64,000 bases of DNA from Octopus sinensis. Lineage: Eukaryota. A program made the position numbers and the translations under genes. The notes under the pieces were generated by a model, which was not told the origin of the DNA, did no database searches, and saw only the letters and a program-made list of their open reading frames with translations. Location of the stretch: NCBI RefSeq assembly GCF_006345805.1, contig NW_021835963.1:124001-188000 (forward strand), given 5' to 3'. Below are positions 1 to 64,000 of the stretch, one piece after another. Positions within the stretch are counted from its first letter, which is position 1. Each line of letters starts with the position of its first letter.

Positions 1-265
1 ATACAGACAGACAAACAAGGATGGTATTGGCAGTCACTTGGAATGTTAGAAACAGCAGCTAATCATTTTTCTAAATATATTCGACTGCTTTAACAGAAAC
101 CGAAAACATGTTGCGTGACATAATTCCCGGGTCGGTGTTTCTGAAGAATGGAAATCTACTGCGCAGTAAAGAGTGGAACAGTTTTGATAACAAGGCGGCA
201 CTTCTGATCAGCGCCGACTTGATTGCTAACCACCGCCACCACCATCTCTACTAACAACAACAACA

Positions 266-336
<71 letters not shown>

Positions 337-444
337 TTAATAATAATAATAATAACAGCAACAAGAATGATAACATTATCAATGATATTTCAATAGTATT
401 TGCAAAACGAGCTAGAATACTCTCAGACATATAAACTGACTTAC

Positions 445-571
445 CTATGAAAACTAACTTTAGTAAGCTGAGGGCATATGGGAAGAAGCTTAGGCCGCTG
501 AGAACATATTGGGATATTTGGTAGGGCGCTTTCTCCTTCAGACTTATGAATAAAGAGTCAACATCGATCAT
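445..571 (-). CDS. SLC22 paralogue B coding exon 1 (MIDVDSLFISLKEKAPYQISQYVLSGLSFFPYALSLLKLVFI-G); gene continues beyond the left edge
   Basis: Same 127-nt length and phase-1 donor (G|gtaagt) as gene A exon 1, with about half the residues identical by eye. The ORF-track ORF 251-724 runs past the donor into an (AAT)n tract. Confidence 0.88.
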
Positions 572-1099
572 TTTGGCAAGTTTGAAAGAGAAGGGAAAAA
601 GAAATAAAGAAAGAAGAGAGAACGTTATATAGTTTTTGAAAGATCTAAATTGTTTCCTTCCGAGCTGCAGCTTGTGAAAGTATGAGTGATGCACAAATGA
701 CTTTAATTTGGTTATTCTCGACACTGAATGTTATCAACTGAATCTGCATGTCTTGTGTCTTATCTCCGTGACAGCTGAAGATAACAGCCGTATGTTCAGA
801 AATACTGTTACGATTGATATTCTTCTTCACGTCGTCTGGTAGTGTCTTCATTTCGCTTACAGTTTAAAAAATGTCAAATTAAAGCATTTTTACTTTTTTT
901 ATATATATTTTATAATTTGTTTTTAATTCCGTAGAATCAATACACACACCCAAACATACACGCACATACACACACATATAGAAGTATACCATACATACAT
1001 ACATAAATAAATGCATACATTCACATATACATACATACACACACATACATACATGCATACATACATACATACGTACATACAAATGACACTCATGCATTT

Positions 1100-2215
1100 C
1101 TGTCGATATTCTGGTAATATGACCAACATCAAGAGATAATTAGAAGTCACAGCATTCTTACGAGTTATAGGAATGGCGGTTGGGCAAGAGAAATGCTCAT
1201 GCGTGATAGTCAACCGAGGAAAGATTGGCGACCAGGCAGGGAACATGTACATCAACGGTTCGTCTGTCTGTCTCCCCAATTTATAATGATCAAAGCTACA
1301 AGTTCCTCGGAATCGGTGAGAATGTTGCATGCATTGGTGCTGTGACTAAAGCCAGAATAACTAAAGAGTAATTCTGTAGACTTCGGAGAATATGGAACTC
1401 AGAGCTGTCTGCATTTAAACAAGACTATATATCACAATGCTTTTTGCAGCACCAGTGCCAGTACCACCATTTGGGACATTGGACTGGACACTCGACGAGT
1501 TACGTAGCCTGGACATCAACATCAGAAAGGTACTGACCACAACTGGCAACTTCCACATTAACAGCAACACCGATAGGATATATCATCATCATTGTTCGAC
1601 CGTGGTCGAGACAATGGAATTTACTGTTAAGCCAGACTTCACGGTCCATCATAGCATTACGGAGGTCCTGTTGCTGGATGCCTGTATCCCTGGAGATTAC
1701 ATCAGGGTAGGAGAGTGTGCGCCCTCTAGTGTCGCGAGCAGCTGGCTTCCAAAGGAGAAGAGTAGGATATATGTGAGATGAAGTGATGGCGGTAGAGGCA
1801 TAGGGTCAGTGCAAACAGTCTTTTAATTCTATCATTTAGACAACACCTGCTAAACAGTAAAGAAAGAAATGTGTATATACCATGCTTACTCAAAAATGAG
1901 AGCAAGAACATCTTCAGAGTTGGAGAAGAACTACTGAGCAAGTGATCTGAGAATTCAACTGTTTCACGCGACCCAAAGGAGCCTGGACTGGTCTACCTAA
2001 ACAGAAGGTAGGAGGAGAAGCAAGCATCATATCAACAAAAAGCGAGTACATATCTCGTAAGCTCGAGGGCAACAACAACATTGACAGGAAGAGTAGCTTG
2101 TCCTGGGCTGCAATAGATACATTACATGCCACCTAGAAGCATACGCGTTTGCCATCGAGGAGTTGGAGACTAATACCTGATAAACAAGACCGACAAAGAT
2201 ATCACCAAACCTCCA
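1100..2215 (+). mobile_element. Decayed R4/Dong-like non-LTR retrotransposon fragment
   Basis: Translation FAAPVPVPPFGTLDWTLDELRSLDINIRKVLTTTGNFHINSNTDRIY and ITCHLEAYAFAIEE matches the post-RT region of R4/Dong-type ORFs; multiple stops and frameshifts. Confidence 0.7.
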
Positions 2216-2229
2216 GGTTGTAATTAAAA

Positions 2230-3000
2230 ATGCCGTCTCTGCTATACCTAGATCACCTGGATTGGTCAGGACGTCTGGTGCCATGTCGGATCTACTGGCC
2301 ACGGCATTCACTCCATTTCCCTCGTGCTCTTGACATTCTCTTCCACGTTGTTCCAAACATTTATCTTAAATCCTTTTCCCACCTGATTGGAGGTCTTCCG
2401 AATGGTCTCATCTGCTCACATGGGTACCACTCGACAACTGCATGGAGCCATCGTGTCTGTGAGCCTCGCGACATCACTGGCCCACCGTAGCTTTACCTGG
2501 TGGTATTCTTCAACGACATCTTCCTATCCCTGATCTCCTCGTTCCAATTGTGATCTCTTAGCGCGATTCCCAACACCGACATTTCCATGGCTCTCTGTGC
2601 TGTAAGCAGAGATTGTTATTCTCTCTTCGTCAAGGCCCAAGTCTCACATGCATATAGCATTGCAAGCAAGACTGCCGTTGAAGAGATTGGCGAGAGTTGC
2701 CTTGTCTAGGTTCACCTTCAGCACATCCTTCACCGAGCTGAATGCTCTTCATCCGGCTCCTACCCTTCGCCAGATCTCATTCTTCATCTCCCGCCTTATA
2801 GTCGCTTCTTAACCGAGATACACATAGCTGCTTGCCTCTTCTACTTCATTGCCTCCGACTCTTAGGTGACCGATCACTACGCCCTCAGACCGTATATACT
2901 TGGATTTCGTACGCCTGATCTTCAGGCCGACAGCCGAACCCCTGATATCCAGTTCGTCCAGCATGGTCTACTATACCAGTGTGGAAGATATCACCCACAT
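2230..3000 (-). mobile_element. RTE-clade LINE remnant (RT C-terminal part)
   Basis: Minus strand reads GLKIRRTKSKY..EVEEASSYVYLG..EIWRRVGAG..LYACETWALT..WAG.VARLTD.RW..AVVEWYP, with stops. Confidence 0.8.
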
Positions 3001-4699
3001 AATCAGCAGCTGCCTTAATATGTCTACAAGATACTACCTGCCCTTGAGGCATATTTCCAAAGATTATTTACAATGCTATCTACAGGAAGGCACAATAAAA
3101 ATCTGTAAGACATTGCAAACATTTTCCTTATGAGATTCTCTAAATGAACACATGCATACATTTGGTTGTGTTTATCAAGAAAGAAACACATGTAAAAACT
3201 TATCGTGCACACAGACATGTTCACGCAGAACAGAAGTTCAGGTGGCCACACCTGGATGCATGCGTTAACTCAACCAATGATTTATGAGTGTGTTTTACGA
3301 AGTATGATTATATATAAAGTAAAGAGTTAGATTATATATAACTCTTTACTCTTTTTATGATTATATATAAAGTAAAGAGTTAGATTATATATAACTCTTT
3401 ACTCTTTTTACTCTTTTACTTGTTTCAGTCATTTGACTGCGGCCATACTGGAGCACCGCCTTTAGTCGAGCAAATCGACCCCGGGACTTATTCTTTGTAA
3501 GCCCAGTACTTATTCTATCGGTCTCTTTTGCCGAACCGCTAAGTGTCGGGGACATAAACACACCAGCATTGGTTGTCAAGCAATGCTAGGGGGACAAACA
3601 CAGACACACAGACACACATATATATATATACATATATTCGACAGGCTTCTTTCAGTTTCCGTCTACCAAATCCACTCACAAGGCATTGGTCGGCCCGAGG
3701 CTATAGCAGAAGACACTTGCCCAAGATGCCACGCAGTGGGACTGAACCCGGAACCATGTGGTTGGTTAGCAAGCTACTTACCACACAGCCACTCCTGCGC
3801 CTCGCTATTTTTACCTGGGCTTCGCTCGGGTTTTGGTGGATGTGGTGTTGTTTTGTGTGTGTGTTGTCTCCTTTTCCCTTTCTTCTTTTGTTCGTCTTCT
3901 TTGCCTGGTTCTTTTGATTGCCCTTTTCTTTTTCTTTTTCTTATTTAAAAAATTTTTTCTTCGTCTTTATCTTCTTTAAAACTCAATTTTTTTCCCATAT
4001 TCCTCACCATGGCAACCAAACGGTAGCCCCAAGCGATTTGCAGCCCTCCTCACACCATTGCCCACCCCATTTTACCCCCCCCCCCCCCCCAGTGTAAATT
4101 TTGGTGCCAGTCCGACCCCATATACCGCCCCTTAAACCGTTCCCATCCCAAAATGAGACAAATAATCAAGAAATCAAACAACTTTTTCGCATTTCAACTC
4201 TATAGATATTGATTAAGATGACGATATTGATTAAGATGATGATGACGAGGAGGAGGAGGAGGATAACGATGATGGTGGTGGTGGTGGTGGTGGTGGTGGT
4301 GGTGGTGATGATGATGATGATGATGATGATGTTGATGATGATGATGGTGGTGACGATGATGACGATGATGATGATGATTTGTCGATAGCATCGACCCGAG
4401 TACTTGACTGGTATCTTATTTTTCTCACAATGGAGGAAGGAAAAGCAAAGCTAATCCCGGCGGCATTTTAATTCATAAAGGTAACGAACCGGAGCGAATA
4501 CCGCAAGGCATTTCATCTGACGCTCCACCGATTCTGCCAGCCTGTCGTCGCGATGCGAAGATAAACACGAAAAGAGACAAAAGGTTAAAACGAAATAATC
4601 TTTATTACGAGAAGGTAAAATACAGTTACATCGACCCCAGTATTATAATAATAATGTCCTGAGTGTGGCAAGAAAAACCATTGCATGAGCAATACTCCA

Positions 4700-5043
4700 A
4701 ACAAGCTGAGAAAGCTGATGTAGATATGGGAAGAACCCATCAGTGGCTGCAGAGCACTGGTTTGGAAAGTGAAACAGGATTTATCCTAGCGGCACAATAT
4801 TAGAGTCTCCTCACACGGAACTATTAAGCTAATGTCACGCACAATGGGGCAGGCACAAAGTGTAGATTCTGCGATGACAGAATTGAGAGCACTGGCCACA
4901 TTGTTGCCGGTAGCTCAGTCCTCACCTTTAAAGAATATAAAACCAGGCATGATCGAGTTGGCCAATATTTGTACTGGAGCATATGTTGTCACTATGATAT
5001 CCCGCACCCTAAGAACTTGTATGAACACCATCCAGAGTCAGTC

Positions 5044-5045
<2 letters not shown>
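4700..5045 (+). mobile_element. R4/Dong-like non-LTR fragment, CCHC region
   Basis: GFILAAQ..SLLTRNY..KCRFCDDRIESTGHIVAGSS..KEYKTRHDRVGQYLYWSIC..Y..PHPKNLYEHHPES. Confidence 0.75.
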
Positions 5046-5080
<35 letters not shown>

Positions 5081-5348
5081 TTACCATCCTGTGAGATGGT
5101 AACATCGACCCCAGTACTTAGATTATCGATCCCATAAGGATAAAAGGCAAGGTCGATCTCGGTGAAATTTGAACTCAGAACTTAAAGTTGGAAGGAATGC
5201 GACTGAACACTTTCCTGGCGCTGTATCGATTCTGCCAGCTCACCGCGTTAACAACAACAACAACAACAACAACAATATGAACAACAACAACAACGGGTTT
5301 GAAACTTTTCCACAAGAGCATCAATTTTGTGGGAGGTTTATGGATGTT

Positions 5349-5585
5349 TTATGTGTTTATCTTGCTCAATTCTGAAGAAGTAGACTTTTCTGGGTCAGTT
5401 GAACCGATTTCTTTTCCAGATTTTTCCCTCTTGGAGCGTTTCTGTAATTTCATGTGTGCTTTAACATCCGACATTGATGATGGCATTTGCATTTTCTGAG
5501 ATTCCGGCATGAAGTACAAGAGGGAAAAGCTCAAAATACAACCAATGCTACACACCGTTCCAGGCAACCATGGTATGTTTTCCAT
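5349..5585 (-). CDS. SLC22 gene A terminal exon (MENIPWLPGTV...FMPESQKMQMP...SKINT*)
   Basis: Acceptor ctgtag; PWLP and PES motifs; stop at 5349. Confidence 0.92.
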   Translation of the reverse strand: MENIPWLPGTVCSIGCILSFSLLYFMPESQKMQMPSSMSDVKAHMKLQKRSKREKSGKEIGSTDPEKSTSSELSKINT

Positions 5586-5669
5586 CTACAGGAAGAAAAC
5601 AGAAGCCATATTAAATACATGTAAACATGTGTACACATACACACGCCCTCATATATATACATACATGAA

Positions 5670-5703
<34 letters not shown>

Positions 5704-5973
5704 CATACATACATATATATATACATACATACATATATCTCTTTCTCTTTTCTCTTTTTCTTGTTTCAGTCATTTGACTGCGGCCATGCTGGAGCACCGC
5801 CTTTAATCGAGCAACTCGACCCCGGGACTTATTCTTTTGTAAGCCCAGTACTTATTCTATCGGTCTCTTTTGCCGAACCGCTAAGTAACGGGGACGTAAA
5901 CACACCAGCATCGGTTGTCAAGCAATGCTAGGGGGACAAACACAGACACACAAACACACACACGTATATATAT

Positions 5974-6022
<49 letters not shown>

Positions 6023-6512
6023 CATAAATACGACGGGCTTCTTTCAGTTTCCGTCTACCAAATCCACTCACAAGGCATATGTCGGTCCGAGGCTATTGCA
6101 GAAGAAACTTGCCCAAGGTGCCACGCAGTGGGACTGAACCCGAAACCATGTGGTTGATAAGCAAGCTACTTACCACACAGCCACTCCAGCGCCTATATAC
6201 ATACATACATACATACATATATACATGCATACATATACATGCACACATACACACACAAGCACACACACACACGCGCGCACACACGCATATTTATAAGGAA
6301 AATAAGACAAGGTAGAAAATGCTAAAATAATTCTATCGTGAAATACATTTTGTAATGGTTAGTACCGGTTTCTACCTTTTCGACTTTTTCAATTAAGAGT
6401 AAAATAAAAGTGGATATTGATTAAGAAGAAAAATAATTAAATTGAAGAAAAATTATATGAAATGTTTTGTAAATATTTCCATAAGCTTCAAATAGTTAGA
6501 ACGTTTTCCTAG

Positions 6513-6560
<48 letters not shown>

Positions 6561-6568
<8 letters not shown>

Positions 6569-6820
6569 TAAATTAGAGATAAAACCACTATTAGGCAAAT
6601 CAAGCATGAAAAATCATGACCCAATACGTAGAAATAAAATTAATCAATAAAAAATATATAAAATATAAAATTCAAAATTTAAAATATTTAAATTAAAGTT
6701 AAAATTTAAAAAATTATTTAAATTAATAATTTATACTTATAAATTTTTAAATATATATATATATATATTATTATTTTATTTATTATAATATTATTTAAAT
6801 AAATAAATAAAATAATAATA

Positions 6821-6855
<35 letters not shown>

Positions 6856-7123
6856 AAAAAGTATAAATATAAATTATTAATTTAAATAATTTTTTAAATT
6901 TTAACTTTAATTTAAATATTTAAAATTTTGAATTTTATATTTTATATATTTTTTATTAATTAATTTTATTTCTATGTATTGGTTTATGATTTTCACTGTT
7001 TGATTTGCCTAATAGTGGTTTTATCTATAATTTAATATAATATATATATATATATATTTATACTATAAAATTAGATTTAATCCTAAATCTAATTTTTCCT
7101 GTAAGTTTGGATTTACTCCCTAA

Positions 7124-7125
<2 letters not shown>
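6561..7125. repeat. AT-rich foldback (palindromic) element with conserved terminal module
   Basis: Arms ~6561-6790 and ~6800-7044 are reverse complements (attagagataaaaccactattaggcaaatcaa / tttgatttgcctaatagtggttttatctataat); terminal module tttttcctgtaagtttggatttactcccta. Confidence 0.8.
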
Positions 7126-7160
<35 letters not shown>

Positions 7161-7622
7161 TATGACGGGCTTGTTTCAGTTTCCGTCTACCAAATCCACT
7201 CAAATGTCTTTGGTCAGTCCCGAGACTGAACCCATACAAAACCATGTGATTGGGAAGCAAGCTTCTTACCACACAGCCACGCCTGCGCCTATTTACATAT
7301 ATCCACCAGTCTGTCTATCTTTCTGTCTGTCTCTCTATTTTTCTCTCTCTCTCTCTCTCTCTCATTCTATTCATCTATTTATTATTCTCTTTATACATAT
7401 GTATGCAGATAGAGCTAGTCTTCTATTATTCAAAGCTTGACCACTTCGTGTCAGATATTTAGGCCAGCGCCCGAGGATCGCAGTTCCATCGGAACTCTGC
7501 GTGTCCCGTAAGCGCGAAAGCATTAGAATATGTTTATGTATTCTTCAGGCGAAACAATTTACTCATACACACGTACGCACAATACAAAACTAGTTGAGAA
7601 TTTTGCATTAGTAATTACTTAC

Positions 7623-7695
7623 AAGAAGGCGAGAGTAGGGCGACACCATATTTCCAACACTTCCAGAGAATGTTAGGAAACCAAGTCCGATATTC
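7623..7695 (-). CDS. SLC22 gene A exon 9 (NIGLGFLTFSGSVGNMVSPYSRLL)
   Basis: Acceptor ttccag, donor gtaagt; phase 2 to 0. Confidence 0.9.
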
Positions 7696-8283
7696 CTGGA
7701 AATATATACGGAGCAGTATAAACGAAAGAACATTCAAACAGTGGAACAAAGAGTTATTTGTGCTGTGAACAGCGTGATCTCGTTTAGAGCCAAATGCCAG
7801 GGAGATTCTGGCTGACAAGACAAAATATGTCGAACACAGGTGTCCCAGAATCTCTGGCTTTAATGAGATGAGTTTGTTATAAGCAAATCATTGTCGTAAA
7901 AAGGGAGAGTAGTTCTCCTGTGACGTACACAACAGTGATTAGCATATTTGCGTCTGAATCTACATACTTCGGGGCTCAACTCAATTTCATCGACCTTGAA
8001 AGGATGAAAGGCAAAATCGACCTCGGCGGAATTTGAACTCAGAACGTAAGGACTGACGAATTTCCGTGAAGCATTTCCCCCGGCTTGCTAACGTTCTTGC
8101 CAGCTTGACGCCTTTGTCTACCGGAAAATATTAAGGATAATTTTGCAAGTTATTGTTTATATTTTAATGGTGCCTATGTATATAACGGAAAAGAGCATAA
8201 GAATGTGTGGCGCTCTGGCCATCTCAAGAACAATTATAGCGTATATTATGATATTGGATTCAATGAATTTATAGATTACTTAC

Positions 8284-8404
8284 CTCAGGTTAGTTGGGTA
8301 GATTTCTGGAGCATATATCCAGATAAGACAATATGAAGCACTGATACCAAACATTCCCAACAGACTGAATATGATGTTCAAGATTGAATAGACACTCGAC
8401 CCAT
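8284..8404 (-). CDS. SLC22 gene A exon 8 (GSSVYSILNIIFSLLGMFGISASYCLIWIYAPEIYPTNLR)
   Basis: Acceptor attcag, donor gtaagt; E.YPT..R motif. Confidence 0.92.
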
Positions 8405-8696
8405 CTGAATTTATTTGAATTAAATATTTAGATTACATTAAAAAAACATGAGGATGAAGACTCGGAACTTTTATCGCTTTAAAAAAACATATTTTACTTG
8501 TTTCAGTCATTGCACTACAGCCACGAAGTCAAAGAAATCGATCCCAAAACATATTTTTAAAATTTGGTACTTATTCTATTAAACTTTTTTTTTCGCTTTA
8601 CTGCTCAGTTACGGGGACCTAAACAGACCAACATCAGTTGTCAAGAGTTAGTGGGGAGACAAACACAACACAAACAGACATACGCACACATACATC

Positions 8697-8790
<94 letters not shown>

Positions 8791-9207
8791 CTTATATGAC
8801 AGGCTTCCTCACAGTTTCTGTCTACCAAATTCACTCAGAAGGAATTGCTCGATCCGGTGCTACAGCAGAAGACTTTTGCCCCTAGGTGCAATGTAATGGG
8901 ACTCAACTCGGAACCACACTGGTGCAAAATGAACTTGTTAACTGCACAACCATGTCAGTTGAGGTTATTTTAATTTAATACCAGGTTGTTATACGTCGCT
9001 ATGCTACCGGTAAAAACGTTTGTTAAAGTCTAGCTTTGAAGTTTGTTATGTCCAGGCGTAGGTATGACAGTGTGGTTTCGCGTTCGGTCACAATCTGCGA
9101 CATTTTGGTCAAGTGACTCCGGACTGACCAATACATTGTGAGTTAATTTGGTAGACGGAAACTGTGTGGAAGACCGTTGTGATATATGCGCGCGTGTGTG
9201 TGTGCGT

Positions 9208-9244
<37 letters not shown>

Positions 9245-9530
9245 TGTGTGTGTGTGCGTGCGTTAGCCCGCGTGTGCGTAATGCGTATGTGTGTCTTAGT
9301 TACTATGCCACTCTACTTGACAACCAGTGTTCGTTTATTTACGTCCCTTTAACCAAGAGACTCGGCAAAAGAGGTTGATAGAATAAGTACCAGACATAAG
9401 TACTGGGGTCGATTTGTTTAACCAAACCCTTCAATCGGTATCCCAGCATGGCCGCAGTCCAATGACTGAAACAGGTAAAAGATAAAAGGAAATTTTATGC
9501 GCATTTTACGTGAGAAGAATAAATACCTAC

Positions 9531-9616
9531 CTCCAAAATACAAGACAGCTACAGCTATAAATAAGGCGACACCAGCGGTTCCTTGGTAAAAAGATATTGC
9601 AACTCTTCTTGGCAGT
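9531..9616 (-). CDS. SLC22 gene A exon 7 (LPRRVAISFYQGTAGVALFIAVAVLYFG)
   Basis: Acceptor ttctag, donor gtaggt; phase 2 to 1. Confidence 0.88.
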
Positions 9617-9953
9617 CTAGAAAGATGCAAAAATGATGGCATTTATGTCATATTAAGGATGAAACAAAAACAACAACAAAATGGAAGAGGCATGAAGAGT
9701 TTTATTGAAGAATTAGACCCCAATACGTATCTTGTGTGTTTAGTACTTATCTTATCGTTCTCTTTTACCGAACTGCTAATTTATTTATTACCTTATTTAT
9801 TAAGGTAATAACCCTTAGTTATTAAGGGTTATTTCCCTTCATCAGTACAGAATAATCGCGATACACAGATAGTTTTGAGCTGAGTGGGGTGCTAGATTCC
9901 CTCGTTCCAAAATATAAGGACATAGATCGCGTCGTATACCCAGATGGAGACGA

Positions 9954-10373
9954 TGTCTCCTGGGACTAAATTACAGCAACATTCGTCCTAAACCGAGACT
10001 GCTATGTTATGTTGGCAAATAATCTTTACTCCAAAGTACTGTTGCTGAATATCTCACGTTGTCTCCTGGGACTAAATTACAGCAACATTCGTCCTAAACC
10101 GAGACTGCTATGTTATGTTGGCAAATAATCTTTACTCCAAAGTACTGTTGCTGAATATCTCACGTTGTCTCCTGGGGCTAAATTACAGCAACATTCGTCC
10201 TAAACCGAGACTGCTATGTTATGTTGGAAAATAATCTTTACTCCAAAGTACTGTTGCTGAATATCTCACGTTGTCTCCTGGGACTAAATTACAGCAACAT
10301 TCGTCCAAAAACCAGGACTGCCATGTTGGCAAATAATCTTTACTCCAAAGTACTGTTGCAGAATATCTCTCGT
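9954..10373. repeat. Tandem repeat, 106-bp unit x ~4
   Basis: Unit starts tgtctcctgggactaaattacagc at 9954, 10060, 10166 and 10272; copies near-identical, last one decayed. Confidence 0.95.
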
Positions 10374-11748
10374 TTTTAGATTTACAATTAGTAATTTTCC
10401 AAAACTTTTCCTGTTCTGTACTTTACCAGATGTAATAACTTGTACTTTTCCAGTTTTATAATCTTAAGAATATTGTTTCTCTTGCTCGTATTTTTCCATG
10501 TAATAATATATGCACTAGGCTTCTACACAGTTCCCGTCTACCGAATTCATTCATAAAGTGTTAGCCACCCCGGAGTTGTAGTAGGAGACATTTGCCCAAA
10601 GTGCTGTGCAGTGCGATTGAACCCAAAACCATGTGGTTGGAAAGCAAGCTTCTTAACCACACAGCTCGAGTGAAAAATATCTGATATTGTTCTGACGTTA
10701 ATTTTCGTTAAATGGTTTATAAAGACATTTGAATCTTGGTCAGAGTCATATTGGTATTTGATATACCAGCCCGGGAGTCGATGAAATAAAGTACCAAATG
10801 AGAAATCGATCGATGAAATTGATTTCACCTCCACCCTCAAAATTGCTCTCCTTGTGCCAAACTTAGAAATAACTATTACTACGAAATCGAATTGTTTCTC
10901 GTATATTTTGGTTCTTCAGTCTGATCTGCTTAAGACTGCTCTACCATATTTATACAAACCTTCGAATACCTGAGAGAGAAACTACCACATTCTTTTATTA
11001 TGAGAGGTAAATATCCACTACTCTTTTAGTCTTTTGTTTCAAGGCGCCGAGCTGGCAGAAACGTTAGTGTTGAGTGTTGAGTTATGTCTCTAAACGTTCC
11101 GGCAAAGATCGACTTCGCATTTCATATTTCCGAGGTCATTGAAATACGTTACCATAAATATACTAGAACATCATTGAATCATTTCTACCTGTGCATTCCT
11201 TTGCAGCAATGTAAGATATTAATATAGAATCATTTCATGGAAAGCAAAATGTTTCAATATTAAAAAATATATTTAAAAAGCCATCTACGCATCACAACGT
11301 GTATACTCCGTCAACTGGCAAGTTGCAGCAGCTTTCATCCAAGATAAAAGCTCTTATGGACGCGTCGTGTTTAAACACACACACACATACATGTGTCTCT
11401 GTCTCTCTCTATATATATCCAGTCGGCGCTGTACGTTCACTGAGAATGATACATAGATGAATATTACTTCAGATGTATAATTATTAATTTAGCCTGGCAG
11501 CTATTCGCAATAGTAATGAATGTACTATTCACCGCTCTCTATATCGGGGGCTACACACCCAGTCACAGTATTTGGATGACTGCAAGTAAGCCCAACCATG
11601 CCAAATCTTACTAGCCGCTGGTTGAACAAGTTTTCGTCTTCCCCCGATATGTCTTGTATTAAACACAGCACGTTCATAAGCGTAGTAAGTTATCAAATAT
11701 GATACGTAGATGGTTATTTTGATTGAATACTGTTTCAATAGCTTACAA

Positions 11749-12022
11749 TCTTTATATATAAAAGTGAAGTTGTGTGAGTGTCTGTCTCCTACGATTTAGA
11801 TTCCTAACTACTCACACATATCTTATAGTCGTGATTCATATCGAGCCCTTCTGGGTATTAGCGCGCGTCTACGATGAGTCTACGATTTTAAAAAGAATTT
11901 ACCATCATTTTTTCCCATTCTTAATGCATTTTTTTGCTATTATATAAGGGAAGTAACTCTCTAAAAAATGCTTATATAGTTATTTCCCTTAGAAACCCGA
12001 GCAACGCCGGCGATACTGTTAG
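11749..12022 (+). mobile_element. Non-autonomous Helitron-like element, copy 1
   Basis: 5' TC(T)nATATATAAA; 3' cccgagcaacgccgg hairpin then TTAG (decayed CTAG); A|T flanks. Confidence 0.75.
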
Positions 12023-12063
12023 TAGAATATAAAAAAGAAAAAATATGTGTATATATATATTAC

Positions 12064-12198
12064 CTGAAAAGTGTTATGGCCATGGTTATATTGGCACAAA
12101 CTTCTGTTAGGGAAAACAAGAAAAAGTTCAAATATCCATTACCTGCCAAACTAGGACTGGTCATATATACGGCGATGTATGTCACAGCGTTCATGAAC
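12064..12198 (-). CDS. SLC22 gene A exon 6 (FMNAVTYIAV...GNGYLNFFLFSLTEV...LFR)
   Basis: Acceptor ttccag, donor gtaata; GN.YLNFF...E motif. Confidence 0.9.
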
Positions 12199-13299
12199 CT
12201 GGAAATCCAAAGAATATAATGTATTTCTGTTAAAAATTGATTTCTGCTGCATAAGTTTAGTGGAATAACTACAGATTCAGTTCTGACTTAAGATCCGATA
12301 CTTAAACTATATTTATAAACTGTTTAGAACATAAAATCAAAACACAAACCCCATTAAGGAAATCTGTCTTCAAAAAACAAACATATAATCCATTTTTGAC
12401 ACTTGAGAATTATAAACTATTCTAAAATAATTTACAAGCCACTTCTTCCAATCCAGAAGTGATATGCAAAAAAGCCAACATAAATTGGTGACAGTTTGAC
12501 GTTCCCTTTCTGAAATATAAAGCTGAATGCCTCTTTAACGACTTAGCATCAGTAGAAGAAAGAATGCAGTGGGACTGCGTCAGTGATTAGGTTGTAGGTG
12601 TACGACGAAACGTTTTGGCACTTCGTAGAACACAGTACTATCAATGACACAGCATTGCTGAATGGTTAAGGAGTTTGTTTCATATCCTAGGGAAGTGGCA
12701 TTCGTCATAATCCTTTCGTTGATGCAAGGTTTTGTTACACCGTTGAATGGCTTACCCCCGAAATAATTCCAAGATCCAGCCTTGCCACACCACCTTATGC
12801 TGATTCTACCCGAGATTTACATTCAGGGGTCATGTTTCTGTGAAATACTGAATCACTTCTGGCGCTTATTCAATTGGTTGGTAGTTCAGATGAGCATCCG
12901 GGTACTTATATGATTCGGGGGCGTCAGCACAGGCTGTTTGGTAATTGTTACCGGACTTACCGGTTTAGATCCCTCGTACCGTATTCTCTTCTCTGTGGAT
13001 CCGGATATGGTAACGGCTCGTGTTGGTTGGCCATATGCCGCACGGCCATAGTGGTTGAGGAAGTATCTCGCAGATGAGAACTGACTGGTACATTTCTCGA
13101 AGTGTTGCCCGGAACGACCCGAGAGGATTCCGATAAATGGTGGATGCAACGACGCACTGCAACGGCGCAGGACCTCCATATCTCATTCGACCCCAGTTGT
13201 GCGAACAACTGAATACTCATGATCGAAACCGACGGAGAACCATTATTTCTACAGCTGAATATTTCCATTCTATCTTTTAATCAGGCGAATAAGTAGTGT

Positions 13300-13580
13300 A
13301 TTTAACTCCTTCGGATTGCCTCTTATTCAGGTCTCTGCAGAATAGTCTTAATGGTAAAAATTTCAATTCCTTGGATGACGTAAAAAGATACCTTGATGAA
13401 TTCTTTGCCAAGAAACCACCTCAGTTCTGGGAAGAGGGTATTTTCAAGTTAAAGTAAAGATGTAGACGCATTGGGCAACAAAATGGTTCATATTTGGTTG
13501 ATTAAAAATGTAATGGCAAGTATTTATTGACCTTTTTCTTTCCTTTAAAAATCGGTACGAACTTTCCGGACAACCCAATA
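13300..13580 (+). mobile_element. Mariner transposase 3' end plus TIR
   Basis: PSDCLLFRSLQNSLNGKNFNSLDDVKRYLDEFFAKK..FWEEGIFKL; terminal ...gtacgaactttccggacaacccaaTA. Confidence 0.85.
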
Positions 13581-13584
13581 TAAT

Positions 13585-14800
13585 GCAGTGATTCACCACA
13601 ACCTCTTGCGAACCTACGGTTTCCAAAAATTCTTGGTGAATCCATCGGTTCTACCCGTCATTGAGGGTGCCCCATCAGTAGTCAGGCCACGCAGTTTAGA
13701 AGGGTCACGTCGAAACCTCTCCATGAACTTCAAGATTTGTTCACTAATATCTTGTCCAGTGCTTGCTGAAGACATACTGGCCACGTCCCAAAATTCTTCA
13801 GTTATTTCAAAATTGTCAGTAACTCCTCCTACGAACAGAACCAATTGTACAATGTCACTTACATCTGTGTTTTCATCAAGAGCCAAACTATATGCTGCAC
13901 ATCTATTTATCCTTTCGTTTAAAGTTTCTTCGATATTTTCTGCTAGTTGATTTATTCTGCACGAAACAGTAAAACGAGACAGACTGGTTTGCTGCAATAA
14001 ATGTTTCTTTTCGGGACCTGCAAATCTCTCTATATATAAAGCTGAAGTTGTCTGTGTATGGCAAGTTTGGTAGCCTTCAACTAACACTATCTCCTCCGAG
14101 ACCCTGCGGCGCAAGTTGACCAAAATTGAGAGTATGATAGAAGAAGGCTTGCTCTTCCTTCCGTAGAAGAAAAAATTCAAATCGAACCATGTTAACACCA
14201 AAAATTATTTACATCAAAAAGGTGCTTTTTTTTCTATGAAAATCCCTAATTTTTATGATTTTTTGACTGCTGTGTCGCCATTTTTCGGTGTATTTCAACC
14301 AGAAAATTGTTCACTTAAAGAGAATAACAAGCTACATAATGCAAAATTTTTACTCTTCAAAAATTCCAATTCTAAAGGGTCGAAACAAACCCGAGCAACG
14401 CCGGGCGATACTGCAAGTCAGTAAATATACCCAAGCAACTTTTTATGAATTCTCCATCACTGAAGGGTTCCCTTTTCTTCGATTGATTTACAGATTTCGA
14501 AGTTAAGCTTTGTTACAAGCCCAGAGTCTTGTAAGCAATAAGGAATATGTCGATATTCCTTATTGCTTCTTAATCGACTTGGTCACCTGTTCTAGTGTGT
14601 TCACTCGCGCTTGACCTACCAATGTATCATATATGGTTGAATGTTTCGTTGTATAATGACGTTTAATGTTGTATTCTTTCATTATGGCTATTGCAGTTGG
14701 GCAGATTACACATACAACACCTTTGTTGAGCTGAACAACTAAATATTTCTTATTCCAGTCATTGTTTAATATTCTTCTCTCGTCAATTTTCCGGGGGTTT
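13585..14800 (-). mobile_element. hAT transposase remnant (SPIN/GTF2IRD2-like), split by Helitron-like copy 2
   Basis: VCVICPTAIAIMKEYNIKRHYTTKH (BED-like), YSLALDENTDVSDIVQL, LTTDGAPSMTG and HCII motifs. Confidence 0.85.
14025..14417 (+). mobile_element. Non-autonomous Helitron-like element, copy 2 (different internal sequence)
   Basis: TCTCTCTATATATAAA start; acccgagcaacgccgggcgatactgcAAG end; interrupts the hAT reading frame at an A|T site. Confidence 0.75.
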
Positions 14801-14948
14801 TTTTGCAGCAGATATCTTTACCAGCATAAAACATAAACAATATTAAAACAGTTTGAATTATCATAAAGGCGAAAGGGAAGGGCTCAAAAAGTGCAATTTT
14901 GTAGAAATTTGAATTGATGGGCTGTGATCTAGCAACTATAAGAAAGGA

Positions 14949-15335
14949 GGAGGCGCAATGGCCCAGTGGTTAGGGCAGCGGACTCGCGGTCGTAGGATCG
15001 CGGTTTCGATTCCCAGACCGGGCGTTGTGAGTGTTTATTGAACGAAAACACCTAAAGCTCCATGAGGCTCCGGCAGGGATGGTGGTGATCCCTGCTGTAC
15101 TCTTTCACCACAACTTTCTCTCACTCTTACTTCCTGTTTCTCTTGTACCTGTATTTCAAAGGGCCGGCCTTGTCACTCTCTGTGTCACGCTGAATATCCC
15201 CGAAACTACGTTAAGGGTACACGTGTCTGTGGAATGCTCAGCCACTTACACGTTAATTTCACGAGCAGGCTGTTCCGTTGATCACATCAACCGGAACCCT
15301 CATCGTCGTAACCGACGGAGTGCTTCCATCCATCC
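14949..15335 (+). mobile_element. tRNA-derived SINE, family S3 (ggaggcgcaatggcccagtgg head); other copies 46257-46635(-) and 59099-59379(-)
   Basis: A-box tggcccagtgg, B-box ggtttcgattcc; shared body across three copies. Confidence 0.85.
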
Positions 15336-15565
15336 ATAAGAAAGGAATAATAAATTCAAATCCAAGTCTCTTTGTGTAGCTTCAATGTCAAAAATGCGAC
15401 GTCCTTGACATTTTGTCAGGTCGACTCGAAAACTGGAAAGTTTGTCTCATTGCTACGAAACAAAAATCGAAATTAGCGTACGAGGTAAAAAAAAGAAAAT
15501 AATAATAATAAAACCGGTTAGCGAGGGCCGCCTGTTGCACACTCTTGGCTTAGAATGTAACTTAC

Positions 15566-15847
15566 CCGACAACGAACAGAATAAGCGTCATTCTGCGAGC
15601 CAATGAATTCGTAAATATTGTGAGGTATCCTTCTTTTTTGACTTCTTGTTGCTGTGACAGTTTTTCTTTGGATGATATCATAGAGTCTTTGTTCTTGACT
15701 GTGATTAATGGAATCAAATTAGTTTCTATCTTGTCCCAAATCGGGCCGAAATCAACGCCATTTTCTTTGGCAACTCGTTTGATTACCTTCTTGGATCTTT
15801 CAAAATCTCCATTGGTGACCAACCAGCGCAGAGATTCTTCAAGGTAC
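15566..15847 (-). CDS. SLC22 gene A exon 5 (YLEESLRWLVTNG...RMTLILFVVG)
   Basis: Acceptor ctcaag, donor gtaagt; ES.RWL motif. Confidence 0.93.
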
Positions 15848-16265
15848 CTTGAGAAAATAGAATCAAAATTTCCTTTCACAAGAGAACAGAAATAGGGACA
15901 ACAGCACATTCATACTTCTTTCGCGTTTCTTTTCTTTAACTGTCTGTCTGTATGTATGTATATATGTATGTGTGTATGTGTGTATGTACATTCGTACGTA
16001 TGTATATATGTGTGTATGTGTATATGTGTTTGTGTGTATGCGAGTATGTATTCTTGTATGTGTGCATGTATGTCTCTCTCTCTCTCTCTCTCTCGTTCGG
16101 ACGCTCTTCTGTTTTACGACTTCTGCTCATGATGGTAACGACGATGACGACGATGATGATGATGACGTCGACGGTGATGACGACAATGTTGGTGATGATG
16201 ACATGAGGGCAATAGCGATAACAGGTTATGATGATGATGATGATGGCAATCATGATGGCGATCAA

Positions 16266-16308
<43 letters not shown>

Positions 16309-16493
16309 TTGGTAGTGGTGATCGTAGTGATCAGGGTGGTGATGGTTGGGTTGATTGTGGCGGTTATGATGATGGTGATTGTGGTGATGGTGGAGGAAGA
16401 GAATGGTGATTATGGAGGCGATGGTAGTGATTTTTTGCTTCTTTTTTTTTTACTGTGTTAATTGATTCTGGAAAGAAAGCGTAACAATCTTAC

Positions 16494-16696
16494 CACAATT
16501 GGAAGAATACTATGACGTGGCTGCTTGAATACACGATATTATTGATTTTCCAACTGTAGTTACGAAGCAAATAGGCAACTGGTGCAAAGGGCAAGACACA
16601 CAGGCCCCAGGTGACACCACTCATACCACTCATCAGCGTACGATGCGAAACTGGATACAGCTCCAACATAAGAGTGTAAGTTGCTACAGCAAGGCC
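16494..16696 (-). CDS. SLC22 gene A exon 4 ([20 protein letters not shown]...LLRNYSW...FFQLW)
   Basis: Acceptor ctgacag, donor gtaaga; phase 0 to 2. Confidence 0.9.
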
Positions 16697-16715
16697 CTGT
16701 CAGAATAGGAACATG

Positions 16716-16817
<102 letters not shown>

Positions 16818-16879
16818 TATGTATACATGTGTATAGATATGACAATATATATATGTGTGTGTGTGTATTTACAGATACC

Positions 16880-16911
<32 letters not shown>

Positions 16912-17087
16912 TATATAAATTTTATTTCGTAACGAGATAAAAAAAAACAAGGCTGTGTAGATTTTAGAACATTTATAGACAGAAGGTCTTACACCTGTTT
17001 CCAGGATATTTGTTATATCTCTTCATCGGAGGATGGTTATTCAGTATTACTTGGCACCTTTGGGTCTCAATGACACCATTACCTCTC

Positions 17088-17152
<65 letters not shown>

Positions 17153-17339
17153 TACATTGAAAAATGCGGGCACATGCATGTTAATATTCTTAAGTTATTA
17201 CACCTGGAAAATTATAAAACAAGATTCCTACATGGTTGCTATTTCTACACAAATTGCACATTTTAATTCATTAAGAGATCGAGGACGATGACTGAAAACT
17301 TTTGATTTTAAATATCCCCACAAGAAGAAATCACATTTC

Positions 17340-17567
17340 ACCATTCCAGAAGAAATGATCCATAGAGTTATCGATAACTTTCATGAACGTCTCCAACAGT
17401 GTGTTGACAAGGATGGGAAGCATTTAGCTGATTTAATTTTCAAAACTCAATGAAATAAAATGGCATTATATGTACATTCAGAAAATGAAATTTTTCTTTT
17501 TCTTATTTCTTATTTTGTGCTTTTATTAAGCCTCCAAATGTGTCAGATCATTTTGGTCCACCCTATA
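17340..17567 (+). mobile_element. Tc1/mariner 3' remnant with TIR; an inverted partial copy lies at 19550-19655
   Basis: IPEEMIHRVIDNFHERLQQCVDKDGKHLADLIFK*; terminus gatcattttggtccaccctaTA. Confidence 0.7.
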
Positions 17568-17580
17568 TATATATATATCA

Positions 17581-19520
17581 GTCCCATGAAAAGGAGAGAG
17601 CAGATAAAGAAGCTTGGGTAATAGAAAATAGAAAATCAAACCCTAAAGCTTTCTTTAAGTTTGCCAAAGAGACAGCCACAGTGCATCAGAGAATAAGAAC
17701 TCTCTTCCAAAAAGATGGCTCTCTCACAGAAATCCCACGATGATAAGTGAAATACTGAACGAACAATTCCAAAGTGTGTTCACTACACCTCTAGGACACA
17801 GGCAAGTAAACAACCCAGAAGAATTCTTTGCCACTTTACCTGCGGCCAAAGAGGCAAAAATTGAGTACATCAATTGATGATATCACACTAGACATAGATG
17901 AGATTGACATAAACTCAGCTGCTGGACCTGATGGATTCCCAGCGATCCTTCTCAAATCGTGCAAACGAGCCCTTGCAAAACCGCTACAGCTTCTTTTTCA
18001 GAGCTTTCTTGCAAGTGGCAAGCTCCCAGTCAAATTGAAAGAAGGGGTAATATGCCCTATCCATAAGGGAGGTAGCAGAGCAGATGCTAAAAATTATAGG
18101 CCTATCTCTCTGACCTCACACATCAGCAAAGTCATGGAACGAATAGTCCGTAAGAAACTAATCATGTTCCTTGAAGAAAATGACTTGCTGTCTGACACCC
18201 AGCATGGATTTCGACCAGGTAGAAGCTGCCTAACACAGCTCCTGCAACACTATGGCTGGGTGTTGAAACAGCTACTAAATGGCTCAAATGTGGATGTAAT
18301 ATATCTCGACTTTGCAAAAGCCTTTGATAAAGTCGACCATGGTATGATCTGTCACAAACTGCGTGGTCTCGGCATAGGCGGAAAACTTGGAGAGTGGCTG
18401 CACAACTTCCTAAAAGACAGAAGACAGGCAGTTGTGAGCAATGGAACCACCTCCAAGGAAACACAAACAACAAGCGGTGTCCCACAGGGCACTGTCTTGG
18501 GGCCACTATGAACATCAGTGGCCCTTTCAGACATGCCTTCAGTTGCTACGATGGCCACCCTTGCTAGCTATGCAGATGACGCATCTTCAACAGGTGGTGG
18601 ACACAATATACAGGTGGGCTGAGGACAACAACATGCAGTTTAATGCAGGTAAGTTCCAGGCCTTGCGCTACCGGCACACAAAGGTAAACGACGTGCAGAC
18701 TGGATACACTGGCCCAGGAAGAATTGCAATCCCTGAGTCAAAATCAGTGTGTGACCTGGGCATTGACATGAGCAATGATGCATCTTTCCAAGTGCATATT
18801 ACTAATCTGGTGATAAAATGCAGACGGCTAGCTGGATGGATTCTCCGAACTTTCAGAACAAGAGAGAAGGAGACACTGATGGTCCCATGGAAAACATTCG
18901 TCCTCAGCCGCTTGGACTACTGCTCCCAACTATGGTCACCACACAATATAAAACTAACAGCAGAACTCGAAGCAATTCAGAGAAGCTACACAAAGAAAAT
19001 CGTCTCAATGCAAAATATCAGCTACTGTGAAAGACTGAAAGTATTAAACCTCTTCTCTCTAGAGCGGAGGCGGGAGAGATATGCGGTGATATACATCTGG
19101 AAAATCCTGGAGGGTCTTGTCCCAAACTTTGGCATTCAAAGTTACCCCAACCGCAGAACGGGGCGCCACTGCATGGTGCCAAAGGTTCCAACATCACCAT
19201 CAAAATACAGGTCCAGATACTGCAACAGCTTGGGTTTCAGAGGACCACAGCTCTTTAACATCCTCCCTAAATGCCTGAGAGACTTACATGGTGTGGATGT
19301 GGGTTTCTTTAAAACTAAACTGGATCTCTTCTTGTCGAGAGTCCCAGATGAACCTACCTCACGACAGGAGACGCAGATGCGGGCAGCAGCATCGAACTCC
19401 CTTGTTGATCAAGTGCCACGTATCAGAGGTGGATTCACATACTAGTGTAGCTCATTCAGCGGTGGTGCCCCAGCATAGCCGCGACCTTCGGGCTGAAACA
19501 TTTTTAAGGATTTAAGGATT
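17581..19520 (+). mobile_element. 5'-truncated CR1/Jockey-superfamily LINE, reverse transcriptase pseudogene with intact 3' end
   Basis: ORFs 17828-18511 and 18441-19445: NYRPISLTS, QHGFRPGRSCLTQL, YLDFAKAFDKVDH, GVPQGTVLGP, YADD, RLDYCSQLWSP; frameshifts; tail (TTTAAGGA)n. Confidence 0.92.
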
Positions 19521-19551
<31 letters not shown>

Positions 19552-20652
19552 TACATTTCATTAAGTTTTTAAAATTAAATCAGCTAAAAGCTTCCCATCT
19601 TTGTCAACACACTGTTGGAGACGTTCATGAAAGCTATCGATAATTCTATGGATCGTGGGTCCGCGAGCACACATGTGAGCGTATGACTAGACTATGAAAT
19701 TTTAATCTTATTTTACATAAGTAGCAGAATTATAGCACAGTAATTTCCCTTTATATAACGGTATTTTTTCATAGCGTTTTTTCTGATGACCAGATAACCG
19801 AAAAGATGGTGTTGTAGATTTCTACTTCGTCATCTAAAACTTATCTAAAACTTATCTTTATCTTGACTATTGAGTAATTGTAACATTATTTTATAGATAA
19901 ATTTCCTCTATTTATATAATATTGAGGTCTCTTTCTTTTGTTATCTTACCGTTTTTACCAATATATATATATATATATATTTCACTTAGATATTGTCGGT
20001 ATATTTCTACTGAAGAGTATCAAGAAATTTTTATTACAAAACACAAAATCTTAAGATATAGAGTTGTCCGAAATCTTATGAATATCCTTGTCCATTTCCT
20101 CGCATTCAGCCTTGTGCAAAAACGGAGAACGCATTTAGAATGGTTTGTAGACATTTGGATTCTACTTCTAGCGTATTGGCGTTGTCCCTCCAGCGCACTT
20201 AGTTATAATTATATATTTATAATTATACACTTAAATATTAATGTCTTTATTAAAGATATCTTCTTTTATCTTCGACTTGTGTCAGTCAGACGATTGCAGC
20301 CATCCTGGGGCATTGCCTTGAAGGGTTTTAGTCGAACAAGTCTACTGAGGTACTTCGAACCGCTAATTAGATGGGACATAACCAAATCAAAATGAGTGTT
20401 AAAATTGATGTTATCAAATTAGTATCCAATTTTTTCACCCTCATTTTGATTTTAATTTTTAATTAATACGTTCTCAAACAGGCGAAAACTACTGCAGTGA
20501 ATTATTTATGCAGTATTTATTTCCGGTAATTTAGCGCGCCTGAACGAAGACTTTTGAAAAAAACCGCAAATATAATAGGTAGAACTACATGCATTTTCGA
20601 CCTCGTGTTGATATCTGGCGTGAAGTTCTTCAAATTATATTCTGCATAGACG

Positions 20653-20729
20653 ATCATACTGACGATCTACAGATAAATTGTGTAAGTAAAATTACGTAAT
20701 TTGTTGATAGTGAAACAATTGTTTATGAT
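20653..20729 (+). ncRNA. Candidate type I hammerhead ribozyme motif
   Basis: Stem I ATCATA/TATGAT, core CTGACGA...GAAA, palindromic ACAATTGT helix III, GUU cleavage triplet, long imperfect stem II. Confidence 0.5.
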
Positions 20730-20883
20730 TAATCTATATCTTTATTACTTTTCCTTTGTCTTGCTCGTTTATGTTTCTGGTGTGCTAAAATTTTCTGGAG
20801 AACAATTCTTAGTGGTTAAGGCCACAGCGGATCTTCTTCTAGCATAAGGGTTTCCACATAGTGGTTAAAAAAATTCCCACTTA

Positions 20884-20984
<101 letters not shown>

Positions 20985-21012
20985 ATCTGTATGTGTGTAT
21001 TTGAGACCTTAC

Positions 21013-21243
21013 CTGCATAGAGATTCCTTCCAGCACACGAAAAACTATAAAGACATAGTAATTCGGAGAAAAGCTCGATGAGAACGAGAAGATAAAAAGT
21101 AAGATATTGCTGATGACTAATACTGGCTTCCTTCCTTTTGTATCAGAAAAGTAAGGCAGAGTCAGCGCTCCAATCAAGCCACCAACTGAGAATAATGTTT
21201 GAGTGAGCTCAGATAATCCGGCTTTGTCGCATACGAGGTCCCA
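21013..21243 (-). CDS. SLC22 gene A exon 3 ([10 protein letters not shown]...DTKGRKPV...VLEGISMQ)
   Basis: Acceptor tttcag, donor gtaagg; 77 codons; WDLVC signature. Confidence 0.95.
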
Positions 21244-22458
21244 CTGAAAATTAACAAAAACAACAAAATCAATAAAGTGCCAAATTATGTTTTACAAATG
21301 TAGAGAAATGTCTTTCTTTTTTTCTTTTTCTTTCTTTTTTTTTTGCTGGTGGTGGAGAATATTTTTCATATTTTCTTATATTTTAAGTAAAGATTGAAAG
21401 AATACGATCGTGAATACAAACAGCCGAAACATATGTTGTCTTTTTTTTCATTTTGCTTGTTTCAGTCATTGGACTGTGGCCATGCTACAGCGTCGCCTTG
21501 AAGAAATTTCGTCGAACGAATTGATTGCCCTAAGCATGGTACGAATTCTATCGAATCCTTATACAGAACCGGTAAGTTACGGGGACGTAAACAAACCAAA
21601 ACCGACTTCAAGCAGGCGTAAGGAACAAGCACAAACACAAAGACACATACAGACACGCGCGCGCGCACACATATTCTTTCTACTAGAAGCACAAGACCTA
21701 AAATTTTCGCGAGGGGACTAATCGATCATCGATTGGTACTTATTTAATCGATCCCGAAAGGATGGAAAGCAAAGTCTGTGTGTCAATTTGTTGGCCTATG
21801 GGAAACATCATGTCATGGTAGAATAAAATTGAACAAAAATAAAACAGAATTCTTTTTAGGAGAAATGGAAGCTTGTTTGATGTTTCGAGCCTATGCTCTT
21901 AAACAGAAGGGGATGAAGGTAAAAGATGGACGGAAAGGGGAAAAAAATAACAGAGAAAAAAAAACGTGTCTGGTGTAATTTATTTCAAAGCAAAATAAAG
22001 TGACGTAATTCGCATACATACAATAATCTACGAGGCCATAGCTTGTGGCTTTCGATTTTGATGTCAAACAAAATGCTCAACGGCATTTCTCACGGTTTTA
22101 TGTTCTGAGTTCAAGTCTCACCGAGGTAGACTTTGTCTTTCGTCAAAACAAGTACCAGTTAATCATTGGGGGTCGATGTAATCGACTTCCCCTTCCCCTA
22201 AATTTCAGGCCTTGTGCTTATAGCAGAAAGGATTACGCTGAATCTCTAGCGTATCGGACAAAATGCTTTGTGGCATTTCCTCCGGATTGACGTTCCGAGA
22301 GCAAGTTTCACCGAAATCGAATCTGCCTTTCATCCTTTCGGGGTTGATAAAATAAGGATCATTCAAGTACTGAAGCCGATGCAATCGACAAGGCTCCTCC
22401 CGCAGTATTTCAAGCCTTGTATAGTAGAGTAGAAATAACAAGTATTATTTAAGCTAAG

Positions 22459-22680
22459 GTGGAGGCGTGTGGCTCAGTGGTTAGAGTATCGTTAGATTGT
22501 GGTTTCGATTCCTGGACCGCGCGATGCGTTGTGTTCTTGAGCAAAACACTTCATTTCACGTTGCTCCAGTCCACTCAGCTGGCAAACATAAGTAAACCTG
22601 CGATGGACTGGCGTCCCATCCCAGTGGAGAATATATACACCATTGAAACCGGGACACCTGTCCTCATAAGCCTGGCCTGG
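22459..22680 (+). mobile_element. tRNA-derived SINE, family S4 (duplicated at ~46960-47171, -)
   Basis: A-box tggctcagtgg, B-box ggtttcgattcc, body ttgtgttcttgagcaaaacacttcatttcacg. Confidence 0.75.
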
Positions 22681-23512
22681 ATCGAGAAGGATATGTTTAT
22701 TTTATATAAGGCGGCGAGCTGGCAGAATCGTCAAAGCCTCGGGTAAAATGCTTAGAAGAGATTTAGGTTCTACATTTTGAGTTCAAATTCTGACGAGGTG
22801 GACTTTGCCTTTCACCTTTTTGAAGTCTACAAAATAAGTACCAGTTGAGCACTGGAGTCGATGTAACCGACTTACACACACCACATTAAGATTCTAGCGA
22901 AAGTTGAACCCTTTATTAATTTTTGTGTGTCATGAAATGCGTATTATAAGGAATTCTCACCAGTTTTGTATTTAGTTATATATAAGTCCAACTGTTCATG
23001 TCGAGGTATTATTTTATCAATTTTTTTATCTCAGAAGTTATATTTTTTTCAGTTGTATTACATTAGATCCTATTTTAAAGTCTATTTTTATGTACAAATT
23101 TATCTGTCACATAATATCGCATGAGGTTCAGGTACCGTAATCAAACCTCCACTTATACGATCATGAGGTTTCTGTTTTGTATATCGATACATCTAAGTTG
23201 AAGTGCACTATCTAGGGCGATCTAGGAAGCAGTTTTAAGTTCTAAGTTATTTCCACAAATAACAAATGCTCGTTCATTTAGCAAGAAATTATGTTAAGAG
23301 GTCAAGGTAATCGATTTACGCCATGGCCTCAAAATTACTGACCAAGATTTGAAATTTGAAACCGATGTATTAGTATTCCTTTTGTTTCTTCTCGATTGCA
23401 AATAATACTGCTTTCGTTTCGGTATTTCAAGTCAACCATGATGCTTATATAACATTCCCCACTTTTTCCACTTGAAGTCTCAAATGCTCATGTATACCCA
23501 CAATAAGATATA

Positions 23513-23717
23513 TCTTCTTTATATATAAAAGTCAAGTTGTGTGTCTGTCTCCTACGATTTAGATTCCTAACTACTCAACGATTTAAAAAAAATTTACCAT
23601 AATTTTTTTTCCATTTTTAATGCATTTTTTTTTGCTATTTTTTTGGCTATAACTCTCTAAAAATGCTTTATAGTTATTTCCCTTACAAACCCGAGCAACG
23701 CCGGGCGATACTGCTAG
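23513..23717 (+). mobile_element. Non-autonomous Helitron-like element, copy 3
   Basis: TC...cccgagcaacgccggg...CTAG inserted at A|T with no TSD; empty site visible at 45308-45326. Confidence 0.9.
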
Positions 23718-25468
23718 TTATGTTTAAAAGACGAGATGGTCATGCATTTAGCAGCCTCAGTAGTAAGATAATGGTGGGTCAAGAATCGATTATCGTTTAG
23801 CTTGTATCACTGAAATTTTGTGTAACAAAACACGATTTTCTGAAATTCGTTGAAGATAATGAATTTGCCACGAAAGATTATATAACCCCGGACATTCCAA
23901 ACTTTTTACATTAGTGTCCCGCTTTTTTGAAACACAAATTTTCCTGATGCATTAAGTTTTCTTCGATTTACCTCAAATCAAAGAAATTAACAAATAAACA
24001 ATTAAAAATATTCTCTCTCTCACCCACTCCTCTTCCTCCCCTTCTCTAAAACAAATCGTCTGCGTTTTTACTCAGAGAGGGACGGGCTTCGCATGTTCGT
24101 GTACGCAAAACACTCCGTATCTCGTGGCGGCATTATTACGATTCCATGAAGAAGTGAAGAGAAGAGACAATTGACTATCGTACCATGTCGCCTTACTCGT
24201 GTGGTATGACAGTCACCAGATTTTACTTAATTTTGTGGCACATCAAGGGATTATCGCCGACATTCTAACGTGTTGCGGCACATCGTTTCATAATCTCTTG
24301 TATAGTCTATTGAATTTAGCGCGGTTATAAACTTGCACTTATTTTTATCGTCCTCTTCGGGATTCGAACCTACAAAGGAGAAGCCGATCATTTAGACTAT
24401 TTTAATTCAACATTTGTAATCTGTCACTCCAACGTTTAACCCATTTGGGGAACCCATCGATCATAAGTGATGATGCAACTTCACACGTATGCACTGGCCA
24501 GGGCGGGAGTTTTCTTTAGAAGCCCCACTAGTATCTCATATATATAGGTTCCCTGCTCTTCATGACACCGCTGTATATCCAAGGGAAAGATCGTAGGCGT
24601 AGGGCTGATGTTGTTCAAGCTCCAGCGTTGTCGCAGACATCGCTATCAGAACGGAAAGGTCTGAAACGAATCCCACAGCGTAACCCGTCCGACGCTCAAA
24701 TTATTTCTTGGATTTGTCCTTGCTTATCGACCCCGAAAGAATGGAAATTACAAAGTTAGCCGCAACGGGATTTGAACTCAAATCGTAGAGAGCTGAAACA
24801 TATGCTTTAACGACTTTGCCAATTCGTTGCCTCAACAACCTCAAGAAATAAAGTGCCTTTAGGATAATATAAGAAAACAGCAGACAAAGGTAAAGGTCAT
24901 TTCTAGAAGACTTATCTCTTAATTGTTAAAGAAGGAAAAATTTGCGTCCTTCTAGCGGGGCCCTTCTGTTGCAAGCATGTGAACCAGATGGCCATTCTGA
25001 GAATAGTTTCATCCTGCCACTCTCAGTGACCCATGAAAAGGGCTAAGGAAGCTGTTCTTGCTTCTTTCATTGAGCCATTAACCCTTTCATTGCATTATCA
25101 AATTTCTTGGTCATATCTTACTGATATTGTTCACCCAAACACACACATATACACAATGATAATAGAAATTATATTTTCTACGTCTCCAACACTATCAGTA
25201 TCTCCTGTACGTTTGGGTTTCATATTCTTGCTCTGTAAAGAGACAGTTGAAGAATTATGTGAAATAAGGAAAATCTGAGAAATTGACCTTTATAAAAAGC
25301 GCCACCAAGAGTGTCTCTACTTCTCGCAGTATATGGAGAGGATTTCTTTTTTCAAAGCCGTGGGTAATCCCGCTTTCCGCAATTAAGGCTAATTAACATT
25401 TTGAGAGGATTTCCGCATTCAAAGAGTTAAAAAAAAACATGGTAAGTAAAGATTTTTAAGCTGCTTAC

Positions 25469-25674
25469 CTCCGACACAAAAGATTGATGTTTTCCTTCAT
25501 CGTAAGTATATCCGTTAATACATGCTAACGTGCGGTTCGAACTGTTACTGCTCCGACTGAATATTTCTATCTGACATTTTCCGTACACTACGTCGTGAGT
25601 ATCGTTGCTCTCGTAGCCGTAGTCGTACAATTGAGATATGTTCAAATTAGCACATCTGGAAGTGGGGATTGAAC
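25469..25674 (-). CDS. SLC22 gene A exon 2 (extracellular loop GSIPTSRCANLN...CINGYTYDEGKHQSFVSE)
   Basis: Acceptor tttcag, donor gtaagc; phase 1 to 0. Confidence 0.92.
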
Positions 25675-26899
25675 CTGAAACAGTAACAAAGCATTTTAAT
25701 AGTATTTTACACATTTATTCTTTTACTGAATTCGGTAATTGAATCACGGACATGCTGGAGCACCACTTTTGACGGTTTCAGTTCATCATATCTATCTCAA
25801 CTACTTAATTAGTCTTGTACTGTAATGGCGAAGGTTTACCGTCTTGGTGTAAAGGAACACAAATTGATACATAGATTTACCCTAATGTACAAAAGATTAC
25901 ATACACACACTCATATATACACGAACGCAAGTACACACACACACACACACACACACGCACTCCCCCTCTCTCTCTCTCTCTCTCTTTCTCACACACACAC
26001 GCACACACACACATACTCCGTATTTACCAGCACTCTCGTATAAGGCGCACCCTATTTTATAAATATATTTTATGGATAAAATAAATTTTTTCATACTTTT
26101 ATCGAAAGATATTTTTAAAGTGGTTTCGTGGGGCAGAAATGTATGCTTCTGCGCATGTAAATATATTACCGTGACACTATAATGGAACAATGCACGAAAC
26201 CATAAATTTACCAGAACTAAACTACGATATGGTGGTTCTGCATTTCTCATTATCTACTTTCGGATCATACTGGATGTATGAGGGAAGAACAGTAACAGAA
26301 GAAAAAAGAACCTCCGTAGACCAAAGGTAAAGACAAGTCGTAAGGGGACATGGAAAATACAAAATGATACAATTGTATATACTTATACTTAAAATATCTT
26401 TTGATTTAACGTCAAAATTAAGGCAGTTTGTAGGAAGTAACGCTTATGGAAAAAGTTGGGTGTCTTTCGATCTTAGGGAAAAGGATAAAAATAAATTTGA
26501 AAAGCTCAGAACTAGAAAAAGGAGCGATTGACCCTTTGAACGGTCAATTTTTAAAAATACATTTCGAGTATTCCCCTGATAAATCATCTTTATTTACCGT
26601 TTAGTGGTGGCGGTGAAGATTATGGGTAGTTGTGGTGATGTTGATGATGGTGGAGTTAGTGGTGGTAAGGTTACGATCACGAAAGCCAGTGTTGGAAATC
26701 AATTAAAAACTGCAGACCTTGTTCACAGTTACTAGCTGAGAAGGGTTTCGGAAATCTCCACGGGATGTCAATGATTCAATTAAATGGGTGCATATAAAAG
26801 ACATGAGAACGACTGTGGTTAATAAAAGGAAGAATCGGTCTAATAATGAAAGAACGAACTTCAAGCACGAAGTCCAAGAAACACAACGCTTAAAGATTT

Positions 26900-28290
26900 T
26901 TAACAAGTGGTGTCAGTAACTATTCCGCCCTGCTATACATAGAACAACAAACAATGGGTCCGCAGAAAGCAAGGTTGCCCTATTGAAATCCATCCTGAGA
27001 ATGTGCTGTATAGGCTAGTAAGAGTATACTGAATACACCGGCCAACAAGAATACATCTTTCTACTTCTCTATAATGTGAAAGTCTCAAAATCATTTCAGG
27101 CTTTCAAATACACTAAAATGTAGTTTGAACCACTTCTTGTTTTATATTTGCATAGCTGGAGATTGATGCCCTGCGGGATACAAGATAGAAAGAAGCTTCC
27201 GTATTTCAAACAGTCAAGAGTCAAAGGGCTCTTTTCACTACTCTGTTAAAACACTGTGAAGCTTCCATTCCGTTTTTGCTTTGGCTCAAATATCACCAAA
27301 CACTTTTAATGATTCCAAAAGGAACAAGGGCCAATAAAATTCATGCTTGTATTAAATCGTTATCTCTTTGGACCAAAGTTAAAGCATCAAGCTGTCTACA
27401 AACATGAGAATCATTCTTTTCGAAGATTATCTGCCTGGTCATTTTAACAAATTTTATTATAAGTTGCAGACAGATTTCATTCTGGCAGTAAGGTACCACT
27501 GACCAAGCTCCTATAAGTGCAGTGATTAAGTCAGAGGTAAAATTGATTTCAAGAGTATTCCTCAAGCTGCAACATCAAAAACTAACACACAATCGACCAT
27601 GCAAAACACATGCTTGGGTTCACAACACCAACTGTCAGTTGTTGCAGGCAAATCCAGCGAATAGTTGTATCTTCAAATCAATAAATATTCTTTTCTACTC
27701 TAGGCAAAAGGCTCGAAATTTTGGGGGAGGGGGCTAGTCGATTAGATTAACTCCAGTATGCAACTGGTACTTTAATTTATAACCCTGAAAGGATAAAAGG
27801 CAAAGTCAACCTCGGCAGAATTTGAACTCAGAACATAAAGACAGAAGAACTACTGCTAAGCATTTCGCCTGGCGTGCTAACGTTTCTGCCAGCTCGCCGC
27901 CTTTCAAATCAATAAATATTGTTGTTGATCAGGAAGAACTAATTCACTATTCAGCAGAATTTTATGATTCACAGGAGCTTTCAGGTCTACTCCCACACAG
28001 ACTTTACCTAAGAGAAGGTCCTAAACAATTCTGGTGCATAATTTAAATAGCTGCAGCTATGCTGTTTATTTTAAATAACCATGGCTATGCACAAGACAAA
28101 TGGTTAAGAAGCTAATTCCACATGGCATTAGGACTCCTAACCACACTGCCGCAAAAGGGAGTACGCAATAAAACTCAGAATTCTACCGATACCAAGAGAT
28201 GTGCCCTTTCTATTTAGAAAGCGTATCAATTCCCAGAAAATCAAAGTCTGACTACATCAAATGATAAATCACAAGAGCTGAACTGCATCA
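26900..28290 (+). pseudogene. Decayed Helitron RepHel (Rep linker plus PIF1-like helicase) fragment
   Basis: IPPCYT*NNKQWVRRKQGCPIEIHPENV, EYIFLLLYNVK, KLSTNMRI, FKSINIVVDQEELIHYSAEFYDSQELSGLLPHRLYLREG, WLCTRQMVKKL, ILPIPRDVPFLFRKR, NDKSQ; heavily disrupted and internally deleted. Confidence 0.8.
27690..27902 (-). mobile_element. SINE family S2 (ggcggcgagctggcag head) with 18-bp TSD. About 20 further copies or fragments, e.g. 4390-4550, 5105-5270, 7970-8115, 34620-34815, 42295-42485, 44390-44625, 48750-48970, 53570-53800, 60430-60845, 61915-62470, 63825-64000
   Basis: TSD ttcaaatcaataaatatt at 27672-27689 and 27903-27920; central gcctttcatcctttcggggtcgataaa.taagtaccag block (resembles the Nin/Deu-type SINE domain, from memory). 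Confidence 0.85.
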
Positions 28291-28461
28291 AGAAATATTA
28301 CTTACTTTGCTAATGACCAATTTTATGTTTATGTTAGATTCTCAAGAGTTGGAAACCCAATAATCTCTTTATATTATTTTTGGTAAAACTAAAACCATAT
28401 TTTTGGGGGGGGATTTGGTTTGCAAGATTCTTTATATGAGTTCGTGTGTTGAAGCATATTC

Positions 28462-28838
28462 TGTTGTGTCTGGGGAGAGTCATTTTCTTTTTGTGCCTTA
28501 TAATATAACACACTTATAATATAACACACATACATACATACATATATGCATGTGCATACACACACATATATACCTACATACACATGCAAACACACACATA
28601 CATACATACGTACATGCATGCATGTATAGGAACACAGACACACTGACTCACACATATGCGCACAAACAAACAAAAGGGAACGCAGTGTAAATAAAGGACA
28701 GAGTCAAAACTATTGAAAAGGTTGCAAGACGCAACGAAAGTTTTAGGAAAATAAGAATATGAAAAAAGTGGAAATTTTGCCGGTGAGCATGTTAAATTAT
28801 AAGGCATGAAAAGAAAATGACTCTCCCCAGACACAACA
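28462..28838. mobile_element. MITE with ~43-bp TIRs
   Basis: tgttgtgtctggggagagtcattttctttttgtgccttataat is the reverse complement of attataaggcatgaaaagaaaatgactctccccagacacaaca. Confidence 0.8.
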
Positions 28839-29329
28839 TAATTTTTTTATCACTGCGTATATTGCATTTCTCATATTTGGATATGTGGGTTTACTCTCAA
28901 CACTACGGTTTCCACATGTCATAGAATATCTTTATTCTATGGCTAGTTTTCCTCCCGTCACTTGGCTATCTATTCAATTTTCAAATAATTTTAAGAATTA
29001 AAGACAATGTTCACTTATAGTTGCAAATAAAATAAAAGTGTTCTCACATTTCCTTAATATTTATTTAATATGCTTGAATTAAATATACGGCACAAGTGGA
29101 ATTCAATGTACTGTTAATATAAAGGGCACATTTTTAACATAATGCATTAGTCATAAGGCTGCGTTAAATGTACTGGTAAAAGATTTTATTCTCTTTAACG
29201 AGAAGCAACGTTACAAGGTATCTGCATTTCCTACTAAATACGGTTTACTATCCCGGAATTAAACCATGAACGCTTAAACAGTATTTAGCTACCTTGTAAT
29301 TATTCTCCTGGATTTTTCCTATGAATTAT

Positions 29330-29830
<501 letters not shown>

Positions 29831-30086
29831 TAAGATAAGATTAGAAAATGGAGAAATAAATAACAATAAGAAGGGGATCTTTGGTGTTATTAAGGCATTA
29901 TTTAATTAAGATGGGAGTATGATAAGGTAAGTTTACAGTAATTACCAGGAGTGCCTCTGGATACATCTATCCCTTAGATGGCTTTCATAAATCTAACTTA
30001 TATCAATTTAACTATTTCACCATAGATTGGTGAAACAAAGTTGAATAGTTAGTATTAATTGATTTTTAAGCCATTGGACGAGTATA

Positions 30087-30205
<119 letters not shown>

Positions 30206-30329
30206 TGTGTCAGCTATTTGAGAATAACACTTTTAAAGACTATCAGTTTTCCAAACTCTAACTAAATATCTTCTCTTTTTGCAGCCTGGAAGCTTCGAAT
30301 CTAACAGAGACGATGAAAAAGTATATGAA

Positions 30330-31580
30330 TCTCGCCTTAACCGCTAACCAATGATTGCAACCTTTGTAAATGTCATCAGATCCTTCTTGTTTGAGAACAG
30401 GAAGGAGCTTCTAGCCTCTGATGGGAATGTGTCTTGAGTGGTCAAAAAAAAGGAGAAAAAGACATTCTCAACGGTCAGACAACGTCAGAGAAATCGAGTT
30501 TGTCCAGTGAGTCCAGGACATCAACCCGAAGGTCAATGAGGAACATCATCTCCATGTGTAGGCGTCAACGTTTAAACGTGTGATGCATAAAGATATCATG
30601 TGAAAATCCTGTGTTATGAGAAGTCAGTTCATCTCTCTATATATAAACGGCAGTTTGTCTGTGCGTGTTTCTGTGTGTCTGTTTGCTTGTACCATCACCT
30701 TGACCACGGCTTTCAACTGATTCTGATGAAACTTGACACACACATAGCCCAATGTCATAATTCAAAACTAACGCAGCGAAAATTTTGAAAAGTTCCCCCA
30801 GTTCTGAAAAAAATCGATAAATTCGACATGGGGTCGAGAATCAGAAACACAAACCGCAAACTGTCTAGGGGACGCAACTCCACCTTTTTTAACTAAAAAA
30901 AAAATTTACCATCATTTTTTCCAATTTTTTTGCTATTTTTTGGCTATAACTCTCTAAAAATGCTTTATAGTTATTTCCCTTACAAACCTGAGCAACGCCG
31001 GGCGATACTGCTAGTTTCTGATAAAACCCATAAGCACCCTGAGGAACCTGACATGCTCCCCTTCTTCTCAGGTGAGAAGAACTATGTTCGAAATTTTTAA
31101 AAATGATTTAGATGATGGTACACCAAGTTGCCATCATCTAGATCGTTTGGAGGGTCGTAAGCAATGAGGGCCATGTCATGCTTCTTCATGTTTTCTCCGC
31201 AAAGTTTTAGGGTTAATGCAGCAGCCTACACCGAGACAATTGAGCCTGTTGTCAAGTTCTGGATCAAGAGAGTTGCTCGGGGAAACTGTACGTGTTACAG
31301 CAAAAATCTGCTGCCTTCCACACAGCCTACACGGTTCAGAAGTGGTTGGCCGAACATTTTCACGATCATGTTACCTCTAACATTTAATCTCCTAGTCATT
31401 CTGATTTTAATCCTCTGAGTTACTCTGTCTGGAGCATCGCTGAGAGAAAGACCAACAAGCATACTCACAATGCCAAGGACTCGCAGATGTCTGTTTTGGG
31501 GGATTTTATGGCAAACATGAATGAAGATTCCTTGTTCAACGTATTTAGTCATTTCAGAAGCCGTATCGAAGATACAATCG
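30330..31580 (+). mobile_element. Tc1/mariner (maT/DD37D-like) transposase remnant split by Helitron-like copy 4
   Basis: MRSQF|ISDKT across the insertion; VSNEGHVM; RVNAAAYTE; QQKSAAFHTAYTVQKWLAEHFHDH; DFNPLSYSVWSIAERKTNK; FRSRIE. Confidence 0.8.
30632..31014 (+). mobile_element. Non-autonomous Helitron-like element, copy 4
   Basis: TCTCTCTATATATAAA...cctgagcaacgccgggcgatactgCTAG at A|T; removing it restores the transposase frame. Confidence 0.85.
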
Positions 31581-31978
31581 ATTAAAAGCGTAAGGACTGG
31601 AGTGGTACTTTATTTTATCGACCCCAAAAGAATTAGAGGTAAAGTCAACTTCGGAGGAATTTCAACTCAGAATATGAAGAATCGGAAGAAATGTTTCAAA
31701 GTATTCTGTCCGGCTTGTTAACGTTTCTGTCAGTCAAAAATTTCTGTCAGTCAAACATTTACATTAAAATTCCGCCAATGTTAGATTGGCCTTAAAAAGG
31801 GGACATGGATAAAAGGTAAGACAAATGACCCCTGTAGAAGGCATTAGTCACTCCTGACTAGAAGACAAAAAGAAAAAAACCTCTTTCATTGGATACAAGA
31901 TTATGGTTCTTCCAAAAACGGTGGGGGAGGGATTTAAAATCTACAAAAGAAAAAAACAAATATTTTTTCAGCACCTAC

Positions 31979-32105
31979 CGATAAATACAATCTTCAGCAA
32001 AGCAACAACGCAAGGAATCATGGAAGCGTCACTGAGCAGGTATTGGGTGAGCTGGAAGAATCCTTTTGGTTTCAAGCTAACCAGTAGAGAATCGACGTCG
32101 ATCAT
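31979..32105 (-). CDS. SLC22 gene A coding exon 1 (MIDVDSLLVSLKPKGFFQLTQYLLSDASMIPCVVALLKIVFI-G)
   Basis: ATG at 32105, 127 nt, donor G|gtaggt. Same length and clear homology to the paralogue exon at 445-571. Missed by the ORF track. Confidence 0.9.
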
Positions 32106-32162
32106 TTTGTCCGCTGTTTAACTGTAACACTAATTATTGTTTCTTTGGAAATGCTGATAATG

Positions 32163-32235
32163 TCGACGAGGGCGATGGAGACGACGAGGGCGATGGAGAC
32201 GACGAGGGCGATGGAGACGACGAGGGCGACGGCGA
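32163..32235. repeat. 18-bp GC-rich minisatellite (GACGAGGGCGATGGAGAC-type) x ~4, just upstream of the SLC22 A start codon
   Basis: Direct reading. Confidence 0.9.
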
Positions 32236-32780
32236 TGAAGATGATACTGATCTGATGATGATGACAATGCCGTGGATGAAGTCGATACTGCTGCAAATAT
32301 AATCGCCGTTGAACTTTGTGTTAGCTTCAATGCGTTTGTATTTCTCGACGTGTATCACAGCCACACTCCACCAGTCTGGGTCTGATAGGATTTTGATTCT
32401 TCTCTCTCTATAGGTTATATTGTTATCATTGTAATGTAATTGTAATGTACCAATCGCGTAGGTTTGAGGTGGGGTGGTGGCTAAAGTTAAGTCAGAAACT
32501 GATATGGCGTGGTAGACGGTTCGTCGCATTGCAACGACTGTCATACAGAAAGAGCGTTTCTACGGTCCATAGGGCAATCCCACACGTAAACACATACCTA
32601 AAGATACAGACTTACAAATACAAATTCACTCAGACACGCAATCACTCAGTGACTCAGCCAAAATTGTACAAGACGGTAACTAAAGAAACGAGAAATGTGC
32701 GTGTGTGTGTGTGTGTGTGTATATAGACATAATGTGTAGGTTTCTCTATATACAAATACACACACACACACACACGCAGG

Positions 32781-32828
<48 letters not shown>

Positions 32829-32925
32829 TATATATAAAAAATGAGTTAAGAGAAATAGCTCAAAGTGAAAAACAGACAAATACAGGTGTATCAAATTCCA
32901 TACAACACAAATTCTTGAGGCATGT

Positions 32926-32962
<37 letters not shown>

Positions 32963-33140
32963 TGCGTGTGTATGCGTGTACATAGACATAATGTGTAGGT
33001 TTATCTATATAAAAATACACACACACACACATAAAACAAAAATAAATTAAGAGAAATAGCTCAAAGTGACCAGTGGCATATGTATGAAAAACATAAACAA
33101 ATACAGGTGTATCAAATGCCTTACAAAACAAATTCTCAAG

Positions 33141-33177
<37 letters not shown>

Positions 33178-33619
33178 ATATTTTTAAAATTTTATTTGTT
33201 TCAGTCATTTGACTGCGGCCATGCTGGACCACTGCCTTTAATCAAACAAATCGAGCCCCCAGGACTTATTCTTTATAAGCCTAGTACTAATTCTATCGGT
33301 CTCTTTTTGCCGAACCGCTAAGTTTCAGGGATGTAAGCATCAACATCTGTTGTCAACCAATGGCAGGTGCACACACACACACACACTTACATATAGGACA
33401 GGCTTCTTTCAGTTTCCGTCTACCAAATCCACTCACAAGGCTTCGGTGGGCCCGAGGCTATAATAGAAGACACTTGCCCAAGATGCCACGCATTAGGACT
33501 GTACCCGGTACCATGTGGTTGGTAAGCAAGCTACTTACCACACAGCCACAATAATAATAACAATAATTAAAATGCTGCTAGGGATCCATACATATGCAAT
33601 AATAATGATAATAATAATG

Positions 33620-34112
<493 letters not shown>

Positions 34113-35121
34113 AATAATTATCATTATATGCATAAAGTTAAAGTGATCATTAATAATTAAATTGACAAAAATACTTCAACATAGTAGCTACATAGAATCG
34201 ATTGAGAATTATATACAAGTCCTCTTGGGTAGAGTACACATGACATCACGAATAAATATTTTAAAAAATTTTCGTTAATGCCTTGAAGCAGGAGCAACAT
34301 ATTTTGAATAAATATGAAATAAAACAATAGTTTTATGTCGCCACCAGTTTTACCAGAAATAAATAATTCAGCGATTATTATAATGAGAGACTTTCCGAAA
34401 TAGCTTCTTGGTGACAATTATTATATCTGAAATTAATTTTGCTTGAATTGTGACTACGGGAGGCTTTAGCTTACTTCTTATAGATACAACATCGATTTTC
34501 CTGAAGCTACATTCCCGAAGCCCTTCAGGGTTATTGATTTCCAAACCTGAGATGGTCACCCTGGTCAACACACTCCAAAGTAGACACGTACCCGTACATT
34601 ATTAGAAGAAATAGTTTCAAATTTTGGCACAAGACCAGACATTTAGTGAGAGTGGTAAGTCAATTACATCAACCCCAGTATCTACCTGTATTTATTTCAT
34701 CGACCTCGAAAAGGATGAAGGACAAAGTCGACCTCGGTGGAATTTGAACTCAGAACGTAATGAATGCCGCTAAGCATTTTGCCCGGAGTGCTAACGATTC
34801 TGCCACCTCGCCACCTTACATTAGCATAAATAATACAAGTTTATTGATATAGCAATCTGCAAGGCACAAGTCTGCAGGATTCCAGGGAACTAGTCTGGCG
34901 ACCGCTGACATTTGAAGTTCCTGCTCATGAATTATTGCGGATTATAGGAGGTTCCGAACCATTTGTGTTGTACCAGAATAATACGATTAAATTGTAGAAA
35001 TATATCATTGGTGTCGCTGGAGTCGCTGGTGTTGTATCGCTAAGTAATTGCTCGACTTCTTTTTCGACGAGTAGCAGTAGCTTTGGCAAGTTTTAATTTA
35101 TCACCGAGGGAGTATGTTTAC

Positions 35122-37606
35122 TAGGGTTATGACCTTTTCACAACCTAATAACCCTATACTGTATTTCGATGAATGATTTTATAAAAGTTAAGAAACTAAC
35201 ATTTATTATGCTTTATCTGAAAAAATGACACCCGACAACTTAAGAAATCGATCACCACTTTTGACCCAAAGCATGCAATATTGTAGGGTGGAACCATAAC
35301 GCCTGCTCAAGTTTTTACCAAACTTGATGTGCTGATTCAATGGGATGCAGAAATAGTATATCTGAAATTTCAGCTTTCTAGTTGAAGTAGTTTCGGAGTT
35401 ATGGGCTTTTGAAACTATGATCACTAGATGGCACTAAATTCCCTCTTCAATATTTCCGCTGCCTAAATCCCTGTAAACGCAACAGAGATGTGGAAGAAAC
35501 ATGTATTTATGCATTTTAAAGATTACTGAATTGAAATTGCTCTATGCAAGGGTTCAAAACTAGGCTTTTTTAAGACAGAGGCCACTACAAGAATTCGATA
35601 ACATACAAAATTTTAAAAAAACAATGCATATTTTAAACTTTATAGATTTAATTCCAATTTTGAATAATTGCATAAGAAAAATGGTACTGAATGTTAGCAA
35701 ATTTTTAAACATAACAAAGAATTAATATGTTTTCTTGAATAAAATGTTAGTTAGTTAGTTAATTTTTTGGTTCAAAAAGCAAAAAGCAAGGCCATGTAGG
35801 GGGACATGGAGTTATGTACAGGGTGGTGTTCATGTAAAGAGTTCAGGCCACTTGTGGTCAAGGGAGACTTTGAACCGAGCGGTCGTCGGCATCTTCCCCA
35901 TCTCGTCTGGCAGCTTATTCCACGGATCGAAGCTGAAGTTTCTCCTTCTTTGTATACACATCATAAAGATCTTGAAGGCACTTGGTGCCTCGTTCTGCAA
36001 TTTTGATTTGTTCTGAGAATTTCCAGTTTTGATGGTTCTCGACTCCAAAATTTTTTTTATGAACTTGCAGGCTACCACATAACTTCTGATAATTATGTGT
36101 ATTGAACATTTGGTCAGTAAACCAAAAATCTGCACAGCTGTAAGGGATGAATCGACAAACATTGAAAAGCAAAACTCTTTTTTCTGGTAGAAGAATAACT
36201 GCCAAAAGCGCTAGTGTTGCTCGAGAATTCCATCTTGTATGACTTAAGTTGGGTATTTTTCGAAACTTTACAGTAGGAAATTCGCCGACTTCTTCAAAGA
36301 AATGAAAAACTCTGGTCAAATGAAATAGAAATTCCATGTCATCTCGCCATCCTGCTGATTCAGTAATCTTTTCTTCACCATTGTTGAAATTAGCCTGGAG
36401 TTTCTCGTAATTACTTAGCTCTGGGATGAATGTATATTCAATATTGGGAGATGACTTTTTCTCCAAGTTATTCACTACAATACGAAGAACTCTATCAAGT
36501 ATGTGATGCTGACAACCAATGAATTGCAGTCCTTTCAAACTCTTTTGAGCAAACAGTCTTTGTAACTGAATGACAATGCCATTTCTTTTTCCAGTGTTCA
36601 AACTCGTTGTATCAGCGACAATCATCTTTACACAGTTCCATAAATTGTATTCATCTAAAACAGCTGTTATTCCTTTCACAACAGTATCAGCTTTTCCCTG
36701 AATGACACTGGAGTGGCATTCAGGACACTTTTCTTCTTTTGGGTGGATGGACAGTTTTGGAACTGGCTGCCTTTCCAGTTGCATACCCAACCTGTCCCTC
36801 GCTTTCAATCTGAAGATAATATTACCTTCTATCCTCACTGCACAGCCATTCACCGTTTTCCTTTGTGATGTCAAAAATTCCTTTCAATGAATCGTATTTT
36901 GCTTGTTTTACACATTCAACGTAGGTATTCAGCACTTTTTCTACTTTTGCTTGCACATTTTGATTTGATAAATATGAGAAATTTAATTTCTTTTGTCATA
37001 AAAAAGTTACTTCTTTCGAAATTTCCTTTGCTCTTTCTTTCCTTCCTTTGATGGCACCTCTTCGGAACAGGTAGCGACCGACAATTTGAAGTTTCTTTGG
37101 TATCCTACAGTTGTTTTCCAAAAAATGCTCTTCTAGAGGAACAGGTTTTCTTTTCCTATGTGAGTCTTAAAATTGCACGAGATTTTTCGTCCAAATTTTT
37201 TTGTTTCTTTGAGTGACACAAGCACTTTTCTTTTTGCGTCAAAGAACTAAACATGAGAGAGAGGGAATATTTTCTAAAGTAGGGCCTAAGTGGTAACAAA
37301 TTAAAAACTCTATAACTCCTTAACTACTTCAACTTGAAAGGTGAAATTTGAGATATACTGTTTCTGATTTTCATTAAGTCAGCACACCAATTTCGTAAAC
37401 ACTTCAGTAAACATTATAAACCCCAACTAAAATTTTGCATGATTTGGGTCAAAAAGGGTGTCAGATTTCTTCAGTTTGGGGTGACTTTTTAAAAAAAAAA
37501 AAAAACTTAAAATAAAAGGTATTTTCCCTACTTATATGAAATTGTTCATCCACTTTTGATACAGGTATTTGTTTACTTCTAAAAAAATCAGAAAGTCATA
37601 ACCCTA
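35122..37606 (-). mobile_element. Full-length hATm-like DNA transposon with decayed transposase
   Basis: TIR TAGGGTTATGAC / GTCATAACCCTA; subterminal inverted blocks; flanks atgtttac / atattttc (6/8); ORF 35915-36874 with DTTSLNTG, CQHHILD and RWNSRA. Confidence 0.8.
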
Positions 37607-38804
37607 ATATTTTCGTTAAGAAATGCGCAATTCCTGGTCTGTTTATGCGATAAGAATTGCTTAAACAGGCCAGGCATAGTATATTTCTTGATGGCGAAAA
37701 AACAAAATAATGACGATTTGATTACGTATCAAACAGTTAACAATGTACCAAGCCTTATCCTCGAATTTACAATCTTGTGTTAATTAGTTCGTTTTATTTA
37801 GCCCGTTCAGCTGACTGGTCCATCTTCATTATACAAGTGAGATTATTATTTTAATAAAAGTGTTCGGAGAATACACGTGCATGATTTTAAATGTTCGTTC
37901 AAATGTTTTTTAAAATAATTATCTGAAACAGCACTTTGTCTTTTCCTTCGGGACCGAATATTTGGTTTATTAAACCCTCTCTTTCATGAGCAATCCAGAA
38001 ACATAAATACTCTTTTACTCTTTACTTGTTTCAGTCATTTGACTGCGGCCATGCTGGAGTACCGCCTTTAATCGAGCAACTCGACCCCGGGACTTATTCT
38101 TTGTAAGCCCAGTACTTATTCTATCGGTCTCTTTTGCCGAACCGCTAAGTAACGGGGACAGAAACACACCAGCATCGGTTGTGAAGCAATGCTAGGGGGA
38201 CAAACACAACACACAAACACACACACACACACACACACATACACATATATATATATACATATATACGACGGGTTTCTTTCAGTTTCCGTCTACCAAATCC
38301 ACTCACAAGGCTTTGGTCGGCCCGAGGCTATAGTAGACGACACTTGCCCAAATGTATATGATTTCTATTTCTCCGTCTCCTGCAACGATGTAATCCTTGA
38401 GATACGTGATTAAGCCGATCGAGATGAATTTCCCAGTTATTACGATTCGTCAAATTATAGAAAAAGGGGTCAAAGTTGGGAACCAAAAGAAATTACAGCG
38501 GAGACATACAAGAAAATAGAAACTGTAATTTTTTTGTTCCCAACTTTGACCCTCCATAAATCTTAAATTTTATTCTAGAATTTATGGGAGCAACTGTCTT
38601 TGAATACTCATATTGTCGTTAAATGCTCGAAATGAAGAGTAGATAAACAGCTGACAACTGATGAAGGCTCCTTTGTCTCTGTTTACTTGCCCTGTTTTCT
38701 ATTACTTCTTGTTTGCGTATTTCACTCGTTTTTCCCTCATTTATTTATATATTTCATGCTATTTGCACCGTTGGTGACGCCCTGTATCCATATATGCATG
38801 TATG

Positions 38805-38847
<43 letters not shown>

Positions 38848-38933
38848 ATTTATTATATACATATATATTATATATTATTTATTATTTAATCGATTGCGAC
38901 GCATCCATTTCCGAGTAAGTACATATATATAAT

Positions 38934-39250
<317 letters not shown>

Positions 39251-40184
39251 ACAATAACATATCATCAACAAAAAGCTAACTCTGAAGAGAAGACCACCTC
39301 GAGGAACCCCACACAAAGACTCGGATTACTGTGTACCATCAGTCAAAAGTGTCCCCCTCCAATTTTTCCACCCTTTTTTTATGGTCGTATGAGTAGAATA
39401 GGCACATCTAGTCCCCTAAACCATGCTGGAGTTAGTTCTTTTTATAAAACATGCTACCTTTCCATCCTCACATTACTCTTGTGGCCGATAAGGGCTTGTC
39501 CACGAAGTAAAACCTTGGTTTTTAAACTGTTTTCACTACGTCCACCACAAAACATTCTTCCCTACTTCAATGACGAAGAGTGACCACCTTTCCATGCCAA
39601 AGAAAAGCGATGGGTTGGTCTTCATCCTAGACTCGAATGATGGTGACATTTGTCACGCACGTGACAGTCGCTGCTCGACACAAGTCTGCAAAATGGCAAT
39701 GCATGACCAATGAACGAATGCGTGCATGATGGATTCCTTGACCTGCGCACTTCTCGGAAAGGTTCGGCTGACAGCACTTGAGTGACCGTAGATTTTGTTC
39801 TGAACATACAATATTCACCTGTATTCCTGCCAAACTAAGGAATTCCGGGAGTTGTCCATAATCTCCTAAATTAATTTCCCTCCAAACGAAACTTCCCTGG
39901 CGATCTTTGTTGGCATCCAGAATCGGTCTTAGCCACTGTCGGTTATATATTCCTTTAATATGCGTTAGTTAACGTTCTACTAACCGCATTTTCAGGATGG
40001 TAAGAGTGCAGTGAGCATCTGGCAACATTCCAGAACCCGAAAAACCTACTTGCTGAGGTGGGAGGAGAGGAGGACAAGGAAGAGGAGGGGAAGGAGGAGA
40101 AAGAGGCGGGGCAAGAAAGGGAGGACACGCTATTTCGGAATATTATATTTCATTTTAGCAGAACCAAACATTTTAACTATCACT

Positions 40185-40450
40185 AACACACACACACACC
40201 CACACACTTACACACACACACACTCACACACACACACTCTCACACACACACACTCACACACACACACATGCACGCACACACACTCACACACTCACACACT
40301 CACACACACACACATGCACGCACATACACACACACACTCACACACACACACTCACACACTCACACACACACACATGCACGCACACACACCCACACACTTA
40401 CACACACACACACTCACACACACACACACACACACGCACGCACACACCGT
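40185..40450. repeat. Degenerate (CA)n microsatellite
   Basis: Direct reading. Confidence 0.97.
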
Positions 40451-40608
40451 GTACCGCACACGCACATGCCACACACAAGCACATGCACAAAAACGTGAAC
40501 TGAAATAGGATTATATAATAAGTCTATGCAAATAAGCTGCGGAAGGGCATAAACGTGATGTCACCGAGAAACCCAGTTGAAAGATGTCTATCTCCATATA
40601 TATATATA

Positions 40609-40830
40609 CTAGCAGTATCGCCCTGCGTTGCTCGGGTTTATAAGGGAAATAACTATATAAGCATTTTTAGAGATGTAAAGTATAATAGCCATCTCAATAT
40701 GGCTAACCACAAAGGGGGGGGTGTTACTGTAGCTTTTTACGTTCTGAGATTTAATTATAAATTTTTAGAGAGTTACTTCCCTTATATATGCCAAAAAATG
40801 CATCAAAAATGGGGAAAATTGATGGTAAAT
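40609..40830 (-). mobile_element. Non-autonomous Helitron-like element, copy 5 (3' part only)
   Basis: CTAGcagtatcgccctgcgttgctcgggtttataagggaaataac is the reverse complement of the family 3' end. Confidence 0.8.
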
Positions 40831-40946
40831 AACACAAGGTAACAATTTTCAAATAAAAAATTGTTTATTGTATTTTTTTTTTGTTTATGAATCCATTTTT
40901 TCTGCTGATTCCAAAAATGAAATTATTTTTCATGTATCATCAACAG

Positions 40947-41135
40947 AGGCGCAGGAGTGGCTGTGTGGTAAGTAGCTTGCTTACCAACCACATGGTTCCG
41001 GGTTCGGTCCCACTGCGTGGCATCTTGAGCAAGTGTCTTCTGCTATAGCCCCGGGCCGACCAATGCCTTGCGAGTGGATTTGGTAGACGGAAACTGAAAG
41101 AAGCCCGTCGTATATATGTATATATATGTATATAT

Positions 41136-41171
<36 letters not shown>

Positions 41172-41385
41172 TTGTGTGTCTGTGTTTGTCCCCCTAGCAT
41201 TGCTTGACAACCGATGCTGGTGTGTTTACGTCCCCGTCACTTAGCGGTTCGGCAAAAAGAGACCGATAGAATAAGTACTGGGCTTACAAAGAATAAGTCC
41301 CGGTGTCGATTTGCTCGACTAAAGGCGGTGCTCCAGCATGGCCGCAGTCAAATGACTGAAACAAGTAAAAGAGTAAAGAGTAAGA
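40947..41385 (+). mobile_element. tRNA-derived SINE family S1 with internal (TA)/(TG) microsatellite. About 20 copies, e.g. 3400-3802(-), 5750-6193(-), 8490-8950(-), 9050-9490(+), 33190-33550(-), 38010-38350(-), 45531-45924(-), 49980-50320(-), 52305-52640(-), 53905-54290(-), 58195-58590(+), 61008-61410(+), 62970-63420(+)
   Basis: Head ggcgcaggagtggctgtgtgg (A-box) and gggttcagtccc (B-box); CORE-like cttgggcaagtg; tail cagtcaaatgactgaaacaa(gtaaaaga)n. Confidence 0.92.
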
Positions 41386-41399
41386 GAGAGAGTTTAAAA

Positions 41400-41710
41400 A
41401 ATATGTCGACTTTCCTAGGAAATCACAAAGATCCTAATTACAAACAGCTGGTAGCAAAGCTTATTGAAAACTTCAAGAAAATTGGTTGTCGTATGTACTT
41501 AAAGGTTCATTTTTTGCACTCTCACCTAGATTTTTCCCCGAAAACTTGGGTGATGTCAGTGAGGAGCACCAGAACATCGCAACTATGAAAAGAAGATACC
41601 TAGGACGATGGAATACTGCTATAATGGGAGATGATATATGGTCTCTAGTCAGAAGAGATGAAGGTGTACACTCCAGAAAATATCGATCGTTAAAGCACTT
41701 CTCATCTTAA
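41400..41710 (+). mobile_element. DNA transposase C-terminal remnant (Chapaev/CMC-like)
   Basis: FLGNHKDPNYKQLV..GCRMYLKVHFLHSHLDF-FPENLGDVSEEH..MKRRYLGRWN; superfamily assignment from memory. Confidence 0.55.
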
Positions 41711-42090
41711 GAAAAGAGTTATCGAGGCATTTACAGTGCAGAGTTTTATTGTTTCTTTTTGTTCTAACTAATATTATACTTCCTAAATACCTTTCAATAT
41801 ATGAAAAAGTACTAAATGTGGTGTAATTATCCTTACAATACTAGAATTGATTGAACCAACAAAATGCTGTAGAGAAAAGTTACAAATATAACGAGCAAAT
41901 ATGAAATTAGGAATAAATAAATAACTATCGATGTTAGGTAAAAATGAATGTGATTTTTTAATTTAGTGGCAAAAAATGCATATATGAACATTAAAAAATA
42001 CAAATAAACAAAACATGTTTTACATTGTGTAATCTGTGAATGGGCAAAAACGTGTTGTCACCGAGAAACCTAGTTGAAAGATGTATATTT

Positions 42091-42121
<31 letters not shown>

Positions 42122-43199
42122 GCGAATACAAAATACATGGATATCGTTTGTGAAATAGAAGCATGACAGTCGTTTGACAGAATGGTGTATCTGTGTCCTT
42201 ACGTGAAATTGGGGAAGTTAGTTATCATCGTCAACCTGCCAACACTTTACTCCAAGATAACCCCACAATTACCAAAATAAAACAAATTAAAACAAAATAG
42301 GCATTTCGTCTGCCGCTACGTTCTGAGTTCAAATTCCGCCGAGGTCAACTTTGCCTTTCATCCTTTCGGGGTCGATGAAATAAGTACCAGTTACGCACTG
42401 GAGTCGATATAATCGACTTAATCCGTTTGTCTGTCCTTGTTTGTCCTCTCTGTGTTTAGCTCCTTGTGGGTAATAAAGAAATAGTTATATATATTCAGAC
42501 ATTAACACACTTAAGAGTGGTTCTGCTTTTTCTAACACTATCTACTTAATTTATCAACAAGTTTTAATTTTCTACTTCTTTACTTTTTTCTTCTCACTTA
42601 TCGAAAGGGTGGGGGGTCCATGGCAACGAATAAATAAATCAGATATAGCACGTTTCACTTGTTATCTGCTCAGCGGTCATTTTACCAATAGTGGCAACGT
42701 CTTTGTATCATAATTAATGTGAACATTCAATTGAAGGGAAATATACTACGTTACACGTCCAGAGATAACATCTCTTATGGACGTATTATGTTTCGAAACA
42801 CAATATATATATATATATAGAAGACGTCCCAATAGTGGCTAACGAGAACGCTTGATGCATTTCGGCCACGTTGGGCCTCATCAACCTCTGCCTCTCTTCC
42901 CGTTGCTTTGCCAGCATCTTCCATCAAATCATCAACGACTTTCTGTAAACCGATTACCTATTCTTGTTTGTATGCGGAAACCTCTTTGGTCAGATATTTA
43001 TGACTGCGATAAAATAATGAAGGCAATATTTATTAAGCAAGTGAACACTACTATACAAAGAAATAATTAGAGGTAAAAAAAACTCTGAGTAACAGTTTTT
43101 TTTAGATGTCTTAGCAGCTTTATTAATAAAGCATATTACTCTAATTCCGGTATTCGAATACTATTTTTCCATCCTGTTTCACATTTATGTGCTTACTCT

Positions 43200-43260
<61 letters not shown>

Positions 43261-43436
43261 TACTAATATAGGATGAAGCTTTTTTACAGAAAAAAATTTC
43301 ATTAAATAAGTGGCAGCATATTAAAATACCTTTAAAGGTATAATTATAATTATATATATATATATGTGTGTGTGTATGTCTATATATGTATATATAGAGA
43401 TAGATACATACATATATATATACATATGTGTGTATA

Positions 43437-43593
<157 letters not shown>

Positions 43594-44635
43594 CGGTTCG
43601 GCAATAAAACCTAATAAAATAAGTACAAGGCTGTGAAAAAAATGTAAAATTCCTGGGGTCGATTTGTTCGGCTAAAACTCTTCAAGCAGTGCTCCAACAT
43701 GGCCGCAGTCAAATGACTGAAACAAGTAAAAGAATAAAAGAATATATATATAATGTTACGAAGGATAAATAACTTTATTGATCGTGTGACAGATTTGAAG
43801 TATGCTCCACATTTTTGTGCGTCTTTGCCGTGTGGCGGACGATTTGAAATGATGGAGGAAAGCGCGCTGTCAGTTGGCATCGTGAAGAACGCACGGTGTC
43901 GGTTACATCGAAAACAAACAGTAAAATGGAAGAGTCAGTGTGAAGTTGGCTGCGAAAATTGTCGGTGTTACGTTGGCAACGTAAACAAACGTCGGGTGTG
44001 AATTTGGTAATGAAGATGTTACACAAAACATCCAGACACATCTGACTACTTCTTCCACTCTAAGCAAGTTGATTTGCTGGGCTGGCTTGCGGTTTCCTTG
44101 CTGCTGACTTGACTGTTGGATCCGTGTTAGTGTCAAGAGATCCCATTTTGCAACATTTGGTGTCATAAGTGGGATTTTTATTGCTGCAGTGAGCCAATTA
44201 TTCGTTATGGAGTTGAAAAGAGTGCACACAAAGAGACAGGCATGGGAAGAAGATGTGTTTTGGGCTACAATCATGAAAATACTACAAGACCAATGTGATC
44301 GACTGACTGAGTTTAAGTAAAAGCAGAAAGCGCAGCCTACACAACTTCAAGACAGTTGGACATATGGTGCAAGGATCTCAAAACCATGTCCTTGTTTGTC
44401 CTCTCTGTGTTTAGCCCCTTGTTGGTAGTAAAGAAATAGGTATTTCGTCTGGCGCTACGTTCTGAGTTCTAACTCCGCCGAGGTCGACTTTGCTTTTCAT
44501 CCTTTCGGGGTCGATAAAACAAGTACCAGTTATGCACACTGGGGTCGATATAATCGACTTAAACCGTTTGTCTGTCCTTGTTTGTCCTCTCTGTGTTTAG
44601 CCCCTTGTGGGTAATAAAGAAATAAGTATAGATTA

Positions 44636-47600
44636 ATGTTGAATAAAAATAATCTAGATGATTAGCTTCTCCTTTGTGAGTTCAACTCTGGATATGGGCG
44701 ATAAAAACAAGTACAAGTTTATAACCGCGCTAAATTCAATAGACTATACAAGAGATTACGAAACGATGTGTCGCAACACATTAGTATGTCGGCGATAATC
44801 CCTTGACGTGCCACAAAATTAAGTAAAATCTAATGACCGTCATACCACACGAGTAGTCAATTGTCTCTTCTCTTCACTTCTTCATGGAATCGTAATAATG
44901 CCGCCACGAGATACGGAGTGTTTTGCGTACATAAACATGCGAAACCCGTCCCTCTCTGAGTAAAAACGCAGACGATTTGTTTTAGAGAAGGGGAGGAAGA
45001 GGAGTGGGTGAGAGAGAGAATATTTTAAATTGTTTATTTGTTAATTTCTTTGATTTGAGGTAAATCGAAGAAAACTCAATGCATCAGGAAAATTTGTGTT
45101 TTAAAAAAGCGGGACACTAATGTGAAAAGTTTGGAATGTCCGGAGTTATATAATCTTTCGTGACAAATTCATTATCTTCAACGAATTTCAGAAAATCGTG
45201 TTTTGTTACACAAAATCTTCAGTGATACAAGCTAAACGATAATTGATTCTCAACCCACCATTATCTTACTACCGAGGCTGCTAAATGCATGACCATCTCC
45301 TCTTTTAAACATAATATATCTTATTGTGGGTATACATGGGCATTTGAGACTTCAAGTCGAAAAAGTGGGGAATGTTATATAAGCATCATGGTTGACTTGA
45401 AATAACGAAACGAAAGCAGTATTATTTGCAATCGAGAAGAAACAAAAGGAATACTAATACATCGGTTTCAAATTTCAAATCTTGGTCAGTAATTTTGAGG
45501 CCATGGCGTAAGTCGGTTACCTTGACCTCTTTTACTTGTTTCAGTCATTTTACTGTGGCCATGCTGGAGCACCGCATTCGGTCGAGCAAATCGACCCTGG
45601 GACTTATTATTTGTAAGCCTAATACTTATTCTATCGGTCTCTTTTGCCGAACTGCTAAGTTACGGGGACGTAAACACACCAGCATCGGTTGTCAAGCGAT
45701 GTTGGGGGGGGGACAAACACAAACAAACGTATACACACACATACATATATATATACATACATATATACGGCGGGCTTCTTCCAGTTTCCGTCTACCAAAT
45801 CCACTCACAAGGCTTTGGTCGGCCCGAGGTTATAGTAGAAGACACCTGCCCAAGGTTCTACGCAGTGGGACTGAACCCGGAACCACGTTGTTGGTAAGCA
45901 AGCGACTTACCACACAGCCACTCCTTAGCTTTTATCTCACATAATTTCTTGCTAAATGAACGAGTATTTGTTATTTGTGGAAATAACTTAGAACTTAATA
46001 CTGCTTCCTAGATCGCCCTAGATAGTGCACTTCAACTTAGATGTATCAATATACAAAACAGAACCCTCATGATCGTATAAGTGGAGGTTTGATTACGGTA
46101 CCTGAACCTCATGCGATATTATGTGACAGATAAATTTGTACATAAAAATAGACTTTAAGATAGGATCTAATGTAATACATCTGAAAACAATATAACTTCT
46201 GAGATAAAAAAAATTGTTAAAATAATACCTCGAGATAAACATTTGAACTTACATACCGTGGCACTTCTTAGGTTACGACGAGGGTTCCAGTTGGTCCGAT
46301 CAACGGAACAGCCTGCTTGTGAAATTAACGTGCAAGTGGTTGAGTACTCCACAGACACGAGTACTCGTGTACGTAGTTGTCGGAGAGATTCAGCATGACA
46401 CGGGGTGTTACAAGGCTAGTCCTTCGAAATACACGTACAACAGAAACAGGAAGAAAGAGTGAGAGAAAGTTGTGGGGACAGAGTACAGCAGGGTTCGTCA
46501 CCACTCCCTGCCGGAGACTCGTGGAGCTTTAGGTGTTTTCGCTCAATAAACACTCACAGTGCCCGGTCTGGGAATCGAAACCGCGATCCCACAATCGCGT
46601 GTCCGCTGCCCTAACCACTGGGCTATTGCGCCTCCACGGACTTATATATATATATCTAAATATAGAATTGGTGAGAATTCCACATAATACGCATTTCATG
46701 ACACACAAAAATTAATAAAGGGTTCAACTTTCGCTAGAATCTTAATGTGGTGTGTGTAAGTCGGTTACATCGACTCCAGTGCTCAACTGGTACTTATTTT
46801 GTAGACTTCAAAAAGGTGAAAGGCAAAGTCCACCTCGTCAGAATTTGAACTCAAAATGTAGAACCTAAATCTCTTCTAAGCATTTTACCCGAGGCTTTGA
46901 CGATTCTGCCAGCTCGCCGCCTTATATAAAATAAACATATCCTTCTCGATCCCAGGCCAGGCTTATGAGGACAGGTGTCCCGGTTTCAATGGTGTATATA
47001 TTCTCCACTGGGATGGGACGCCAGTCCATCGCAGGTTTACTTATGTTTGCCAGCTGAGTGGACTGGAGCAACGTGAAATGAAGTGTTTTGCTCAAGAACA
47101 CAACGCATCGCGCGGTCCAGGAATCGAAACCACAATCTAACGATACTCTTACCACTGAGCCACACGCCTCTACCTTAGCTTAAATAATACTTGTTATTTC
47201 TACTCTACTATACAAGGCTTGAAATACTGCGGGATGAGCCTTGTCGATTGCATCGGCTTCAGTACTTGAATGATCCTTATTTTATCAACCCCGAAAGGAT
47301 GAAAGGCAGATTCGATTTCGGTGAAACTTGCTCTCGGAACGTCAATCCGGAGGAAATGCCACAAAGCATTTTGTCCGATACGCTAGAGATTCAGCGTAAT
47401 CCTTCTGCTATAAGCACAAGGCCTGAAATTTAGGGAAAGGGAAGTCGATTACATCGACCCCCAATGATTAACTGGTACTTGTTTTGATGAAAGACAAAGT
47501 CGACCTCGGTGAGACTTGAACTCAGAACATAAAACCGTGAGAAATGCCGTTGAGCATTTTGTTTGACATCAAAATCGAAAGCCACAAGCTATGGCCTCGT

Positions 47601-47850
47601 AGATTATTGTATGTATGCGAATTACGTCACTTTATTTTGCTTTGAAATAAATTACACCAGACACGTTTTTTCTCTGTTATTTTTTTCCCCCTTTCCATCC
47701 ATCTTTACCTTCATCCCCTTCTGTTTAAGAGCATAGGCTCGAAACATCAAACAAGCTCCATTTCTCCTAAAAAGAATTCTGTTTTATTTTGTTCAATTTA
47801 TTCTACCATGACATGATGTTTCCCATAGGCCAACAAATTGACATACAGAC
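44636..47850. repeat. Right arm of long inverted duplication
   Basis: Matches 21774-24414 apart from two extra SINEs (45531-45924, 46257-46635) and absence of the 23513-23717 insert. Confidence 0.95.
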
Positions 47851-47895
47851 ATTCTGAATTATCTCCTCTCCTGAAATTTCATCAGCATAGAAGCG

Positions 47896-47945
<50 letters not shown>

Positions 47946-47950
<5 letters not shown>

Positions 47951-48335
47951 AAATTAGAAAAACCGCCTTTTATCACTTCAAAATGAACAATTAAATTACA
48001 CCATTTAGAAAATAATAGAAATATTAAAATTAAAATAATAAAATACCAATGATTAAGTAAATTGCAAAACAATAATAAAAACGTATATAATTGGTTTTTA
48101 TAATTTTTTTGCAATTTACTTAATCATTGGTATTTTATTGGTATTTTATTGTTATTTTAATTTTAATATTTCTATTATATGTAATTTACTAGATGGTGTA
48201 ATTTAATTGTTCATTTTGAATTGATAAAAGGTGGGTTTTTTCTAATTTTTATATATATATATTATATTTTGTGAAATTTGATTTAGTATTTCTAAATTGA
48301 ATTTTTCCCTGTAAGTTAGGATTAATATTCCCTCA
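47946..48335. repeat. Second AT-rich foldback element with the same terminal module as 6561-7125
   Basis: aaattagaaaaaccgccttttatc / gataaaaggtgggttttttctaattt arms; tttttccctgtaagttaggatt module. Confidence 0.8.
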
Positions 48336-48337
48336 AA

Positions 48338-48376
<39 letters not shown>

Positions 48377-48379
48377 GAA

Positions 48380-49790
48380 GGCATTCGCTGGTCTAGAGAG
48401 ACCATGGATCTACGCTCGAAGAGACTGTGCCAATTGCTGATCGTAGTGCAGCGTCTTTTGTGCGTGTAGAGGCCCACACAGGAGTGGCAGTCATATATAC
48501 AGCAACTGCACTTGAAGGAACCCTCTGTCAGCGCCACTGGTTTTTCCTTCTGTCGAGTGCTCTTTTCTTTAGTGACGAGTTCATGTTTTTCTTACCCTAA
48601 CTTCATCCGTTTTCGCAGAATTTGTCTCCAGCCTGGGCAATCATTTGCGACCTCCTCCCACCTAAGAACGTCCATGTCAAGCGATTTCATATCTCCTTTG
48701 CATACGTCCTTGAAACGAAGATGAGGTCGCCTTCGTGCTCTTGTGCTGGTAAGGCGGCGAGCTGGCAGGCCGGGCGAAATGCTTAGCAGTATTTCGTCTG
48801 CCGTTACGTTGTGAGTTCAAATTCCGCCGAGGTTGACTTTGCCTTTCATCCTTTCGGGGTCGATTAAATAGTTACCAGTTACGCACTGGGGTCGATATAA
48901 TCGACTTAATCCGTTTGTCTGTCCTTGTTTGTCCCCTCTATATTTAGCCCCTTGTGGGTAATAAAGAAATTGGTAGCTATTCCATATACAGAAGGAGTTT
49001 TGAGATCCTTCGTCCGGCATGCGATGTGCATGACCGAGCCTTTGCATACGTCCTTGAAACGAAGATGAGTCGCCTTCGTGCTCTTGTGCTGGTAAGGCGG
49101 CGAGCTGGCAGGCCGGGCGAAATGCTTAGCAGTATTTCGTCTGCCGTTACGTTGTGAGTTCAAATTCCGCCGAGGTTGACTTTGCCCTTTCATATCCTTT
49201 TCGGGGTCGATTAAATAGTTACCAGTTACGCACTGGGGTCGATATAATCGACTTAATCCGTTTGTCTGTCCTTGTTTGTCCCCTCTATATTTAGCCCCTT
49301 GTGGGTAATAAAGAAATTGGTAGCTATTCCCTATACAGAAGGAGTTTTGAGATCCTCTCGTCCGGCATGCGATGTGCATGACCGAGCCAGCGCAGACGAC
49401 GCTGCTGGAGCAGGGTGACTACATTGGATATCTTGGTTGAGGACTTGGGTGTTGGTGATGCGGTCGGACCACTTGATATCCAAGATGCGTCTCAAATTAC
49501 GAGGGTGGAAGACATTGAGACGCCTCTCCTGTCTGGAGTAGAGGCTCCACGTCTCACTGCCGTAAAGTTGTGTGCCGTAAAGTAGTAGTGTACTAAGGAC
49601 GCACACCTTATAGACAGTGATCTTGATGTTTTCAGCCAGTTTTCTGTTTTCCTAGACTTCGTTTGTGAGCCTGGAAAATGTGGAGGATGCTTGTTCAATT
49701 CGCTTTTTGATCTCAGGGTCCAGGGAGAGATCATCAGCAATGGCAGAGCTGAGGTAGGTAAATATTGATGGATTACCTCCAGCTTGTAGG
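48380..49790 (-). mobile_element. RTE/BovB-like LINE 3' part with nested SINE and internal duplication
   Basis: CVLSTLLYGSETWSLYSRQERRLNVFH.R.LRRILDIKWSDRITN; HLRFKDVCK; FKCSCC..DCHSCVGLYTHKRRC. Confidence 0.85.
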
Positions 49791-49794
49791 TTGT

Positions 49795-49975
49795 TGAAGG
49801 TGATGGTGGTGGCGGGGGTGATGGTGGTCACGGGGGTGATGGTGGTCACGTGGGTGATGGTGGTGGCGGGGGTGATTGTGGTCACGGGGGTGATGGTGGT
49901 GGCGGGGGTGATGGTGGTCACGGGGGTGATGGTGGTGGCGGGGGTGATGGTGGTGGCAGGGGTGACGGTGGTGAT
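49795..49975. repeat. 18-bp minisatellite GGTGATGGTGGT(GGC/CAC)GGG x ~10
   Basis: Direct reading; explains the TTITP and GGDGG ORFs. Confidence 0.92.
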
Positions 49976-50106
49976 GTCTTTGTAAGCCTAGTACTAATTC
50001 TATTGGTTTCTTTCACCGAACTGCTAAGTTACGGGGACGTAAACACACCAGCATCGGTTGTCAAACGATGTTGGGGGGACAAACACAGACACAGAAACAC
50101 ACACAC

Positions 50107-50147
<41 letters not shown>

Positions 50148-53100
50148 CATATATACGACGGGCTTCTTTGAGTTTCCGTCTACCAAATCCACTCACAAGG
50201 CTTTGGTTGGCCCGAGGCTATAGTAGAAGACACTTGCCCAAGATGCCACGCAGTTGGACTGAACCTGGAACCATGTGGTTCGTAAGCAAGCTACTTACCA
50301 CACAACCACTCCTACGCCTAACCGCTTATAAAATATATTACTGCGCATATTCCTTAGAGCGCGCTTCTTTGGATATATGATCCACTGACTAGACATATGT
50401 ATATCTGTGTGTGTATGTGTGTGTGTGTGTGTGTGTGTCCATCACCGCTTGACAACCGTTGTTGGTGTGTCTACGTCATCGTAACTTAGCTGATAGGCAA
50501 AAGAGAAGCCGATAGAATATGCATCAGGCTTTAAAAAATAAATCGTGGGGGATCGATTTGTCCAGCTAAAACACTTCAAAGCGGTGCTCCAGCATGGCCG
50601 CAGTCAAATAGTTGAAACAAGTGTAAAGGAATAGGAGAAAAATATTGTTGAATATTTCTAGTACCAAGGGCAATAACTCGAGTATGAGTTACAATGGCTC
50701 GGAAGAGTTACTTACCTTGCAGAAAGAAACGCTATTTGACATTCGCAAAAGTATGCTCATGAATAAAGGCAGGGCTATTTTATCAATTGCTTCTCTGACG
50801 TATTTAATAATTCGGAACGTTGTTCAGTGATACACGACGAATAAGTGAAGCGTGCATTAAACGGACATCAAAAATGCTGCATGAAGATAATATGAAATGT
50901 CGGCTTTAAAGTTTGGTACAAGGCCAGCAATTTCGGAGCGGGAGATAATCGATTAATAGCTACCCCAACCCCAACGCCCTGCGGGTGCTTATTTCTGGGG
51001 TCGATTTGCTCGACTAAGGCGTTGCTTCAGACAAATGACGGAAAAAAATAAAAGACAAAAGAATACCAGATTCATACGAACTTTCTCTTTGCCATTATGA
51101 GGTGTTTTTTTTCTTTGCTGTTGTAATTTTTTTTTTTGCATTGGGGGTCGATGTAATCGACTAACTCCCGTCTCCTGAAATTACTAGCCTCGAGCCAAGA
51201 CTCGGACCAATGCGTGTTTGTGCGTGCGTGCATACACAAACACCAGTTGAGTAGAGAGGTTGGTGTAATTGACCAATTCCCACCAAATTTTCAAGTCTTG
51301 TGTTTATAGCAGAAAGAATTATGCGATGTGTTGGTATATTGGCAGGGCAAGATGCTTAGCCACATTTCGTTCTAAGTTCAAATTCGTCTGAGGTCGACTT
51401 TGCCTTTCATCCTTTTGGGATCAATGAAATAAGTACCAGTTGAGTACTTGTGTTGATATAATTGACTTAACCCTCCTCCAAAATTGCTGGCCTTGAGCCA
51501 AAATTTGAAACCAGAAACAAGTGTGAGATTATCAAAACGTGGCCTTATTTGGTATTGAATCTCACTGTATTGGCTAAAAGTACCAAAATAAATAAATAAA
51601 TAAATAAAAAGTGGAGTAAAGATAAGATTCAGCCAGGAGTCCATTGCTAGCCGTATTCTTGTTTATGCCAAAGGACTTTTGGTCCTGCCACTCACTCCGT
51701 CTGACAGCTAGCCGGACAGCACCTAGTGAAACGCTGTGCTAACCAGGCCCTGACCGGATTCTGTCCATCTTAATTTTGTTTTGTCAGGAGCGCAAAGTGA
51801 AGTAAAACACTTTGCTGGAGAACACAATACGTCTCCCGCATCAGGAATCGAACCCACGACTGGTTGATGGCATATCCAGTCATTAAAGCGCTTGGCCTAA
51901 CCAGTAGGTTCACCACGCGCTTTAATGACCAACATTATGAAAATCTAAATCAGTGTTTGTCGAATATTTTTCTGTTGGTGGCGACTCTAAATCACGTCTT
52001 AATTCTAAATATAGTTTATGCCAAAGGACTTTTGGTCCTGCCACTCTCTCGGTCCGACAGAACCTAGCAAAACGTAAAGGAAGGAGCAGGTACTCATGAT
52101 GTTTGCAAGCCTTCCTAAGAATGGTGTGGGTGAATGCTGTTACATGTTCTTTTTAAACTACTGCAGGTAAAACATGAGCAACATGGAGATTCCAGAGGGA
52201 GCGAGTTCAGGAGGGGGGGAAGAAATATTGGGAATGCTGCTTGGTATGGGAAGAGAGAGTGATGTAATATACAAATATATCTGAGTGGATGTGTGTAAGT
52301 ATTCTTTTATTCATTTCAGTTATTTGGCTGCGGCCATGCTGGAGCACCGCCTTTAGTCAAACAAATTGATCCCAGGACTTATTCTTTGTAAGCCTAGTAC
52401 TTATTTCTATCAGTCTGTTTTGTCAAACCACTAAGTTACGGTGACATAAACACACCAACATCAGTTGTCAAGCGATGGTGGGGAAACACAAACATATATA
52501 TATATATATATATATATACATACATACATACATACAATGGGCTTCTTTCAGTTTCTGTCTACCAAATCCACTCACAAGGCTTTGGTTGGCCCAAGGCTGA
52601 ACCCAGAATCATGTGGTTGGTAAGCAAGCTACCTACCACACAGCCATGCCTGCACCTATGTATGTATGTGTTTTCCTTTCAAGTTAATTTTGACTGACCA
52701 TTAGTTGCATTTTTTATTTGTGCCACAGGTATACTGTTATTTGTTAACATTTCCTACTCAATAAATCTCTTGGATAGGTGTGTACTTTTGAAGACATCAT
52801 CATCATTTCACATCATTCCATGTTGGCATGGGCTGGACAGTTTGACAGGAACTGACCATCTGAAGAGCTGCTCGGGCTCCATGTCTGTTTTGGCATGGTT
52901 TCTATGGCCGGATGCCCTTCCTAATGCCAACCACTTCAGAGAGTGTATTGGTTGCTTTAAAGCAGCACTGGCACAGGTGCGTTTACATAGCACCAGCAAG
53001 GGTGCTTTTTACGTGGCATCAGCATCTACGAGCCCACAAGATTAGGAATACTCAGCCAGAGAGGGAAGCAGGGGACATGCTGTATACAAGGAGGACAACA

Positions 53101-53381
53101 GTGCTTTTAATTAGCTTGGCGTGTTTTCTCAGAATAAAATCTGTCTTACTTGAAAAACTGGGAAGGGTTAATAATGGGAAGGATATCTAGCTGTAAAACT
53201 GATGTTTCGATAATATGTATTCATCTAACCCATGCTAGCGCAGAAAAACAGACATAAAAATAAAGAAACACACACACAGAAACAACAACAAAAATTATCA
53301 ATGAGGATATAAGAAATATCATTTATTAAATGTACACATGAAAAAAAAAACCCTGCAAAGATTTTTCCCCCCCAACCGTCT

Positions 53382-53526
53382 TCAGTCTTCCACTAACTGT
53401 CGGTTCATACGAAGAACATCTCCAGGTGCTGGGTAAGGGCGTTGTTGGTACAAGGGACCAGAAGCTGTAACATCAGCGCCTGTCTTAGCTTCACCTCTCT
53501 TATCCAATCCAGTAGACCAAGTACCC
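53382..53526 (-). CDS. PQBP1: PQBP1 terminal exon ([47 protein letters not shown])
   Basis: Acceptor ttaaag; highly conserved C-terminal domain; TGA at 53382. Confidence 0.95.
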
Positions 53527-54406
53527 CTTTAAGAAGATCAAAGGAAAATGCAAACAAATGAATATATATGTCTTTATTGCCCACAAGGGGCTAAACACAG
53601 AGGAGACAAACAAAGACAGACAAAGGGATTAAGTCGATTACATCGACCCCAGTGCATAACTGGTACTTTATTTATCGACCCCCGAAAGGATGAAAGGCAA
53701 AGTCGACTTCGGCGGAATTTGAACTCAGAACGTAGCGGCTGATGAAATACGGCCACGCATTTCGCCCGGCGTGCTAACGATTCTGCCAGCTTGCCGCCTT
53801 GAATATACTTCAATAAAAAATGGTATAAAATTTCCATTAGAAAACCAAGGTTTACAGAGAAAAGCTATATCATAAAGGCAGGCATCAGCCAAGGTTGACT
53901 GTATACTCTCTTTTACTCTTTTATTTGTTTCAGTCATTTGACTGCAGCCATGCTGGAACAGCGCCTTTAATCGAGCAAATCGACCCCAGGACTTATTCTT
54001 TTGTAAGCCAAGTACTTATTCCATCGGTCTCTTTTGCCGAACCGCTAAGTGACGGGGACATAAACATACCAGCATCGGTTGTCAAGCAATGCTAGGGGTA
54101 CAAACACAGACACAAACACACATATATATATATACACATATACGACGGGCTTCTTTCAGTTTCCGTCAAACCAAATCCACTCACAAGGCTATAGTAGAAG
54201 ACACTTGCCCAAGGTGCCACACAGTGGGACTGAACCCGGAACCATGTGGTTGGTAAACAAGCTACTTACCACACAGCCACTCCTGCACATAAATACAAGG
54301 CAAGGCAGACAAACCTCCCATGTTAATTTATATTCTAAGTATTAGCTTAATGATGACAGAGTCATTTAACTAAATGTTTTCATTGACCTCGTCTTGTTTG
54401 TTGTTA

Positions 54407-54450
54407 ACACAACGTTTTGGCTGATATACCCTCCAGCCTTCATCAGGTGT
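54407..54450 (-). ncRNA. Minimal type I hammerhead motif (left arm, G12 to A variant)
   Basis: ACAC-CTGATGA-a-GGCTG(gagggtatat)CAGCC-aAAA-CGTT-GTGT. Confidence 0.65.
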
Positions 54451-54744
54451 CTTGGGGAACTTTTGAACCTGGGTTCTCATTCCTAAGGTATTTTTCGATG
54501 TTATTATTATTAATATTATTATTATTATTATTATTCGGGTCACTGCATGGAATCGAACTCAGAATGTTGGGGTTAGTAGCCTGCGCTCTTAACTACTATG
54601 CCCACGGGCATATGGCATAGTGGTTAAGAGCACGGGCTACTAACCCCAAGATACCAAGTTCAATTCCAAGCAGTGACCTGAATAATAATAATAACATTGA
54701 AAAATACCTTAGGAATGAGAACCCAGGTTCGAAATTTCCCCAAG

Positions 54745-54784
54745 ACATCTGATGAAGGGTGGAGGGTATATCAGCCGAAACGTT
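54745..54784 (+). ncRNA. Minimal type I hammerhead motif (right arm, core intact, stems I and II decayed)
   Basis: acat-CTGATGA-a-GGGTG(gagggtatat)CAGCC-GAAA-CGTT. Confidence 0.6.
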
Positions 54785-55028
54785 AACAACAAATGTTAAC
54801 AACAAACAAGATGAGGACAAATATCCGTCAAATGTAAATAATGTAAATAATCATCATCATCTTTTAACGTCCGCTTTCCATGCTAGCAAGGGTTATGATG
54901 TACATAATTCCTCATCTCTTAAATATAGAACTGTATGTTTTCATTATTTTCAAAATAAATTACAACAAAGGTAGTGTGTTTCAACAAGAATATAATAAGA
55001 TAAAATAAAAGTGGGGTTAAACACTGAC

Positions 55029-55086
55029 CGAGGAGCATTTGAGTAGGCTGCAGGGTCCATCGGGTCAAGATTAGACGGGCCACGAG
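55029..55086 (-). CDS. PQBP1: PQBP1 exon (RGPSNLDPMDPAAYSNAPR)
   Basis: Acceptor ccacag, donor gtcagt; LDPMDP motif. Confidence 0.92.
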
Positions 55087-55174
55087 CTGTGGAAGAAATA
55101 TCAAGATAATATTGTTAAATGTTTTAAGTGAGAGAGGAAAAACAAAACAAAAAAATGAGAACTAATTAATTAGC

Positions 55175-55385
55175 ATCATCATCATCATCATCATCATCAT
55201 TTAACGTCCGTTTTCCATGCTGGCATGGGTTGGACAGTTTGACTGAGGGCCAGCGAGCCAGAAGGCTGCACCAGACTCCAGTCTGATCTGGCAGGGTTTC
55301 TACAGCTGGATACCCTTCCTAACGCCAAACCACTCCGAGAGTGTAGTGGGTGCTGTTTATGTGCCACCGCCACGGGAGCCACCCT
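55175..55385 (-). mobile_element. RTE-tail SINE/LINE fragment family S5; also 52795-53030, 56380-56515, 60050-60250 and 63485-63695(+)
   Basis: Shared tail gcatggaaagcggacgttaaa(cga/tga)n. Confidence 0.75.
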
Positions 55386-55822
55386 AATAATAATAATAAT
55401 CCTTTCTACTATAGGCAGAAGGCCTATAATTTTAAGGGTGGGGACAAGTCGGTTACATCAACCCCAGTGTTTCACTGGTACTTGATTTATCAACACCAAA
55501 AAGATGAAAGGCAAAGTCGACCTCAGCAGAATTTGAACCGAGAACATAAAAGATGACTGAAATGTTGTGAAGCATTTTGCCCAGCGTGCTAACAACTGCC
55601 AGCTTGCCTCAATAATAATAATAATAATGGTGGTGGTGGTGGTGGTGGTGGTGATGATAGAAACAAAAGAAGAGTGCAACTGTTATCAAATGAACAATAT
55701 TTTGACACCTCATGTGTCTTTAATTCCTGGAGGAGTAACATCAATCCTAAATTAATTAATTAATTAATTAATTAATTAATTATTTATTATTATTATTATT
55801 ATTAATAATAATAATAATAATT

Positions 55823-55859
<37 letters not shown>

Positions 55860-55864
55860 TTAGT

Positions 55865-55990
55865 AGGAGCTGCAATAAGGGTGGAGCACTTGCAGAAAAC
55901 AGCACTGCTTGGAACTGCTCGAACACTCTGGAAGGTGCTCAACAGCTGACACTGTAGTACATCTCCAGCGTTAGAAGCTGTGCAAAGGCA
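55865..55990 (+). mobile_element. R4/Dong-like 3' end of a second family, in (AAT)n
   Basis: AAIRVEHLQKTALLGTARTLWKVL then short UTR and aataataat. Confidence 0.6.
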
Positions 55991-56254
55991 ATAATAATGA
56001 TAACAGTAATAATTACCCTTTCTACTATAGGCACATAAAATGATATTTGGGGGAGTGGGATAGACAATTACATCAACTCCAGTGTATAACTGGTACTTAA
56101 TTTATTTATTGACCCTGAAAGGATGAAAGGCAACCTCAGAATGTAAAGATGGAGGGAATGCCACGAAGCATACTGCTTAATGTGCTAACAATTTTGCCAG
56201 CTCTCCACCTTACAATAACAACAAGAACAACATCAATATGGTTAAATGTCTCAC

Positions 56255-56351
56255 ATCTGGAATTTTTCTTGTTGTTCCTCTCAACTTTCTGTCTTTGTTC
56301 CTCTTCTGAAGAATCTTCGTCCAATTCAGATCCACTCAGATCCTCTTCCTC
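56255..56351 (-). CDS. PQBP1: PQBP1 exon, acidic/basic linker (EEEDLSGSELDEDSSEEEQRQKVERNNKKNSR)
   Basis: Acceptor cttcag, donor gtgaga; phase 0 to 1. Confidence 0.85.
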
Positions 56352-56887
56352 CTGAAGAAGAAAAATATAAATGTTAATCATCATCATCGTTTAACGTCCG
56401 CTTTCCATGCTGGCATGGGTTGGACGGTTTGGCCGGGGTCTGGGAAGCCAGGGCTGCACCAAGCTCCAGTCTGATCTGGCGGTGTTTCTACAGCTGGATG
56501 CCCTTCCTAACACCAGACAAAAACCTCATCACTGAATCAATCTCAAGTAATTTTCAGAAGGGAATATTTATTTCTTCTTTAATAGTATCATTAGAAAGAG
56601 CAGTGCCCACGACATCTTTCAAAGGCTGTCAACAGTGGCTGGTGCAGGGGAAAAGAAAAACAAAGGAGCCAGAAACCACAGCTCATTAGGCAGTTTGATA
56701 CCCCCCCCCCATCTGGCCCCTTGGATGCTTTTAGCAGAGAGGTGCACTCAGTTACAAGCATTTGAACCAGGTTTCTGATTTAAGGATCTCTTCCTCCCAA
56801 AAGTCCCAGTGACACTATAAGGGGTGATGAACACTGCTGCAGATTGCCCATTAAAATGTTGTGTTACCTCAAACCAGAGTGAAGTCC

Positions 56888-57862
56888 TTAAACCCTTTCG
56901 ATACCAACCCGGCTGAAACCACCTCTGACTTTGTAGTACAAATGTCTTGCTTTCCAAAGTTTTGAATTAAAATCTTTCACCAAACCTTAGTCACAATTTA
57001 TATTCCTAACACTAGCTTAATGATAATTAAGTTATTTTACTAAATTCTTTGTTATATTTAAAATTAATTGAAAGGGACACAGAGCACTCAACAGAAATAC
57101 GGTAACAAAAGGGTTAAGGAAAATAATCAGCAGAAGACATAAGAGAAGGAGACCTCAGTGTGGTCACTCTATATGCTAGAAATAATAGCCTAAATTTCCT
57201 TCAATCCACACCCTTCCAACTGCTTCTAATGTGCATCTGCCCAAATGTAGAGGTGTATTTGACTCTTTTGATACCAACCCGGCTGAAACTGCCTCTGGCT
57301 CTGTAGTACAAATGTCTTGTTTCCATAGGTTTTGTATTAAAATCTTCCACCAATCCTTAGTCACAATTTATATTCCTAACACTAGCTTAATGATAATTAA
57401 GTTATTTTACTAAATTCTTTGTTATATTTAAAATTAATTGAAAGGGACACAGAGCATCTCAACAGAAATACGGTAACAAAAGGGTTAAGAAAAATAATCA
57501 GCAGAAGACATAAGAGAAGGAGACCTCAGTGTGGTCACTCTATATGCTAGAAATAATAGCCTAAATTTCCTTCAATCCACACCCTTCCAACTGCTTCTAA
57601 TGTGCATCTGCCCAAGTATAGAGGTGTGTTTAACCCTTTTGTTACCAACCCGGCTGAAACTACCTCTGGCTCTGTAGTACAAATGTCTGGTTTTCAAAAG
57701 ATCTGAATTAAAATCTTCCACCAAACCTTAGTCACAATTTATGTTCCTAACACTAGCTTAATGACAATAACCAAGTTATTTTACTAAATTCTGCGTTATA
57801 TTTAAAATTGATTGAAAGAAACACAGAGCATCTCAAAATAAGTACTGTACTGAAAGGGTTAA
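56888..57862. repeat. Tandem array of three piggyBac-like (TTAA) MITEs, ~370-bp period
   Basis: TTAA(a)CCCTTT..TACC ... GGTAACAAAAGGGTTAA; copies 56888-57117, 57259-57488, 57630-57862, separated by near-identical spacers. Confidence 0.85.
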
Positions 57863-57994
57863 GGGTACCCAAGGGTCGGTTAAACAGGGTCACAAATTAG
57901 GTTTATAAACCAAGAGGGCTAGAACAACTGGTGTAGTTTTAAGGAATGAAGGTCAAAGTGCAATGGGTTTAATGAGGAAATTGCTTGTACTTAC

Positions 57995-58062
57995 AACATC
58001 ACTGTCATTACCCATTCCATCTGAATCTATTCCAGACTTGGGAGGAGACGTTTTGTCTGTTT
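57995..58062 (-). CDS. PQBP1: PQBP1 exon (TDKTSPPKSGIDSDGMGNDSDV)
   Basis: Acceptor (t)n-cag, donor gtaagt; phases 1 to 0 link the neighbouring exons. Confidence 0.8.
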
Positions 58063-58778
58063 CTGAAAAAAAAAAAATAATAGAAGAGAATGTTCGTAAG
58101 GAGACATTGTTTTACAACACTAAAAAGTTTATGTTTTAAAACTCTTTTACTGGTTTCATTCACTGGAAAAGTGGTCATCCTGACCAGTAATTTCGGAGTG
58201 GCTGTGTGGTAAGTAGCTTGCTTACCAACCACATGGTTGCAGGTTCAGTCCCACTGCGTGGCATCTTGGGCAAGTGTCTTCTGCTATAGCCCCGGGCCGA
58301 CCAATGCCTTGTGAGTGGATTTGGTAGACGGAAACTGAAAGAAGCCTGTCGTATATATGTATATATATGTGTATGTGTGTCTGTGTTTGTCCCTCTAGCA
58401 TTGCTTGACAACCGATGCTGGTGTGTTTACGTCCCCGTCACTTAGCAGTTCGGCAAAAGAGACCGATAGAAAAAGTACTGGGCTTACAAAAGAATAAGTC
58501 CCGGGGTCGAGTTGCTCGACTAAAGGCGGTGCTCCAGCATGGCCGCAGTCAAATGATTGAAACAAGTAAAAGAGTAAAAGAGTAAAGTACAAATTTTACT
58601 GCTGCCCTCTGATAGCACGAGTCGGGGGCTAAACAATAAGAGCAACAATAGAAAGTGGCACAATCAGAAAACGAAGGTCGAGTCATGGCTGGAACGCCTT
58701 TTGATCAGAGATCCACTCAATCAGGACTAACCTTAGCAACCAAACAACAACAACAATGGGGTTTGAATATTTACTTAC

Positions 58779-58879
58779 CCAATGCTTTGCTTTCAGCAGC
58801 AATTATTCGAGCCTTTGGATGTAAGGGAGACAACCAGGACACCTGATCAGTTACTACGTTCCAATAGTAATATCGGTTG
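58779..58879 (-). CDS. PQBP1: PQBP1 exon (NRYYYWNVVTDQVSWLSPLHPKARII...)
   Basis: Acceptor tttcag, donor gtaagt; second half of the WW domain. Confidence 0.93.
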
Positions 58880-61439
58880 CTGAAAGCGAAAAGACACAAC
58901 ACTGTAATATATATATATATAATAATAATAATATTAGGGAGTATAACTCAAAACTTACAGGGAAAAATTCGATTTAGTATTAAATCAAATTTCACAGTAT
59001 AAATATATAAAATATGAATTAGAGATAAAACCACTATTAGGTAACTCAAACAGTGATAGACATAAACCAATACATAAATAACAAATAATATATATATATC
59101 ACCGTGACCGACCAGGCTATCAGATGTTGTTACACATCGCTGGTCACAATGTGCTTCTCATTGTTTTAGCCTTCAAATGACGCCAACCTGCTGGCTAAGC
59201 GAGCAGGCCAACAGAAGAAGTGAGAGAAAGTGGCGAAAGAGTACAGCAGGGATCGCCACCACCCCCTGCCGGAGCCTCGTGGAGCTTTAGGTGTTTTCGC
59301 TCAATAAACACTCACAACGCCCGGTCTGGGAATCGAAACCGCGAGTCCGCTGCCCTAACCACTAGGCCATTGCGCCTCCATATATATATATATATATATA
59401 ATTTTTTTTTTTAAATATATAACTTAAAAGAAGATCTCAAAAAGTATAAAATGAAATATAAATATATAATATAATAAGTAAAAACACTATGTACACTTCA
59501 TGGCTAGAGTTAACTTCGAATTACAATTAAGTTTAAAGTCAATTGAAATTTTATATATATTATATCAAAAACGCGTATACAGTTAATTAGAGCCGGGTGG
59601 ATTCGTTATTTTTTCTCTTTACCTGCGTGAGTTGTTGAATATTGTTGTCTGGGAGATTTTCTTACAGTAGTGAAATAGTAGTTTAACTGCTATTTCTAAA
59701 TTTCGGTATGTGGTGAAGCAATTTTTGCTGAACCCCAATTATAATTATACTCATAATTATAAAAATTTTTGTACAAGTTTACCGATAATAGTTCTTTTAA
59801 CATACCAAACTACTTGGTAAAAACTACTGATTATTAATTAATTATTTAATTTTACCCTTTATTGTGAGGTATTATTAAGGAGAGAATTTCACACGAATGA
59901 TATCAGAATACCCATCAGTTGAAGGACATCGTTCAGAGAATGTTTGCAACAATTGCTTCGAAAAATATCACACAAGACATGGTGTCACATCATTTTGTGC
60001 CATGAAAATGATGGAGTTCATACAGACCTTCTCGATGTGTGACACCATCAATCATCATCATCATCATCATTTAACGTCTGCTTTCCATGCTAGCATGGGT
60101 TGGACGATTTTGACTGAGGGCTGGCGAACCAGATGGCTGCACCAGGCTCCAATCTTGATCTGGCAGAGTTTCTACAGCTGGATGCCCTTCCTAACGCCAA
60201 CCACTCTGAGAGTGTAATGGGTGTTTTTATGTGCCACCGGCACGAGGGTCAGTCAATGAAAGTGAATAAACTAAATCCAGTTTGTGCTTTGGATTACTGC
60301 ATTATTTGATCTTCTTTTGTCCTCGTTACATTTTAGTAGGGGGTAACAAGACTTTCAGACCACCCTGTAGAACTCAGAATTCAGAATGACAAAAGCTGTG
60401 AAGAATTTTGTTTCAGGTGCTAACAATTATTTCTTTATTGCCCACAAGGGGCTAAACATAGAAAGGGACAAACAAGGACAGACAAAGGGATTAAGTCGAT
60501 TACATTGACGCCAGTGCATAACTGGTACTTAATTTATCGACCCCAAAAGGATGAAAGGCAAAGTCAACCTCGGCGGAATTTGAACTCAGAATGTAGCGGC
60601 AGACAAAATACCTATTTCTTTACTACCCACAAGGGGCTAAACACAGAGAGGACAAACAAGGACAGACAAACGGATTAAGTTGATTATATCGACCCAGTGT
60701 GTAACTGGTACTTATTTAATCGACCCCGAAAGGATGAAAGGCAAAGTCGACCTCAGTGGAATTTGAACTCAGAACGTAACGGCAGACGAAATACCGCTAA
60801 GCATTTCACCCGGCGTGCTATCATTTCTGCCAGCTCACCACCCTCAAGTGCTAACAATTCCACCAACCTGCTGCCTTAGCAACAGTAAAAAATAATAGTG
60901 ACACCCAAGATAGATTACTATTTAATTCATGCTTCTGATCACATCAGACAAAGCAGTAACGCAGTAGAAGTTAATGCGAAAACCAAGCATTCAGCAATGT
61001 TGAGAAGAGGCGCAGGAGTGGCTGTGTGATAAGTAGCTTGCTTACCAACCAGATGGTCCCAGGTTCAGTCCCACTGCATGGCACCTTGGGCAAGTGTCTT
61101 CTACTATAGCCTGGGGCCGACCAAATCCTTGTGAGTGGATTTGGTAGACGGAAACTGAAAGAAGCCCATCGTATATATGTATATATATATGTGTGTGTGT
61201 TTCTGTGTCTGTGTTTGTCCCCCCAACATCGCTTGACAACCGATGCTGGTGTGTTTACGTCCCCGTAACTTAGCAGTTCGGCAAAAGAGACCGATAGAAT
61301 AAGTACTAGGCTTACAAAGAATAAGTCCTGAGGTCGATTTGCTCGACTAAAGGCGGTGCTCTAGCATGGCCACAGTCAAATGACTGAAGCAAGTCAAAGA
61401 GTAAAGAGAGTAACAATGTTGACAGTAAATAATACATAC

Positions 61440-61749
61440 GTGGCTTTATCTGGAATTTCTTGCCATCCTTCTGGAAGTGGATATTTCATCAGCATCCGTA
61501 ATCGGCGCCGTTCTGTTTCAGGGTCAGGTGTGAAAGTAATTTTGCCATACCGTTTAAGACAATATTCTGTGCACTTGTGATAAGGATTAGATTTGTTAGG
61601 GCATGCCACCTCATCCAAAGATTCTACTGTCTCCTCTTTCTTGGTGACCGGTTCCTCTTGTAACACTGCCGGCGCACCAACAGGGTCCATCATACTAAAG
61701 GGCTGTGTCGGTTCATCATAATCTTCAGCAAACACTTCCTCAACATCCT
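61440..61749 (-). CDS. PQBP1: PQBP1 exon (EEVFAEDYDE...CPNKSNPYHKCTEYC...YPLPEGWQEIPDKAT)
   Basis: Acceptor tttcag, donor gtatgt; conserved EEV.AEDYD motif and start of the WW domain. Confidence 0.93.
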
Positions 61750-62879
61750 CTGAAATAAAATTTGAAAATGCTCATGTCAGAAGGTGGTTGACAGGTAGAA
61801 CCATTAGAATATCAGACTAATACCAGACTAAATACCTTGAGGTGTTTATCCCAATTCTTTACATTCTGAGTTCAAATCCCACCCTGGTCAACCTGGCCCT
61901 TCATCAATATATATTTCTTTATTGCTCACAAGGGGCTAAACAAGGACAGACAAACGGATTAAGTCGATTATATCGACCCCAGTGCGTAACTGGTACTTAT
62001 TAATTCGACCCCGAAAGGATGAAAGACAAAGTTGACCTCGGCGGAATTTGAACTCAGAACGTAGCAGCAGATGAAATACCGCTAAGCATTTCGCCTGGTG
62101 TGCTAACGTTTCTGTCAGCTCACCGCCTTACCATATCAGACTAAATACCTTGAGGTGTTTATCCCAATTCTTTACGTTCTGAGTTCAAATCCCACCCTGG
62201 TCAACCTGGCCCTTCATCCCACCAGGCTCAATAAAATAAAAACTGGTGAAGTACTTCATCAATATATATTTCTTTATTGCTCACAAGGGGCTAAACATAA
62301 AGGGGACAAACAAGGACAGACAAATGGATTAAGTCGATTATATCGACCCCAGTGCATAACTGGTACTTATAAATTCGACTTCAGCGGAATTTGAGCTCAG
62401 AACGTAGTGGCAGATGAAATACCGCTAAGCATTTTGCCTGGCGCGCTAACGTTTCTGCCAGCTCGCCACCTTACCATATCAGATTAAATGCCTTGAGGTG
62501 TTTATCCTAATTCTTTACATTCTGAGTTCAAATCCCACCCTGGTCAACCCAGCCCTTCATCCCACCAGCCTCAATAAAATAAAAACAGGTGAAGTACTTC
62601 AACAATATAATTGGTGAGTTCCCTCACCTGAAAAATCGCTCACCTTGTATGGAAACTAGAAACAGTTATGACTATTATGAGGGCAAAGAACTGGCAGAGT
62701 TGTTAGCACAAAATGCTTGGTGGCATTTTTACCAGCTTTACACTTTGAGTTCAAATTTAGTCAAGGTCTACATGGCCTTTCATCCTTTTGGGGTCAATAT
62801 AAGAAGAACCAGTTAAGCATTGGGATTGATGAAATTGACCAATTCCCTTCTCCAAATTTAAGGCCTTCAACCTATAGTA

Positions 62880-63423
62880 TAGTGGTTCCCAACCTGAGGT
62901 CCGCAAAGGTAGCACTGGGAGTCCGTGAACTAAATTCAAAATTTCATATATATATATATATATATATAGGCGCAGGAGTGGCTGTGTGGTAAGTAGCTTG
63001 CTTACGAACTACATGGTTCGAGGTTCATTCTCACTGCGTGGCACCTTGGGCAAGTGTCTTCTACTATAGCCTCGGGCCGACCAAAGCCTTGTGAGTGGAT
63101 TTGGTAGATGGAAACTGAAAGAAGCCCATCATATGTATATATATATATCATCATCATCGTTTAGCGTCCGTTTTCCATATATTATATGTGTGTGTGTGTT
63201 TGTGTGTATATGTTTGTGTGTCTGTGTTTGTCCCCCAACACCACTTGACAACCGATGCTGGTCTGTTTACGTCCCCATAACTCAGCAGTTCGGCAAAAGA
63301 GACCGATAGAATAAGTACTTGGCTTACAGAGAATAAGTCCTAGGGTCGATGTGCTCGACTAAAGGCAGTGCTCCAGCATGGTCACAGTCAAATGACTGAA
63401 ACAAGTAAAAGAGTAAAAGAGAG

Positions 63424-63454
<31 letters not shown>

Positions 63455-63788
63455 TGCAAAAAGTACCATCCGAATGTGGCCAATGCCAGTAACTTGACTG
63501 GCCCCTATGCTGGTGGCACGTAAAAAGCACCCACTACATTCTCAGAGTGGTTGGCGTTAAGGGCATCCAGCTGTAGACATATTGCCAGATCAGGTAGGAG
63601 CCTGGTGCAGCCACTGGCTCTCCTGACCTCAGTCAAACTTTCCAACCCATACCAACATGGAAAATGGACGTTAAACACTGATGGTGTTGATGATGATACA
63701 TAAGGATAAGCATATTAAAAGGGGTCAGTAGGAATACTCATTTAAATAAAAGGGTTGGGAAGCACTGTGAAAAGGTTAGGAACTACTG
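62880..63788. mobile_element. hAT-type MITE with nested SINEs
   Basis: TIR-like tagtggttcccaacct / aggttaggaactactg; 8-bp flanks ctatagta / atatagta (7/8). Confidence 0.6.
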
Positions 63789-64000
63789 ATATAGTAGAAG
63801 GAATTATTAATTTGGCAAAAAAGGCAGTGAGCTGGTGGAACCATTAGCATGCCAGGCAAAATGCTTAGTAGTATTTTGTCTGCCACTCTGTCCTGGATTC
63901 AAATTCCACTGAGGTCAACTTTGCTTTTTATCCTCTCAGGGGTCAATAAATCAAGTACCAGTTGAGTACTGGGGTCGATGTAATCAACTTACCCCCTTCC

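What the first reader, a model, noticed from the sequence alone, without database searches (positions are those of the whole stretch)
21774..47850. 2.4-kb inverted duplication, arms 20 kb apart, bracketing SLC22 coding exons 1-2
Seen: 21774-24414 (intron 2 of gene A) is the reverse complement of 44636-47850 (upstream of the ATG exon), including non-repetitive sequence. Inference: (a) recombination between arms would invert the ~20-kb spacer, flipping exons 1-2 away from exons 3-10 and giving a structural on/off allele; (b) if transcription starts beyond 47850, the arms would pair in pre-mRNA into a kb-scale duplex looping out exons 1-2, which could favour skipping or back-splicing and provide an ADAR substrate in an animal group known for heavy A-to-I editing.
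Basis: partly seen in the sequence, partly recalled or inferred. Interest (0 to 1): 0.7.

Follow-up and report, generated by a model that had tools for sequence, protein, structure and literature searches.

The report
Old inverted duplication around octopus exons
An octopus transporter gene carries two inverted copies of a 2.4-kb non-coding stretch, one in an intron and one upstream, which have exchanged sequence and could in principle flip the first two exons; this is an ordinary kind of genome structure, and no flip or RNA role was seen.

Summary
Window 21771-24414 is the reverse complement of 44635-47853, with 2413 aligned bases at 96.5% identity and a 20,220-bp spacer. The window is Octopus sinensis contig VCDQ01001855.1. 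The spacer holds coding exons 1-2 of an intact 10-exon SLC22 member 8-like gene on the minus strand. The left arm lies in intron 2. The right arm lies 12.5 kb upstream of the ATG.

The arms are a mosaic of apparently single-copy DNA (about 65-70%) and old shared SINE fragments. They have no target-site duplications or transposon termini. Three transposon blocks are private to one arm. A comparison with the O. vulgaris left arm shows that the two copies separated about 3.7 times earlier than the species split. It also shows that about 1 kb of the upstream arm was later overwritten by the intron arm (0.7% versus 5.1% divergence).

So the arms do recombine, and a crossover would detach exons 1-2, as in the human F8 intron-1 inversion. 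No inversion allele was seen: O. vulgaris has the same orientation. The RNA-duplex and back-splicing idea is untestable here because the transcription start is unknown. The right arm could not be checked in a second assembly. Another kb-scale inverted pair lies nearby, so the structure looks ordinary.

The parts
21771..24414 (.). Left arm (2644 bp). It lies in intron 2 of the SLC22 gene, 527 bp from the exon 3 acceptor and 1054 bp from the exon 2 donor.
   Evidence: The O. vulgaris ortholog is L003 21933-24565, at 97.85% identity over the full length.
44635..47853 (.). Right arm (3219 bp), the reverse complement of the left arm. Its inner end is 12,529 bp upstream of the ATG.
   Evidence: It has 57 private substitutions against the left arms of both species outside the converted tract.
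21937..22947 (.). Low-divergence tract, left-arm side. It is inferred to be the donor in an arm-to-arm gene conversion.
   Evidence: 6 mismatches in 990 columns against 5.5% elsewhere; 0 of 200 permutations reached the observed value; the distance between the left arms of O. sinensis and O. vulgaris is 1.4% both inside and outside the tract.
46684..47693 (.). Low-divergence tract, right-arm side. It is inferred to be the acceptor, overwritten by the left-arm sequence. It ends about 35 bp before the private SINE insertion.
   Evidence: In the tract the right arm has only 5 private sites in 993, where about 46 would be expected from the rate outside the tract.
46252..46648 (-). SINE with a tRNA-like head (judged by eye), private to the right arm (397 bp), with a TAAGTyC target-site duplication. 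A family copy lies at 14949-15323.
45533..45938 (.). Copy of the abundant ~400-bp SINE family, private to the right arm (406 bp). Up to 36 BLAST matches elsewhere in the window cover this block.
23513..23717 (.). 205-bp repeat block private to the left arm. It is also present in the O. vulgaris left arm, so it is older than the species split.
24415..44634 (.). Spacer (20,220 bp) that a crossover between the arms would invert. It holds exons 1-2, intron 1, 12.5 kb of upstream DNA and a hAT/ZBED5-like ORF remnant (35918-36883, minus strand).
31979..32105 (-). Coding exon 1 (ATG at 32105) of the SLC22 member 8-like gene.
25469..25674 (-). Coding exon 2 (extracellular loop).
5349..21243 (-). Coding exons 3-10: 21243-21013, 16696-16494, 15847-15566, 12198-12064, 9616-9531, 8404-8284, 7695-7623 and 5585-5349. 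An inversion would strand them without a start codon.

Best explanation
This is a genuine, fairly old, low-copy inverted duplication of about 2.4 kb of ordinary non-coding DNA in Octopus sinensis. One copy sits in intron 2 of an intact SLC22 member 8-like gene. The other sits 12.5 kb upstream of that gene's start codon. It is most likely a passive by-product of local DNA duplication and not a device.

Shown directly:
- the two arms, their mosaic make-up of unique DNA plus old shared SINE fragments, and their sharp ends without transposon hallmarks;
- three later transposon insertions, each private to one arm;
- the exact exon map.

Inferred from the three-way comparison with O. vulgaris:
- the two copies separated about 3.7 times earlier than the sinensis/vulgaris split;
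- later, about 1 kb of the upstream copy was overwritten by the intron copy through gene conversion, so the arms do meet and recombine.

Inferred from geometry and from the human F8 int1h precedent:
- a crossover instead of a conversion would invert the 20-kb spacer and detach exons 1-2 and any proximal promoter from exons 3-10, giving a null allele of one member of a tandem SLC22 cluster. This is a structural liability, possibly a rare polymorphism, and not a demonstrated switch.

How the duplication first arose (template switching or ectopic break repair) is not resolved.
For: Arms and identity. Sharp ends, no extension of homology and no target-site duplication around either arm or around the whole 26-kb unit. 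Mosaic content: (65-70% without any other copy in the window plus about 200 kb (including N runs) of other Octopus DNA). Both arms share the same nested SINE fragments. Private insertions, one with a clear target-site duplication. No N in the window. Species and locus. Intact 10-exon gene.

Three-way counts. Outside the tract (22948-24414, 1243 sites) there are 57 sites private to the right arm, 6 to the sinensis left arm and 11 to the vulgaris left arm. Inside the tract (993 sites) the counts are 5, 2 and 12. The left-arm distance between the two species is 1.4% in both parts, which excludes selection or low mutation as the cause of the tract. Heterogeneity test: (Fisher p about 2e-12; 0 of 200 permutations). 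F8 precedent: 1041-bp inverted repeats, one in intron 1 and one 140 kb upstream, whose recombination displaces exon 1 (PMC8776779).
Against: - The right arm was seen in only one assembly. Colinearity with O. vulgaris stops at window ~43520, which is 1.1 kb short of the arm. The fetched O. vulgaris locus ends in species-specific repeats.
- If the right arm is missing at that site in O. vulgaris, it may have been inserted recently from a third, diverged copy. The age estimate would then fail.
- Genome-wide copy number of the 'unique' parts could not be measured. Only about 230 kb of a genome I recall (not checked here) to be roughly 2.7 Gb was available.
- Two of the four arm boundaries abut ends of SINE fragments. 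This hints at a retroelement-linked origin that I could not model.
- No read-level or population data were available.
Confidence: 0.72

Rival explanations
1. The arms are two members of a dispersed repeat family (a non-autonomous transposon or a multi-copy segmental duplication) that landed independently in opposite orientations. The local pairing is then a coincidence.
For: The genome is saturated with repeats. Small pieces of the 'unique' 22488-22676 segment have weak matches elsewhere. Colinearity with O. vulgaris breaks just before the right arm, as expected if the right arm were a lineage-specific insertion. Another kb-scale inverted pair lies about 20 kb beyond the window's start on the same contig.
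Against: There are no target-site duplications, terminal repeats or tails at either arm. There is no coding capacity and no protein homologs. Of the left arm, 65% has no other copy in about 230 kb examined. Both arms share the same internal arrangement of degraded SINE pieces.
Confidence: 0.12
2. RNA-level function. Transcription starts upstream of 47853, and the arms pair in the pre-mRNA into a ~2.4-kb duplex. This duplex loops out exons 1-2, promotes skipping or back-splicing, and is hyper-edited by ADAR.
For: The arms are near-perfect complements. A 453-nt sample gives a predicted duplex of -912 kcal/mol against about -179 for shuffled controls. The left arm is certainly intronic. A possible acceptor (ttacag) lies 16 nt upstream of the ATG.
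Against: There is no evidence for any exon or start site upstream of the ATG exon. The record gives the coding range only, and the two RefSeq protein isoforms differ only at the C-terminus. The candidate acceptor lacks a pyrimidine tract. The arms are 20 kb apart, with many closer SINE pairs competing for pairing. The arms have drifted to 5% divergence and absorbed three insertions, which suggests the duplex is not under selection.
Confidence: 0.05
3. The pair is a working inversion switch or a maintained inversion polymorphism that turns this SLC22 paralog on and off.
For: The geometry is right and the arms have recombined. The gene sits in a tandem family, where a null allele could be tolerated.
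Against: O. sinensis and O. vulgaris both show the 'on' orientation. No recombinase or other dedicated machinery is evident. The only transposase-like ORF in the spacer is a degraded hAT/ZBED5-like remnant, also present in O. vulgaris. Arm identity outside the 1-kb tract has decayed to about 95%.
Confidence: 0.03
4. Assembly artefact. The right arm is real sequence but has been placed or oriented wrongly in the contig.
For: Only one assembly shows it. The O. vulgaris locus that could be fetched does not reach it.
Against: The window has no gaps. The right arm differs from the left by 84 substitutions and two private SINEs. It is more diverged from the left arm than the other species' left arm is, so it is neither a collapsed or duplicated haplotype nor a hairpin-read artefact.
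Confidence: 0.05
5. The inverted duplication is the footprint of a past inversion made by staggered breaks, as described for Drosphila inversions (Drosophila; PMC1885836), and not a substrate for a future one.
For: Inverted duplications flanking an inverted segment are the signature of that mechanism (PMC1885836, listed). Neither arm shows transposon hallmarks.
Against: It would require exons 1-2 to have pointed away from exons 3-10 before the event. Yet the paralog beside it, O. vulgaris and O. bimaculoides all have exon 2 on the same strand as the later exons.
Confidence: 0.03

Closest known systems
Human F8 intron-1 inversion repeats (int1h-1 and int1h-2)
   Same: One copy lies in an early intron. 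An inverted copy lies upstream, outside the gene. The arms are about a kilobase long. Recombination between them detaches the first exon(s) and abolishes expression (PMC8776779). Here the best tract is 990 bp at 99.4%, with a 269-bp perfect run.
   Different: The F8 arms are 1041 bp with a single mismatch and lie 140 kb apart, and the inversion is observed in patients. Here the arms are 2.4 kb at 96.5% overall and lie 20 kb apart. Two exons, not one, would be displaced. No inversion has been observed.
Sex-chromosome palindromes with arm-to-arm gene conversion (established knowledge; not looked up here)
   Same: Inverted arms surround a unique spacer, and sequence is exchanged between the arms by gene conversion.
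   Different: Those arms are tens of kb to Mb long and are held at more than 99.9% identity along their whole length. Here conversion touched only about 1 kb, and the rest has decayed to about 95%.
Inverted intronic repeats (such as inverted Alu pairs) that promote circular RNAs and ADAR editing (established knowledge)
   Same: Reverse-complementary sequences lie on both sides of internal exons. The left arm is intronic.
   Different: Those pairs lie in the two introns flanking exons that have both splice sites, usually within a few kb. Here one arm is upstream of the ATG exon, and it is unknown whether that arm is transcribed with the gene at all.
Inverted duplications at staggered-break inversion breakpoints (Drosophila; PMC1885836)
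   Same: Non-transposon inverted duplications flank a segment of tens of kb.
   Different: The flanked segment here is not inverted relative to related species or paralogs.
Foldback or long-TIR DNA transposons
   Same: Kilobase-scale inverted terminal sequences.
   Different: There is no target-site duplication and no subrepeat structure. Host coding exons lie in the middle.

Membership tests
Inverted low-copy repeats that can mediate homologous inversion (F8 int1h type) | Two copies in inverted orientation on one DNA molecule | tested here: met
   This holds within a single gap-free contig.
Inverted low-copy repeats that can mediate homologous inversion (F8 int1h type) | One copy inside an early intron and the other outside the coding region upstream, so that inversion splits the gene | tested here: met
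   Exon map. The left arm is in intron 2. The right arm is 12.5 kb upstream of the ATG.
Inverted low-copy repeats that can mediate homologous inversion (F8 int1h type) | An uninterrupted identity tract long enough for homologous recombination (about 200-300 bp in mammals; from my own knowledge) | tested here: met
   Perfect runs of 269, 196, 169, 169 and 106 bp. 990 bp at 99.4%.
Inverted low-copy repeats that can mediate homologous inversion (F8 int1h type) | Low copy number in the genome (not a dispersed transposon) | tested here: inconclusive
   No further copy of 65% of the arm in about 230 kb of Octopus DNA. The whole genome was not searchable.
Inverted low-copy repeats that can mediate homologous inversion (F8 int1h type) | Inversion alleles actually observed | not testable with these tools
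   No reads or population data. O. vulgaris has the same orientation as O. sinensis.
Palindromes homogenised by arm-to-arm gene conversion | Evidence of sequence exchange between the arms | tested here: met
   The tract has 0.7% divergence against 5.1% elsewhere, while the between-species distance of the left arm is unchanged. This is an inference from substitution patterns.
Palindromes homogenised by arm-to-arm gene conversion | Near-identity (above 99.9%) along the whole arms | tested here: not met
   96.5% overall. The arm ends are at 88-92%.
Terminal-inverted-repeat or foldback transposon | Target-site duplication flanking the unit, plus transposon termini | tested here: not met
   The flanks are GGATGGAAAGC| and |CTGAATTATC, with no duplication. 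Neither arm alone has one either.
Exon-flanking complementary introns that drive back-splicing or ADAR editing | Both arms transcribed within one pre-mRNA, in introns flanking exons that have an acceptor and a donor | not testable with these tools
   The left arm is intronic. Nothing is known upstream of the ATG. No RNA data.
Staggered-break inversion footprint | The flanked segment is inverted relative to an outgroup | tested here: not met
   Exons 1-2 (O. vulgaris) and exon 2 (O. bimaculoides) lie on the same strand as the later exons. The O. bimaculoides locus is gappy, so this outgroup is imperfect.
SLC22 / major facilitator transporters (the gene bracketed) | Sugar_tr / MFS_1 domains and full-length colinearity with SLC22 proteins | tested here: met
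   Pfam PF00083 and PF07690 on exon 3. Exact match to XP_029657375.1, 'solute carrier family 22 member 8-like'.

The most novel reading that the evidence does not exclude
The arm pair generates recurrent or segregating inversions of the 20-kb spacer in octopus populations or tissues. This would give a natural null (or somatically variable) allele of one SLC22 paralog. Alternatively, or in addition, the arms are co-transcribed and form a kb-scale ADAR substrate that gates use of exons 1-2.
Probability: 0.06. Interest if true: 0.6.

Novelty: new member of a known kind. Interest (0 to 1): 0.25.

Why it matters
If the reading is right, this is a tidy invertebrate example of the architecture behind the human F8 intron-1 inversion. 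It carries a dated history: duplication, then transposon insertions, then a directional 1-kb conversion. It makes one cheap prediction, namely that some octopuses carry an inverted, null allele of this transporter paralog. It does not open a new question. Kb-scale inverted pairs seem common in this genome: three in about 230 kb examined, including one about 20 kb beyond the window's start on the same contig. Inverted repeats, arm-to-arm conversion and inversion by homologous recombination are all well understood.

Tried and rejected
- **Homology beyond the arm ends**. Only microsatellites and SINEs match, so the duplication is bounded as stated.
- **Target-site duplications.** None around each arm or around the whole 26-kb unit, so a transposon origin is not supported.
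- **Chimeric retrocopy by template switch.** I considered this because the right arm's inner end meets the 5' end of a SINE unit, and the left arm's outer end meets a truncated SINE piece. There is no tail and no target-site duplication, and the required RNA would be antisense to the gene. Not supported; left as unexplained.
- **Coding or RNA content of the arms.** No Pfam hit, no protein homolog of the 97-aa arm ORF, no Rfam family and no tRNA in the whole window.
- **CpG observed/expected as a promoter proxy**. The window median is 0.79 with peaks scattered everywhere, so it is uninformative.
- **Exact-sequence look-ups.** The O. bimaculoides exon 1-2 model, the arm ORF and isoform X2 were not on record.
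- **A second O. vulgaris SLC22 gene** (P0239). I tried it as a way to reach the region upstream of the ortholog, but it lies 60 Mb away.
- **O. bimaculoides as outgroup**. Exon 3 and the arm sequence are absent from a gappy 8.4-kb stretch, so the state before the duplication could not be read.
- **The upstream exon 61397-61771.** I tried to identify the gene it belongs to, in order to judge read-through transcription. There were no Pfam or NCBIfam hits, only a weak WW-domain match, and no downstream WW continuation.
- **Selection or low mutation rate as the cause of the low-divergence tract.** Rejected, because the left arms of the two species differ by 1.4% both inside and outside it.


Full report
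**1. What is there.**
The inverted repeat search and a self-BLAST of the window show that 21771-24414 is the reverse complement of 44635-47853. The match falls into four colinear pieces at 91.7-97.9% identity. A global alignment gives 2413 aligned columns, 84 substitutions (53 transitions, 31 transversions) and 96.5% identity. The perfect runs are 269, 196, 169, 169 and 106 bp long. The spacer is 20,220 bp. The ends are sharp. A sensitive search of 10 kb around each arm finds nothing but SINEs and microsatellites beyond them.

**2. Where it is.**
A look-up of a neighbouring paralog returned a locus whose first 4558 bases are identical to window 4558-1. The window is therefore Octopus sinensis assembly GCA_006345805.1, contig VCDQ01001855.1, record positions 124001-188000.

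The bracketed gene is annotated as 'solute carrier family 22 member 8-like'. Its isoforms X1 and X2 (XP_029657375.1 and XP_036356006.1) differ only at the C-terminus. The X1 protein maps exactly onto ten GT-AG exons on the minus strand:
- exon 1: 32105-31979
- exon 2: 25674-25469
- exon 3: 21243-21013
- exon 4: 16696-16494
- exon 5: 15847-15566
- exon 6: 12198-12064
- exon 7: 9616-9531
- exon 8: 8404-8284
- exon 9: 7695-7623
- exon 10: 5585-5349

The gene is intact. The left arm is inside intron 2. The right arm starts 12,529 bp upstream of the ATG. A second SLC22 gene begins at 571-443 on the same strand, so this is a tandem family.

**3. What the arms are made of.**
About 70% of the left arm has no other copy in the window. 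The remainder consists of degraded fragments of the local SINE families, and both arms hold them at the same positions. The arms have no Pfam domain, no protein homolog, no Rfam family and no tRNA. Neither arm, nor the 26-kb unit as a whole, is flanked by a target-site duplication.

Three blocks are private to one arm:
- a 397-bp SINE with a tRNA-like head (my reading of the sequence) and a TAAGTyC target-site duplication at 46252-46648;
- a 406-bp copy of the most abundant SINE at 45533-45938;
- a 205-bp repeat at 23513-23717 in the left arm.

This is what a duplicated piece of ordinary genomic DNA looks like after a long time. It does not look like two insertions of a mobile element. However, the genome-wide copy number could not be measured.

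**4. History, from a sister species.**
The O. vulgaris gene model CAI9729660.1 gave a 52-kb locus (L003). It is colinear with window 43226 down to 273 at 94-99% identity. All ten exons are present in the same order and on the same strand. It contains the ortholog of the left arm over its full length at 97.85%, including the 205-bp block.

Site counts from the three-way alignment of the sinensis left arm, the sinensis right arm and the vulgaris left arm:

| Region | Sites | Private to right arm | Private to sinensis left arm | Private to vulgaris left arm |
|---|---|---|---|---|
| Outside the tract (22948-24414) | 1243 | 57 | 6 | 11 |
| Inside the tract (21937-22947) | 993 | 5 | 2 | 12 |

Outside the tract the two arms differ by 5.1%, and the two species' left arms differ by 1.4%. 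On a clock, the arm lineages separated about 3.7 times earlier than the species did.

Inside the tract the arms differ by only 0.7%, while the two species' left arms still differ by 1.4%. The drop is significant: 6 against 78 mismatches, Fisher p about 2e-12, and 0 of 200 permutations reached the observed value. Selection or a low mutation rate cannot explain it, because the between-species distance is unchanged. The left arm did not acquire right-arm variants, so the left arm was the donor and the right arm the acceptor.

The simplest reading is a gene-conversion tract of about 1 kb, roughly as young as the species split or younger. The tract ends about 35 bp before the private SINE in the right arm. 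It begins just after a cluster of nine mismatches at 21924-21936. It is thus bounded by heterologies, as conversion tracts usually are.

**5. What follows mechanistically.**
Arms that undergo conversion can also cross over. A crossover between inverted repeats inverts what lies between them. That would turn exons 1-2 and any proximal promoter away from exons 3-10. This is the architecture of the human F8 intron-1 inversion. There, 1041-bp repeats, one in intron 1 and one 140 kb upstream, recombine and displace exon 1 (PMC8776779). Reading (a) is therefore sound as a prediction. It is not shown that such an allele exists. Both species have the uninverted order, and I had no reads.

**6. The RNA reading.**
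If one transcript contained both arms, they would pair very strongly. A 453-nt sample gives -912 kcal/mol, against about -179 for shuffled controls. Whether such a transcript exists is unknown.
- The public record used here reports only the coding range, which starts at the ATG.
- The protein isoforms do not differ at the 5' end.
- CpG content is uninformative.
- The 16 nt before the ATG are preceded by 'ttacag', but without a pyrimidine tract.
- Back-splicing of exon 2 to exon 1 requires the ATG exon to have an acceptor, and therefore an upstream non-coding exon.
- The decay of the arms to about 95% outside the converted kilobase, together with three insertions, argues against selection for a duplex.

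I rate this reading as possible but unlikely.

**7. Limits and open points.**
- The right arm was not verified in a second assembly. Colinearity with O. vulgaris ends in a microsatellite at about 43520, which is 1.1 kb short of the arm. The remaining 2.5 kb of the fetched locus (a mariner fragment, a CA repeat, a SINE and about 880 bp of unique DNA) matches nothing in the window. If O. vulgaris lacks the arm there, the right arm could be a later insertion from a third copy.
- The right arm cannot be a haplotype duplicate or a hairpin artefact. It is more diverged from the left arm than the other species' left arm is, and it has private SINEs.
- The O. bimaculoides locus (L004) has exon 2 and exons 4-10 on one strand. 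It lacks exon 3 and all unique arm sequence in a gappy 8.4-kb stretch. It therefore could not serve as an outgroup.
- Two of the four arm boundaries coincide with ends of SINE fragments. I tested a template-switch retrocopy model and found no tail or target-site duplication.

**8. How unusual is it?**
Among the window and four other loci (about 230 kb), inverted pairs of 600 bp or more occur three times. One is a 1.5-kb pair at 95.5-99% identity with a 5.7-kb spacer, just downstream of the neighbouring SLC22 gene on the same contig (L001 21154-22724 and 28461-29951). No autonomous element lies between its arms. Kb-scale local inverted duplications thus look like a regular feature of this repeat-rich genome.

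**Verdict.**
The feature is real and its anatomy was correctly described. It is best explained as an old local inverted duplication that has since undergone arm-to-arm gene conversion. It is a plausible substrate for an F8-like inversion. There is no evidence that it acts as a switch or as an RNA element. It is a new member of a known kind, of modest interest.

Noticed in passing
L001 21154-22724 and 28461-29951 (O. sinensis, same contig, about 17-25 kb beyond the window's start): A second kb-scale inverted pair: about 1.5 kb, 95.5-99% identity, 5.7-kb spacer holding SINE, LINE and mariner fragments. It lies just downstream of the neighbouring SLC22 gene. It suggests that local inverted duplications are recurrent here.
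   Followed up: partly
L004 1441-9893 (O. bimaculoides CM046611.1): Exon 3 and the whole left-arm region are missing between exon 2 and exon 4, and most of these 8.4 kb match nothing in the window. The two public O. bimaculoides models split exactly here (A0A0L8HZX9 covers exons 1-2; XP_014767962.1 covers exons 4-10). This could be either assembly gaps or a real rearrangement.
   Followed up: partly
window ~43520-44634 versus L003 1-2489: Colinearity between O. sinensis and O. vulgaris ends in a microsatellite 1.1 kb from the right arm. Each species then has sequence with no counterpart in the other locus.
   Followed up: partly
window 35918-36883 (-) and 13617-14204 / 14563-14817 (-): Two hAT-derived (FAM200/ZBED5-like) ORF remnants. 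The second sits beside a Spin-doc zinc-finger ORF (14563-14817). The O. vulgaris model CAI9729660.1 fuses both remnants with SLC22 exons 5 and 8-10, which looks like an annotation chimera.
   Followed up: partly
window 21734-21776 and 44430-44634: The left arm's outer end abuts a 43-bp SINE piece truncated at ...AAAGTC. The right arm's inner end lies about 10 bp from the 5' start of a SINE unit of the same family. A retrocopy model did not fit.
   Followed up: partly
window 32164-32229: A perfect 18-bp tandem repeat (3.7 copies) lies 60-125 bp upstream of the ATG. The alignment with O. vulgaris breaks here, which suggests a copy-number difference.
   Followed up: no
window 31979-32105 plus 25469-25674: The coding parts of exons 1 and 2 add up to 333 nt, a multiple of three.
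   Followed up: no
window 61397-61771 (-): A long open exon-like ORF (MMDPVG...PLPEGWQEIPDKAT, followed by a GTATGT donor) of an unidentified gene upstream on the same strand. It has only a weak WW-domain match (1tk7) and no Pfam or NCBIfam hit.
   Followed up: partly
window 17810-19442 (+): Reverse-transcriptase ORFs of a LINE (PF00078) inside intron 3, antisense to the gene.
   Followed up: no
window 29326-29833, 6537-7067, 54383-54820; 48695-49388, 56892-57863, 9950-10374: AT-rich self-complementary arrays (the first three) and short tandem duplications (the last three).
   Followed up: no
L001 3988-20603: In L001 the neighbouring SLC22 gene shows matches to exons 1-5 and a last exon, but not to exons 6-9. 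Its annotated product is only 297 aa, so it may be a truncated paralog.
   Followed up: no
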